A stretch of 64,000 nt of DNA from Pristiophorus japonicus (Eukaryota), in contig NW_027254672.1 in the NCBI RefSeq assembly GCF_044704955.1, forward strand, positions 1 to 64,000, read 5' to 3'. The translations under genes were made by a program, and so were the position numbers. Below are positions 1-64,000 of this stretch, in pieces (position 1 is the first letter of the stretch; each line of letters opens with the position of its first letter). The notes under the pieces were generated by a model. That model searched no databases. It was not told the origin of the DNA and worked only from the letters and a program-made list of their open reading frames with translations.

Positions 1-309
1 ATGGGTCGGAGAGGAATTTTCCCAGATTTTTTCTCCCTTAATTGGCCTGGGTTTTTATCTGGATTTTGCCTCTCCCAGGAGATCACATGGTTCCAGTTGG
101 GGTGGAGTGTCGATGTTTTTAGTATAAGGGGTGTTGCAGTACTGTGTGGTGGACTGGTTGGACTGGGTGCTCTTTGTCTTTCCGTTATTGTTCATGGGTT
201 TGTATGTAACCTTTAGGCTGCTGACGAAGGGCCGTGCGGCTCTTTGTCGTCTGCTGCAGACACGATGGGACGGAATGTCCTCCTTCTGCGCTGTAAATTT
301 CTGTTTCTA
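1..309 (+). mobile_element. 3' UTR/tail of a CR1-type LINE
   Basis: Same sequence as the LINE 3' end at 42921-43230. Confidence 0.7.
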
Positions 310-770
310 AGCTTTTCTGTGGTTCAGTTGAAATTGTGCTTTATAATGCCCCTGTGAAGCATCTTGGAACGTTGTACCCTGTTGAAGGTGCTATATAGAT
401 ACCAGTTGTTCTTGTTGTTAACTTACATTAAGTGGTTTTGCTGCATCAAATATTGAGGTTTTTGTAAAGTTTAATTTTTTCTGACATTTACTTGCATCAG
501 TGAAATGAAAAATAAAAAGCTTCTGCTGAATAATGTGTGAGAAACTTGTTCACAACGATATAAAGATCAAGTTCGAGAGCTAAGCACATAAACCACAGAC
601 TTTACAGTGTTTCCTTTGGCCCCTGCCCATTTCTCAGCCTATTTCCTCAACTCAGGCCCACGTTTGATTCTGCAAACCATATTAGGTTAAAATGTGAAGG
701 CTGAGACTGCGATTGGCACGTCTCCCATGGGCATGTTATTCCGATCGTAAAATAGGAGCGAGGTGCAATT

Positions 771-3102
771 AGAAACATAGAAACATAGAAAATAGGTGCA
801 GGAGCAGGCCATTCGGCCCTTCTAGCCTGCACCGCCATTCAATGAGTTCATGGCAGAACATGCAACTTCAGTACCCCATTCCTGCTTTCTCGCCATACCC
901 CTTGATCCCCCTACTAGTAAGGACTACATCTAACTCCTTTTTGAATATATTTAGTGAATTGGCCTCAACAACTTTCTGTGGCAGAGAATTCCACAGGTTC
1001 ACCACTCTCTGGGTGAAGAAGTTCCTCCTCATCTCGGTCCTAAATGGCTTACCCCTTATCCTTAGACTGTGTCCCCTGGTTCTGGACTTCCCCAACATTG
1101 GGAACATTCTTCCTGCATCCAACCTGTCTAACCCCTTCAGAATCTTAAACGTTTCTATGAGGTCCCCTCTCATTCTTCTGAACTCCAGTGAATACAAGCC
1201 CAGTTGATCCAGTCTTTCTTGATAGGTCAGTCCCGCCATCCCGGGAATCAGTCTGGTGAACCTACGCTGCACTCCCTCAATAGCAAGAATGTCCTTCCTC
1301 AGGTTAGGAGACCAAAACTGTACACAATACTCCAGGTGTGGCCTCACCAATGCCCTGTACAACTGTAGCAACACCTCCCTGCCCCTGTACTCAAATCCCC
1401 TCGCTATGAAGGCCAACATGCCATTTGCTTTCTTAACCGCCTGCTGTACCTGCATGCCAACCTTCAATGACTGATGTACCATGACACCCAGGTCTCTTTG
1501 CACCTCCCCTTTTCCTAATCTGTCACCATTCAGATAATAGTCTGTCTCTCTGTTTTTACCACCAAAGTGGATAACCTCACATTTATCCACATTATACTTC
1601 ATCTGCCATGCCTTTGCCCACTCACCTAACCAAGTCGTTCTGCAGCCTCATAGCATCCTCCTCGCAGCTCACACTGCCACCCAACTTAGTGTCATCCGCA
1701 AATTTGGAGATACTACATTTAATCCCCTCGTCTAAATCATTAATGTACAGTGTAAACAGCTGGGGCCCCAGCACAGAACCTTGCGGTACCCCACTAGTCA
1801 CTGCCTGCCATTCTGAAAAGTACCCATTTACTCCTACTCTTTGTTTCCTGTCTGACAACCAGTTCTCAATCCATGTCAGCACACTACCCCCAATCCCATG
1901 TGCTTTAACTTTGCACATCAATCTCTTGTGTGGGACCTTGTCGAAAGCCTTCTGAAAGTCCAAATATACCACATCAACTGGTTCTCCCTTGTCCACTCTA
2001 CTGGAAACATCCTCAAAAAATTCCAAAAGATTTGTCAAGCATGATTTCCCTTTCACAAATCCATGCTGACTTGGACCTATCATGTCACCTCTTTCCAAAT
2101 GCACTGCTATGACATCCTTAATAATTGATTCCATCATTTTACCCACTACCGATGTCAGGCTGACCGGTCTATAATTCCCTGTTTTCTCTCTCCCTCCTTT
2201 TTTAAAAAGTGGGGTTACATTGGCTACCCTCCACTCCATAGGAACTGATCCAGAGTCAATGGAATGTTGGAAAATGACTGTCAATGCATCCACTATTTCC
2301 AAGGCCACCTCCTTAAGTACTCTGGGATGCAGTCCATCAGGCCCTGGGGACTTATCGGCCTTCAATCCCATCAATTTCCCTAACACAATTTCCCGACTAA
2401 TAAGGATTTCCCTCAGTTCCTCCTCCTTACTAGACCCTCTGACTCCTTTTATATCCGGAAGGTTGTTTGTGTCCTCCTTAGTGAATACTGAACCAAAGTA
2501 CTTGTTCAATTGGTCCGCCATTTCTTTGTTCCCCGTTATGACTTCCCCTGATTCTGACTGCAGGGGACCTACGTTTGTCTTTACTAACCTTTTTCCCTTT
2601 ACATATCTATGGAAACTTTTGCAATCCTTCTTAATGTTCCCTGCAAGCTTCTTCTCGTACTCCATTTTCCCTGCCCTAATCAAACCCTTTGTCCTCCTCT
2701 GCTGAGTTCTAAATTTCTCCCAGTCCCCGGGTTCGCTGCTATTTCTGGCCAATTTGTATGCCACTTCCTTGGCTTTAATACTATCCCTGATTTCCCTTGA
2801 TAGCCACGGTTGAGCCACCTTCCCTTTTTTATTTTTACGGCAGACAGGAATGTACAATTGTTGTAGTTCATCCATGCGGTCTCTAAATGTCTGCCATTGC
2901 CCATCCACAGTCAACCCCTTAAGTATCATTCGCCAATCTATCCTAGCCAATTCACGCCTCATACCTTCAAAGTTACCCTTCTTTAAGTTCTGGACCATGG
3001 TCTCTGAATTAACTGTTTCATTCTCCATCCTAATGCAGAATTCCACCATATTATGGTCACTCTTCCCCAAGGGGCCTCGCACAACGAGATTGCTAATTAA
3101 TC
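771..3102 (-). mobile_element. 5'-truncated CR1 LINE, near-identical to the 31.5-35.3 kb copy
   Basis: ORFs 1622-3139 and 868-1602 match ORF2 almost residue for residue. A 5-nt deletion at ~1630 frameshifts the RT. (CATAGAAA)n tail at 771. Confidence 0.95.
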
Positions 3103-3384
3103 GACAAAAATAATCAGTTTCAATGAACAAAAGTTTCAAATTCAGGAACAGTCATACCCATCCTTCGCTTTGAAGCCCAGACTGATATTAAGCAAATATT
3201 AAAAGGTGCCGCTGACCATTGAATGAAACTGTCACTCACAGCCTAGTTCAAAGATACCCATTTTCACCCCCTCCCCCCACATGAGGAATTATCTTCATAG
3301 TAAATGATCTACTACACTTAGAGACCCAGGGATAATCTTGAAGTGGAGCATTCATCGGGCAGGTGATGGGCGGAGAGATCCTAA

Positions 3385-4760
3385 AATAGTGAGTATACTT
3401 TCTCCCCTTGTAAGAGACCTTCCTCAGGCTGCACGTGGAACACTGTGTCAGTTTTGGTCTCCTCACATGGTGGGTGATTTTGAGGCTTTGCAAAGGGTGC
3501 AGAGGAGGGCCACTTGACTAGTTCCCAGTTTAAAGTTTCCTAGTTATCAAGGTAGGCTCAACGAGCTGGGACTCTACATATTGGAGAAGACTTAGGGCTG
3601 ATCTAATCAAGGTTTATAAGATAATGAAGGGAAGCGATTATGTTCGAGTTGACAGTTTGTTCCAATTACAAAGGTTAGGGAGGACCAGGGGTCACGATGT
3701 GAAATTTTGTAAGGCCAGATCGAGGTTAGATGTTAGGAGGTGGTTCTTTGCCCAGGGAACAGTGGACCCTGGCCTTCATAGCTAGGGGATTTGAGTACTT
3801 GAGCAGGGAGGTCTTACTGCAGTTGTACAGGACCTTGGTGAGGCCTCACCTGGAATATTGTGTTCAGTTTTGGTCTCCGAATCTGAGGAAGGGCGTTCTT
3901 GCTATTTAGGGAGTTTAGCGAAGGTTCATCAGACTAATTCCTGGGATGGCAGGACTGACGCATGAGAAAAGACTGGATCAACTGGGCCTTTATACATTGG
4001 GGTTTAGAAGGATGAGAGGGAATCTCATAGAAACAGACAAGATTCTGACGGGACGGGACAGGTTAGATGCAGGTAGAATGTTCCCGATGTAGGAGAAATC
4101 CAGAACCAGGGGACACAGTTTTAGGATAAGGGGTAGGCCAATTAGGACTGAGATGAGGAGAAACTTCTTCACTCAGAGTTGTTAACCTGTGGAATTCCCT
4201 GCCGTAGAGAGTTGTTGATGCCCGTTCATTGGATATATTCAAGAGGGAGTTAGATAGGGCCCTTAGGGCTAAGGAGATCAAGGGATATGGAGAGAAAGCA
4301 GGAAAGGGGTACTGAGGGAATGATCAGCCATTGAATGGTGGTGCAGGCTCGAAGGGCCGAATGGCCTACTCCTGCGCCTATTTTCTATGTTTCTACCCTG
4401 GAACAGACTGCTGGCTCATGCGATGGACACGGATTCACTGAATTTCTTCAAGCGAGAGACGAACCTGTTTCTGGTTGGGGTGGAGATCACCTCATACAAT
4501 AGGTAGGTACTGCAAGAAATTATCAGGGCCAGCGTGATCTCCCGGATTAGTTTTGATCACCTGGGGGCAGGGGGCGGAGAGGAATTTCCCGCATTTTTCC
4601 CTCATTTGGCCTGGGTTTCTTTCTGTTTTTTCACCTCTCCCAGGAGATGACATGGTTTTGAGTGGGGTGGAGTGTATATATTGTGGTACACAAGGTATCA
4701 CAATTGTGTGGGACAGGCTGGATGGAGCAGTAGGTCTTTTCCTGTCCGTCATTGTTCGAG
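3385..4760 (+). mobile_element. Old CR1 3' fragment interrupted by a younger CR1 (3773-4394)
   Basis: 7-bp TSD ACCCTGG at 3766-3772 and 4395-4401 flanks the inner element. Confidence 0.8.
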
Positions 4761-5070
4761 ATCTCTGCGTTCCTCTAATTCTGCCCTCTTGAGCATCCCC
4801 GATTATAATCACTCAACCATTGGTGGCCATACCTTCTGTTGCCTGGGCCCTAGGCTCTAGAACTCCCTGTCTAAACCTCTCTGCCTCTCTTTCCTCCTTC
4901 AAGACAATCCTTAAAACCTACCTCTTTGAACAAGCTTTTGATCACCTGCGCTAATTTCTCCTTATGTGGCTTGGTGTCAATTTTTATTGTCTCATAATAC
5001 TCCTGTGAAGCACCTTGGGATGTTTCACTGTGTTAAAGGTGCTATATAAATACCAGTTGTTGTTGTTGTT
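4760..5070 (+). mobile_element. L2-type LINE 3' end
   Basis: Tail ...AAAGGTGCTATATAAATACCAG(TTG)n. Homologous pieces at 345-420, 9505-10100(-), 18270-18676, 47265-47950 and 62925-63960(-). Confidence 0.7.
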
Positions 5071-6501
5071 GAGGTAGGCTGTAAGAAGCCGGATTCATTT
5101 TCAGGGTCAGGCCTCATTTGCATGGAACCACCAAGCTGAAGGCACGTTATAATTAATCATATGGTAGCTCGCCATTTTGGGAGGGAGGGGTTCGAAATCT
5201 GGGGAGTCAAGTTGGCAGAAAAGTATTCAGGGGGAGGAGCAGGTTGATCAGTCTGGCAGCAGCTAAGTCGAAGTTCAGGAGGCATTTTGGGAGGTGCAGG
5301 AAGAATAAATATTGTTGCAGATGTTGGTGCTGGACTCCTCCCACTTGTTCATCCTCTCAACCACATGCGTGGAAAGTGTCTCCACCAGCTGCTCACGAGA
5401 CTGATGCTCCCAAATCATTGGCCTGGGCCGTTCGTGGAGGACTGTTGTTTCTCCTCCTGCCATGGTGGAACGGTACTGATCCTCTCTTCCACTCCTCGGT
5501 CTTCATTCTCACTAGTGGTTCGCCTGGTGATCACCCTTCTCACTGTCCAGTGCCTCACTAATGGGCGTCTCGGTGCTGATGCTCGGACAGGTAAGATGCC
5601 AGGATGGAATTAGTGAGGATGCAACATGGAAGCAGCTGGACATAGGGGCAAAGGTGGCATGTGGGCCCAAGCAGAGGTGCCATCGTTACCGTTAATGTGA
5701 GCTTCCCCTTCTGCCCCTTTGTGCTGGGTGCCCATTTGAAGTATTTCTTCACTCATTTCCCTCAAGATCCTGAGATGGAAACCATCCACCTACCTTAAGT
5801 TTAAGTTGTGTGTTGTGTCCAATCTGTGTGTGAATAATAACCCCCACCTCTGCTGGTTCTACATCTCAATAACCACCTCCTCTATGAAAGCTGAGACAAA
5901 GGCCTTATGTCATATCTCTTTCATTCCCACCCTCCCACGACGACCTTTGCCTCCCCCATCTCTCAGTAGCCCTGACTACCTGCTCACTACCCAATATGCT
6001 TGTTGAAGCCTTTTTATTTCCTTTATGTTTTTATTGCTAGTTAACTCTGTTACTCTCTTATTTATCCTTTTGTAGCTGTCCTGTATTCATTATATTGGTT
6101 CGTAAACCTTGCATCACTTTCTTTCATCAGCTTGGCTTCCCTGGAACCACATTTTGAAGATTGGAAGATGTAAAAGGTACTGTTGACAATGGGTAGAAAC
6201 ACTCAGTTCCTCTGGTGGGAGCAGGAGCTGGGAAAATAACTGCAGTTAAGGAGTTAGACCAGAATTCGGAATTTGCTTCCAAGCTGCCTTACGCACAACC
6301 CAATTATTGTATTATCCTTTTCATTTAGTATCACTGAAGTCTTGTCAGCCTGTTTGCTTTGATGATATCTGTCCCTCCTCCCTCTACGTACCACCTGATG
6401 ATTTGTCACAAGTAACTGGTGTCACCAAGTAACATCTGCTTATCTGATCCATTCTAGTGTCTGATAGATTAGTGGCTGCAGGGGCACGCTTTCCAGTTGG
6501 A

Positions 6502-6553
6502 ATGATCTGTAAAATGTTCCTGGTTTTCACTCTGACCCTCTGCTCTTCTGTGT
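6502..6553 (+). pseudogene. Leader (signal peptide) exon of germline-VJ Ig-superfamily receptor gene A
   Basis: ATG at 6502 reads MICKMFLVFTLTLCSSV plus 1 nt, then donor GTAGGT at 6554. The 52-nt phase-1 exon is typical of Ig/TCR leaders. Joined to the exon at 18876 it gives ...CSSV-C-AVA/ELVLV(Q)SP, a plausible signal-peptidase site. Confidence 0.65.
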
Positions 6554-7171
6554 GTAGGTACTTGTTCCAGTTTGGTTCGGAAGTAGTGAATGTTTGGTTC
6601 AGTATGTTCGACTTTTGATGGGTTCTGTTACTGATTGCGAAACCGTGTCCTGTTAGACATACATATTCTGCAGTGATCTAGCAATGTGCTGAATTTATTA
6701 ATATCCAATTTCAACATGTGTGCCTCAGAAGAGGAAGCAGCATTATTATATTGGCAGATTCCATTCAGCGTGCATTTACACCAACTTCTGGTGTGAGACG
6801 GGAGCTGGAGTTTGGCTTTAAGTATGACTTGGCTCCTGGCTGCCTGTTTAGGAAAGATCACTGTACCTGTCTGCATAAAAATAACTTGCATTTATATAGC
6901 ACCTTTAACAGGATATCCAAATGGCGCTCTGGATTAATGTCGGACTTTGACTCTCACTGCACCTCACTCCAGAGTGGAGTTAAATCCTGACACTGGATTT
7001 ACAATGGAACTTTAGTTATGCACCAACGTTAAACTTGTGGTGCAAACATTGCCGTGACTGTGTGATCACATCTCTGAGGCTGTGGAAAAAAGGCTTCATT
7101 GGACATTATTACTGCCCCACATTCTCCCCTTCAACACTGAGTGGGTGAAACCTGTGCCTTCATTTCAAGTA

Positions 7172-9281
7172 CAGGTTGAACCTCCCTTAAAAACAGATAG
7201 CAAGAGTTTCTATAGGTATATAAACAGGAAGAGTGGCTAAAGTAAATGTTGGTCCCTTAGAGGACGCGACCGGGGAATTAGTAATGGGGAACATGGAGAT
7301 GGCAGAAACTCTGAACAAATATTTTGTATCAGTCTTTACAGTAGAGGACACTAACAATATCCCAACAGTGGATAGTCAAGGGGCAATGGAGGGGGGGGGG
7401 AGGCGAAGAACTTAACACAATCACAATGGAGGTGGTACTCAGTAAGATAATGGGTCTAAAGGCAGATAAATCCCCATGACATGATGGCTTGCATCCTAAG
7501 CTCTTAAGAGAAGTAGCGGCAGGGATAGTAGATGCACTGGTTGTAATATACCAACATTCCCTGGATTCAGGGGAAGTCCCAGCAGATTGGAAAACTGCAA
7601 ATGTAACGCCCCTATTTAAATAAAGAGGCAGACAAAAAGCGGGAAACGAGAGACCAGTTAGCCTAACATCTGTGGTTGGGAAAATGTTGGAGTCCATTAT
7701 TAAAGAAGTAGTAGTCGGACATTTGGAAAAGCATAATTCGGTCAGGCAGTCAGCATGGATTTATGAAGGGGAAGTCATGTTTGACAAATTTGCTGGAATT
7801 CTTTGAGGATGCAACGAACAGGATGGATAAAGGGGAACCAGTGGATGTGGTGTATTTGGACTTCCAGAAGGCAAGGTGCCACATAAAAGGTTACTGCACA
7901 AGATAAAAGTTACGGGGTTGGGGGTAATATATTAGCATGGATAGAGGATTGGCTAACGAACAGAAAACAGAGAGTCAGGATAAATGGTTCATTCTCGGGT
8001 TGACAATCAGTAACTAGTGGGGTGCCACAGGGATCAGTGCCGGGACCACAACTATTTACAATCTATATTAACGACTTGGAAGAAGGGACTGAGTGTCACG
8101 TTGCCAAGTTTGCTGACGATACAAAGATGGGAGGAAAAGCAATGGGTGAGGAGGACACAAAAAATCTGCAAAAGAACGTAGACAGGCTAAGTGAGTGGGT
8201 AAAAATTTGGCAGATGGAGTATAATGTTGGAAAGTGTGAGGTCACGTACTTTGGCAGAAAAAAATCAAAGAGCAAGTTATTATTTAAATGGAGAAAGATT
8301 GCAAAGTGCTACAGTACAGCAAGTGATCAGGAAGGCCAATGTAATCTTGGTTTTTATTGCAAAGGGGATGGAGTATAAAAGTAGGGAAGTCTTGCTACAG
8401 TTATACAGGATATTGGTGAGGCCACACCTCGAATATTTATGAAAGGATATACTTGCTTTGGCGGCAGTTCAGAGAAGGTTCACAAGGTTGATTCCGGAGA
8501 TGAGGGGGTTAACCTATGTGGAAAGGTTGAGTAGGTTGGGTCTCTAATCATTGGAATTGAGAGATGATCTTATCGAAATGTATAAGATGATGAGGGGGCT
8601 TGACAAGGTGGATACAGAAAGAATGTTTCCACTGATAGGGGAGACTAGAACTAGGGGGCATAATCTTAGAATAAGGGGCCGTTTTAAAACTGAGATGAGG
8701 AAAAATTTATTTCCTCAGAGGGTTGTAAAACTGTGGAATTCACTGCCTCAGAGAGCTATTGAAGCTGGGACACTGAATAAATTGACGATAGAGATAGACA
8801 GTTTTTGAACCGATAAGGGAATAAGGGGTTATGGGGAACGGGCAGGGAAGTGGATCTGAGACCATGATCGGATCAGCCAAGATCGTATTAAATGGCAGAG
8901 CAGGCTTGAGGTGCCGTATGGCCTACTCCTGCTCCTATTTATGATGTTATTATGTTCTTATCCAGAACTCCCGTATCCAGAGCCACCCCTCGTCCAGAAC
9001 CATTCCCGGCCACCGGTGGCACATGCTCAGAAGTCCTACATGAACAAATTGAAGTCCTTCCTCGCTGCCGACTCCAGCAACCGTTGGCCTGACCCCGCGA
9101 TCCACCCCCCCCCGCCCCATGATCTCTCTGCCGCACTCCCAGCCCCAAGCCAGCCAGCCCTGATATCCCCTTGCTCAGTACCTGTACCATCCAATTTAAC
9201 ATGACCACCCCTCATCCGGAAAAATCCCTTATGCAGAACAGGCCAGGTTTCCAGGGTTCTGGATAAGGGAGGTTCAACATG
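7172..9281. mobile_element. pogo/Tigger-like MITE interrupted by a CR1
   Basis: TA|CAGGTTGAACCTCCCTTA(TCC) at 7172 and GGATAAGGGAGGTTCAACATG|TA ending at 9281 (TIRs with TA TSD). Confidence 0.8.
7190..8960 (+). mobile_element. Degenerate CR1 LINE (RT and 3' end)
   Basis: Fragmented RT ORFs ([21 protein letters not shown]). Confidence 0.9.
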
Positions 9282-9309
9282 TACAGAAAACCCTGTCAGC
9301 GACTCAAAA

Positions 9310-9475
9310 GCACAATACTGCGGATGCTGGAAATCTGAAATCAAAACAGAAAATGCTGGAAATACTCAGCAGGTCAGAACTGACGAAGGACCATCAACCT
9401 GAAACGTTAACTCTGTTTCTCTCTCCGTAGATGCTCTGACCTGCTGAATGTTTCCAGCATTTTCTGATTTTATTC
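9310..9475. repeat. Penelope-type palindromic repeat containing a minimal hammerhead core
   Basis: Inverted arms AAAACAGAAAATGCTGGAAATACTCAGCAGGTCAG / CTGACCTGCTGAATGTTTCCAGCATTTTCTGATTTT. A second copy lies at ~27430-27660. Confidence 0.6.
9380..9414 (+). ncRNA. Minimal type I hammerhead ribozyme motif
   Basis: CTGACGA-AGG(accatcaa)CCT-GAAA-CGTT: conserved core boxes, stem II and a palindromic ACGT stem III. The 5' strand of stem I is disrupted. Confidence 0.5.
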
Positions 9476-11559
9476 CTGGCAGTAGCCCTCAGAGGATTCA
9501 CATGCATAACAACAACTTGCACCTGTAACATAGTAAAACGTCCCAAGACACTTCACAGGAGCATTATCAAACAAAATGTGATACTGCGCTTGGTCAAAGT
9601 AGTAGGTTTTAATGAGGAGAGAGAGGTCGAGCGGCGGAGAGGTTTAGGGAGGGAATTCTAGTGCTTAGGGCCGAGGCAGCTGAAGGCATGGCCGCCAATG
9701 TTGGAGCGATTGAAATCGAGGTTGCACAAGAGGCCAGAATTGGAGGAGCGCTGAGATCTCGGAGGGTTGTAGGGCTGGTGGAATTCAGGGAGGGATGAGG
9801 GATTTGAAAACAAGGATGAGAATTTTTGAGGCATTAACAGACCAGGAGCCAATTTAGGTCACGAGCACAAGGGTAAAGTCTAGAGGTAACAAAGGCATGG
9901 ATGGGAGGTTTCAACAACAGATAAGCTGAGGCAGGGGCAGAGTCTGACCATGTTACAGAGGTTGAAGTTGACGATCTTGGTGATGGTGCGGATATGTGGT
10001 CAGAAGCTCATCTCGGGGTCAAGTGCGACACCAAGGTTGCGAGCGGTCTGGTCCAGCCTCAGACAGTTGCCAGGAGAGGGATGGAGTCGGTGGTTAGGGA
10101 AAAGAAGTAGTTGCAGGTGATTCTCGGGCTACGACTGGACTTTATAATCGGCTTATAAAGTATAGGCACTGTAGGAAGGTGGTGTTCAATGGGCATCTTG
10201 CTGGATAGTGTTAGAGCAGCCTGCTAAACCTTCTGGGTCTGTTGTGGTCGATGGTGTCAGTCCTTTGAGTGTTCAAACATCTGGAGAAATAACTGCTGCT
10301 GCTGTAACTCTGACAGCCAGTTCACCACTTCAGGACAACATTTTATTCTTCCATTTTAACTGGTTCCCCAGTGGCCGATAGGGGCTGAAACTCTCACTGC
10401 ACCATGTGTGATGGAGTGCCCCTTGTCTCAGGATGACCAGCACTTGCTTTGCTCCTTTATATTCTCCAAACCGATTCAATCCAGTCCACCGAAGGTAGCT
10501 CAGCTCCGGCGCACTTTTATTGTTCGATGAAACTCAAGACTGGTCACAAATCTGCAATATTGAGTTTAAATAAACCCTTCCTGTTTCTGTAATCAGGGAC
10601 ATGGGTGAACACTTATTGGCACCATCCACTTCCCATGGTCCTCGGGCCCGAAAACCTCTGGAGAGGATGGAGAGTTTTCCCACAGTACATAAATGTGTCA
10701 AAAAAACAATTTCCTTGCTCTTTTTTAGCACAATAATGGTGCAAGTGCTGAGGATTGCGAGAAAATTCAAGGCCCATGTCAACATTTTATATCGAAAAAA
10801 CCCAACATTTCACTATCATGATTTGTTAACCAATCCAATTACTCATAATACTTTTTTTTTTTTTACAATGGTGCAGATTTTGCGGGAGGAATCACGGTGT
10901 GTTCAAACAGGTCCTAGATCCCCTGTCGAGGGCACCGCGCTGTTTTTACTCTCTGATTACCGCAAGTTACAGTGCAAAAGCCCACAGAGAGTCTTAGGCC
11001 TAAAAATCTGTTCTAATATCAGCACCGGGCGATGTTTACCGTGTCCAAACGGGATATTCACTAGTAGCGCCCCAAGAGGGGAGCGGAGCACTTAGGGAAG
11101 CGTTCTACGCTACTTTGAGGGCTCTAGGGGTGGTAGCACTGCATGGATAATGAAGGTCTGGTGCTCGGAAACCTGAAAAATGACAGAAAGGTGAAGGGAG
11201 CGTTGGAAACACCGGCAGCAGTATGTGCGACCTCACAGAATCACGGCAATGTTAAAAGATTTTACAACTGACCAGCCACAGGCTCCTGCTCTATAACATC
11301 GCCCCAGGAGCTTCCATGGAACACCCGCTCTCCCTGTCGGTGACAGTGCCAGGCGCTACGGCAGGCGAAAGGAGTGAAGTTCAGGATCGCGGCACTAACG
11401 TGGCGTTGTACACCCATGACGTCACCAAGTGGGTGGTGCTAGAGTGCACGGCGTTAACTGATAGCGCCGCTGCTAAACCACCACTGAGGTTCACGGCAGG
11501 CACCGACAGTGCGGCACTCGGGCAGCAAGTGCTTAGCGGCTAGAAGGCAGTAGAGCAGG

Positions 11560-12897
11560 GGAGCGATGGGGGAAATGATAACCAGAGTGTGACAGGAAGG
11601 GACAGAATTTATAAACATAAGTGTATCAGAAAGTGAGGTCAAAGCAGGGAAAATGGTAAAAGACAAAATCAAAAGCACTTTATCTGAATGCACGCAGCAT
11701 TTGTAACAAGACAGATGAATTGACGGCACAAATAGATAGAAATGGGTACGATCTGATAACCATTACAGAGCCATGGTTGCAAGGTGACCAAGGCTGGGAA
11801 CTGAAAATTCAGGGATTTTTGGCAATTCGGAAGGATGGACAGAATGGAAAAGGAGGTGGGGTAGCTCTGTTAATAAAGGATGAGATCAGTGCAGTAATGA
11901 GAAATGATATTGGCTCAGAAGATCAAGATGTAGAATCAATTTGGGTGGAGATAAGAAACAATAAGGGGAAGAAGTTATTGGTGGGCATAGTCTATAGGCC
12001 CCCTAACAGAAACTACACTGTTGGGCAGAGCATAAATAAAGCAGTATTGGAATCTTGTAAGAAAGTTCCGGCAATAATCATGGGTGATTTTACTCTATAT
12101 ATTGATTGGACAAATCAAATTGGGCACGATAGCCTTGAGGAAGAATTCATAGAGTGTATCTGGGATGGTTTCCTTGGACAGTACATTGTGGAAACAACCA
12201 GGGAGCAGGGTATCTTAGATCTGGTACTGTGTAAATATAAGAGACATAGGAAATAGGAACAGGAGTAGGCCAAAGGGCCTCTCGAACCTGGTCCGCCATT
12301 CAATAAGATCATGGCTGATCTGATTATTGGCTCAGCTCAACTTTCCAGCCCGCTCCCCATATGCATTTACTCCCTTATCGCTCAAAATTCTGCTATCTCC
12401 GCTTTAAATATATTCAATGACCCAGCCTCCTCAGCTCTCTGGCACAGAGAATTCCACAGATGTACAACCGAGAGAAGAAATTCCTCCTCATCTCAGTTTT
12501 AAATGGGCGACCCCTTATTCGAAAACTATGCACCCTAGTTCTAGATAACTCCATGAGTGGAAACATCCTCTCTGCATTTACCTTGTCCAGCCCCCTCATT
12601 ATTTTATATGTCTTAATAAGATCATCTCTCATTCTTCTGAACTTCAACGTGTATAGGCCCAACCTGCTCAACCTTTCTTCATAAGTCAATCCCTTCACCT
12701 CAGGAATCAAATGAGTGAATCTTCTCTGAACTACCTCCAATGCAAGTATATGTTTCAATGATAAGGATTATGGGGAGTGGGCGGAGAAGTGTAGCTGAGC
12801 CCAAGATCAAATCAGCCATGATCTGATTAAATGGCGGAGCAGGCTTGCGGGGACAAATGGCCGACTCCTGCTTCTATTTCTATATTCTTATGTTCTA
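11560..12897. mobile_element. CR1 fragments: EN domain (+, 11560-12240), 3' end (-, 12243-12755), tail (+, 12760-12897)
   Basis: ORF 11720-12256 (ITEPWL, GGGVA, IMGDF) and ORF 12414-12758 (RT C-terminus). Confidence 0.85.
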
Positions 12898-13434
12898 GTG
12901 CCCCCCCACCCCCCGCCTCTTGGGCACTAACGGGTGGTGCTAAGCAAACAAATGTTTAACCTTAAGTGTAATGAACGGTGAGCGCCGTTCATTCTCCGCT
13001 GACCACTGACTGACCAATAATAATTGCAATTTATTCGCCATAAATTAATTTTCTAATGTCAGAAATAAAGTTTAAACATAATATAAAATTCTAAATATGA
13101 AGACCCTCTCACAATAACATGATTAAATGTATCTATTGAATTGTCTTTTACTGTCTTCCCTAAAGCCTATACTTGAAAGCCTCGCCTTGTCTCAAGAGTT
13201 GGGGCTTCTCTCCAACAGGTCTACAGTTTCAAACCACATTCTGGCAATGGCATTCTCAGCATGTGCAGCGTGCAATAATGTACAAGATCACCGGCCAGAA
13301 TATTCTAGCTATAACACTCCCACATACAATTCCTCCCTTCCTGTTTAACACTGTTAGTGTACGTCATTAAATACAGAGCAACCTGGCATCTGGTGGGCAA
13401 AAAGCAAGCTGGTCAGTAATTCACATCAGGCAGT

Positions 13435-15659
13435 AGAGACACAGAAACATAGAAAATAGGTGCAGGAGTAGGCCATTCGGCCCTTCGAGCCTGCACCACC
13501 ATTCAATAAGGTCATGGCTGATCAATCCCTCAGTACCCCTTTCCTGCTTTCTCTCCATACCCCTTAATCCCTTTAGCCGTAAAGGCCATATCTAACTCCC
13601 TCTTGAATATATCCAATGAACTGGCATCAACAACTCTCTGCGGCAGGGAATTCCACAGGTTAACAACTCTGAGTGAAGAAGTTTGTCCTCATCTCAGTCC
13701 TAATAGGCCTACCCCTTATCCTAAGACTGTGTTCCCTGGTTCTGGACTTCCCCAATATTGGGAACAATCTACCCGCATCTAACCTGTCCCGTCCCGTCAG
13801 AACTTTGTATGTTTCTATGAGATCCCCTCTCATCCTTCTAAACTCCAATGTATAAAGGCCCAGCTGATCCAGTCTCTCCTCATATGTCAGTCCGACCATC
13901 CCGGGAATCAGTCTGGTGAACCTTTGCTGCACTTCCTCAATAGCAAGAACGTCCTTCCTCAGATTAAGAGACCAAAATTGAACACAATATTCCAAGTGAG
14001 GCCTCACCAAGGCGCTGTACAACTGCAGTAAGACCTCCCTGTTCCTATACTCAAATTCCATTGCTATGAAGGCCAACATGCCATTTGCCTTCTTTACCAC
14101 CTGCTGCACCTGGCCAGCTTTCAATGACTGATGAACCATGACACCCAGGTCTCGTTGCACCTCCTCTTTTCCTAATCTGCCACCATTCAGATAATATTCT
14201 GTCTTTGCGTTTTTGCCCCCAAAGTGGATAACCTCACAGTTATCCACATTATACTGCATCTGCCATGCATTTGCTCACTCACCTAACCTGTCCAAGTCAC
14301 CCTGCAGCCTCTTAGCGTCCCCCTCACAGCTCACACCGCCACCCAGTTTAGTGTCATCTGCAAATTTGGAGATATTACACTCAATTCCTTCATCCAAATC
14401 ATTGTTGTATATTGTAACAAGCTGGGGTCCCAGCACTGAGCCCTGCGGCACTCCACGAGTCACTGCCTGCCATTCTGAAAAGGACCCATTTATCCCAACT
14501 CTCTGCTTCCTGTCTGCCAACCAGTTCTCGATCCACATCAGTATATTACCCCCAATACCATGTGCTTTGATTTTACATACCAATCTCTTGTGTGGGACCT
14601 TGTCAAAAGCCTTTTGAAAATCCAAATACACCACATCCACTGATTCTCCCTTGTCCACTCTACTAACTACATCCTCAAAAAATTCCAGAAGATTTGTCAA
14701 GCATGATTTCCCCTTCATAAATCCAAGCTGACTTGGACCGATCCTGTCACTGCTTTCCAAATGCACTGCTATTTCATCCTTAATAATTGATTCCAACATT
14801 TTCCCCACGACTGATGTCAGGCTAACCGGTCTATAATTACCCATTTTCTCTCGCCCTCCATTTTTAAAAAGTGGTGTTACATTAGCTACCCTCCAGTCCA
14901 CAGGAACTTATCCAGAGTTGATAGACTGTTGGAAAATGATTACCAATGCATCCACTATTTCTAGGGCCACTTCCTTAAGTACTCTGGGATGCAGACTATC
15001 TGGCCCCGGGGATTTATCGGCCTTCAATCCCATCAATTTCCCGAACACAATTTCCCACCTAATAAGGATATCCTTCAGTTCCTCCTCTCACTTGACCCTC
15101 GGTCCCCTAGTACTTTTGGAAGGTTATTTGTATCTTCCTTCGTGAAGACTGAACCAAAGTATTTGTTCAATTGGTCTGCCATTTGTTTGTTCCCCATTAT
15201 AAATTCACCTGAATCCGACTGCAAGGGAGCTACGTTTGTCTTCACTAATCTTTTTCACTTCACATATTTATAGAAGCTTTTGCAGTCAGTTTTTATGTTC
15301 CCGGCAAGCTTCTTCTCATACTCTATTTTCTCCCTCTTAATTAAACCCTTTGTCCTCCTCTGCTAAATTCTAAATTTCTCCCAGTCCTCAGGTTTGCTGC
15401 TTTTTCTGGCCAATTTATATGCCTCTTCCTTGGATTTAACACTATCCTTAATTTCCCTTGTTAGCCAGGGTTGAGCCACCTTCCCCATTTTATTCTTACT
15501 CCAGACAGGGATGTACAATTGCTGAAGTTCATCCATGTGATCTTTAAATGTTTGCCATTGCATATCCACTGTCAACCCTTTAAATATCATTTGCAAGTCT
15601 ACTCTAGCCAATTCATGCTTCAAACCATCGAAGTTACCTTTCCTTAAGTTCAGGACCCT
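13435..15659 (-). mobile_element. 5'-truncated CR1 LINE
   Basis: RT ORFs 14275-14901 and 13660-14259; tail at 13435. Confidence 0.93.
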
Positions 15660-15727
15660 GGTTGTAAGTTCAGCAAGAGTGAGTTCTCTCGGAGAAGTGG
15701 GCAGCACTCCCATCTGAGTCGGAAGGC

Positions 15728-18012
15728 TAGAACATAACAAGAAATAGGAGCAGGAGCATGCCATACGGCCCCTCGAGCCTGCTCCGCCATTTAATATGAT
15801 CATGGCTGATCCAATCATGGACTCAGGTCCACTTACCTGCCCGCTCTCCATAACCCTTTATTCCCTTATCAGTTGAGAAACTGTCTCTGTTTTAAATTTA
15901 TTCAATGTCCCAGCTTCCACAGCTCTCTGAGGCAGCGATTTCCACAAATTTACAACCCTCTGAGAAAATAAATTCCTCCTCATCTCAGTTTTAAATTGAC
16001 GGCCCCTTATTCTAAGATTATGCCCCCTAGTTCTAGTCTCACCTATTAGTGGAAACATCCTCTCTGTATCCACATTGTCAAGCCCCCTCATAATCTTATA
16101 CGTTTCGATAAGATCACCTCTCATTCTTCTGAATTCCAATGAGTAGAGACCCAAACTACCCAACCTTTCGTCATAAGTTAACTCCCTCATCTCTGGAATC
16201 AACCTAGTGAACCTTCTCTGAACTACCTCCAAAGCAAGTATATCCTTTCTTAAATATGGAAACCAAAATTTTACGCAATATTCTAGATGTGGCCTCACCA
16301 ATACCCTGCATAACTGTAGCAAGACTTCCCTGCTTTTATACTCCATCCCCTTTGCAATAAAGGCTAAAATTCCATTGGCCTTCCTGATCACTTGCTGTAT
16401 CTGCATACTAACCTTTTGTGTTTCATGCACCAAGACCCCCAGGTCTCGCTGTACTGCAGCACTTTGTAATTTTTCTCCATTTAAATAATAACTTGCTCTT
16501 CGATTTTTTCTGCCAACGTGCATAACCTTACACTTTATACTCCATCTGCCAAATCTTTGCCCACTCACTTAGCCTGTCTATGTCCTTTTGCAAGTTTTTT
16601 GTCCCTCCTCACACGTTGCTTTTCCTCCCATCTTTGTATCATCAGCAAACTTGGCTGCGTTACACTCGGTCCCTTCATCCAAGTCGTTAATGTAGATTGT
16701 AAATAGTTAGGTTCCAGCACTAATCCCCACAGCACCCCACTAGTTATTGATTGCCAACTCGAGAATGAACCATTTATCCCGACTCTGTGTTCTCTGTTAG
16801 TTAGCCAATCACTTTGTTCACAGTAATTGTAGCAGCACTTGTGTGCTGAGAGATTTGCATCGTATTGTCACTTGTGGCAATGAATGCCTGGGTTATCGCT
16901 ATGGCCTTGGTCAAGGTTGGTGTCTCTACAGTCAAATATTTGAGAAGTATGGTTTTGTGGACAATGCCAAGTACGAAAAAGTCTCGGAGTATGTGCTCCA
17001 AATGTCCTTCAAATTTGCAATGCACTTAGCTCGGCGACATAACTTGCCATTTCCTGGCCTTCAGACCTTTTGTAGGTGTAGAACTGGTACCTCGCCATCA
17101 GAACGCCTTCCATCAGGTTAAAATGCTCTCGGACCAGTGTGCACAAATCGTCGTACAATTTCTCCGTGGGTTTCGCTGGAGTGAGCAGATTCTTCATGAG
17201 GCTATACGTTGGTGCCCCACAGACGGTGAGGAGGATTGCCCTTCATTTGGCAGCGCTCTCTTTCCCATCCAGCTCGTTAGCCACGAAGTATTGGTCGAGT
17301 CGCTCCACAAAAGTTTCCCAATCATCTCCCTCCGAAAATGTCTTCAGGATGCCCACTGTTCTCTGCATCTTTGGATTTGTTATCTGTATCTCGTTGCCAG
17401 TTATTGTGTATGGAGAAAGAGTCAGACTGAACACTGTGAGCTCAAAGTAAAGTGTAACCTTAGTCTTTTATTGCAGGTCTCCAGAGTGCCTCTCCAACCT
17501 GTGAAACCTCCTTAAATACCTGTCCTCCCAAGGGATTATGCGATCCCTTGGGACTCCCGGGGATGAGCCCTCTGGTGTCTGTAGAGAGTAAATACAAGTC
17601 CACATATATAACAACTTCCCTTTCATAAATCCATGCTGACTCTGCCTGACTGAATTCTGCTTTTTTAAATGTTCTGCTACTGCTTCTTTAATAATGGAAT
17701 CCAACATTTTCCCAACCACAGATGTCAGGCTAACTAGTCTATAGTTTCCTGCTTTTTTTCTGCCTCCTTTTTTAAATAGGGGTGTTACAATTGCAGTTTT
17801 TCAATCTGCTGGGACCTCCCTAGAATCCAAGGAATTTTGGTAAATTACAACCAATGCATCCACTAATCCACTAATCAGACCCTAGGATGCAAGCCATCAG
17901 GTCCAGGGGATTTCTACACCTTTTGTCCCATTATTTAATGAGTACCGCCTCATTAGTGATTGTGATTGTGTTCCTCCTCCATTATAGCCCCTTGACTATC
18001 CACTGTTGGGAT
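15728..18012 (-). mobile_element. CR1 LINE (second subfamily) interrupted by a Gypsy fragment
   Basis: ORF 15858-16568; RT sequence resumes at 17614. Confidence 0.88.
16811..17613 (-). mobile_element. Truncated Gypsy element: 5' LTR (~17402-17613), PBS, gag start
   Basis: LTR homologous to 24179-24390; PBS TGGCAACGAG; gag FSEGDDWETFVERLDQYFVAN. Confidence 0.85.
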
Positions 18013-18019
18013 ATATTGC

Positions 18020-18835
18020 ACTGTTGGGCTGTGGGTTCAAGTCCCACTCCAGAGACTTGAGCTCATAAATCTAGGCTGGCACTCCACTGCAGTGTTGAGG
18101 GAGTGCTGCAGTGTCAGAAGTGCCGTCTTTCGGGGGAGACATTAATCCGAGGTCCCGTCTGCTCTCGCAGATGGATGTAAAAGATCCCTTGGCACTATTT
18201 CGTAGAAGAGTTCGAAGAAGAAGGGTTATCGCCCGTGTCCTGGGCCGATATTTATTCCTCAATCAACATTTGCCTCGATTTCAAAATTCTCATCCTTGTT
18301 TACAAATTCCTCCATAGCCTCGCCTCTCCCTATCTCTGTAATCTCCTCCAATGCCACAACCGCCGCCCCCCCCTCGAGAATGTCTGTGCTCCTCATATTC
18401 TGCCCTCTTGAGCATCCCTGATTATAATCATTCAACCATCAGTGGCTATGCCTTCAGCTGCCTCGACCCTAAGCTCTGGAATTTCTCCCTAAACCTCTCT
18501 GCTTCTCTTTCCTCCTTTGAGATGCTCCTTAAAACCTACCTCTTTGGCCAAGTTTTTGGTCATCTGCCCCATCTTACGTGGCTCGGTGTCACATTTTTGT
18601 CTTATAACACTCCTGTGAAGTGCCTTGGGACATTTTACTACATTAAAGGCGCTATATAGATACAAGTTGTTGTTGTAAAACAGATTATCTGGTCTTTATC
18701 ACAAAGCTGTTTGTGGGAGCTTGCAATTGGCTGCCGCCTTTCCTACATTACAACAATGACTACACACCAGGCTGTAAAGCGTTTTGGGACGTCCTGAGGT
18801 TGTGAAAGGCACTATAGAAATGCAAGTCATTCTTA
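18020..18835 (+). mobile_element. tRNA-derived Deu-domain SINE (SacSINE1/AmnSINE-like) split by an L2 fragment (18270-18676)
   Basis: B-box GGTTCAAGTCC, Deu-like core (GTAAAAGATCCC.TGGCACTATTTCG; AAAACAGATTATCTGGTC...GTTTGTGGGAGCTTGC) and tail CTGTAAAGCG...AAATGCAAGTC. Family assignment from memory. Confidence 0.7.
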
Positions 18836-18875
18836 CGTTAAGTTATATTTATTTACTTACCAATCACATTCCCAG

Positions 18876-19220
18876 GTGCAGTGGCGGAACTAGTACTGGT
18901 TTAGTCTCCGACAGTCTATAGCGTGAGAGAGCGTCAGACTGTGAGCTTACGCTGCACCATGAAGAAAGACAACGTCAGGCAAGTGGATGTTCACTGGTCC
19001 CAACAGCTCCCTGGTACACACAAGGAGATGATACTTCATTACACAAATAATACATTAAAAAAGTAGCGGGGTTTTGCTGACCATTTTCAGTCTTCCAGGG
19101 ATGTCACCAGTATTAGCTTCATTCTGACCGTCACAGGCGTGCAGCACAGAAACACCGCTGCCTATATCTGCAGTGTGTGGAGCCGTATCGATGGAGCAGG
19201 AACCCAGCTGAATGTCATCG
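18876..19220 (+). pseudogene. VJ-type Ig V-domain exon 1 of receptor gene A (two in-frame stops)
   Basis: Acceptor ttcccag, donor gtatgt, 345 nt, phase 1-1. Translates AVAELVLV*SPTVYSVRERQTVSLRCTMKKDNVRQVDVHWSQQLPGTHKEMILHYTNNTLKK*RGFADHFQSSRDVTSISFILTVTGVQHRNTAAYICSVWSRIDGAGTQLNVI. Has Cys23, Trp41, Y-x-C and the J motif G-x-G-T-x-L-x-V. TAG stops at 18902 and 19064. Confidence 0.9.
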
Positions 19221-19375
19221 GTATGTAAATGTTAGCTATCACTCGCAGGTTCACAGGAACAGACCGCACTGGGACCTGTATCCGACCCACAGCAGGGCAG
19301 GGGGAAAGGATGGATTGTCCAAGATGGGAAGGGTTTTATTTTCACAAAGAAGTTGTTGGTTTAATAGAACAATAA

Positions 19376-19584
19376 TGTTGTGTATGAATAAAGAGTCTGA
19401 CCAGATACTGAGAGCTCAAAGTAAAGTGTGACCGTAGTCTTTTATTACAGGCCTCCAGAGTACCTCCCCAGCCTGTGAGGCCTCCTTAAGTACAGCTGCT
19501 CCCAAGGGCTTGTGGGATCCCTTGGGACTCCAGATGGGCCCTCTAATAATTAAACAAGGTATTTACAGGTTTACATATATAACA
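19376..19584 (-). mobile_element. Solo Gypsy LTR
   Basis: TG...CA, ~210 bp, homologous to 20632-20843. Confidence 0.85.
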
Positions 19585-20189
19585 TAAGAAATTAAAATTC
19601 CAAAGACAGCCAAAGTCAGCTCCTGCCTGAATTCAAAAGCGACCCAACTGAAAGGGTGTGTGTGTTAATGTGGCATTTAAATAGGAGCCAGCAGTGGCTC
19701 CAAATGTGAATCATGTGTTCATCACAAGGGGAAATGCCAGGGTTGGGCTGTCCTGAGGATCTGCTAATGAGGCCAGCAGTTGGCACGTTAACGTTGACTT
19801 TAGCAACTCTGCAGTGGGGAAGGACAAGGCAGCCATGGTTCCCACACTAAATGACTAACCCATGGTCCCTGCCGGAAAGTGTGTGTGTGTGTGGACACTG
19901 GCAGAGGACCAGGATCAGGCTTGGCGACAAGGCCTATAGAGTCAAGAGCCTGACAACACCCAGTGTCTGGGATTAGGTGAATAATGGGGAGAGGTTCTGG
20001 AAAGTGCGGCGCTCGGGATCAGAACTGAAAATGAAGCAAGGCAGCTCCTGCGCAGGTTTCCCGGGAGTCGGGTAATCCGGCAGTGAAAGGGAGGCGGGAG
20101 CGGCCCAATCCACAAGGTAAGTGCATGTTCCAGCACTGCTTCTGGGGCAAGAGGGGCAGGACTGCACCCCCCGCCATCAGCTACATCGA

Positions 20190-20481
20190 TTGTAGTCTCT
20201 CCCCCCCCCCGCCCAATCGTGTCCTCTCTCCCCCCCCTCCCCCGCCCAATGGTGGCCTCTCTCTTTCTGCCCCCCGCCCGATCGTGGCCTCCCTCTCTCT
20301 CTTTCACTCTCCCCCCCCACCCAATCGTGGCCTCTCTCTCTTATCCCCCCATCGATCGCGGCCTCTCTCTCTCTCCCCCACCCAATCGTGGCTTCTCTCA
20401 CTTCCCCACCACTGCCCGATCATGGCCTCTCTCTCTCCCCCACTCGTGGCCTCTCTCTCTCTCTCACACCGCCCAATCATG

Positions 20482-20516
<35 letters not shown>

Positions 20517-20631
20517 CACCCGCCCAATCGTGGCCTCTCTCTCTCTCTCTCTCTCTCACACGCCCGCCCAATCATGGCCTCTCTCTCCCCCACCCGTCCA
20601 ATCGTGGTCTCTCTCTCACTCTCTCTCCCCC
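20190..20631. repeat. ~30-bp CCAATC/CT-rich minisatellite, left part
   Basis: Unit approximately CCCACCCGCCCAATCGTGGC(CT)n; continues at 24391-24870. Confidence 0.9.
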
Positions 20632-23600
20632 TGTTATGAATGAATAAAGAGTCTGACTGGATACTGTGAACTCAAAGTAAAGTGTGACCTTAGACTTTTA
20701 TTGCAGGTGTCCAGAGTGCCTCTCCAGCCTGGGAGGCCTCCTTAAGTACCTGTGCTCCCAAGGGATTGTGGGATCCCTTGAGACTCCAGAGGATGAGCCA
20801 TATGGTGGCTGTACAAGGTATATACAAGGTTACATATATAACAACACTCCCCACAAAGTCAACAGTGTAACTATTTACAAGGTGAGTCGATCTGGGGGCC
20901 TTCTTGCCGTGATTGATCGTCTCGGTACAAATGACGCTGGTATTGGTGAATTATCTGTTGGGCCGTCACTGGGCTACTGTGCAGCTGGCCTTGCTGAGCT
21001 GCCTAGTATGGTGAGTCCTGCTGGGCTGCTGCGGATGATGGGTTCTGCTTCGTGGCCAACCGCGGTGTCGGTTGGCACTGGTGTGTATGTTGGGGGGGGG
21101 TCAAAGAAAGTAGGGTACAAAGTGGGTTGCTCAGTGAATCTGAGTTTGATTTGGTCCAAGTGTTTCCAGTGAATGAGTCCATTTGAAAGTTTGACCCGAA
21201 ACACCCTGCTCTCTTTGGCCACAACAGTGCCAGGAATCTACTTGGGACCTTGTCCATAATTTAATACAAATGTAGGATCATTGATTTCAATTTCGCGTGA
21301 CACATTTGAGCTATCATAATATGTGCTTTGTTGAACAGGAAGAGAGCAGGCGGCTTCATGTAAATCAGGGTGAACTAACAAGAGCCTTGTCTTAAGTGCC
21401 CTTTTCATGAGCAGTTCAGCAGGTGGAATCCCAGTGAGCGAGTGGGGTCTCGGGCGGTAGCTAAGCAGGACTCAGGATAGGCGAGTCTGCAGTGAGCCTT
21501 CAGTTACTCTCTTCAAGCCCTGATTGATAGTTTGCACTGCTCTTTCTGCCTGACCATTGGATGCTGATTTGAACGGGGCAGATGTGACATGTTTGATCCC
21601 GTTGCGGGTCATGAATTCTTTGAATTCGGCACTGGTAAAACATGGCCCATTGTCGCTCACACAGACATTGGGTAGTCCGTGCGTGGCAAACATGGCCCGC
21701 AGGCTTTCAGTGGTGGCAGCGGACGTGCTTGCCAACATTATCTCACATTCAATCCATTTGGAGAACGCATCTACAACCACAAGAAACATTTTACCCAAGA
21801 ACGGGCCTGCATAGTTGACATAGATCCTAGACCACGGTTTGGAGGGCTAAGACCATAAACTTAGTGACGCCTCCCTGGGTGCATTGTTCAACTGCAAGCA
21901 TGTGTTACATCTGTGCATGCAGGACTCTAAGTCCGCATCGATACCGGGCCACCACACATGGGATCTGGATATCACTTTCATCATTGCGATGCCTGGGTGG
22001 ATGCTGTGGAGGTCACTAATGAAGGTATCTCTGCCCTTCTTGGGGACCACTACTCGATTGCCCCACAGAAGGCAGCCTGCCTGTATAGACATTTCATATT
22101 TGTGCTACTGGTACAGCTTTATCTGTTCCTGCATTTCCACTGGGATACTGGACCAGCTCCCGTGCAGCACACAGTTTTTAACTAGGGCAAGTAAGGGTTC
22201 CTGGCTTGTCCAAGTTCTAATCTGTTGGGCTGTGACAGGTGATTGCTCACTCTCAAATGCTTCCATTACCATGACTAAATCTGCGGGTTGTGCCATTTCC
22301 ACCCCCGTGGTGGGCAATGGCAGCCTACTGAGAGCATGGGCAGAGTTTTCTGTGCCTGGTCTGTGGCGGATGGCATCTGTTATAAATGAAGAGACCTTTG
22401 TGTGTGTTAATGCAGGTGAGGCCCTTCGATGATTCCTCCAGCTCCTGCGTCATGTAGGCCAAGGTCAAGTCCAGATTCGTGAACATCTTTCCTCCCACCA
22501 GCCTGGCAAAAAGCCGTCGGACTTTGGTAGTGGGTATTGATTCTGCAGGGAGAAACGATTGATAGTTACTTTGTAATCACCACAGATTCTGACTGTGCTA
22601 TCTCACTTGAGGATTGGAACGATCGGACTGGCCCACTCATTGAATTCGATCAGCAATATGATGCTGCTGGCCTAGCTCGATCTCTACCCTTTTTCTCATC
22701 ATGTACGGTACTGCTCTTCTCTTGTAATGGATGGGTCACACCCCTGGAATTAGATGGATCTGCATTTCTGCTCCTTGGAACTTCCCGATGCTTGGTTTGA
22801 ACAGTGAAGGGAACTTGTTTAAGACCTGGACACACGAAGTGTCGTCAGCGGGCAAGAGCACGCTGAGGACGTCCCAGTTCCAGCGTATCTTTCCCAGCCA
22901 GCTCCTGCCAAGCAGCGTGGGACCATCGCCCGGTACCACCCAGAGTAGTAGCTTGTGCACCGCTCCATCGTAGGAGACTTTTACAGTAACACTGCCGACT
23001 ATGGGAATCATTTCCTTTGTGTAAGGTCTCAGTTTTGTGCGGATTGGAGTCAAGACTGGCCTTGAGGCCTTGCTGCACCATAATTTATCAAAAGTGTTTT
23101 TGCTCATAATGGGCTGGCTCGCACCCGTGTCCAGCTCCATTGACACCGGGAGTTCATTTAGTTCAACCTTCAGCATTATCGGGGGACACTTTGTGCTAAA
23201 TGTGTTCACCCCATATACCTCTGCCTCCTCAGTCTGAGGCTCTGGTTCGTGATGATCTGCCGTGGATCTGTTCATCCTCTGCTACATGGTGGTTTGCAGG
23301 ATTAACAGGATTTGCAACTCGCCTGTACATACATTGGAGGTGTCCCATTGTTCCACAGCCCTTGCAAACGTACCCTTTGAAGCAGCATGAATGGAAATGA
23401 TGCAGCGCCAACAAGTGTCTCAGTGTCCCAGTGTCCCAGTGTCTCTGTGTCCCAGTGTCCCAGTGTCCCAGTGTCCCAGTGTCTCACCCTTGATGATGGA
23501 CTCTGAGACATCTGCGGTCGTGCAGCTGCAGGCATGTGGAGCCTGCCCTGTATGTTGCGATGTGAAAACAACATCACTTTGTTCACAGTACTTGTAGCAG

Positions 23601-24390
23601 CACTTGCGTGCGGAGAGATTTGCTCAGTATTGTCACTGGTGGCAATGAACGCCGGGGCTATTGCTATGGCCTTACTCAAGGTTGGGGTCTACACAGTCAA
23701 AAGTTTGTGAAGTATCATTTCATGGCCAATGCCAAGTATGAAAAAGTCTCTGAGCATGTGCTCCAAATGTCCTTCAAATTCGCAATGTCCTGCAAGGGCG
23801 TCTTAGCTCAGCGATATAACTCACCACTTCCTGGCCTTCAGAACTTTTGTAGGTGTAGAACCGGTACCTCGCCATCAAAACGCTTTCCTTTGGGTTCAGA
23901 TGCTCCCAGCCAAGTGTGCATAAATCATTGTACGATATCTCTCTGGGTTTCGCTGGAGCAAGCAGCTTTTTCATGAGGCCATATGTTGGTGCCCCGCAGA
24001 CGGTGAGGAGAATTGCCCTTCGTTTGGCAGTGTTCGCTTATCCTTCCAGCTCGTTGGCCACGAAGTATTGGTCGAGTCGCTCCTGGAAGACTTCCCAATC
24101 ATTTCCCTCCAAAAATGTCTCCAGGATTGCCACTGTTGTCTGCATCGTTGGGTTTGTCATCTGTATCTCGTCGCCAGTTGTTATGTATGAATAAAGAGTC
24201 TGACTGGAAACTGTGAGCTAAAAGTAAAGTGTGACTTTTGTCTTTTATTGCAGGTCTCCAGAGTGCCTCTCCAGCCTGGGAGGCCTCCTTAAGTACCTGT
24301 ACTCCCAAGGGATTGTGGGATCCCTTGGGACTCCAGGGGATGAGCCCTCTGGTGGCGGTACAAGATATATACAAGGTTACAAATATAACA
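20632..24390 (-). mobile_element. Gypsy LTR retrotransposon with two 212-bp LTRs and an internal RT/RNaseH deletion
   Basis: LTRs at 20632-20843 and 24179-24390. PBS TGGCGACGAG (complementary to the tRNA-Ser(GCU) 3' end) and PPT. Gag CCHC, protease LDTGAS and integrase (VVDAFSKW, SDNGP, SNGQAERAV). CCCC on both flanks. Confidence 0.93.
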
Positions 24391-24870
24391 CCCCACACCC
24401 GCCCAATCATGGCCTCTCTCTCCCCCACCCGCCCAATCGGAGCCTCTCTCTCCCCCACCCGCCCAATCGTAGCCTCTCTCTCTCACTCTCTCCTGCCCGA
24501 CCAATCGTGCCCTCTCTCCCCGTCCACCCACCCAATCTTGGTCTCTCTCTCTCTCTCCCCCCCACCCGCCCAATCATGGCCTCCCTCTCTCTCCCCCAGC
24601 CGCCCAATCGTGGCCTCCCTCTCTCTCCCCCAGCCGCCCAATCGTGGCCTCCCTCTCTCTCCCGCAGCTGCCCAATCATGGCCTCCCTCTCTCTCCCCCA
24701 CCCGCCCAATCATGGCCTCTCTCTCCCCCACCCGCCCATTCATGGCCTCCCTCTCTCCCCCACCTGCCCAATCATGACCTCTTTCTCCCCACCCACACAA
24801 TCGTGGCCTCTCTCTCTCCCCCAGCCACACAATCGTGGCTTCCCTCCCTCTCTCCCCCACTATCAATCTC
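24391..24870. repeat. ~30-bp CCAATC/CT-rich minisatellite, right part
   Basis: Same unit as 20190-20631. Confidence 0.9.
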
Positions 24871-24886
24871 CGATTACATCCTTCCT

Positions 24887-25850
24887 TCCTGAGGGAGTGC
24901 TGCACTATCAGAGGGGCAGTACTGAGGGAGCGCTATACTATCGGAGGGGCAGTACTGAGGGAGTGCTGCACTGTCGGAGGGACAGTACTGAGGGAGCGCT
25001 GCACTGTCGGAGGGGCAGCACTGTGTGAGCGCCGCACTGTCGGAGGGGCAGCACTGAGAGAGCACCGCATTATCGGAGGGGCAGTATTGAGGGAATGCTG
25101 CACTGTCGGAGGGGCAGTACTGAGGGAGCGCCGCACTGTCAGAAGGGCAGTACCGAGGGAGCACCGCACTGTCAGAGGGGCAATACCGAGGGAGCGCTGC
25201 ACTGTCGGAGGGGCAGTTCTGAGGGAGTACGGCACTGTCGGGGGAGCAGCTGAGGGAGAAAGGCACTGTCCGAGGGGCAGTACTGAGAGGCGCTGCATTG
25301 TTGGAAGGGCAGTACTGTGGGAGCGCTACACTGTCGGAGGGGCAGTAGTGAGGGAGCGCTGCACTGTTGGGAGGGCAGTACTGAGGGAGTATGGCACTGT
25401 CAGAGGGGCAATACTGAGGGAACGCTGCACTCTCAGAGGGGAGCTACTGAGGGAGTATGGCACTGAGGGAGGGGCAGTACTGAGGGAGCACTGTACTGTT
25501 GGAAGGGCAGCACTGAGGGAGTGCTACACTGTCGGATGGGCAGTACTGAGAGAGTGCTGCATGGTTGGAGGTGCAGTACTGAGGGAGCGCTGCACTGTCG
25601 GAGGGGCAATACTGAGGGAGTATGGCACTGTCAGAGGGGCAGTACTGAGCGAGTGCTGCAATGTCGGAGGGGCAGTACTGAGCGAGTGCTGCAATGTCGG
25701 AGGGGCAGTACTGAGGGAGTATGGCACTGTTGGAGGGGCAGTACTGAGGGAGTATGGCACTGTTGGAGGGGCAGTACTGAAGGAGTGCTGCACTGTCGGA
25801 GGTGCCGTCTTTCAGATGAACATTAAACTGAGGCCCCGCCTGCCATCTCA
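24887..25850 (+). repeat. 33-bp minisatellite (~27-28 units) expanded from a Deu-SINE segment
   Basis: Unit GCAGTACTGAGGGAGCGCTGCACTGTCGGAGGG. The last unit runs into GCCGTCTTTCAGATG..., as in the SINE at 18088-18135. Confidence 0.88.
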
Positions 25851-26758
25851 GGCCGACTTAATAGAACCTACGGCCACTCCTTATTCCTACATTCCTTGTC
25901 CATTTTTTTTCCTTTCTGTTTCCTTATCTTGTTCTTTCATTGCCCGCCCCCCCACATGATGTGAATTTAAATCCTACACCACAGCACTGGTTCCTCTTCC
26001 AGCGAGGAAGAGGATTGTAAATTCAATGCGCCAATTGATAGGCCACAAATGTTACCTGCCAAATGTCAACCCAAGCCTAGATGTAGTCCAGGGTCTGCTG
26101 TGGAAATCACAAGTGAACAGCCCCATTTCTGACATTATGATGGAGGGAAATTCATTGATGAAGCAGCTGCAGATGGTTGGGACAAAGGAACGAAGCATAA
26201 TGTCCCAGGGCTGAAATGATTGTCCTCTGACAACCAAAACATCTTCCTGTGTGTTAGGTATGGCCTCAGCTACAGGCCATTTACCTAATTTTGTTGAGGC
26301 TCTTTGGTGCCATACAGATTGGAAAGCTGCCTTGTGTCCATGTTTGCATCAAGGCTGTTATGACATCTGGAGCTGAATGGCTGAAGTGGAAACTCAACGG
26401 AAAGAGAGGTGGCTATTAATGAGTAGGTGTCGCTTGATGGCACTACAGATGAATCCTTCTATCACTACTGATTGGAAGGAGACTGTCCAGTACAGTAACC
26501 GCTAGGCTAATGGTTATGGGACTGGACTAGCAACCCGTCATGAGTTCAAATCTCCCAATGGTGCCAATAGTTCAATACAAGCTCTGCATTAAAAGGTTTC
26601 TCTTCTCATGAATTAGTAATTAACTAACTCTACGAGTTAATTATTGGAATTGATTTTGCTGAACAATGCAATATTGTGCTTTGCATTTAAGCACGTAGGA
26701 CACCTCCCCATCTGCCGATGGTCTTCAAGCTATTTCTATCTTTCCTTTCCCCTTAAAG

Positions 26759-27084
26759 GAGTAGTTATCCAGTCTCCAGGCCTGGAACGTGTCACAGAGG
26801 GTCACACGGCGCGGTTACAGTGCACCATGCGGCACTCCAGAGTGAGTGACACCGAAGTCCACTGGTACCGGCAACTACCGGGGCAAGATATGGAGTGGGT
26901 TTTAACACATGAGGCAAGTGGCAGCACACGAGGGAGCCCAGGTTCCACTGACCGTCTCCAGCCTTCCAGAGACACCTCCAATAACAGCTTCATTCTGACA
27001 GTCACAAATGTGCAGCCCAGTGACACTGCCGCCTATTACTGTAAAGTGTGGGGAGATATCAGTGGGAGCAGCTCAATGTAACCA
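26759..27084 (+). pseudogene. VJ-type Ig V-domain exon 2 of receptor gene A (7-nt deletion in the J strand)
   Basis: Acceptor ccttaaag, donor gtaagt at 27085. Reads GVVIQSPGLERVTEGHTARLQCTM..VHWYRQLPG..FILTVTNVQPSDTAAYYCKVWGDISGS. Relative to the 62 kb copy it lacks GGAACCC, so GSGTQLNVT becomes GSSSM* (TAA 27079). It also lacks 12 nt (PVLT) near the start. Confidence 0.92.
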
Positions 27085-27226
27085 GTAAGTACAGTTCACA
27101 TTGTAATAATATTATATCTGCGTCTGACATCACCTTGTGGATCAGGGCTGGTAAAGGTCCAATATTTGATGGCAAATATCTTATTCTGTTAGTCCAGTCC
27201 CTTACATGTCCCTCTCACTTTCACAG

Positions 27227-27361
27227 ATCCTAATGTCCAAATGGATGAAGACCTGAGGATTGTCTGGATCAGTGTGGGGGCTGTGCTGGGACTTACTCTC
27301 ATTGCTGGAGTTGCTCTTGTCTTCTGTATCAGACAGGCATGGTTCGGGAAACTGCAATCCT
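27227..27361 (+). pseudogene. Stalk/transmembrane exon of receptor gene A
   Basis: Pyrimidine-rich acceptor ctttcacag 142 nt after the VJ2 donor, phase 1. Reads NPNVQMDEDLR-IVWISVGAVLGLTLIAGVALVFCI-RQAWFGKLQS: an uncharged 24-aa hydrophobic helix followed by a basic residue. The donor is uncertain: T|GTACGT at 27362 fits the next exon's phase; CAG|GCATGG at 27337 is an alternative. Confidence 0.82.
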
Positions 27362-27879
27362 GTACGTTTAAATAAATATTTCACGGTAACTACCACATCT
27401 GGATCAGCTGCCCATAGTCATTGAAGGGATAAGAACAGAAAATACTGGAAATACTCTGCAGATCAGCAGCAACTGTGCAGCGAGAAACAGAGTTAACGTT
27501 TCAGGATGATGACCTTTTGTCAGAACTGGAAGGGGTTAGAGATGGACAGTTTTTAAGCAAGTACACAGCCAGGGAAAGATGGGCATTCATAGGTGCTGAG
27601 TATTTCCAGCGTTTTCTGTTTTTATTTCAGATTTCCAGCATGCTTAGTATTTTTCTATTGTTTGAGTCATTGAAAGGTGAGAGTATTAGTGAATTCAAGA
27701 GGGAGCTGAGTAGATTCTTTTGGTGAAAGAAGTGTTTTGGGCTATGGACGACAGTACAGTTTGGGTTTTTGTGAACTTTGGGACCACCCAATGGACTGCA
27801 ATGGACTTTCCCCAACCTCCATGTTTGCGTGTTCCTATCTACACTCGGTGTTGGTGACATTCTGTGATTTCCTTTACAG

Positions 27880-27953
27880 CCCCGTCTGTCCACACTGCTA
27901 CTACATTGCCAGCACGCGATTATAAAAATACCTCTCTTCCCGGACGCTCACAA
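27880..27953 (+). pseudogene. Cytoplasmic exon 1 of receptor gene A (Tyr motif DYKN)
   Basis: Acceptor tttcctttacag, donor gtgagt at 27954. Phase 1-0 reading is xPSVHTATTLPARDYKNTSLPGRSQ. Confidence 0.65.
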
Positions 27954-28639
27954 GTGAGTCGAGTTGGTTGGCCCAGTGCCAGCCTTTTGTTAATGTTCTG
28001 GAGTATTTAAAGCATTAGGGCCTAGAAATTCGATGACTTTGAATCCATTTTACAGGCATAAAACGGGCGCCAAAATGTCCAGTGTAGTGGTCAAGCAGCA
28101 CGTGTACATTCCACGTTGGGTGTGCGCCGCCCACCATATTGGTATAGGCATCAAAAGAGGCATCCAAGGCCCACGTCTGAAACAGCCATTAGTCCTTTGC
28201 ATTTGCAAATCAGGGGCCGAGTGCCTGGTTGATGCTTCCTTTACCAAACTGGTTTGCCTGAACACAGCTGGCACCAGGCCGGCTACATTCAAGAAAACCA
28301 GGTTTTCCTGCGGCCTAACCAGCGCCCCTCAATGGAGCCGCTGGAGGCCACCAGCAAAAGGGCAAGTTTAAAATAAATGCTTTCATGAATGTGGAGCCGA
28401 CAGGTGCAGGAGTGCCCACCCACCTACCTGTCCAGATTCCCCCCTCTCCCGGGCACATCCCCTTCTCCCGAGACCTATACCTGATGCAGTAACCACAAAT
28501 TCAAATACTCTTCAACGCCGTGCTGCCTGGGGAGATCCGAGCAGGTGTCTGCAGCTCGTCGGTTTGGTGTAAATGAGAAGCCCGATATTGGGTGAGCTTT
28601 GGGCCTGTCCGTTCCAGCACAGAGATCGTTCTCTAGACT

Positions 28640-28895
28640 TGAATGTGGAGGCTCAGTCGTTGAGTATGTTCAAGACAGAGATCGATAGATTTTTGGATAT
28701 TAAGGCAATCGAGGGATATGGGGATAGTGCGGGAAAGTGGAGTCGAGGTACAAGATCAGCAATGATCTTACTGAATGGCGGAGCAGGCTCGAGGGGCCAA
28801 ATGGCCGACTCCTGTACCTAATTCTTATGTTCTTATGTTGAACACACGACCTTCTGATTCAGAGATGAGAGTGCTACCAACTGAGCCAAGACAGA
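28640..28895. mobile_element. CR1 3' tail (+) and tRNA-SINE head (-)
   Basis: GAATGGCGGAGCAGGCTCGAGGGGCC...TTCTTATGTT tail, followed by a reverse tRNA-like head. Confidence 0.65.
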
Positions 28896-28982
28896 CACCT
28901 TAGATTGTTGAGAGACACTAAAGTACCAAATATGCTGTTGCCTAAAGTGACCTATCTGGATTTCTTGCTTTCCTTTTTTCAG

Positions 28983-29321
28983 TTTTCCCAGAAGCCCAAG
29001 GAGTTGAGATCTGCCAACAGAGAAGCATGTACCTCCAGAAAATACCAAACTAGACGCTTCATTTCAGGACAAAGCAAGACTGAACAAGTGCTTGAGAAAC
29101 ACCAGCATTGCCGAGAACTGAAGGATCAGCAACTTCAACCAACACAATGGACTCACCAGCATCAGTCGGCACCAAGAGGTCACCAGCACCAATCATCACT
29201 GAGGCGCTTTTTACCCTTTAAGAATTTAGCACCACCAACCAGCAACAAGACTTTATTGGCACCGACTGGTTCTGAACTCTATGCAAACCAAAGACAGATT
29301 AAACCTCATCTCTCCAAGGAG
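28983..29321 (+). pseudogene. Cytoplasmic exon 2 of receptor gene A (Tyr motif ELYAN)
   Basis: Strong acceptor ttgctttccttttttcag; phase 0 matches the previous exon. Open for 113 codons (FSQKPKELRS...TGSELYANQRQIKPHLSKE), followed by donor GAG|GTAACT at 29322, or read-through to the stop at 29345. Non-repetitive sequence. Confidence 0.6.
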
Positions 29322-29624
29322 GTAACTATCAGGCCGGTAACATAGGACTCCCTTCATACAGAGAACTCCCAATTCCCACCACTGCATTGGTCCAAATACA
29401 CAGAACTATTTGTTGGGAACGTGGTCTCAATATACAAGCTCTGCAGATCCTGACCAGAGTAGAGCCCTTACTCTGCATCCTGCATACAACACTTCTGCTG
29501 GCTTGAGGTTTTTCATGCCCACATCCCTTTAGACCATAGTGTCAACATCTTACCTTAAAAGGAAACCCAATGAAGCCCTTATACAGTACACTAGTTGAAA
29601 CACTGAGTTTTTCCAATTCGAGTC

Positions 29625-30805
29625 ATAGAATAGTTAAAGCGCAGGAGGCCATTCGGCCCATTGAGCCTGTGCTGGCTCTCTGGAAGAGCACTTAAGCTCG
29701 TCCCACACAGCCGCCCGTTCCCTGTAGCCCTGCAATTTTTTTTCCTTCAGGTCCTTATCCAATTCCCTTTTGAAAGCCATAACTGAATCTGCCTCCACCC
29801 CCCTTTCAGGCAGCGCATTCCATATCCCAACCACTCGCTGCGTAAAAAAGCTTTCCCTCATGTTGCCTTTGGTTCTTTTGCCAATCACCTTAAATCTGTG
29901 TCCTCTGATTCTCAGCGCTCCCGTCTGCGTTGCAGCCCTTGGAACAGCGGTAGGTATGAAGACCTGCAAAAAAGGTAAGTTACAGTTTTTATTTTTAAAT
30001 TATTTTCGATAGCTAAGTATCTTGTGATTTTTTTTATTCTTTTGCAATTTTTGGGGGTGTTTTCCACCCTCCCTAGGCCCAACTCGTAGCGGTATCGGCC
30101 TCGGAGGAAAGTTGCAGCAAATTTGCGATTTGCGCCACGAATCCTTGTGCAACGCCGATTTTTACCCCTGGGCGCATTTTATCCTGAATGTTAGGCCTCG
30201 TAGCAGTAGCAGAGTCATAGCGGTATTAAAACAAAATTGAATTTCTAACCCTTAGAGTATTGCGTACAGTTCTGGTCGTCATATCATAACAAGGAAATAA
30301 AGAGGCACTGGAGAGGGTGCAGAGAAGATTTACAAGGATGATACCAGAAATGCAAGGTATACCTATCAAGAATGAATGAACAGATTAGGTCTCTTTTCTC
30401 TTGAAAAACTTCGGCTGAGGGGTAGTCTCAGAGGGCTTTAAATTTATGAACGGTTTTGATAGAGTGGATAGAGAATGTTTCCACTTGTGGGTAAGAGCAT
30501 AACTAGAGGCCATCAATATAAGATAGCCATCAAGAAATCCAATAGGGAATTCAAAAGAAATTTATTTACCGAGAGAATGGTGAGAATGTGGAACTCGCTA
30601 CCACAGGGAGTGGTTGAAACGAATAGTATCGATGTATTTAAGGGGAGGCCAGACAATATGAGGGAGAAGGGAATAGAGGGTAATATTGATAAATTTAGAT
30701 GAGGAAGGATGGGAGGAAGCTCGAGTGGAGCATAAACGCTGGCATGGACTGGTTGGGCCAAATGGCCTGTTTCTGTGCCATATATCCGATGTAATCCTAT
30801 GTCAT
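29625..30805. mobile_element. CR1 3' fragments (-, 29625-29912; +, 30255-30805) separated by a Harbinger-like end
   Basis: FTQRVV.IWN.LP motifs; GAATTTCTAACCC|TTA terminus at ~30251. Confidence 0.7.
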
Positions 30806-30921
30806 GTCTTTATGGGGGCAACATCAGCAGCTATCACAACTGCCCTTGGACAGGGTTTATTTTGAGCAGGTAGAACACATGCTGTTTTAAGTGAAACAAG
30901 CAGAATATATGTGCTTTGTAG

Positions 30922-31269
30922 GTGAAAAAGCAGAATCCATTTTAAAAGCCTCTCTCACTCACCTGACAGACTAGGGCTCAGCTGCAGGCTTATTACACCC
31001 TGCATCGGGCACCAAGCTCTACAGCATCTGCTATATTCGCAGTGACGTTCAGGCCCAAGGATCAGGTGCATGTGAGCCACCTCAGGCTTCAGAGGAGTGA
31101 TGGAGCAGATATTGCCATTCCATCTATGGCCCACGGAGAAAGCTGCCTGTACCAATCTGTAGCCATGTGGAGAAGTATCACGGCAAATATCAGAGAGAGT
31201 TACTCTCTTCATTTCAGAAGCCTGTCTCACAGATTAGATCACACCACCCATTGCAGAGTTCTCCGATGA
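30922..31269 (+). pseudogene. Possible terminal cytoplasmic exon of receptor gene A
   Basis: Acceptor tgctttgtag, phase 0: VKKQNPF*KPLSLT*QTRAQLQAYYTL...GESCLYQSV...ESYSL...VLR*. It is either a 7-codon terminal exon or a longer Tyr-containing exon with two nonsense mutations. Confidence 0.3.
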
Positions 31270-31511
31270 GACAGACAAGCTACATGGACTCAGTTAATGG
31301 ATTCAGTCTGATTCCAAACATTTGTTTTAAATTACAGAAATCAAGTGATCTTCAAGCGGATTCCAACTCGACATACATGGTAACTATATCAAATATAGTA
31401 ATTCAAACTAAGTTAGTGATTGATGCCAATATAGCAATTCATGTCAATATAATGAGTTAAGCCAAATCAAACCAACCCTTCAGAATAAAATGATAATGGA
31501 TTGCATCTACC

Positions 31512-32252
31512 TTGGTCTTACTGCAGGAGAAGGGTCCACAGCCAGCGAGGGAATGGAAGACCAGCAGGAAGAGTAGTGCAAGGAAGGTAGTGCAGGGGTC
31601 CCCTGTGGTCATCCCACTGCAAAACAGATACACTGCTTTGAGTACTGTTGAGGGGGATGACTCATCAGGGGAGGGCAGCAGCAGCCAAGTTCATGGCACC
31701 GTGGCTGGCTCTGTTGCACAGGAGGGCAGGAAAAAGAGTGGAAGAGCGATAGTGATAGGGGATTCAATTGTAAGGGGAATAGATAGGCGTTTCTGCGGCC
31801 GCAACCGAGACTCCAGGATGGTATGTTGCCTCCCTGGTGCAAGGGTCAAGGATGTCTCGGAGCGGGTGGAGGACATTCTAAAAAGGGAGGGAGAACAGCC
31901 AGTTGTCGTGGTGCACGTTGGTACCAATGACATAGGTAAAAAAAGGGATGAGTTCCTACGAAATGAATTTAAGGAGCTAGGAGCTAAATTAAAAAGTAGG
32001 ACCTCAAAAGTAGTAATCTCGGGATTGCTACCAGTGCCACGTGCTAGTCAGAGTAGGAATCGCAGGATAGCTCAGATGAATACGTGGCTTGAGCAATGGT
32101 GCAGCAGGGAGGGATTCAAATTCCTGGGGCATTGGAACCGGTTCTGGGGGAGGTGGGACCAGTACAATCCGGACGGTCTGCACCTGGGCAGAATCGGAAC
32201 CAATGTCCTCGGGGGAGTGTTTGCTAGTGCTGTTGGGGAGGAGTTAAACTAA
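31512..32252 (+). CDS. CR1 ORF1 C-terminal SGNH/GDSL esterase domain (5' part missing)
   Basis: Motifs IGDSIVRG, CCLPGARV, HVGTND and DGLHL. The first few codons come from flanking DNA. Confidence 0.88.
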   Translation: MVLLQEKGPQPAREWKTSRKSSARKVVQGSPVVIPLQNRYTALSTVEGDDSSGEGSSSQVHGTVAGSVAQEGRKKSGRAIVIGDSIVRGIDRRFCGRNRDSRMVCCLPGARVKDVSERVEDILKREGEQPVVVVHVGTNDIGKKRDEFLRNEFKELGAKLKSRTSKVVISGLLPVPRASQSRNRRIAQMNTWLEQWCSREGFKFLGHWNRFWGRWDQYNPDGLHLGRIGTNVLGGVFASAVGEELN

Positions 32253-35200
32253 TATGGCAGGGGGATGGGAACCAATGCAGGGAGATAGAGGGAAACAAAA
32301 AGGAGGCAAAAACAAAAGACAGAAAGGAGATGAGGAAAAGTGGAGGGCAGAGAAACCCAAGGCAAAGAACAAAAAGGGCCATTGTACAGCAAAATTCTAA
32401 AAGGACAGAGGGTGTTAAAAAAACAAGCCTAAAGGCTTTGTGTCTTAATGCAAGGAGTATCCGCAATAAGGTGGATGAATTAACTGTGCAAATAGATGTT
32501 AACAAATATGATGTGATTGGGATTACGGAGACGTGGCTCCAGGATGAGCAGGGCTGGGAACTCAACATCCAGGGGTATTCAACATTCAGGAAGGATAGAA
32601 TAAAAGGAAAAGGAGGTGGGGTAGCATTGCTGGTTAAGGAGGAGATTAAGGCAATAGTTAGGAAGGACATTAGCTTGGATGATGTGGAATCTATATGGGT
32701 AGAGCTGCAGAACACCAAAGGGCAAAAATCGTTAGTGGGAGTTGTGTACAGACCTCCAAACAGTAGTAGTGATGTTGGGGAGGGCATCAAACAGGAAATT
32801 AGGGGTGCGTGCAATAAAGGTGCAGCAGTTATAATGGGTGACTTTAATATGCACATAGATTGGGCTAACCAAACTGGAAGCAATACGGTGGAGGAGGATT
32901 TTCTGGAGTGCATAAGGGATGGTTTTTTAGACCAATATGTCGAGGAACCAACTAGGGGGGAGGCCATCTTAGACTGGGTGTTATGTAATGAGAAAGGATT
33001 AATTAGCAATCTCGTTGTGCGAGGCCCCTTGGGGAAGAGTGACCATAATATGGTGGAATTCTGCATTAGGATGGAGAATGAAACAGTTAATTCAGAGACC
33101 ATGGTCCAGAACTTAAAGGCTAACTTTGAAGGTATGAGGCGTGAATTGGCTGAGATGGATTGGCGAATGATACTTAAGGGGTTGACTGTGGATGGGCAAT
33201 GGCAGACATTTAGAGACCGCATGGATGAACTACAACAATTGTACATTCCTGTCTGGCATAGAAATAAAAAAGGGAAGGTGGCTCAACCGTGGCTATCAAG
33301 GGAAATCAGGGATAGTATTAAAGCCAAGGAAGTGGCATACAAATTGGCCAGAAATAGCAGCGAACCTGGGGACTGGGAGAAATTTAGAACTCAGCAGAGG
33401 AGGACAAAGGGTTTGATTAGGGCAGGGAAAATGGAGTATGAGAAGAAGCTTGCAGGGAACATTAAGACGGATTGCAAAAGTTTCTATAGATATGTAAAGA
33501 GAAAAAGGTTAGTAAAGACAAATGTAGGTCCCCTGCAGTCAGAATCAGGGGAAGTCATAACGGGGAACAAAGAAATGGCGGACCAATTGAACAAGTACTT
33601 TGGTTCGGTATTCACGAAGGAGGACACGAACAACCTTCCGGTTATAAAAGGGGTCGGGGGGTCTAGTAAGGAGGAGGAACTGAGGGAAATCCTTATTAGC
33701 CGGGAAATTGTGTTGGGGAAATTGATGGGATTGAAGGCCGATAAATCCCCAGGGCCTGATGGACTGCATCCCAGAGTACTTAAGGAGGTGGCCTTGGAAA
33801 TAGTGGATGCGTTGACAGTCATTTTCCAACATTCCATTGACTCTGGATCAGTTCCTATGGAGTGGAGGGTAGCCAATGTAACCCCACTTTTTAAAAAAGG
33901 AGGGAGAGAGAAAACAGGGAATTATAGACCGGTCAGCCTGACATCGGTAGTGGGTAAAATGATGGAATCAATTATTAAGGATGTCATAGCAGTGCATTTG
34001 GAAAGAGGTGACATGATAGGTCCAAGTCAGCATGGATTTGTGAAAGGGAAATCATGCTTGACAAATCTTCTGGAATTTTTTGAGGATGTTTCCAGTAGAG
34101 TGGATAAGGGAGAACCAGTTGATGTGGTATATTTGGACTTTCAGAAGGCGTTCGACAAGGTCCCACACAAGAGATTGATGTGCAAAGTTAGAGCACATGG
34201 GATTGGGGGTAGTGTACTGACATGGATTGAGAACTGGTTGTCAGACAGGAAGCAAAGAGTAGGAGTAAATGGGTACTTTTCAGAATGGCAGGCAGTGACT
34301 AGTGGGGTACCGCAAGGTTCTGTGCTGGGGCCCCAGCTGTTTACACTGTACATTAATGATTTAGATGAGGGGATTAAATGTAGTATCTCCAAATTTGCGG
34401 ATGACACTAAGTTGGGTGGCAGTGTGAGCTGCGAGGAGGATGCTGTGAGGCTGCAGAGCGACTTGGATAGGTTAGGTGAGTGGGCAAATGCATGGCAGAT
34501 GAAGTATAATGTGGATAAATGTGAGGTTATCCACTTTGGTGGTAAAAACAGAGAGACAGACTATTATCTGAATGGTGACAGATTAGGAAAAGGGGAGGTG
34601 CAAAGAGACCTGGGTGTCATGGTACATCAGTCATTGAAGGTTGGCATGCAGGTGCAGCAGGCGGTTAAGAAAGCAAATGGCATGTTGGCCTTCATAGCAA
34701 GGGGATTTGAGTACAGGGGCAGGGAGGTGTTGCTACAGTTGTACAGGGCATTGGTGAGGCCACACCTGGAGTATTGTGTACAGTTTTGGTCTCCTAACCT
34801 GAGGAAGGACATTCTTGCTATTGAGGGAGTGCAGCGAAGGTTCACCAGACTGATTCCCGGGATGGCGGGACTGACCTATCAAGAAAGACTGGATCAACTG
34901 GGCTTGTATTCACTGGAGTTCAGAAGAATGAGAGGGGACCTCATAGAAACATATAAAATTCTGACGGGGTTAGACAGGTTAGATGCAGGAAGAATGTTCC
35001 CAATGTTGGGGAAGTCCAGAACCAGGGGTCACAGTCTAAGGATAAGGGGTAAGCCATTTAGGACCGAGATGCGGAGGAACTTCTTCACCCAGAGAGTGGT
35101 GAACCTGTGGAATTCTCTACCACAGAAAGTTGTTGAGGCCAATTCACTAAATATATTCAAAAAGGAGTTAGATGAGGTCCTTACTGCTAGGGGGATCAAG

Positions 35201-35334
35201 GGGTATGGCGAGAAAGCAGGAATGGGGTACTGAAGTTGAATGTTCAGCCATGAACTCATTGAATGGCGGTGCAGGCTAGAAGGGCCGAATGGCCTACTCC
35301 TGCACCTATTTTCTATGTTTCTATGTTTCTATGT
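31522..35334 (+). mobile_element. Young, near-full-length CR1 LINE (5'-truncated within ORF1)
   Basis: Esterase ORF1 remnant plus uninterrupted EN-RT ORF2, and a 3' tail of (TTTCTATG)n. Confidence 0.95.
32330..35233 (+). CDS. CR1 ORF2: APE endonuclease + reverse transcriptase, intact 967 aa
   Basis: Motifs [57 protein letters not shown] and FADD, with no stops. Confidence 0.97.
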   Translation: MRKSGGQRNPRQRTKRAIVQQNSKRTEGVKKTSLKALCLNARSIRNKVDELTVQIDVNKYDVIGITETWLQDEQGWELNIQGYSTFRKDRIKGKGGGVALLVKEEIKAIVRKDISLDDVESIWVELQNTKGQKSLVGVVYRPPNSSSDVGEGIKQEIRGACNKGAAVIMGDFNMHIDWANQTGSNTVEEDFLECIRDGFLDQYVEEPTRGEAILDWVLCNEKGLISNLVVRGPLGKSDHNMVEFCIRMENETVNSETMVQNLKANFEGMRRELAEMDWRMILKGLTVDGQWQTFRDRMDELQQLYIPVWHRNKKGKVAQPWLSREIRDSIKAKEVAYKLARNSSEPGDWEKFRTQQRRTKGLIRAGKMEYEKKLAGNIKTDCKSFYRYVKRKRLVKTNVGPLQSESGEVITGNKEMADQLNKYFGSVFTKEDTNNLPVIKGVGGSSKEEELREILISREIVLGKLMGLKADKSPGPDGLHPRVLKEVALEIVDALTVIFQHSIDSGSVPMEWRVANVTPLFKKGGREKTGNYRPVSLTSVVGKMMESIIKDVIAVHLERGDMIGPSQHGFVKGKSCLTNLLEFFEDVSSRVDKGEPVDVVYLDFQKAFDKVPHKRLMCKVRAHGIGGSVLTWIENWLSDRKQRVGVNGYFSEWQAVTSGVPQGSVLGPQLFTLYINDLDEGIKCSISKFADDTKLGGSVSCEEDAVRLQSDLDRLGEWANAWQMKYNVDKCEVIHFGGKNRETDYYLNGDRLGKGEVQRDLGVMVHQSLKVGMQVQQAVKKANGMLAFIARGFEYRGREVLLQLYRALVRPHLEYCVQFWSPNLRKDILAIEGVQRRFTRLIPGMAGLTYQERLDQLGLYSLEFRRMRGDLIETYKILTGLDRLDAGRMFPMLGKSRTRGHSLRIRGKPFRTEMRRNFFTQRVVNLWNSLPQKVVEANSLNIFKKELDEVLTARGIKGYGEKAGMGY

Positions 35335-35369
35335 TTTGTTTCAGAATTTTGATCCAGTCTTAAGTCAGT

Positions 35370-35825
35370 ACAAAAATAACCCTGTCGACAATCAAACCTG
35401 GAAAAGCTGTTGGTCCAGATGGTGTTTATCCCGAATTCTTAAAAGCACTGGGACCCAAAGCGAAGAGATGGTTGATCTCCTTCTCTGAGGTACTGGCAAC
35501 CGGTAAAATTCCACTGGTTTGGAGGGAGACTAAATTAATTGCCCTCCTGAAGCAGGGGAAGAACACTTGTGAAGCCTCCAGCTACTGCCCAATCTCCTTC
35601 CTCTGTACTAGTTATAAAGTGCTGGAGAGGCTGTCCATCACCGAAGTGACCCTTACCAGTTGTTTACAGAGAATGGAGGCTTACTTCCACCGATGGCAAC
35701 TTCGGACAAATCAAGAGACTGACATCTCCTCATTCCACCTCAACACCCATCAAGTCTCCTTTTGCAGCACTGAGGTAAACCATGCCCAAAACCCTCCTAT
35801 TTAGGAGTCAAGCTTGATCGCATTC
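35370..35825 (+). mobile_element. Old non-LTR RT fragment (Ingi/Vingi-like)
   Basis: IPLVWRETKLIALLKQGK..SYCPISFLCTSYKVLERL, SFHLN, then (Y)LGVKLDR. Confidence 0.55.
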
Positions 35826-35839
35826 GGTCAGTAATTACA

Positions 35840-36602
35840 TAAATAAATAAAATCTGGAATAAAAAGCTAATGTCAGTAATGGTCACCATGAAACTCCATG
35901 ATTGTCGTAAAAACCTAAACTAATGTCCTTTCGGGAAGGAAATCTGCCGCCCTTACCCGGTCTAGCCTATATGTGACTCCAGTCCCACAGCAATATGGTT
36001 AACTCTTAACTAGGCTCTAAAAACAGTAATAATAATAAAACCGGACAGACCACCCAGCATCTACCTCAGCACCAGCTTCAGACACGACAAAGGAATACCC
36101 AGCCCAGCCAACCCTGCAAAGTCCTTCTCACTAACATCTGGGAACTTGTGCCAAAATTGGGAGAGCTGTCCCACATACTAGTCAAGCAACAACCTGACAG
36201 TTATACTCACGGAATCAAATCTATCAGCCAATGTCCCAGGCTCCTCCATCACCACCTCTGGGTATGTCTTGTCCCACCGGCAGGATAGAACCACTTGTGG
36301 TGATGGCATAGTGGTATACAGTTGGGAGGGAGTGGCCCTGGGAGTCCTCAACATTGACTAAGGACCTCATGAAGTCTCATGGTTTCAGGTCAAGCATGGG
36401 CAAGGAAACCTCCTGCTGATTACCACCGACTGCCCTCCCTCAGCTGATGAATCAGTACTCTTGAATATTGAACACCATTTGGAATAAGCACTGAGAGCAG
36501 CAAGGGCAGAGAATGTACTCTGGGTGGGGAACTCCAATGTCCATCACCAAGAGTGGCTCGGTAGCACCACTACTGACCAAGCTGCCCCAGTCCTGAAGGA
36601 TA
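35840..36602 (+). mobile_element. LF-SINE-like segment followed by a LINE endonuclease fragment
   Basis: AATAAAATCTGGAAT..GTAATGGTCACCATGAAAC..GATTGTCGTAAAAACC..GGAAGGAAATCTGCC, then NIWELVPKLGELSH..PD.VILTES..GYVLSHRQDR. Family assignment from memory. Confidence 0.5.
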
Positions 36603-37247
36603 TTAAATTATTATTTAAATGGGGAGAGATTACAAAATGCTGCGGTACAGAGGGATCTGTGGGTCCTTGTACATGAAACACAAAAGGTTATAGCATGCAG
36701 GTACAGCAAATAATTAGGAAGGCAAATGGAATGTTGGCCTTTATTGCAAAATGGATGGACTATAACAGTAAGGAAGTCCTGCTACAACTGTACAGGGTGT
36801 TGGTAAGACCACGCCTGGAGTACTGCGTACAGATTTGCTCTCCTTATTTAAGAAAGGACATACTTGCATTGGAGGCAGTTCAAAGAAGGTTCACGAGGTT
36901 GATTCCTGAGATGAAGGGATTGTCACATGAAGAAAGGTCGAGCAGGTTGGGGAATAATGAGGGAAATAGAATGGACACAGTTGAGGGCCATGTTAACCAT
37001 GATAGAGGGGCATCCATGGTTGAGGAAAAAGGAAGAAATAAAGGATCCAAAAAATCTCAGATGTAGGAAGCAAAGTGTATTAATGGCCAATGGGTGTTTT
37101 TGTGACTGGAAGGCTGTTTCCAGTGGAGCACCGCAAGGCTCAGTACTCAGTCCCTTGCTTTTTGTGGTATATGTCAATGATTTGGACTTTAATGTAGGGG
37201 GTATGATTAAGAAGTTTGCAGATGATACAAAAATTGGCAGTGTGGTT
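36603..37247 (+). mobile_element. CR1 RT fragments
   Basis: ORFs 36695-37066 and 36927-37310; the second continues after the Gypsy element at 41806. Confidence 0.8.
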
Positions 37248-40200
37248 TGTTATGTATGGAGAAAGAGTCATGCTGATCACTGTGAGCTCAAAGTAAAGTG
37301 TGACCCGTAGTCTTTTATTGCAGGTCTCCAGAGTACCTCTCCAACCCGTGAGGCCTCCTTAAATACCTGTGCTCCCAAGGGTTTATGGGATCCCTTGGGA
37401 CTCCAGGGGATGAGCCCGCTGGTGGCTGTACAGAGTAATTACAAGTTTACAAAAATAACACTCCTTCCCAAAGTCAATAGTGTAACTATTCACGACGTGA
37501 GTCGATCTGGGGCCCTTCTTGCCCTGGTTGATCGTCTCGGTGTAAAAGCTGATATTGTTAAATCATTTGTTGGGCCCTCGCAGGGCTGCTGTGCAGCTGG
37601 CCTTGCTGAGCTGCCTGATGTGTTGGGTTCTGCATCGCGCTCAACCGTGGTGCCGGTTGCCGCTGGTGTGTATGCTGGGGGGTCAAAAAAGATAGGGTCC
37701 AAGGTGGGTTGCTCTGGATAGTCCGTGAATCTGAGTTTGATTTGGTCCAAGCGTTTCCGGTGAATGAATTCATTTGAAAGTTTGACCCGAAACACCCTAC
37801 TCCCCTCTTTGGCCACGACAGTTCCGGGAAGCCACTTGGGACCTTGTCCATAATTCAATACAAAAACAGGATCATTGATTTCAATCTCGCATGACACATT
37901 TGCCCTATCATGGTATGCACTTTGTTGAAGCCGCCTGCTCTCTACCTGTTCATGTAGATCAGGGTGAACTAATGAGAGCCTTGTCTTAAGTGCTCTTTTC
38001 ATGAGCAGTTCAGCAGGTAGGATCCCAGTGAGCGAGTGGGATCTCGTGCGGTAGCTAAGCAGGATGCAGGGTAGGCAAGTCTGCAGTTACCCTCTTCAAG
38101 CCTTGCTTGATGGTTTGCACTGCTCTCTCTGTCTGACCATTGGATGCTGGTTTAAACGGGGCAGATGTGACATGTTTGATCCCGTTACGGGTCATGAATT
38201 CTTTGAACTCAGCACTGGTAAAACATGGGTACCATTGTTGCTCACCAGGACATCGGGTAATCCGTGAGTGGCAAACATGGCCCGCAGACTTTCAGTGGTG
38301 GCAGCAGACATGCTCGCCGATATTATCTCACATTCAATCCACTTGGACTCCGCGTCTACAACCAGAAGGAACATTTTACCCAAGAATGGACTTGTATAGT
38401 TGACGTGTACCCTAGACCACAGTTTGGAGGGTCAAGATCATAAACTTAGCGGCGCCTCCCTGGGTACATTGCTTAACTGCGAGCATATATTGAATCTGTG
38501 AATGCAGAACTCTAAGTCCGCATCAATACCGGGCCACCACACGTGGGATCTGGCTATCGCTTTCATCATTACGATGCCTGGGTGGGTACTGTGGAGGTCA
38601 GTGGAGGTCTCTGCCCTTCTTGGGGACCACTACTCGATTGCCCCACAGAAAGCAGTCTGCCTGTATAGACATTTCATCCTTGCGCCTCTGCCATGGCTTA
38701 ATCATTTCCTGCATTTCCACTGGGACACTGGACCAGCTTCCATGAAGCACACAGCTTTTGACTCGAGATAATAAGGAGTCCTGGCTTGTCCAGGTTTTGA
38801 TCTGCCGGGCAGTGACAGGTGATTGCTCACTCTCAAATGCTTCCATAACCACGGCTAGATCTGTGGGCTGCGCCATTTCCACCCCCGTGGTGGGCAATGA
38901 CAGCCTACTGAGAGCATCGGCGCAGTTTCTGTGCCTGGCTTGTGGCGGATGGCGTAGTTGTATGCGGACAACGTGATAGTCCATCTCTGGATGCGGGCCG
39001 ATGCGTTGGTATTTATCCCTTTACTCTCGGAATACAGGGATGTAAGTGGCTTATGGTCAGTTTCCAATTAGAATTTTAGCCCAAACAGGTATTGATGCAT
39101 TTTCTTTACCCCATAGACACACGCAACGCTTCTTTTTCAATCATGCTGTCGGCTCTCTCAGCCTTAGACAGACTCCTGGATGCATAAGCAACCGGTTGCA
39201 GTTTCCCGAAATCATTGGCTTCTGCAGCACCCAACCGACGCCATATGGCGACGCATCACATGCCAGTACCAAACGCTTACATGGATCATACAACACAAGC
39301 AATTTGTTTGAGCATAACAATTTTCTCGCTTATACAAAAGCATTTTCTTGGCTTTTGCCCCAAACACATTCGTCCCCTTTTCGTAGTAAGACATGCAATG
39401 GTTCGAACAGTGTGCTGAGACCCGGTAAGAAGTTACCAAAGTAGTTCAGGAGTCCCAGAAACGACCGCAGCTCCGTCACGTTCTGTAGCTTCGGTGCGTT
39501 CTCGATTGCCTCAGTCTTCGCGTTGGTGGGCCTGATGCCGCCTGCCGTGATTCTCCTTCCCAAGAACTCCACTTCAGGCACCAGGAAAATGCACTTCAAG
39601 CATTTTAACCTGAGCCCCACGCGGTTGAGTCGACTAAGAACCTCCTCCAGGTTCTACAGATGCTCGTCTGTGTTCCGACCTGTGACCAAGATGTCATCTT
39701 GGAAGACCACAGTGTGTGGGACCGACTTCAGTAAGCTTTCCATGTTTCTCTGGAATATCGGCACCGCTGATCGAATTCCAAACGGGCATGTGTTATAAAC
39801 AAAAAGACCTTTGTGCGTGTTGATGCAGGTGAGGGCCTTCGATGATTTCTCCAGATCCGACGTCATGTAGGCTGAAATCAGATCCAGCTTCGTGAACGTC
39901 TTTCCTCTCGCCAGCATTGCAAAGAGGTCGTCGGCCGTTGGTAGTGGGTATTGGTCCTGCAGGGATCAACGATTGATAGTTACTTTGTAATCGCCAGATT
40001 CTGACGGTGCTGTCTCCTTTGAGGACTGGGACGATAGGAGTGGCCCTCTCGTTGAAGTCGATCGGTGAAATGATGCCCTCTCTTTGCAGCTGGTCTAGCT
40101 CGATCTCTACCCTTTCTCTCATCATGTACGGTACTGCTCTCGCCTTGTGATGGATGGGTTGAGCCCCCGGAATTAGGTGGATCTGCACTTTTGCTCCTTG

Positions 40201-41805
40201 GAATTTCCCGATGCCTGGTTCGAACAGCAAAGGAAACTTGTTTAATACCTGGGCACACGAAGTGTCGTCAGCAGGCGATAGCGCTCGGACGTTGTCCAAG
40301 TTCCAGCATGTCGTTCCCAGCCAGCTTCTGCTAAGCAGGGTGGGACCATTGCCTGGTACCACCCAGAGTGGTAGCTTGCGCACTGCTCCATCATAGGAGA
40401 CCTTTACGGTAGCACTGCCGATTACAGGAATAAGTTATTTTGTTTAAGTTCTTAGTTTCATGCAAACTTGAGTTAAAACTGGCCATGAGGCCTTGTTGCA
40501 CCACAATCTTTCGAAAGTCTTTTTGCCCATGATGGACTGGCTCACGCCCGTGTCCAGCTCCATTGACACCGGGAGTTCATTTAGTTCAACATTCAGCATT
40601 ATCGGGGGACACTTCATGGTAAATGTGTGCACCCCATATACCTCTGAGTCTTCGGTCTGAGACTCTGGTTCGTCGTGATCCTCCGTTGATCCGTCCTCCT
40701 CTGCAACATGGTAGTTTGCAAGTTTGACAGGATTTGCAGCTCACCTGCACACTCGTTGGAGGTGTCCCAATGTTCCACAGCCCTTGCAAACGTACTTTTT
40801 GAATCGGCATGAATGGAAAAGATGATTACCCCCGCAGTGCCAACAAGGTGTTAATGGCGTTGCATTCATCACCCTCGATGGTGGACTCAGACATCTGTGG
40901 ACGTGCAGCTGCAGGTGTGTGTGACCTGCCCTGTACATTACGATTCAAAAACAACATTGCTTTGTTTACAGTACTTGTAGCAGCACTTGTGTGCTGAGAG
41001 ATTTGCTTGTACTTGTAGCAGCACTTGTGTGCTGAGAGATTTGCTTCGTATTGTCACTGGTGGCAATGAACTCCTGGGCTATCGCTATTGCCTTACTCAA
41101 GGTTGGGGTCTCTACAGTCAAAAGTTTGCGAAGTATGGTTTTCGTGGCCAATGCCAAATATGAAAAAGTCTCAGAGCATGTGCTCCAAATGTCCTTCAAA
41201 TTCGCAATGTCCTGCAAGGCGTCTTAGCTCGGAGACATATTTTGCCACTTCCTGGCCTTCAGACCTTTTGTCGCTGTAGAACCGGTACCTCGCCATCAGA
41301 ACGTCTTCCTTCGGGTTCAAATGCTCTCGGACCAGTGTGCACAAATCATCGTATGATTTCTCCGTGGGTTTCGCTGGGGTGAGCAGATTCTTCACGAGGT
41401 CATACGTTGGTGCCCCAGACGGTGAGGAGGATTGCCCTTCATTTGGCAGCGTTCTCTTCCCCATCTAGCTCGTTGGCCACGAAGTATTGGTCGAGTCACT
41501 CCACAAAAGTTTCCCAATCATCTCCCTCCGAGAATTTCTCCAGGATACCCAGTTCTCTGCATCTTTGGGTTCGCTATCTGTATCTCGTCGCCAGTAGTTA
41601 TGTATGGAGAAAGAGTCAGATTGAACACTGTGAGCTCAAAGTAAAGTGTGACCTTAGTCTTTTATTGCAAGTCTCCCGAGTGCCTCTCCAACCTGTGAGG
41701 CCTCCTTAAATACCTGTGCTCCGAAGGGATTAAGGGATCCCTTGGGACTCCAGGGGATAAGCCCTCTGATGGCTGTAGAGTAAATACAAGTTTACATATA
41801 TATAT
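37248..41805 (-). mobile_element. Full-length but frameshifted Gypsy retrotransposon inserted in a CR1
   Basis: LTRs at 37248-37460 and ~41596-41805; PBS TGGCGACGAG. Gag, protease (LDTGVS), RT (FQDDIL), RNaseH (CDASPYG, TDHKPL) and integrase. Splits the CR1 sequence GTGGTT|GATAATGAAG. Confidence 0.93.
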
Positions 41806-43231
41806 GATAATGAAGAAGGAAGTTGTAGACTTCAGGAAGATATCAATAAACTGGTCAGGTGGGCAGAAAAGTGGCAAATGGAATTCATTCCGGAGAAGTG
41901 TGAAGTAATGCATTTGAGGATGGCCAACAAGGCAAGGGAATACACAATAAATGGTAGGACACAAGGGTGTAGAGGAACAGAGGGACCTAGGAGTGCATGT
42001 TCACAGATCACTGAAGATAGCAGGCAAGGTGGTTAAGAAGGCACACGGAATACTTGCCTTTGTTAGCCGAGGCATAGAATACAAGAGCAGGAAGGCTATG
42101 CTTGAACTGTATAAAACACTAGTTAGGCCACAGCTGGAGTACTGCGTGCAGTTCTGGTCACCACATTACAGGAAAGATATGATTGCACTAGAGGCTTCAG
42201 AGGAGATTTATGAGGATGTTGCCTGGACTGGAGAATTTTAGCTATGAGAAATGATTGGATAGGCTAGGTTTGTTCTCATTTGGAACAGAGGAGGTCGAGA
42301 GGAGACCTCATTGAGGTGTATAACATTTTGAGGGGCCTGGATATAGTGGAGACTAAGGAACTATTTCCCTTGGTTGAGGAGTCAATTACGAGCGGGCATA
42401 GTTTTAAGGTGGTTGGTGGAAGGTTCTGAGGGGATTTGAGGGGAGGCTTCTTCACTCAGAGGGTTATGGGGGTCTGGAACTCAATGCCCGAAGGGTGGTG
42501 GATACTGTTATGTATGTAACTCTTGGCAACCTGTATCATACCACCAGCAGAGGGCCTACCTGTTCGGAGTCCCAAGGAATCCCAGCATCCCTTGGGAGCA
42601 CTGTATATAAGCAGGCCTCCCATGCTGTACCGACACTCTGGAGTTTAATTAAAGGAGCTAGGGTCACACTTACTCATTGCATACAGTACTCAATTGTATC
42701 ACTTTCTTATGAGCGTAACAGATACAGAAACCTTCACCACATTTAAAAGGTGCTTGGATGGGCACTTAAAAGTGCCGTAATCTGCAGGGTTACGGAACTA
42801 CAGCTGCTAAGTGGGATTAGACTGGATAACCTCTTGTTGGATGGCGCAGATAAGATGGCAAATACTGCAGGGAATCGAATATGGCCAGGGTGATCTCCGG
42901 GACAAGTTTCGATCGCCTGGATGGGTCGGAGAAGAATTTTCCCAGATTTGTTTTCCACAATTGGCCTGGATTTTAAAATCTGGTTTTTGCCTCGCTCAGG
43001 AGATCACCTGTCTCCGGTTGGGGTGGGATATAGAATGTTTCGGTGAAAGGGGTGTCGCGGTTGTGTGGGGGTGGACTGGTTAGGCTTTTTAGATTTTCCA
43101 CATTGTTCATAGGTTTATCTGTAACCTTCAGGGCTGCTGACCGAGGGCCGTGTGGATCTTTGTCGGCCGGCACGGACACGATGGGTCGGAATGGCCTCCT
43201 TCTGTGCTGTAGGTTTCTATGTTTCTATGTA
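41806..43231 (+). mobile_element. CR1 3' half with long 3' UTR
   Basis: ORF 41951-42241 ([15 protein letters not shown]); TTTCTATG tail. Confidence 0.85.
42506..42720 (+). mobile_element. Solo LTR of a related Gypsy family
   Basis: TGTTA...TAACA, 215 bp, TATATAA box, perfect 5-bp TSD GATAC. Confidence 0.9.
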
Positions 43232-43299
43232 AAAGAGCAATGGCTTGTCAACAGGTTTGTTTGGCTGTTTAGAAATGCATCAGTGTCCAGTAAAGCTCT

Positions 43300-46150
43300 A
43301 GGAGAAAGCTCTGCCCACCTGGGGCTCGCTTGCCGTGTAGGAGTTCCAAGTAGAGCGTTTGATTTGGGAGTCTTGTGTCGGAAATGCGAACAATGTGGCC
43401 CGGCCAACGGAGCTGGTCGAGTGTGGTCAGTGCTTTGATGCTGGGGATGTTGGCCTGATCGCGAACACTGACATTGGTGCGTCTGTCCTCTCAGGGGATT
43501 TGCAGGATCTTGCGGAGGCATCGCTGGATGAGGTGTGTACTGTATATGAACCATACAGGAGGGCAGGTCTCGCACCCTCTCATCAAACTACAGTACGTGG
43601 ACGACGCTTGTGTCTGCGCACATTCAGAGGCTGAACTCCAAGTCATCGTCGACATCTTCACCGAAAAGCATTGGCCTTACACCAACCTGACCCCGCAACA
43701 CAGCACTGCCCCCCAGTCATCAAGATCCACGGCCCGGCCCTGGACAACGTGGATCACTTTCCATACCTCGGGAGCCTATTATCAGCAAGGGCAGACATCG
43801 ACGACGAGGTTCAACACCGCCTCCAGTGCAACCGTCGGCCGCCTGAGGAAGAGAGTGTTCGAAGATTAGGCCCTCAAATCTGGCACCAAACTTATGGTCT
43901 AGTGATAGTGATTGTTTCAAGTCTACCCCCGCCTCCCACCCCACAATAGCTCAATTATCAATTATTGGGATGTTTTTAGTGTCCTCTACTGTAAAGTCCG
44001 ATACAAAATATTTGTTCAAAGTCTCTGCCATTTCCCTGTTTTTCCATTATTAATTCCCGAGTCTCATCCTCTAAGGGACCAACGTTTACTTTAGCTACTC
44101 GTTTCCTTTTGACATACCTGTAGAAGCTCTTACTGTATGTTGTTATATTTCTTGCTAATTTATTCTCATATTCTACCTTCTCCATCTTTATCCCTGCAGC
44201 ACTTTGCAATTTTTCTCCATTTAAATTATAATTTGCTTTTAAAAAAAAATTCTGCCAGTGGATAACCTCACACTTTCCCACATTATACTCCACCTGCCAA
44301 ATTTTTGCCCACTCAGCCTGTCTATATCCCTTTGCAGATGTTTTGTGCCTTCCTCACAACTTGCTTTCCCACCCATCTTTGTATCATCAGCAAACTTGGC
44401 TTCATTGCACTCAATCCCTTCATCCAAATCATTATTATAGATTGTAAATAGTTGAGGCCCCAGCACCGATCCCTGCAGCACCCCACTAGTTATTGTTTAC
44501 CAAATGGAAAATGACCCATTTATCCCATCTCTCTGTTTTCTGTTAGTTAGCTAATTCTCTATCCGTGCTAATATATTATCCCCAACCCCATGAACTTTTA
44601 TCTTGTGCAGTAATCTTTTATGTGGCATCTTATCGAATGCCTTCTGGAAATCCAAATACACATCCACTGGTTCCCCCTTAACCACCCTGCACGTTACATC
44701 CTCAAAGAATTCCAGCAAATTTGTCAAACATGTTTTTCCTTTCATGAAACCATGCTAACTCTGCTTAATTGAATTATGCTTTTCCAAATGTCCTGCTACT
44801 GCTTACTTAATAATGGACTCCAGCATTTGGCCAACGACAGATGTAAGGCTAACTGGTCTATAATTTCCTGCTTTCTGTCTGCCTCCTTTTTTAGATAGGG
44901 GCATTACATTTGCAGTTTTCCAGCCTCTGGGACCTCCCCACAATCCAGGGAATTTTGGTTAAATTACAACCAATGCATCCACTATCTCTGCAGTCACTTT
45001 TTTTAAGACCCTAGGATGCAAGCCATCAGATCCAGGGAACTTATCCACCTTTAGTCCCATTATTTTACTGAGTACTTCTTCTTTAGTGACAGTGATTGTT
45101 TTCAGTTCCTCCTGATAGCTCCTTGATTATCCATTATTGGGATGTTTTTGTCTTCTACCATGAAGTATACTGTACTGCGCTTGCTTCTGCGCACACTCAG
45201 AGGCCGAACTACAAGCCATGGTCAACACCATCATTGAGGCTACGAAAGCATAGCCTTGCACTAAACATCCGTAAGACAAAGGTCCTCCACCAACCTGACC
45301 CCGCCACATAGCACTGTGTCCCGGTCATCAAAGTGCACGGCACGGCCCTGGACAACGTGGACCATTTTCCATACCTCGGGAGCCTATTATCAGCAAGGGC
45401 AGACATCGATGACGAGGTCCAACACCGTCTCTAGTGCAGCCTTCAGTCATCTGAAGAAGAAATTGTTTGAAGACCAGGACCTCAAATCTGGCACCAAGCT
45501 TATAGTCTACAGTGAGGTAGCGATACCCGCCTTCCTGTATGGCTCAGAGACGTGGGCTATGTACAGTAAACACCGCAAAGCGCTGGAGAAATACCACCAA
45601 CGATATCTCCGCAAGATCCTGCAAATCCCCTGGGAGGACAGAGGCACCGTCAGTGTTCTCGATCAGGCCAACATCGAAGCACTGACCACACTCGACCAGC
45701 TCCGTTGGGCGGGCCACACTGTCCGCACGTCTGACACAAGATTCCCAAATCAAGTGCTCTACTCGGAAGTCGTACACGGGAAGCGAGCCCCAGGTGGGCA
45801 GAGGAAATGTTTCCAGGACACCCTCAAAGCCTCCCTGATAAAGTGCGACATCCCCACTGACACCTGGGAGTCCCTGGCCAAAGACCAGCCGAAGTGGAGG
45901 AGGAGCATCCGGGAGGGCGCTGAGCACCTCGAGTCCCGTCGCCGAGAGCGTGCAGAAACCAAGCGCAAGCAGCGGAAGGAGCGTGCGGCAAACCAGTCCC
46001 AGCCACCCTTTCCTCCAACCACTGTGTGTCCCACCTGTGGCACAGACTGTCATTCCCCAATTGGACGGTTCCGTCACCTGACAACTCAGTGTTAGAGTGG
46101 AAGCAAGTGTCCCCCGATCCCGAGGGACTGCCTGTGATGGTGATGATGTG
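43300..46150. mobile_element. RTE LINE fragments (43300-43900, 45170-46150) flanking a minus-strand CR1 (43905-45165)
   Basis: LQYVDD, FPYLGS, LYGSETW, QLRWAGH, C2H2-like C-terminus and (GAT)n tail; CR1 RT motifs in between. Confidence 0.85.
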
Positions 46151-46389
46151 TTGTATACACGCGCTGTCTCCTGTTACCGTCCATGGTCCACAGGTGGCTC
46201 AATGTCACTTCACTTCCCCACATTGTTGTCACAGCTCGAATACAAGCGATCATATTGGGATGTGGGTTGAAAGGATTGGCCCCACGTTCTCAGCCAGGAC
46301 TGTGAGCCTGTGTGCTGCAGGAGGGAAGATGGAGTTGTCCCGGGAACTATTGGCATTGGCCGCAGTTACTGCCCTGACTGGGGAGTGTT

Positions 46390-46790
46390 GGAGGGAGTTT
46401 ATCCCCGCCCCGCCCCGCCCCGCTCACTGCCTCCTCCAGCCCACTGCCGCCACACCCCGCACCACCTCGGCCCCTGGAGCCCACTCCCCCCTAACCCCAT
46501 CCATCCATCCCCCGCCCGGGTCCGCCCCCCGCTCACTGCAGGCCGGCCCCGGCCCCGGCCCCGGCCCCCAGCCTCTCCCCGCCCGCCCGGGCCCGGGCTC
46601 AGCCTCCGCTCACCGGCCGCCATCGCCTCCAACCGCGGCGCCGCTCCGCTGTTCCCGCCTCATCCACTCGCCATTCTGATTGGTCCCCAGCGCCGCGCGG
46701 GGCGGGGCGGGGCCGGTGGGCGGGGCGGGGCCGGTGGGCGGGGCCCCCGCGCGGGGCGGGGACGGTTGGGCGCGCGGGAAGTTTGAACCG
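46390..46790 (-). promoter_or_regulatory. CpG-island promoter with Sp1 GC boxes and CCAAT box
   Basis: Very GC- and CpG-rich block. Several GGGGCGGGG boxes at ~46697-46762, and ACCAATCAG on the minus strand at ~46677-46685, upstream of a Kozak ATG at 46623. Confidence 0.75.
46614..46623 (-). CDS. Putative first coding exon (MAA+G) of an unidentified gene
   Basis: Minus strand GGCG-ATG-GCG-GCC-G|GTGAGC: a strong Kozak context and splice donor just downstream of the CCAAT/GC boxes. No downstream exons identified. Confidence 0.45.
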
Positions 46791-48768
46791 GATGACCCAA
46801 ATATACAAACAAACCATTTGTGGTCAATCACAGCATGAGAAGGAATAGAAGCGGGAAATCAAATCAATGAGTTGTGTGCAGCAACAATCCTGAAAGGAAG
46901 TGTGAGCTTGGACAGATAAACAAGGGCAAGGAGCAGCTTTAAATACGGCCAAAAGATAAAGTCTGTCAATGCTGGGAGTGTGGGGCTTACTGAGGGAATG
47001 AGAAACAATGGTGGCACGGATTTAACAGCACTGACAAACCTGGCTGGGAATTGTGCAGGAGTGCAACATAAACACATCAGATTGCAATGTTTTCAGGAGG
47101 GGCAGAACAGGAGCAAGAGTGCAAGACAGGGTGAAGGAGGGAATAGATTCTGCAGGGAGCTGATGTGCACAAAAAATAAGTTCAGACAAAAAAAGACAAC
47201 AGCAGAAAAGAACCGAGATATAAGGAAAGTTGCGGGGGACCTCTCTACTCTTTACACCTTTTAGGCTCTCCCTAAAACCTACCTCTTTGACCGAGCTTGT
47301 GGAGCGCCTTGGGACGTTTTACATTAAAGGCACTATATAAATACAAGTTGTTGTTGTTAAGGAGCATCTTGAAGGAGGAATGAGGTAGAGAGGCGGAGAG
47401 GTTTAGGCAGGGAGTTCCAGAGCTTGGGGCCAGGCAACAGAAGGCACGGCCACCAATGGTGGAGCGATTATAATCCGGGATGCTCAGGAGGGGAGAATTA
47501 GAGGAGCGCAGACATCTCGAGGGGTTGTGGGGCTGGAGGAGATTACAGAGATAGGGAGGGGCGAGGCCATGGAGAGATTTGAAAACAAGGATGAGAAGTT
47601 TGAAATTGAGGCATTGCTAAACTGGGAGCTAATGTAGGTCAGCGAGCACAGGGGTGATGGGTGAGTGGGACTTGGTGCGAGTTAGGACACGGGCTGCTGA
47701 GTTTTGGTTGACCTCAAGTTTACGTTGCCAATATAGATGATAAATAGGAGGGGGCCAAGGATAGATTCTTGGGGGGGGAACCAGAGTTAACATGCAGGAG
47801 TAGGAAGAGAAACTATTCTCTGGCAACGGTTAGATAGATAAGATTGAAACCAGGTGAATGCAGTCCCACCCAGCTGGTCAACGGTGGAGAGGGTTTGGAG
47901 GATGGATTGGTAAATCATGTCAAAGTCTGCAGACAAGTCAAGAAGGACAACATAAAGACATTACGGTTACAATGTACAACGTCACAGGAGATTGGCTAAT
48001 TTTTAAAAAGAACCTTGTCTTGTGCAATGAGGATTGGGCGGATTGTACACTGGGTGTCAGCTCACAACAGCAGTTTTACACAAGTTGAAAATCTTACGTA
48101 TTTGATTCAATGTATATTTTAACCTGTTGATGTTAGATGAAGAAACCAGATGTGAATTGGTTTGCCTGGGCCTATCATAGCGACTGCTGATTGCACATCT
48201 TAATTTGTAGTTTTTGGAGCTTCGTGTTTTGGTGTTTTTCATTCCTGCTTGTTACTTGCTGATTCTCACGTTCTCCACCTGTGCAGTTGTGATCTGTTGG
48301 TGGTTGATGAATATGAAATTTAATCCTATCGGCTGGGAGAACTTTGCATATGAGAAGGTGTGACAGCCAAAGTGTGACACAGGAAATGTGACAGGCAAAC
48401 AGGAAATGCATCCTGTGCACCATTTTTAATAGGTTGCCAGTGGATGTCCTGTGTTACTCACAATAAGTCAGAGAATGCTCTGTTTTATGGAGCAATATAC
48501 ATGAACCTTTCGTTAACTTCAAATAGCGATTCATTTTAAAGTGGCTTTTCTCCCTACGACTGACGGTAGTTTCAAGCTGGTGACCATGTAGATGGCAAAT
48601 GCCCTGGTTACTGGTCATTTATTTCAGTCTAGTTTTAAATAGTATCCATGAGCTGAGCATTGAGAGATTGTACAGGGAGGTGCCACAGTAACCAACAGGA
48701 AGCTTACTTCATTGTAGAAAGAGACAGAACATGGGTATTTTAAAACAGGTCACTTATTAACGTTGGGT

Positions 48769-51300
48769 GGGGCCGAAATTGCCCCTTCCGATAAAGCCTC
48801 TTGCTACCTGAAAGCAGCGGCTATGGGGCGGCGCGGAATGGCCGGGGACTCACGGCGGACTGGCCGATGTTCGTGGCATTGCCCTCAAAGGTTTTTGCTG
48901 CATTGTGAAGATCCGCCCCGCTCCAGCAGATGCGTCGTTAACGATGTCATCCGAGCGCGCACCGCATCGGACCCGCCCCGGAAGGTAAATTCATTCAAAA
49001 AGTCTTCCAGCCGCCTGTCGATGCCAACGACAGTTTTTTGGGTCGGTACACAGTGCTAGCTCAAGACCACCAGCAGCCTTTAAAAGCGTGTTGCATGTAG
49101 CAGCATTCTGCACTGACCCTCCCACTCCAGATATTGGGCGAAATGGAGAGAAGGCAGGGTGCACAGGAGGCAGATGCTTGCCAGCAGCAGGCTGCAGAGG
49201 GTGAGGAGCAGCAAGAGCATGAAGGAGAAGGCAATGAGGCAGCTGCCATCGGAAGACGTGAACATAGACATGGCGGGGAGAAGGCCCTATCGTCCAAGGG
49301 TGTACAGACAGCAGTTCTCATACATGGACCTGACGGATGACCAGTGTCTCCGGAGACTTCGATTCCTGTGCAATCTCCTGCAGTCAGACCTCCAGCCTCG
49401 AACAAAGTTGAGGACAGTGCTGACCGTTGCATCCAAGGTGACCATAGCACTCCATTTCTATGCGACTTGATCATTCCAAGCTGCTACAGTAGACATCTTG
49501 AACATTTCACATTTCACCGCGCGTAGCTCCATCATTAAGTGACAGATGCTCTCTATAAGAGAAGGAGGGACTAGTTATCCTTCCCGATGAGCAGGGACAA
49601 ACAGTTGGTGTGGAGACCAGATTCGTGAGGTGTGCGGGCTTCCCCAGGGTTCAGGGTGCCATTGACTGCACCCACGTCGCAATGAGGGCGACACAGAACA
49701 ATACCGAGATCTTCAGAAACTGCAAGGGATTCCACTCCCTCAATGTGCAGCTGGTGTGTGACACCCCACCACAAAATCATGGCAGCTGATGCCTGGTATC
49801 CTGGCAGCAGCCTCGTTGCTTTCATCCAGCGCCAGACGTGTTTGTTGGACCAAGCCAAGATTGCGGCTGGGTCCTTGGAGACAAGGGCTACCCACTGTGC
49901 ACTTGGCTGCTGACTCCCCTTCACAACCCCAGGACTGCTGTGCAGCAAGCCGGCAATGACTCTCATTCAGCCACCAGCTGCTTCATTGAGCAGTGCATCA
50001 GAATCCTTAAACAGAGGTTCCGTTGCCTGGATCACTCTTCCAGTACTCGCCTGAGCGGGTCTCCCTATTCGTGGTCGTCTGATGCATGCTTCATAACCTG
50101 GCAATCATGAGGGCACAACCATTGGAGGACGAGGCACCAGTATCAGCTGAGGAGGAGGACCAGGAGGAGGAGGACCAGTACCAGTACCAGGAGGAGGAGG
50201 AGGCACAGGAGCACGATGCACAGAAGGAGGAGGAGGTGCAGGAGGAGGACCAGGATGCGGGTCGCTGGCCAAGCTGGAGGCAGCGTCGTCATCCAAACCC
50301 TGCAAGGGAAGTGCAAAACCGTCTCATTGTTGCTCGTTTCTGATGAGTTCATGCGCACTTCACCCTTCACCTGTGCATCTCCATGGCCAACCCAATGAGC
50401 CCTCTCACACATCATTGCCCACAGGGAAATGAGACACCTGCACAGATATTGAAACACAAAATAAAGATTTATTACACAAGAAAGAATGGTGCAAAAAAAC
50501 ATACACCATCAATTATCATCCTTGTGCATTTGCTTATTCTTACACAAACCTATTCTTGAACTATGCCCCAGTGTCTCGCCTGTGGCTGCATCATGCGTCT
50601 GGGAAGGCTGCTGTGTTTCAGGTGTAGAAGCTGCAGATGTTCTTCTAGGACGCCCTCGACCAGCTCTTTCCCTGGAAGTGCCAGCTGCAGACTGCACCGC
50701 ACTCTCCTCGGTGCATTCAGTCGGGATTGGCTGGGGCGATTCCATGCTTGATGGCAATGGCGGACTGAGAGGTCTCAGCTCAGGACTACTGAGAGAGCAC
50801 ATCAGAATCCTGGTCCGAGGAGCCTGCTCCACTCCCCCGGGGCAGCACCTCACCACCCCCACCAATCAGCTGGAGCACAGGTCAGTGGTGTGGCACGACA
50901 CCGGAAGTTCCCCGTGGACCGTGGTGGACCCAGCCGCGATGGCAACAGTCAGATCTCGCTTGGCATCCAGCTGAGACTGCATGAGAGCAGATACAGTCTC
51001 GATGCCACCAGAGACTACAGCAGTAAGATGCTTCGTAAGACAGCAGCATGAGCCTGGAGCAGCTGAGGGAGAGTTAAACATCAGCGTCTCCGGGACAACG
51101 GAGGCAGCGCGAGCCTGGTGCACCTGTTCGGCATGTGGCGTGGGTAATGGTGGCGGCCACTCTGACTTCTCCCACGATCCTTTGAGAAGCTAAAATGGAG
51201 CAGGACCCCAGCGTGTTTCATCCCATTCCCTCATCACACCTCAGATCTCCCACCACCTCTCCTGAAGGCACTGCTCAGTGCCGAGCTTACAGCTCACACC
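48769..51300 (+). mobile_element. Degenerate PIF/Harbinger transposon (transposase on +, ~49220-50343; convergent accessory ORF remnant on -)
   Basis: TIR-like GGGGCCGAAATTGCC at 48769. RRPYRPRVYR..CLRRLRF, KVTIALHFYAT, GFPRVQGAIDCTHV, GFHSLNVQLVCD, LGDKGYPL..WLLTP, ILKQRFRCLD and MLHNL. Confidence 0.88.
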
Positions 51301-52305
51301 CCACTATAGACAATTAGGCCCATACAGTAGTGCCTGGTCTCCAATCGTCTCGGACCACCTTGCCACTGGACCAAGACCTTGCTCTGCTAAGCCCGTGTGG
51401 TAGCCGGTGTTCGGTGGCCACCCCACCGTAAAAAAACTCACGCACATGTATCTTCCACCCTTCAAATGAAGTTTGTGACTTGGAACGTCCGGCCCCTCAT
51501 GGACAACCCCAACAGCGACAGACTGGAATGCCGCACCGCCATCGATGCCCGGGAACTTAGAGGCTTCGATATCGACAGTGCCGCCCGAAGCAGATCCAGT
51601 GAGTAGGGGAAGGCCAGATCAAAGAACAAGGTGGAGGTTACACCTTCTTCTGGGAAGGCAAATGGTCTACAGGGCTGTAGTGATACCCGCCCTCCTATAT
51701 GCTCAGGAGACGTGGACCATATACAGTAGAGACCTCAAATCGCTGGAGAAATACCACCAACGATGTCTCCGCAAGATCCTGCAAATCCCCTGGGAGGACA
51801 GACGCACCAACATCAGTGTTGTCAATCAGGCCAGCATCGAAACACTGACCACATTCGACCAGCTCCATTGGGCAGGCCACATTGTCCGCATGTCCGACAC
51901 AAGACTCCCAAAGCAAGCGTTGTACTCTGAACTCCGACACAGCAAGCGAGCCCCAGGTGGGCAGAGGAAGCATTTCAAGGGCACCCTCAAAGCCTCCTTG
52001 ATAAAGTGCAACATCCCCACTGACACCTGGGAATCCCTGGGCAAAGATTGCCTTAAGTGGAGGAAGAGCATCCGGAAGGGTGCTGAGCACCTCGAGTCTC
52101 GTCACCGAGAGTGTGCAGAAAACAAGCGCAGGCAGCGGAAGGAGCGTGCGGCAAACCAGTCCCACCCACCCTTTCCTTCAATGACTGTCCCACCTGTGAC
52201 AGAGACTGTAATTCCCCTATTGGACTGTTCAGTCACCTGAGAACTCACTTCTAGAGTGGAAGCAAGTCTTCCTCGATTTTGAGGGACTGCCTATGATGAT
52301 GATAT
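51300..52305 (+). mobile_element. Internally deleted RTE LINE (5' UTR + EN start joined to the 3' end)
   Basis: MKFVTWNVRPLMDN... at 51466; RT C-terminus from ~51661; tail GGGACTGCCTATGATGATGAT. Confidence 0.85.
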
Positions 52306-52434
52306 TGCCTGTTTTGAACAAAATTAAAAACAGTTATCTGCAGTAATCTCGTGTAAAATGTGACAATTCAGACATTGAGTTTATCCCGGGCATATCTGAG
52401 CCATACAGACTGGTCGGTCTCAGGATTGTGTGAA

Positions 52435-55400
52435 TCAGAATCGTGGAAATTCATGGCACAGGAGGCTATTCGACCCATCGTGTCTGTGCCGGAGGACTAA
52501 GAGCTATCCAGCCTAATCCCACTTTCCAGTTCTTGGTCTGTATCCTTGTAGGGTATGGCACTTCAAGTGCATATCCAAGTACTTTTTAAATGTGATGAGG
52601 GTTTTTGCCACTCCTAGCCTTTTAGGCAGTGAATTCCAGAGCCCCACTGCTCTCTCAGTGGAAAAAGTTCTCAACTCCCCTCTAGTCCTACCAATCACCT
52701 TAAATCTATACCCCCTGGTTGTTGACCCCTCTGCTAAGGAAAATACAGGCAACTCTCGATTATCCGGGTCCCACGGGGATTGAGCTATTTCGGGTAAACG
52801 ATTTTTCCGTTAGGGCGAGTTTACATTTATAAGTTAAAACTTGAATGAATCAATACAAACAGTAACAAAAGATAGACATTACCAGCATGCATGTACAGGT
52901 TCTGTGCCTGGAACCCGGTGCCAGCACCATCCCCGTTCCCAACGTCAGCGGCGGCCGCGAGAGACAGCGGCTGCAGCAGCGCGCACACACCTCAGCAAAG
53001 TAAAGGCAGAGGAGGGTGATTTTTATGGTGAGTGAGAGAGAGAGTGTGTGAGAGAGAAACTGTGCGAGATTGTGTGTGCGAGAGAGAATGAGCAAATATA
53101 AATGAGCACAGTGTTTGGAAGGCGATTTTTCCAAATTATTTGGAGCTGTCTTTTCACTTGTTAGCCACAGAATTTTAAATCCCGATACAACGGTTTCCCG
53201 TTGGATCCGTGTACGGATAATCGAGAGTTGCCTGTAGGTCATTCCTATCCACTCTTATCTTGGCCCCTCATCATTTTATACACCTCAATAAGTCTCCCCT
53301 CAGCCACCTCTGTTCCAAAGAAAACAACACCAACCTATCCAATCTTTCTTCATAGCTAAAATTCACCAGTCATGAAAAAATTCTCGTAAATTTCCTCTGC
53401 ACACTCTCTAGTGCAATTACATCTTTCCTGTAATGTGGTGACCAGAACAGTATGCTGTGCTCTAGCTGTGGCCTATCAAGTGTTTTAATGCAGTTCTAGC
53501 ATAAGCTCCCTGCTCATATATTCTATGCCTCAGCTGAGAAAGGAAAGTATCCCGTATGCCTTCTTAATCACCGTATCTACCTGTCCTGTTACCTTCAGGG
53601 ATCTGTGGACATGCATTTCAAGAACCCTCTATTCCTCTACACTTCTCCGTATTCTACCATTTATTGTGTATTCCCTTGCCTTGTTAACCCTCCCCAAATG
53701 GAATATCTCACACTTCTTCGGATTGAATTCCATTTGCCACCTTTCTGCCCACTTGTCCAGTCCATTGGCATCTTCCTGCAGTATGCCTCAGTGCCAACCA
53801 CACGGCCAATTTTTGTATCATCTTCAAACTTCTTAATCATACCTCCTATATTGGAATCTAAATCATTGACGCATACCACAAAAAGCAAGGGACCTACTAC
53901 TGAGCCCTGCGGAACCCCATTGGAAACAGCCTTCCAGTCACCAAAACACCCGTCGACCATTACCTTTTGCTTCCTGCAACTGAGACAATTTTGGATCCAA
54001 CTTGCCACTTCCCCTTGGATCAGATGGACTTTTACTTTCCTGACCAGTCTGCCAGGTTGGACCTTGTCAAATGCCTTGCTTAAAATCCATGTAGACAAAC
54101 GCACTACCCTCATCAACCATCCTTGTTACCTCCTCAAAAATAATCAAGTTAGTCAGACATGACCTTCCTTTAACAAATCCATGCTGATTGTCCTTGATTA
54201 ATTCATGCCTTGCTAAATGATGATTAAGACTGTGCCTCACAAATGTTTCCAACAATTTTCCCATCACCGAGGTTAGGCTGACTGGCCTGTAATTACTTGC
54301 TCTATCCCGTTCTCCTTTTTTAAACAATAGTACAACATTAGCAGTCCTCCAGTCCTCCAGCATCACGCCTGTAGCCTGAGAGGATTGGAAAATGATGGTC
54401 AGAGCCTCTGCTATTTTCTTCCTTGCTTCTCCTAACAGTCTGGGATACATTACATCCGGGTCTGGCGATTTATCTACTTTCAAGGATGTTAAACCCCTTA
54501 ATATTTCCTCTCTCACTACGGTTATTTCATCTAATATTTCACACTCCTCCCCCTTAACTACAATGTTTGCATTGTCCCTCCTTTTTGTGAAGACAGATGC
54601 AAAGTATTCATTAAGAACCATACCCATATCCTCCATCACAATCTTCCTTTTTTGGTCTCCCACAGACTCTACTCTTTCTTTAGTTATCCTCATGCTCTTT
54701 ATATAGTTATAAAACATTCTTGATTTTACTTGCCAATATTTTTTCATATCTTTGCATTCCTAATTTTTAAATTTTACCCCTGCACTTTCTATACTCCTCT
54801 AGGCTTTCTGCAGTATTTAGCTCTTGGTATCCAACATACACTTCCCTTTTTTGCCTTATCCCACTGTATGTCCCTTGACATCCATGGAGTTCTAGAGTTG
54901 GGAGTCCCACCACTGCTCCAACACTGATTTACCTTCGTTGCTGTTTGAAGTCCACTTTTGCTAAGTCACATCTCGGCTTGGTAAAATTGGCCTTTCCCCA
55001 ACTGAGAACTTTTACTCTTGGTTTATCTTTCTCCTTTCCATAACTACACTAAATCTAACTGAATTATGATCACTAACACCAAAATGCTCTCCCACTGATA
55101 CCCCTACCATCTGTCCAGCATCATTCCATAAGTCCAGAACCGCCCCTCTCTTGTTGGGCTTGCTACGACTGACTAAAAACGTTCTGCTGAATGCATTTTA
55201 TGAATTCTGTACCCTCTGTACGTTTTACACTGATTCTATCCCAGTTAATGTTAGGGTAGTTGAAATCCCCTACTATTTCTGCCCTATTGTTTTTGCACTT
55301 CTCAGAAATGTGCTTATATTTGCTCTTCTCTCTTCCTCTGATGATTTGGGGGTCTATAGTACACTCCCAGCAGTGTGATTGCCCCTTTTTTGTTCTTCAG

Positions 55401-55550
55401 TTCAACCCATAAGGCCTCATTTGATGATCTTTCTAACGTATTATCCCTCCTCACAGCTGTAATTGTTTCCAATATTTCGACTGCCCCTTCCATTTTTTAT
55501 CCCCCTCTCTATCTCATCTGAAAACCCTGTAACCAGGAATGTTTTGCTGC
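52435..55550 (-). mobile_element. Degenerate CR1 LINE (third subfamily)
   Basis: ORFs 54067-54747, 53661-54116 and 52513-52752. Confidence 0.88.
52746..53234. mobile_element. pogo/Tigger-like MITE inserted in a CR1
   Basis: Perfect 21-bp TIR CAGGCAACTCTCGATTATCCG with TA TSD. Confidence 0.9.
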
Positions 55551-55554
55551 CATT

Positions 55555-58500
55555 CGTGGCAAGTAGAATCAGGGACAACCCAAAGATGTTTTATAAATAT
55601 ATTAAGAGCATGAGGATAACTAGAAAAAGAGTGGGGCCTATTAGATACCATAAAGTAAATCTGTGTGTGGAGGCAGAAGATGTGGGTATGATTCTTAATG
55701 AATACTTTGCATCTGTTTTCACAAAAGAGAGGGGCGATGAAGACTTTGCAATGAGGGAGGAGGAGTGTGAAATATTAGATGAGATAAACATAGTGAGAGA
55801 GGAAGTATTAAGGGGCTTAACAACTTTGAAAGTGGATAAATCCCCAGGCCCGGATGAAATGTATCCCTGTTAAGAGAAGCAAAAGAAGAAATAGCAGAGG
55901 CTCTGACCATCATTTTCCAATCCTCTCTGGCTACAGGTGTGGTACCAGAGGACTGGGAGGACTACTGATGTTGTACCTTTGTTTAAAAAGGATGAAATGG
56001 ATAGACCAAGTAATTACAGGCCAGTCAGTCTTACCTCAGTGGTGGGAAAAATCCTGAGGGACATGATAAATCTTCATTTGGAAAGACATGGATTAATCAA
56101 GGATAGTCAGCACAAATTGGTTAAGGGAAGGTCATGTCTGACTAACTTGATTGAATTTTTTGAGGAGGTAACAAGGAGGGTCAAAGAGGACGGTGTGTAT
56201 GATATAGTGTATATGGATTTTAGCAACGTTTTTCATACGATCCCACATGACAGACTGGTCACGAAAGTAAAAGCCCATGGGATCCAGGGCAAAGTGGCAA
56301 GTTGTATCCAAAATTGGCTCATGGGCAGGAAGCAATGGGTAATGGTTGATGGGTGTTTTTGTGCCTGGAAGGCTGTTTCCAGTAGGGGTCCGCAGGGCTC
56401 AGTGCTGGATCCCTTGCTTTTTGTGGTGTATATCAATGACTTGGTCTTGAATGTTGGGGGTATGATTAAGAGGTTTGTAGATGACACTAAAATAGGCTGT
56501 GTGGTTGATAATGAAGAAGCAAGCTGCGGATTGCAAGGCGATATCAATGTACTGGTCAGGCGGTTGGAACAGTGGAAAATGGATTCAATCCGGATAAGTG
56601 TGAGGTAATGCATTTGGGGAGGTCTAACAAGGCAAGGGAATACACAGTAACTGGTACGACACTGAAAAGTGTAGAGGAACAAAGGGACCTTGGAATGCAG
56701 GTCCACAGATCCCTAAAGGTAGTAGGCCAGGTAGATAAGGTGGTTAAGAAGGCAGAGAGAATACTTGCCTTTGTTAGTCGAGGCATGGAATACAAGAGCT
56801 AGGAGGTTATGCTTGAACTGTAAAAGCACAGGTTAGGCCGCAGCTGGAATACTGTATGCAGTTCTGTCACCCCATTACAGGAAAGGAGGGTAGCTAATGT
56901 AACACCATTTTTTAAAAAAGGAGAGAGAAAATGGGTAATTATAGACCGGTTAGCCTGACATCAGTAGTGGGGAAAATGTTGGAATCAATTATTAAAGATG
57001 AAACAGCAGCACATTTGGAAAGTAGTGACAGGATCGGGCCAAGTCAGCATGGATTTATGAAAGGGAAATCATGCTTGACAAATCTTCTGGAATTTTTTGA
57101 GGATGTAACTAGTAGAGTGGAGAAGGGAGAACTAGTGGATGTGGTGTATTTGGACTTTCAAAAGGCTTTTGACAAGGTCCCACACAAGAGATTGATGTGC
57201 AAAATTAGAGCAAATGGTATTGGGGTAATGTATTAACGTGGATAGAGAACTGGTTGGCAGACATGAAGCAGAGAGTCGGGATAAACGGATCCTTTTCTGA
57301 ACAGGCAGGCAGTGACTAGTGGGGTGCTGCAGGGTTCAGTGCTGGGACCCCAGCCATTTACAATATACATAAATGATTAACATGACGGAATTGAGAGTAA
57401 TATCTTCAAGTTTGCAGATGACACTAAGCTGGGTGGCGGTGTGAGCTGTGAGGAGGATGCTAAGAGGCTGCAGGGTGACTTGGACAGGTTAGGTGAGTGG
57501 GAAAATGCATGGCAGATGCAGTATAATGTGGATAAATGTGAGGTTAGCCACTTTGGTGGCAAAAACATGACAGCAGAATATTATCTGAATGGCGGCAGAT
57601 TAGGAAAAGGTGCAACGAGACTTGGGTGTCATGGTACATCAGTCATTGAAAGTTGGCATGCAGGTACAGCAGGTGGTGAAGAAGGCAAATGGCATGTTGG
57701 CTTTCATAGCGAGGGGATTTGAGTATAGGAGCAGGGAGGTCTTACTGCAGTTGTACAGGGCCTTGTTGAGGCCTCACCTGGAATATTGTGTTCAGTTTTC
57801 GTCTCCTAATCTGAGGAAGGATGTTCTTGCTATTGAGGGAGTGCAGCGAAGATTCACCAGGCTGATTCCCGGGATGGCAGGACTGACATGAGGAGAGACT
57901 GGATCGACTGGGCCTCTATTCACTGAAGTTTAGAAAGATGAGAGGAGATCTCATAGAAACATATAAAATTCTGACGGGACTGGACAGGTTAGATGCAGGA
58001 AGAATGTTCCCGATGCTGGGGGAGTCCAGAACCAGGGGTCACAGTAAGGATAAGGGGTAAGCCATTTAGGACCGAGATGAGGAGAAATCTGTTCACTCAG
58101 AGAGTTGTTAACCTGTGGAATTCTCTACCACACAGAGTTGTTGATGCCAGTTCGTTAGATATATTCAAGAGGGAGTTGGTCCTTACGGCTAAAGGGATCA
58201 AGGGATATGGAGAGAAAGCAGGAAAGGGGTACTGAGGTGAATGATCAGCCATGATCTTTTTGAATGGTGATGTAGGCTGGAAGGGCCAAGTGGCCTACTC
58301 CTGCACCTATTTTCCATGTTTCTATGAAAGATGTGATTGCACTGGAAAGGGTGCAGAGGAGATTTACAAGAATGTTGCCTGGGCTGGAGAATTTTGGCTT
58401 TGAGGAAAAATTGGAGATGCTGGGTCTGTTTTCTTTGGAACAGAGGAGGCTGAGGGGAGACCTGATTGAGGTGTATAAAATTATGAGGGGCCTAGATAGA

Positions 58501-58838
58501 ATAGATAGGAAGGACCTGTTTCCCTTTGCAGAGGGGTTAACAACCAGGGGACATAGATTTAAAGTAATTGGGAGGAGGTTTAGAGGAGATATTAGGGGAA
58601 ATGTCTTTACCCAGAGGGTAGTGGGAATCTGAAACTCTCTGCCTGAAAGAGTGGTAGAGGCAGGAACCCTCACCACATTTAAAAAATACTTGTATGTGCA
58701 CTTAAAGTGCCGTAACCTACAGGGCTACGTTCCAAGAGCTGGAAAGTGGGGTTAGGCTGGATAGCTCTTGGTCGGCCGGTGCGGACACGATGGGCCAAAA
58801 TAACCTCCTTCCATGCTGTAAATTTCTATGATTCTATA
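55555..58838 (+). mobile_element. CR1 (third subfamily) interrupted by another CR1 (56886-58325)
   Basis: TSD GAAAG at 56881-56885 and 58326-58330; the RT reading resumes at 58331. Confidence 0.88.
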
Positions 58839-59280
58839 CGTAGCTTTCCCTTGATTATTATGGTCTGTTTTCCCAGAATTAATGTGACATAGCTCTTGTT
58901 GGAAAACATCAGAGCCAATAATTTACTTAACCCTTGAAACCAATGGAAAATGTTGAATCAGAAAATGAAATGTGCTGGCTACTTTTAACCTGGTTACAAT
59001 ACTCAGTGTGAACAAAGGAGAGGATTTGTGTGTGTGCGGCTGTGGGTGTTAATGATTTAGTAAAAGCTGTTCATCACCACACAACATTCAATCCATCACC
59101 GTACTGGGCTACTGATGGCCCGTTACCACACTGGGCCCATTGCTCTCGGTCTATTCCAGGCAGTGTTGCTGCTATGGATCCATTTTAGGTGAAGGTTTCC
59201 CACAGTTTCACCATTTATACAAAAAGTGACAGATATCACACGCTTTGCCTCTACCCTTGCCAAGTGTGAGAGAAACATAC

Positions 59281-59323
59281 CTTTAAGCTCACTGTATATG
59301 GACTGATCCGATTCCTTCAATGC
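59281..59323 (-). pseudogene. ITIM-bearing cytoplasmic exon, probably of receptor gene B
   Basis: On the minus strand: acceptor gctctgttccctgttag, 43-nt exon ALKESDQSIYSELK+G, donor AAG|GTATGT. SIYSEL fits the ITIM consensus (S/I/V/L)xYxx(L/V). Unique sequence 2.9 kb downstream of the 62 kb VJ exon. Confidence 0.6.
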
Positions 59324-59345
59324 CTAACAGGGAACAGAGCAATGA

Positions 59346-62135
59346 TAGAAACATAGAAACATAGAAAACAGGTGCAGGAGTAGGCCATTCGGCCCTTCGA
59401 GCCTGTACCACCATTCAATAAGATCTTGGCTGATCATTCACCTCAGTACCCCTTTCCTGCTTTCTCTCCATATCCCTTGACCCCCTTTAGCAGTTAGGGC
59501 CATATCTAACTCCCTCTTGAATATATCTAACGAACTGACATCAACAACTCTGTGTGGTAGAGAATTCCACAGGTTAACAACTCTCTGAGTGAAGAAGTTT
59601 CTCCTCATCTCGGTCCTAAATGGCTTACCCCTTATCCTTAGACTGTGACCCCTGGTTCTGAACTTCCCCAACATTGGGAACATTCTTCCTGCATCTAACC
59701 TGACTAGTCCCGTCAGAATTTTATATGCCTCTATGAGATTCTCCCCTCATTCTTCTGGATCCCGGGAATCAGTCTGGTGACCCTTCGCTGCACTCCCTCA
59801 ATAGCAAGCACGTTCCTCAAATTAGGAGACCAAAACAGCACACAATACTCAAGGTGTGGTCTCACCAAGGTCCTGTAGAACTGCAGCAAGACCTCTCTGC
59901 TCCTATACTCAAATCCCCTTGCTATGAAGGCCAGCATGCCATTTGCTTTCTTTGCTGTCTGCTGTACCTGCATGCCTAACTTCAAAGACTGATGTACCAT
60001 GATACCCAGGTCTCATTGTACCTCCTCTTTTACTAATCTGTCACCATTCAAATAATAATCTACCTTCCTGTTTTTGCCACCAAAGTGGATAACCTCACAT
60101 TTATCCACATTATACTGCATTTGCCCATTCACCTAACCTGTCCAAGTCCCCTGCAGCCTCTTAGCATCCTCTTCGCAGCTCGCTCTGCCACCCATCTTAG
60201 TGTCATCTGCAAACATGGAGATATTACATTCAATTCCTTCGTCAAAGTCATTAATGTATATTGTAAATAGCTGGGGTCCCAGCATTGAACCCTGCAGCAC
60301 CCCACTAGTCACTGCCTGCCATTCTGAAAAGGACCCGTTTATTCCCACTCTTTGCATCCTGTCTGCCAACATCTCTATCCACGTCAATATATTACCCCCA
60401 ATACCATGTGCCTTAATTTTGCACACTAGTCTATTGTGTGGGACATTGTCAAAAGCCTTTTGAAAGTCCAAATACATCACATCCACTTATTCTCCCTTAT
60501 CCACTCTACTAGTTATATCCTCAAAAAGCTCGAGAAGATTTGTCAAGCTTGATTTCCCGTTCATAAATCCATACTGACTTGGTTCGATCCTGTCACTGCT
60601 TTCCAAATGCGCTGCTATTTCATCTTTAATAATTGATTCCAGCATTTTCCCCACCACCGATGTCAGGCTAACCGGTCTATAATTCCCTGTTTTCTCTCCC
60701 TCCTTCTTTAAAAAGTGGTGTTACATTAGCTACCCTCCAATCCATAGGAACTGAATCAGAGTCCATGGAATGTTGGAAAATGACCACCAATGCATCTTCT
60801 ATTTCTAGAGCCACTTCCTTAAGTACTCTGGAGTGCAGACTATCAGGACCTGGGGATTTATCGGCCTTCAGTCCCTTCAATTTCCCTAACACCATTTCCT
60901 GACTAATAAGGATTTCCCTCAGTTCCCCCTTCTCGCTAGACCCTCTGTCCCATAGTATTTTCGGGAGGTTATTTGTGTCTTCCTTAGTGAAGACAGAACC
61001 AAAGTATTTTTTCAATTGGTCTGCCATTTCCTTGTTCCCCATTATGGATTCCCCTGATTCTGACTGCAAGAGACCTACATTAGTCTTCACTAATATTTTT
61101 CTCTTCACATATCTGTAGATGCCTCTGCAGTCAGTTTTTATGTTCCCTGCAAGCTTACTCTCATACCCTATTTTCCCCCTCCTAATTAAACCCTTAGTCC
61201 TCCTCTGCTGAATACTAAATTTCTCCCAGTCCTCAGGTTTGCTGCTTTTTCTGGCCAATTTATATGCTTCTTCCTTGGATTTAACACTTTCCCTAATTTC
61301 CCTTGTTAGCCACGGCTGAGCCACCTTCCCTTTATTTTTACGCCACACTGTGATGTACAATTGTTGTAGTTCATCCATGTGATCTTTAAATGTCTGCCAT
61401 TGCCTATCCACCGTCAACCCTTTAAGTATCAGTCGCCAGTCTATCCCAGCCAATTCACGTCTCATACCGTCGAAGATTCCTTTCCTTAAGTTCAGAACCC
61501 TAGTCTCTAAATTAACTGTGTCACTCTCCATCTTAATGAAGAATTCTACCATATTATGGTCACTCTTCCCCAAGGGGCCTCGCACGACCAGATTGCTAAT
61601 TAATCCTCTCTCGTTACACAAAATCCAGTCTAGGATGGCCTGCTCTCTCGTTGGTTCCTCGACATATTGTTCTCGAAAACCATCCCTAATACACTCCAGG
61701 AAATCCTCCTCCACAGTATTGCTACCAGTTTGGTTAGCCCAATCAATATGTAGATTAAATTCACCCATGATAACTGCTGTAACCTTATTGCACGCGTCCC
61801 TAATTTCCTGTTTGATGCCATCCCCAACCCCATACTACTGTTTGATGGTCTGTACACAACTCCCACGAACGTTTTCTGCCCTTTGGTTCTTCGCAGCTCT
61901 ACCATATAGATTCCACATCATCCACGTTAATGTCCTTCCTTACGATTGCGTTAATCTCCTCTTTAACCAGTAACGCTACCCCACCTCCTTTTCCTTCCTG
62001 TCTATCCTTCCTGAATATTGAATACCCCTGGATATTGAGTTCCCAGCCTTGGTCACCCTGGAGTATGTCTCCGTAATCCCAATTACATCATATCCATTAA
62101 TATCTATCTGCGCAGTTAATTCGTCCACCTTATTG
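59346..62135 (-). mobile_element. 5'-truncated CR1 LINE (EN-RT, frameshifted)
   Basis: ORFs 60677-61768, 60133-60486, 59731-60000 and 59438-59683. Confidence 0.93.
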
Positions 62136-62245
62136 CATTAAGTTTACCAGCGGTTTTTGTGATATTAATCAGATACTGATCAATAAATCCATGTGTAAGA
62201 GGTTATTCCTTCTATTCAGGTTAATATAATGTAAACTGTATTTAC

Positions 62246-62588
62246 TGGTTACATTGAGCTGGGTTCCGCTCCCGCTGATATCGCCCCACACTTTACAGTA
62301 ATAGGCGACAGTGTCACTGGGCTGCACGTCTGTGACTGTCAGAATGAAGCTGTTATTGGAGGTGTCTCTGGAAGGCTGGAGACGGTCAGTGGAACCTGGG
62401 CTCCCTCGTGTGCTGCCACTTGCCTCGTGTTAAAACCCACTCCGTATCTGGCCCCGGTAGTTGCCGGTACCAGTGGACATCGGTGTCGCTCACTCTGGCG
62501 TTCCACATGGTGCACTGTAACCGCGCCGTGTGACCCTCTGTGACACGTTTTAGGCTCGGAGACTGGGTCAGGACAGGGACAACTGCAC
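62246..62588 (-). pseudogene. VJ-type Ig V-domain exon of convergent paralogous receptor gene B (2-nt frameshift)
   Basis: On the minus strand: acceptor cattaaag, donor gtaaat. Reads AVVPVLTQSPSLKRVTEGHTARLQCTMWNARVSDTDVHWYRQLPGPDTEWVLT/(-2 nt)/EASGSTRGSPGSTDRLQPSRDTSNNSFILTVTDVQPSDTVAYYCKVWGDISGSGTQLNVT. Length 343 nt (345-2). About 95% identical to 26759-27084 by hand alignment. Confidence 0.92.
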
Positions 62589-63006
62589 CTTTAATGGTAA
62601 AATATCAATCACTTAAAAACCGGTCTGAAGGTTACAAAGTGTCCCCGGTATTTAAAGGGCCAGTCCAGGCAGTACAAGTTAGACGGAGATCAAAGATTGC
62701 AATCCTGGAGCAGTGCGGTTAGTCAGTTACTGATTCCGATCCAAAATGTGGAAAACCTGTGTTGTGAACCCTGTCTTTTATTTGAACAAGTTCACCAATA
62801 TAAGAGAAGGTTCTTTTTCTTTTCATTCACCGGCTGGCGTTGGCACGGGTACAATGGGCCGAATCAGTGTCCTTCGGTGCTGTCTGATTCTATCATGGAA
62901 ACTGGTAAAGGGAGACCTGGGGAGGGAACAACAACTGGTATTGATATAGCGCCTTTAATGCAGTAAAAGGTCCCAAGGTGCTTCACAGGAGTGTTATTAG
63001 ACAAAA

Positions 63007-63596
63007 GATGGTTCCTTCAAGCTGCGAGGAACCATCAGCGGAAGGTCGGGGCTTTAAAAGGAGGAGCAGCATGGCGGCATACCACTGCAAGGTACAGCGC
63101 GAGCCAGTCAGGGAGGGCAACGACTGTGAAGAGGGCGACTGGAATGGACATCCTCATAATGCAGGTCGGTGATTGGAGCGTGGGCAGGTACAGCAGGAGC
63201 GATGAGGTGCGAAGTAGTGGCGAGGGATTGCAGACCAACGTGATCGGGGCCCAGGAGAGGCATGAGTTCGGGGACCAGAAGAGGCGAAGGCCCAGGGGCA
63301 CACGGGCCAGCCCACACTGCAATATGTGTGCAGTAGATCCGTGCAGCAGAGCTGGTTTCCAGTCGTCAAGGTTAATCCTTGCCACTGGACCAAGACCTAG
63401 CTCTGTCAAGCCCGTGTGGTGGTTGGTGTGCAACGGCCACCACACGTTAAAAAAATCCACACTCTGGCATCATCCATCCTTCAATCTGCAGTTCGGGACT
63501 TGGAATAGCCAGTCCTTCATTGAAACACATGTGAACTCATCCCTTTTTGGTGGAAGCAAGTCATACTCGATACAAGGGACTGCCGAAGAGAAGATA
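63007..63596 (+). mobile_element. Bipartite non-autonomous RTE-derived retroposon inside an L2 fragment
   Basis: TSD AGACAAAA (62999-63006, 63597-63604). RTE-like 5' UTR segment shared with 51330-51460, QFGTWN remnant and RTE 3' tail GTGGAAGCAAGTC..GGGACTGCC. Confidence 0.75.
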
Positions 63597-64000
63597 AGAC
63601 AAAAAATTTGATACCAAGACACATGACACAAATGGTCAAAGAAGTAGGTTTTAAGGGGCGTCTTACAGGAGAAAAGAGAGTCGAGAGGATTAGCAAGGAA
63701 TTCCAGAACATAGGGAGCTGGAGGCACGGCCGCCAGTGGTTGAGTAATTATAGTCGGGGGTGCTGAACAGGCCAGAATTAGTGGAGCGCAGACATCTCTT
63801 TGGCGGGGGGTCATGGGGCTGGAGGAGATTACAGAGAGTGTGAAGGTCGAGGCCATGGAGGGATTTGAAAACCAGGATGAGCATTTTTAAAATCGAGGCG
63901 TTGCTTAACCGGGAGCCAATGTAGGTCAGCGAGCACAGGGGAGATGGGTTTACAGGACTTGGAAAGTTTACAGCACACAAGCGACCTATTCGGCCCATCG

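Follow-up and report, generated by a model that had tools for sequence, protein, structure and literature searches.

Joined VJ exons in Pristiophorus japonicus as broken modules of a predicted multi-V receptor family, probably of sigma-2 light-chain origin

Joined VJ-type or Ig domains are combined with inhibitory or activating signalling in SIRP, NKp30/XMIV, skate MDIR and the CD28 family (for the last, PMC11599192). The teleost NITRs form a clustered multigene family with V and I domains, J-like GxG strands, ITIM tails and likely activating partners, and PRARP has a VJ-C1 organization. PRARP is named in PMC10751288 and PMC11599192. According to PMC12227049, single-exon VJ genes have been sought as relics of the gene into which the RAG transposon moved. 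Among light chains, sigma-2 (sigma-cart, NS5, type I; e.g. Heterodontus WKK30312.1) has a CDR1 of 8 and a CDR2 of 7 residues (PMC5985310), and the nurse shark (PMC4279169) as well as gar, coelacanth and turtle (PMC5985310) are reported to have joined sigma-2 genes.

Three joined VJ exons of the window

In the window, the whole stretch of 64,000 nucleotides of Pristiophorus japonicus DNA that was analysed, a sequence-only reading had reported three V exons with a joined J and no RSS, and all three were confirmed (Table 1). In each copy the V region and the J strand lie within one exon with AG/GT borders and phase 1, and the CDR3-J peptides quoted in that reading are present in copies 1 and 3. 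The exons are joined as claimed but are not intact modules, all three being broken by stops or deletions. Copy 1 carries TAG stops at 18902 and 19064 and reads VHWSQQ and YIC in place of VHWYRQ and YYC. One or two TAG stops were found in 13/13 type-D copies among the scored genome matches (3 of the 150 matches in this set were judged by position only, not by sequence). Alignment to the intact exon L114:260-604 showed that copy 2 has lost 12 nt at the exon start and 7 nt in J; because the latter deletion shifts the frame, the exon ends in a stop just before the donor and lacks GxG. Copy 2 still gives a Pfam V-set match with an E value of 3e-17, indicating that its likeness to a V domain is not due to chance. 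Copy 3 has a 2-nt deletion in mid-exon, which puts its J out of frame with the exon start.

Table 1. Features of the window, with coordinates and strand.
Feature	Position	Strand	Remarks
Joined VJ exon, copy 1	18876..19220	+	divergent type D, pseudogene, donor GTATGT
Joined VJ exon, copy 2	26759..27084	+	type B, broken
Stalk and transmembrane exon, uncharged	27227..27361	+	P0088/P0067 subtype; tblastn 64% identity, E 3e-12; splice sites
Short cytoplasmic exon, ITIM-like SIYSEL motif	59281..59323	-	tail of minus-strand gene; splice sites
Interspersed repeat	59345..62136	.	fills gap between V exon and tail exon of minus-strand gene
Joined VJ exon, copy 3	62246..62588	-	type B, frameshifted; second V exon of minus-strand gene

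The transmembrane exon and the tyrosine-motif exon are omitted from the title of the earlier reading. The tail exon is matched by 10 family proteins and is 80% identical to the tail of P0061 (E 3e-7). In the interval that separates it from the V exon of the minus-strand gene, a transmembrane exon was not detected. The repeat in this gap, putatively LINE-like, is 84% identical over 2.9 kb to 32463-35332 and has more copies within the window. The first V exon of the minus-strand gene, of type A with a frameshifted J, lies beyond the window at C4060:75.4-75.8 kb, and a search for a leader exon found none for either window gene. On the plus strand, the shortened J of copy 2 recurs in L001-L013, the J of L014-L030 is full length, and contigs covering copy 2 in runs X1 and X19 also have a full-length J. 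The D-B-TM unit of the window was made in about 13 copies after breakage. The exons are not the stand-alone domains envisaged in the sequence-only reading but pseudogene copies of modules from multi-V membrane receptors, and as dead copies they add little beyond evidence of turnover.

No heptamer/nonamer was found near any of the three exons. The window RSS scan gave four loose RSS-like matches at 5025, 10680, 59200 and 17438, the nearest of them 1.4 kb from an exon; as a positive control, a looser version of the scanner picked up the RSS that follow bona fide V segments of IgH, TCR-gamma and light chains in the same genome. Genome-wide, 0/76 copies of the J motif are preceded by a heptamer, the only V-end-plus-heptamer match falls outside any V exon, and no RSS-flanked split form of a family V or J was found. 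Recent germline joining is documented for the kappa-type NS4 genes of nurse shark (PMC2193156), and the window exons could in principle have arisen in the same way, as recent by-products of a locus that still rearranges. These genomic results argue against such an origin, as does the fact that chimaera, rays and sharks all have the joined junction of 6 residues, and we regard it as extremely improbable. The sequence-only reading had likewise treated the exons as something other than recent by-products, and the scan for RSS-split homologues is in agreement with it.

A multi-V family of cartilaginous fish

The exons belong to a family of which 103 longer proteins were collected, all chondrichthyan where a species label is given (one is unlabelled); these models are automatic annotations. 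The joined VJ form is present in sharks, rays and Callorhinchus, the last by named members, and the protein search returned no named member beyond cartilaginous fish. The proteins contain 1-9 tandem V domains, and 81/103 have a membrane segment. An ITIM/ITSM regular expression matched 63/81 of the membrane-segment models, one of which (P0051) has the match in a probably mis-joined tail; some tails carry YENV/YMAL motifs or are short. A sigma-2 C1 query matched none of the 103 proteins. The AlphaFold prediction comprises three beta domains, for which the pLDDT by block is mostly 80-95, together with a membrane helix and a tail that is disordered. Most matches in the PDB, by sequence and by Foldseek, were engineered multi-V antibodies, so that these searches confirm the Ig V fold only, and the ESM Atlas returned generic V-set clusters. 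Among paralogues, the N-terminal domains are more variable than the others.

In intact copies the J end joins the next V exon, and such V-to-V joints were read from sequencing-run contigs of three studies, no run being recorded as RNA. Exon B of L114 is joined to exon C with 0 differences in contig 17 of run X19, and the same joint occurs in runs X1 and X2 of two further studies. For contigs over 18700-27600, the 15 of 92 joints listed did not include one that links exons of the window itself. In the genome, the family is multicopy on C9, with a cluster at 0.6-6.1 Mb, and on unplaced contigs and is absent from C23, which holds the IgH V array. A search of the genome for MHC II beta gave no match, and the MHC was not located. 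In the six species compared, the family and sigma-2 lie on different chromosome-sized contigs.

The fixed 6-residue CDR3 noted in the window extends to 286/288 measurable domains, a count that omits 11 of 299 domains without GxG. The replacement of the J phenylalanine was borne out for type B, where the position is Ser in 92/121 domains, and for type C, where it is Tyr in 47/52, but not for the N-terminal domains, which have Phe in 43/61 and Tyr in 15/61. Thus, the loss of this residue varies with domain type, and the N-terminal domains mostly retain it. The description of a non-rearranging, amplified domain of innate type also stands, given the joined form across sharks, rays and Callorhinchus and the lack of any RSS-flanked family J.

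Relationship to sigma-2 and origin of the joined exon

Judged by identity and trees, the closest relatives of the family V domains appear to be sigma-2 light-chain V domains, and not the TCR-gamma and Ig-lambda V domains suggested earlier. The mean identity of type-B domains is 47% to sigma-2, 34% to VH, 34% to lambda, 30% to sigma, 27% to TCR-gamma and 24% to NITR-like domains. TCR-gamma-type V segments with a 23-RSS lie on contig C1, and the mean identity of the family to TCR-gamma V domains is 24-27%. A whale-shark sigma-2-type query found family exons as its best matches in the Pristiophorus genome. A Cys-Trp spacing of 13 and a Trp-Cys spacing of 59 are common to types B (115 and 118 of 121, respectively) and C (52/52) and to most sigma-2 domains, and are absent in type A; in the alignment, shark VH segments share the same spacing. 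Three carpet-shark sigma-2 models have the 6-residue CDR3 EVWGYI, nearly the type-C junction of the family.

Trees were built from 91 and 46 of 152 aligned rows over 95 columns, after removal of 4 domains without the second Cys; UrIg, PRARP, NKp30 and chimaera sigma-2 are not knowingly among the sequences. The family is monophyletic in both trees (99/95 and 97/95) and groups with elasmobranch sigma-2 and a joined sigma-2-like VJ-C gene, at 97/87 in the larger tree and 98/73 in the mixture-model tree, where the key node is unstarred and the bony-vertebrate sigma-2-like rows have no resolved position. In the larger tree, all sampled family domain types form one V clade apart from the NITR-like rows, and this clade is sister to elasmobranch sigma-2 and not nested inside it. 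Since the EVWGYI genes sit within the sigma-2 clade, the shared junction may be convergent. The candidate identification of locus L041 as UrIg2 was dropped because of its single C1 exon and its grouping with sigma-2.

A domain derived from another antigen-receptor V (VH, lambda or TCR-gamma) and joined in the germline would also account for the CxVW end and the C' strand Trp, which are present in all three. In the AU test, grouping with lambda/kappa was not rejected (p 0.087, mixture model), and a clade of the family with TCR-gamma was rejected under the mixture model (p 0.010), though the larger tree did not reject it (p 0.27). With type-B identity to these V domains 13-20 points below that to sigma-2, we find this origin quite unlikely.

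The sequence-only reading offered two origins, of which ancient germline joining is favoured here. The other holds that the RAG transposon never split the V domain, a relic that resembles sigma-2 through slow evolution of both from the precursor; it is unlikely in our judgement. A position of the family outside all rearranging receptors was not rejected (AU p 0.24 in the larger tree, 0.11 under the mixture model), no split form was found in the genome, several sigma-2-like genes are joined (L041/L074; PMC5985310), and PMC12227049 discusses the slow pace at which sharks evolve as well as further relics that do not rearrange. However, both maximum-likelihood trees nest the family among light-chain, VH and TCR-gamma domains, adjoining sigma-2; the family lacks the C1 domain of UrIg and PRARP, does not lie on C23, where the IgH V array is located, and has no named member beyond cartilaginous fish. 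It is similarly doubtful that the family, along with the sigma-2-type VJ-C genes that are joined in sharks, gar, coelacanth and turtles, preserves the unsplit V exon that gave rise to the RAG-invaded antigen-receptor genes, as a multicopy living relic of the pre-RAG receptor.

We favour the reading that these are chondrichthyan receptors of pre-joined VJ domains, the VJ probably coming from a germline-joined light-chain gene of the sigma-2 lineage. Before the chimaera/elasmobranch split, a joined sigma-2-type VJ exon would have been set above a new transmembrane segment and tyrosine-motif tail, without a C1 exon. Tandem duplication of VJ exons, able to build multi-V chains because each exon is phase 1-1, would then have produced such chains, and the cluster would evolve by birth and death. 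The VL-VH pairing residues have decayed: each main domain type mostly lacks two or more of Gln44, Pro50, Tyr103 and Phe118 (positions assigned by offset), with Pro50 in 56/59 sigma-2 domains versus at most 5/121 of type B and Tyr103 in 59/59 sigma-2 domains versus 0/52 of type C. Such decay suggests that the domains probably act unpaired, for binding or as spacers. A complex prediction for two copies of domains A-B scored 0.00 and speaks neither for nor against pairing.

Predicted function and comparison with known systems

The best reading of the protein models is that the family comprises predicted inhibitory type I membrane receptors of the innate paired-receptor kind. SIRP-alpha, PD-1 and SLAM receptors are established to use their tyrosine motifs to recruit phosphatases of the SHP type or adaptors of the SAP type, and by analogy ligand binding may lead to phosphorylation of the ITIM/ITSM tyrosines and to recruitment of either. 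The activating partners would be a few members that have a short tail and an arginine in the membrane segment. A charged membrane segment with a short tail was found in two models, P0115 and P0119; charged segments number 0/81 in the main protein set, and no activating-type membrane exon was found in seven stretches searched in the Pristiophorus genome, including those near C9:0.65, 1.01 and 4.42 Mb. Tandem V adhesion molecules exist, and proteins of the same origin might instead be adhesion or other non-immune surface molecules whose tyrosine motifs serve another purpose. The YENV/YMAL or short tails fit that alternative, and the immune role is a prediction from sequence. We consider the alternative very unlikely, as the conserved ITIM/ITSM sets, the birth-and-death amplification and the more variable N-terminal domains fit immune paired receptors.

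No description of the family was found in the literature searched; most subscription journals lay outside the search, so an earlier description is possible, and the family is at present hidden under borrowed database names. If the best reading is true, the family took the reverse route, from an antibody V frozen by germline joining to a large innate receptor family, and a joined VJ exon alone would therefore not indicate pre-RAG ancestry.

Sigma-2 is the nearest described system. It resembles the family in the similar exon start (xLADPVL / xLAVPVL), in CDR1/CDR2 spacing equal to that of types B and C, in the existence of joined forms and in the 6-residue CDR3 of the carpet-shark models. Sigma-2 has a C1 exon, whereas the family has tandem V domains without C1, a membrane anchor with tyrosine motifs, lost VL-VH interface residues and a different chromosomal location. 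Like the family, PRARP and the elasmobranch genes UrIg and UrIg2 have a single-exon nonrearranging VJ; in PMC12227049, however, UrIg and UrIg2 are VJ-C1 genes that occur as one paralogue each, in the MHC or the IgH/TCR-alpha-delta antigen-receptor complex, whereas the family is V-only and multicopy. CD28-family members possess a proline-rich CDR3 (PMC11599192) that is absent from the family, and SIRP has C1 domains, which the family lacks. NKp30, XMIV and MDIR are likened to the family by domain type and signalling. In its working, the family is most like the NITRs, being likewise clustered and multigene with GxG strands, ITIM tails and likely activating partners, but the NITR-like rows, which were recognised by motif, are only 22-29% identical to it and separate in the trees, and NITRs have V plus I domains. 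If our reading is correct, cartilaginous fish gain a candidate functional counterpart of the NITR, KIR or LILR receptors.

Three broken VJ exons and their neighbours

The window contains dead copies of a multi-VJ receptor family of cartilaginous fishes, whose members are predicted type I membrane proteins with tandem pre-joined V domains of types A (N-terminal), B, C and D. Each of the three VJ exons, copy 1 (type D) and copies 2 and 3 (type B), is disrupted: copy 1 by two TAG stops; copy 2, to which a Pfam V-set domain was assigned (E 3e-17), by the loss of 12 nt from its start and 7 nt from J, with a stop ahead of the donor; and copy 3 by a 2-nt deletion mid-exon. No recombination signal (RSS) was found in a scan around the three exons; in a control with looser settings, the scanner detected RSSs after IgH, TCR-gamma-type, sigma-type and one sigma-2-like V segment of the P. 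japonicus genome. The sequence-only reading of joined VJ exons without RSS therefore stands in that the exons are real and no RSS is nearby, but all three carry disabling lesions. Because a transmembrane exon follows copy 2 while an ITIM-like exon and a type-A exon share the strand of copy 3, the window represents portions of two convergent pseudogenes.

Features of the window and of its contig, C4060, beyond it
Feature	Position	Strand	Remarks
Copy 1, V exon including J strand	18876-19220	+	six-frame translation and exact mapping; AG/GT flanks
Copy 2, V exon including J strand	26759-27084	+	six-frame translation and exact mapping; AG/GT flanks
Transmembrane exon	27227-27361		3' of copy 2
Short exon with ITIM-like motif	59323-59281	-	strand of copy 3
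Copy 3, V exon including J strand	62588-62246	-	six-frame translation and exact mapping; AG/GT flanks
Frameshifted type-A exon	C4060 ~75.5 kb	-	past the window; strand of copy 3
Further gene with V, TM and tail exons	C4060 164-213 kb		past the window

A weak match to the family leader peptide (46266-46325, plus strand, E 0.008) was assigned to no gene in the window. Tandem arrays at 24889-25802 and 24392-24860 (units of 33 and 34 nt) are plentiful in shark sequencing runs, and interspersed repeats make up much of the remaining window.

The family in the genome and across cartilaginous fishes

When the genome was searched with copy 2, with the best 150 of 762 candidates scored, 138 matches lay on contig C9 (0.65-6.1 Mb) and 17 smaller contigs; the remaining 12 lay on C23 and C1467, where the four examined were three IgH V segments and one joined VJ-C gene. 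P. japonicus has at least about 130 family exons, a lower bound from a search that counted frameshifted exons double. Certain loci, which could represent duplicated haplotypes, share 99.9% identity across 2-3 kb. In thirteen cases a type-D exon with stops is followed, 7.7-9.3 kb downstream, by a type-B exon sharing the 7-nt deletion of copy 2, and the twelve other type-B loci with this deletion are 95.7-97.1% identical to copy 2, indicating that the D-B unit was amplified after breaking. A scan for RSS-flanked split members, as had been suggested, returned none: no heptamer lay within 14 nt upstream of any of the 76 exact J motifs in the whole genome, and a V end plus heptamer matched once, outside any V exon, with both patterns covering part of the family sequence range.

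Splicing was resolved for an intact copy, locus L114, whose exon B is joined directly to exon C in a 1022-nt contig from one sequencing run (X19) with zero differences in either exon. The same joint occurs in runs X1 and X2, from two other studies, and we read these contigs as RNA because the intron is missing. The J end of this exon B is thus shown to splice to another V exon, not to a constant exon.

Of 161 candidates in a search for longer proteins, 103 were returned, automatically named throughout; all species-labelled members came from sharks, rays, skates or Callorhinchus, and the closest (89-92%) were labelled P. japonicus. The 103 proteins have one to nine V domains each, and a sigma-2 (shark light-chain isotype) constant-domain query matched none of them. 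A membrane segment is present in 81, with a charged residue in 0/81 and an ITIM or ITSM pattern in 63/81; two additional models, from catshark and bamboo shark, combine a membrane arginine with a short tail. An AlphaFold model comprises three beta domains, a membrane helix and a disordered tail. The joined form occurs in Callorhinchus and so predates the chimaera-elasmobranch split, about 420 Myr ago.

Tabulation bore out the proposed fixed CDR3, which has six residues in 286 of 288 GxG-bearing domains (11 of 299 domains, not measurable, were left out). The claimed replacement of the J phenylalanine by Asp or Ser holds in part: type B mostly has Ser, and Asp is seen in open type-B domains of rays and hence is not solely pseudogene decay, but type A mostly has Phe or Tyr and type C mostly Tyr.

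Probable relationship to sigma-2 light chains

Light chains that cluster with a named Heterodontus Ig sigma-2 supplied the nearest single V domains outside the family in a 50%-representative search. Over 95 framework columns, the mean identity of type B is 47% to sigma-2, 34% to VH, 34% to lambda, 27% to TCR-gamma and 24% to NITR-like domains, the classes other than sigma-2 being our assignments from motifs, constant domains and RSS type. The likeness to TCR-gamma and lambda noticed earlier therefore did not point to the closest relatives. In an LG+G4 tree of 91 rows, the family forms a single clade (99/95) that groups with elasmobranch sigma-2 and a joined sigma-2-like VJ-C gene (97/87); sigma-2-like rows from coelacanth and caecilian fall outside (82/90). 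A mixture-model tree of 46 rows recovers the family/sigma-2 grouping (98/73) and does not settle the deeper order. In AU topology tests, placement with lambda/kappa gave p 0.087 (46-row), and placement with TCR-gamma gave 0.27 (91-row) and 0.010 (46-row). Placement outside all antigen receptors gave 0.24 (91-row) and 0.11 (46-row), neither of which is a rejection. The reading of the family as a pre-RAG relic is improbable in our judgement.

Three carpet-shark sigma-2 models, positioned within sigma-2 in the tree, carry a six-residue CDR3 near-identical to that of type C. Joined sigma-2 has been described in nurse shark (PMC4279169) as well as gar, coelacanth and turtle (PMC5985310), and germline joining of the RAG type has been described for sharks (PMC2193156). 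We moderately favor, as the most likely origin of the family, a joined light chain of the sigma-2 lineage.

The P. japonicus assembly yielded no canonical sigma-2 V or C among 150 scored of 1640 and 150 of 699 candidates; Squalus and Heptranchias have canonical sigma-2, and the absence reflects a gap or a loss. On the IgH contig, L041/L074 (C23:8.899-8.902 Mb, minus strand) is a germline-joined VJ with one C1 exon, which, together with its relatives P0175 and P0226 from Heptranchias and Stegostoma, forms its own sigma-2-like branch. L071:1491-1830 (C23:3.514 Mb) is a divergent V segment that has sigma-2-like CDR lengths and a 12-bp-spacer RSS; it falls near VH in one tree and has no firm position in the other; no J or C was found within the 8 kb examined. 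L042 (C1467:258,798-259,150) is an IgH VDJ exon germline-joined throughout, a familiar feature of sharks.

Pairing residues and known receptor systems

Sigma-2 domains have Gln44 in 45/59, Pro50 in 56/59 and Tyr103 in 59/59. Type B has Gln44 in 20/121 and Pro50 in at most 5/121; type C has Tyr103 in 0/52 and Asn in 27/52, where Asn103, on the pairing face, can be a glycosylation site; and type A has Ile103 in 56/61 and a shortened C-C' loop. Fv-like pairing by these V domains is unlikely, judging from the lost residues and the short type-A loop. Unpaired V domains would instead bind ligand, usually a self-marker or microbial surface ligand in such receptor families. The ITIM/ITSM tails would recruit SH2 phosphatases or adaptors, as those of SIRP-alpha, PD-1 and SLAM do, and a few members may be activating.

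At L048/L075 (C9:4,433,000-4,442,200, on the minus strand), no donor separates a type-B VJ exon from an array in which a 42-nt unit is repeated about 208 times; the reading frame stays open for about 2,900 codons and contains 201 N-glycosylation sequons. The majority letters of the unit equal the exon's own CDR3-J 42-mer at 25/42 positions, and this type of repeat is likely a J-derived, heavily glycosylated stalk. A comparable repeat stalk, with a membrane segment at its end, is present in P0078 (1999 aa), a skate model.

We found no published description of the multi-VJ family in the part of the relevant literature covered, including passages of PMC12227049, PMC10751288, PMC11599192, PMC5985310, PMC4279169 and PMC2193156, and it is apparently unnamed so far. 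On the features tested, the family differs from sigma-2, TCR-gamma, the nonrearranging VJ-C1 genes UrIg/PRARP, and NITR; in its predicted manner of working it resembles paired receptors of the NITR, SIRP and LILR type.
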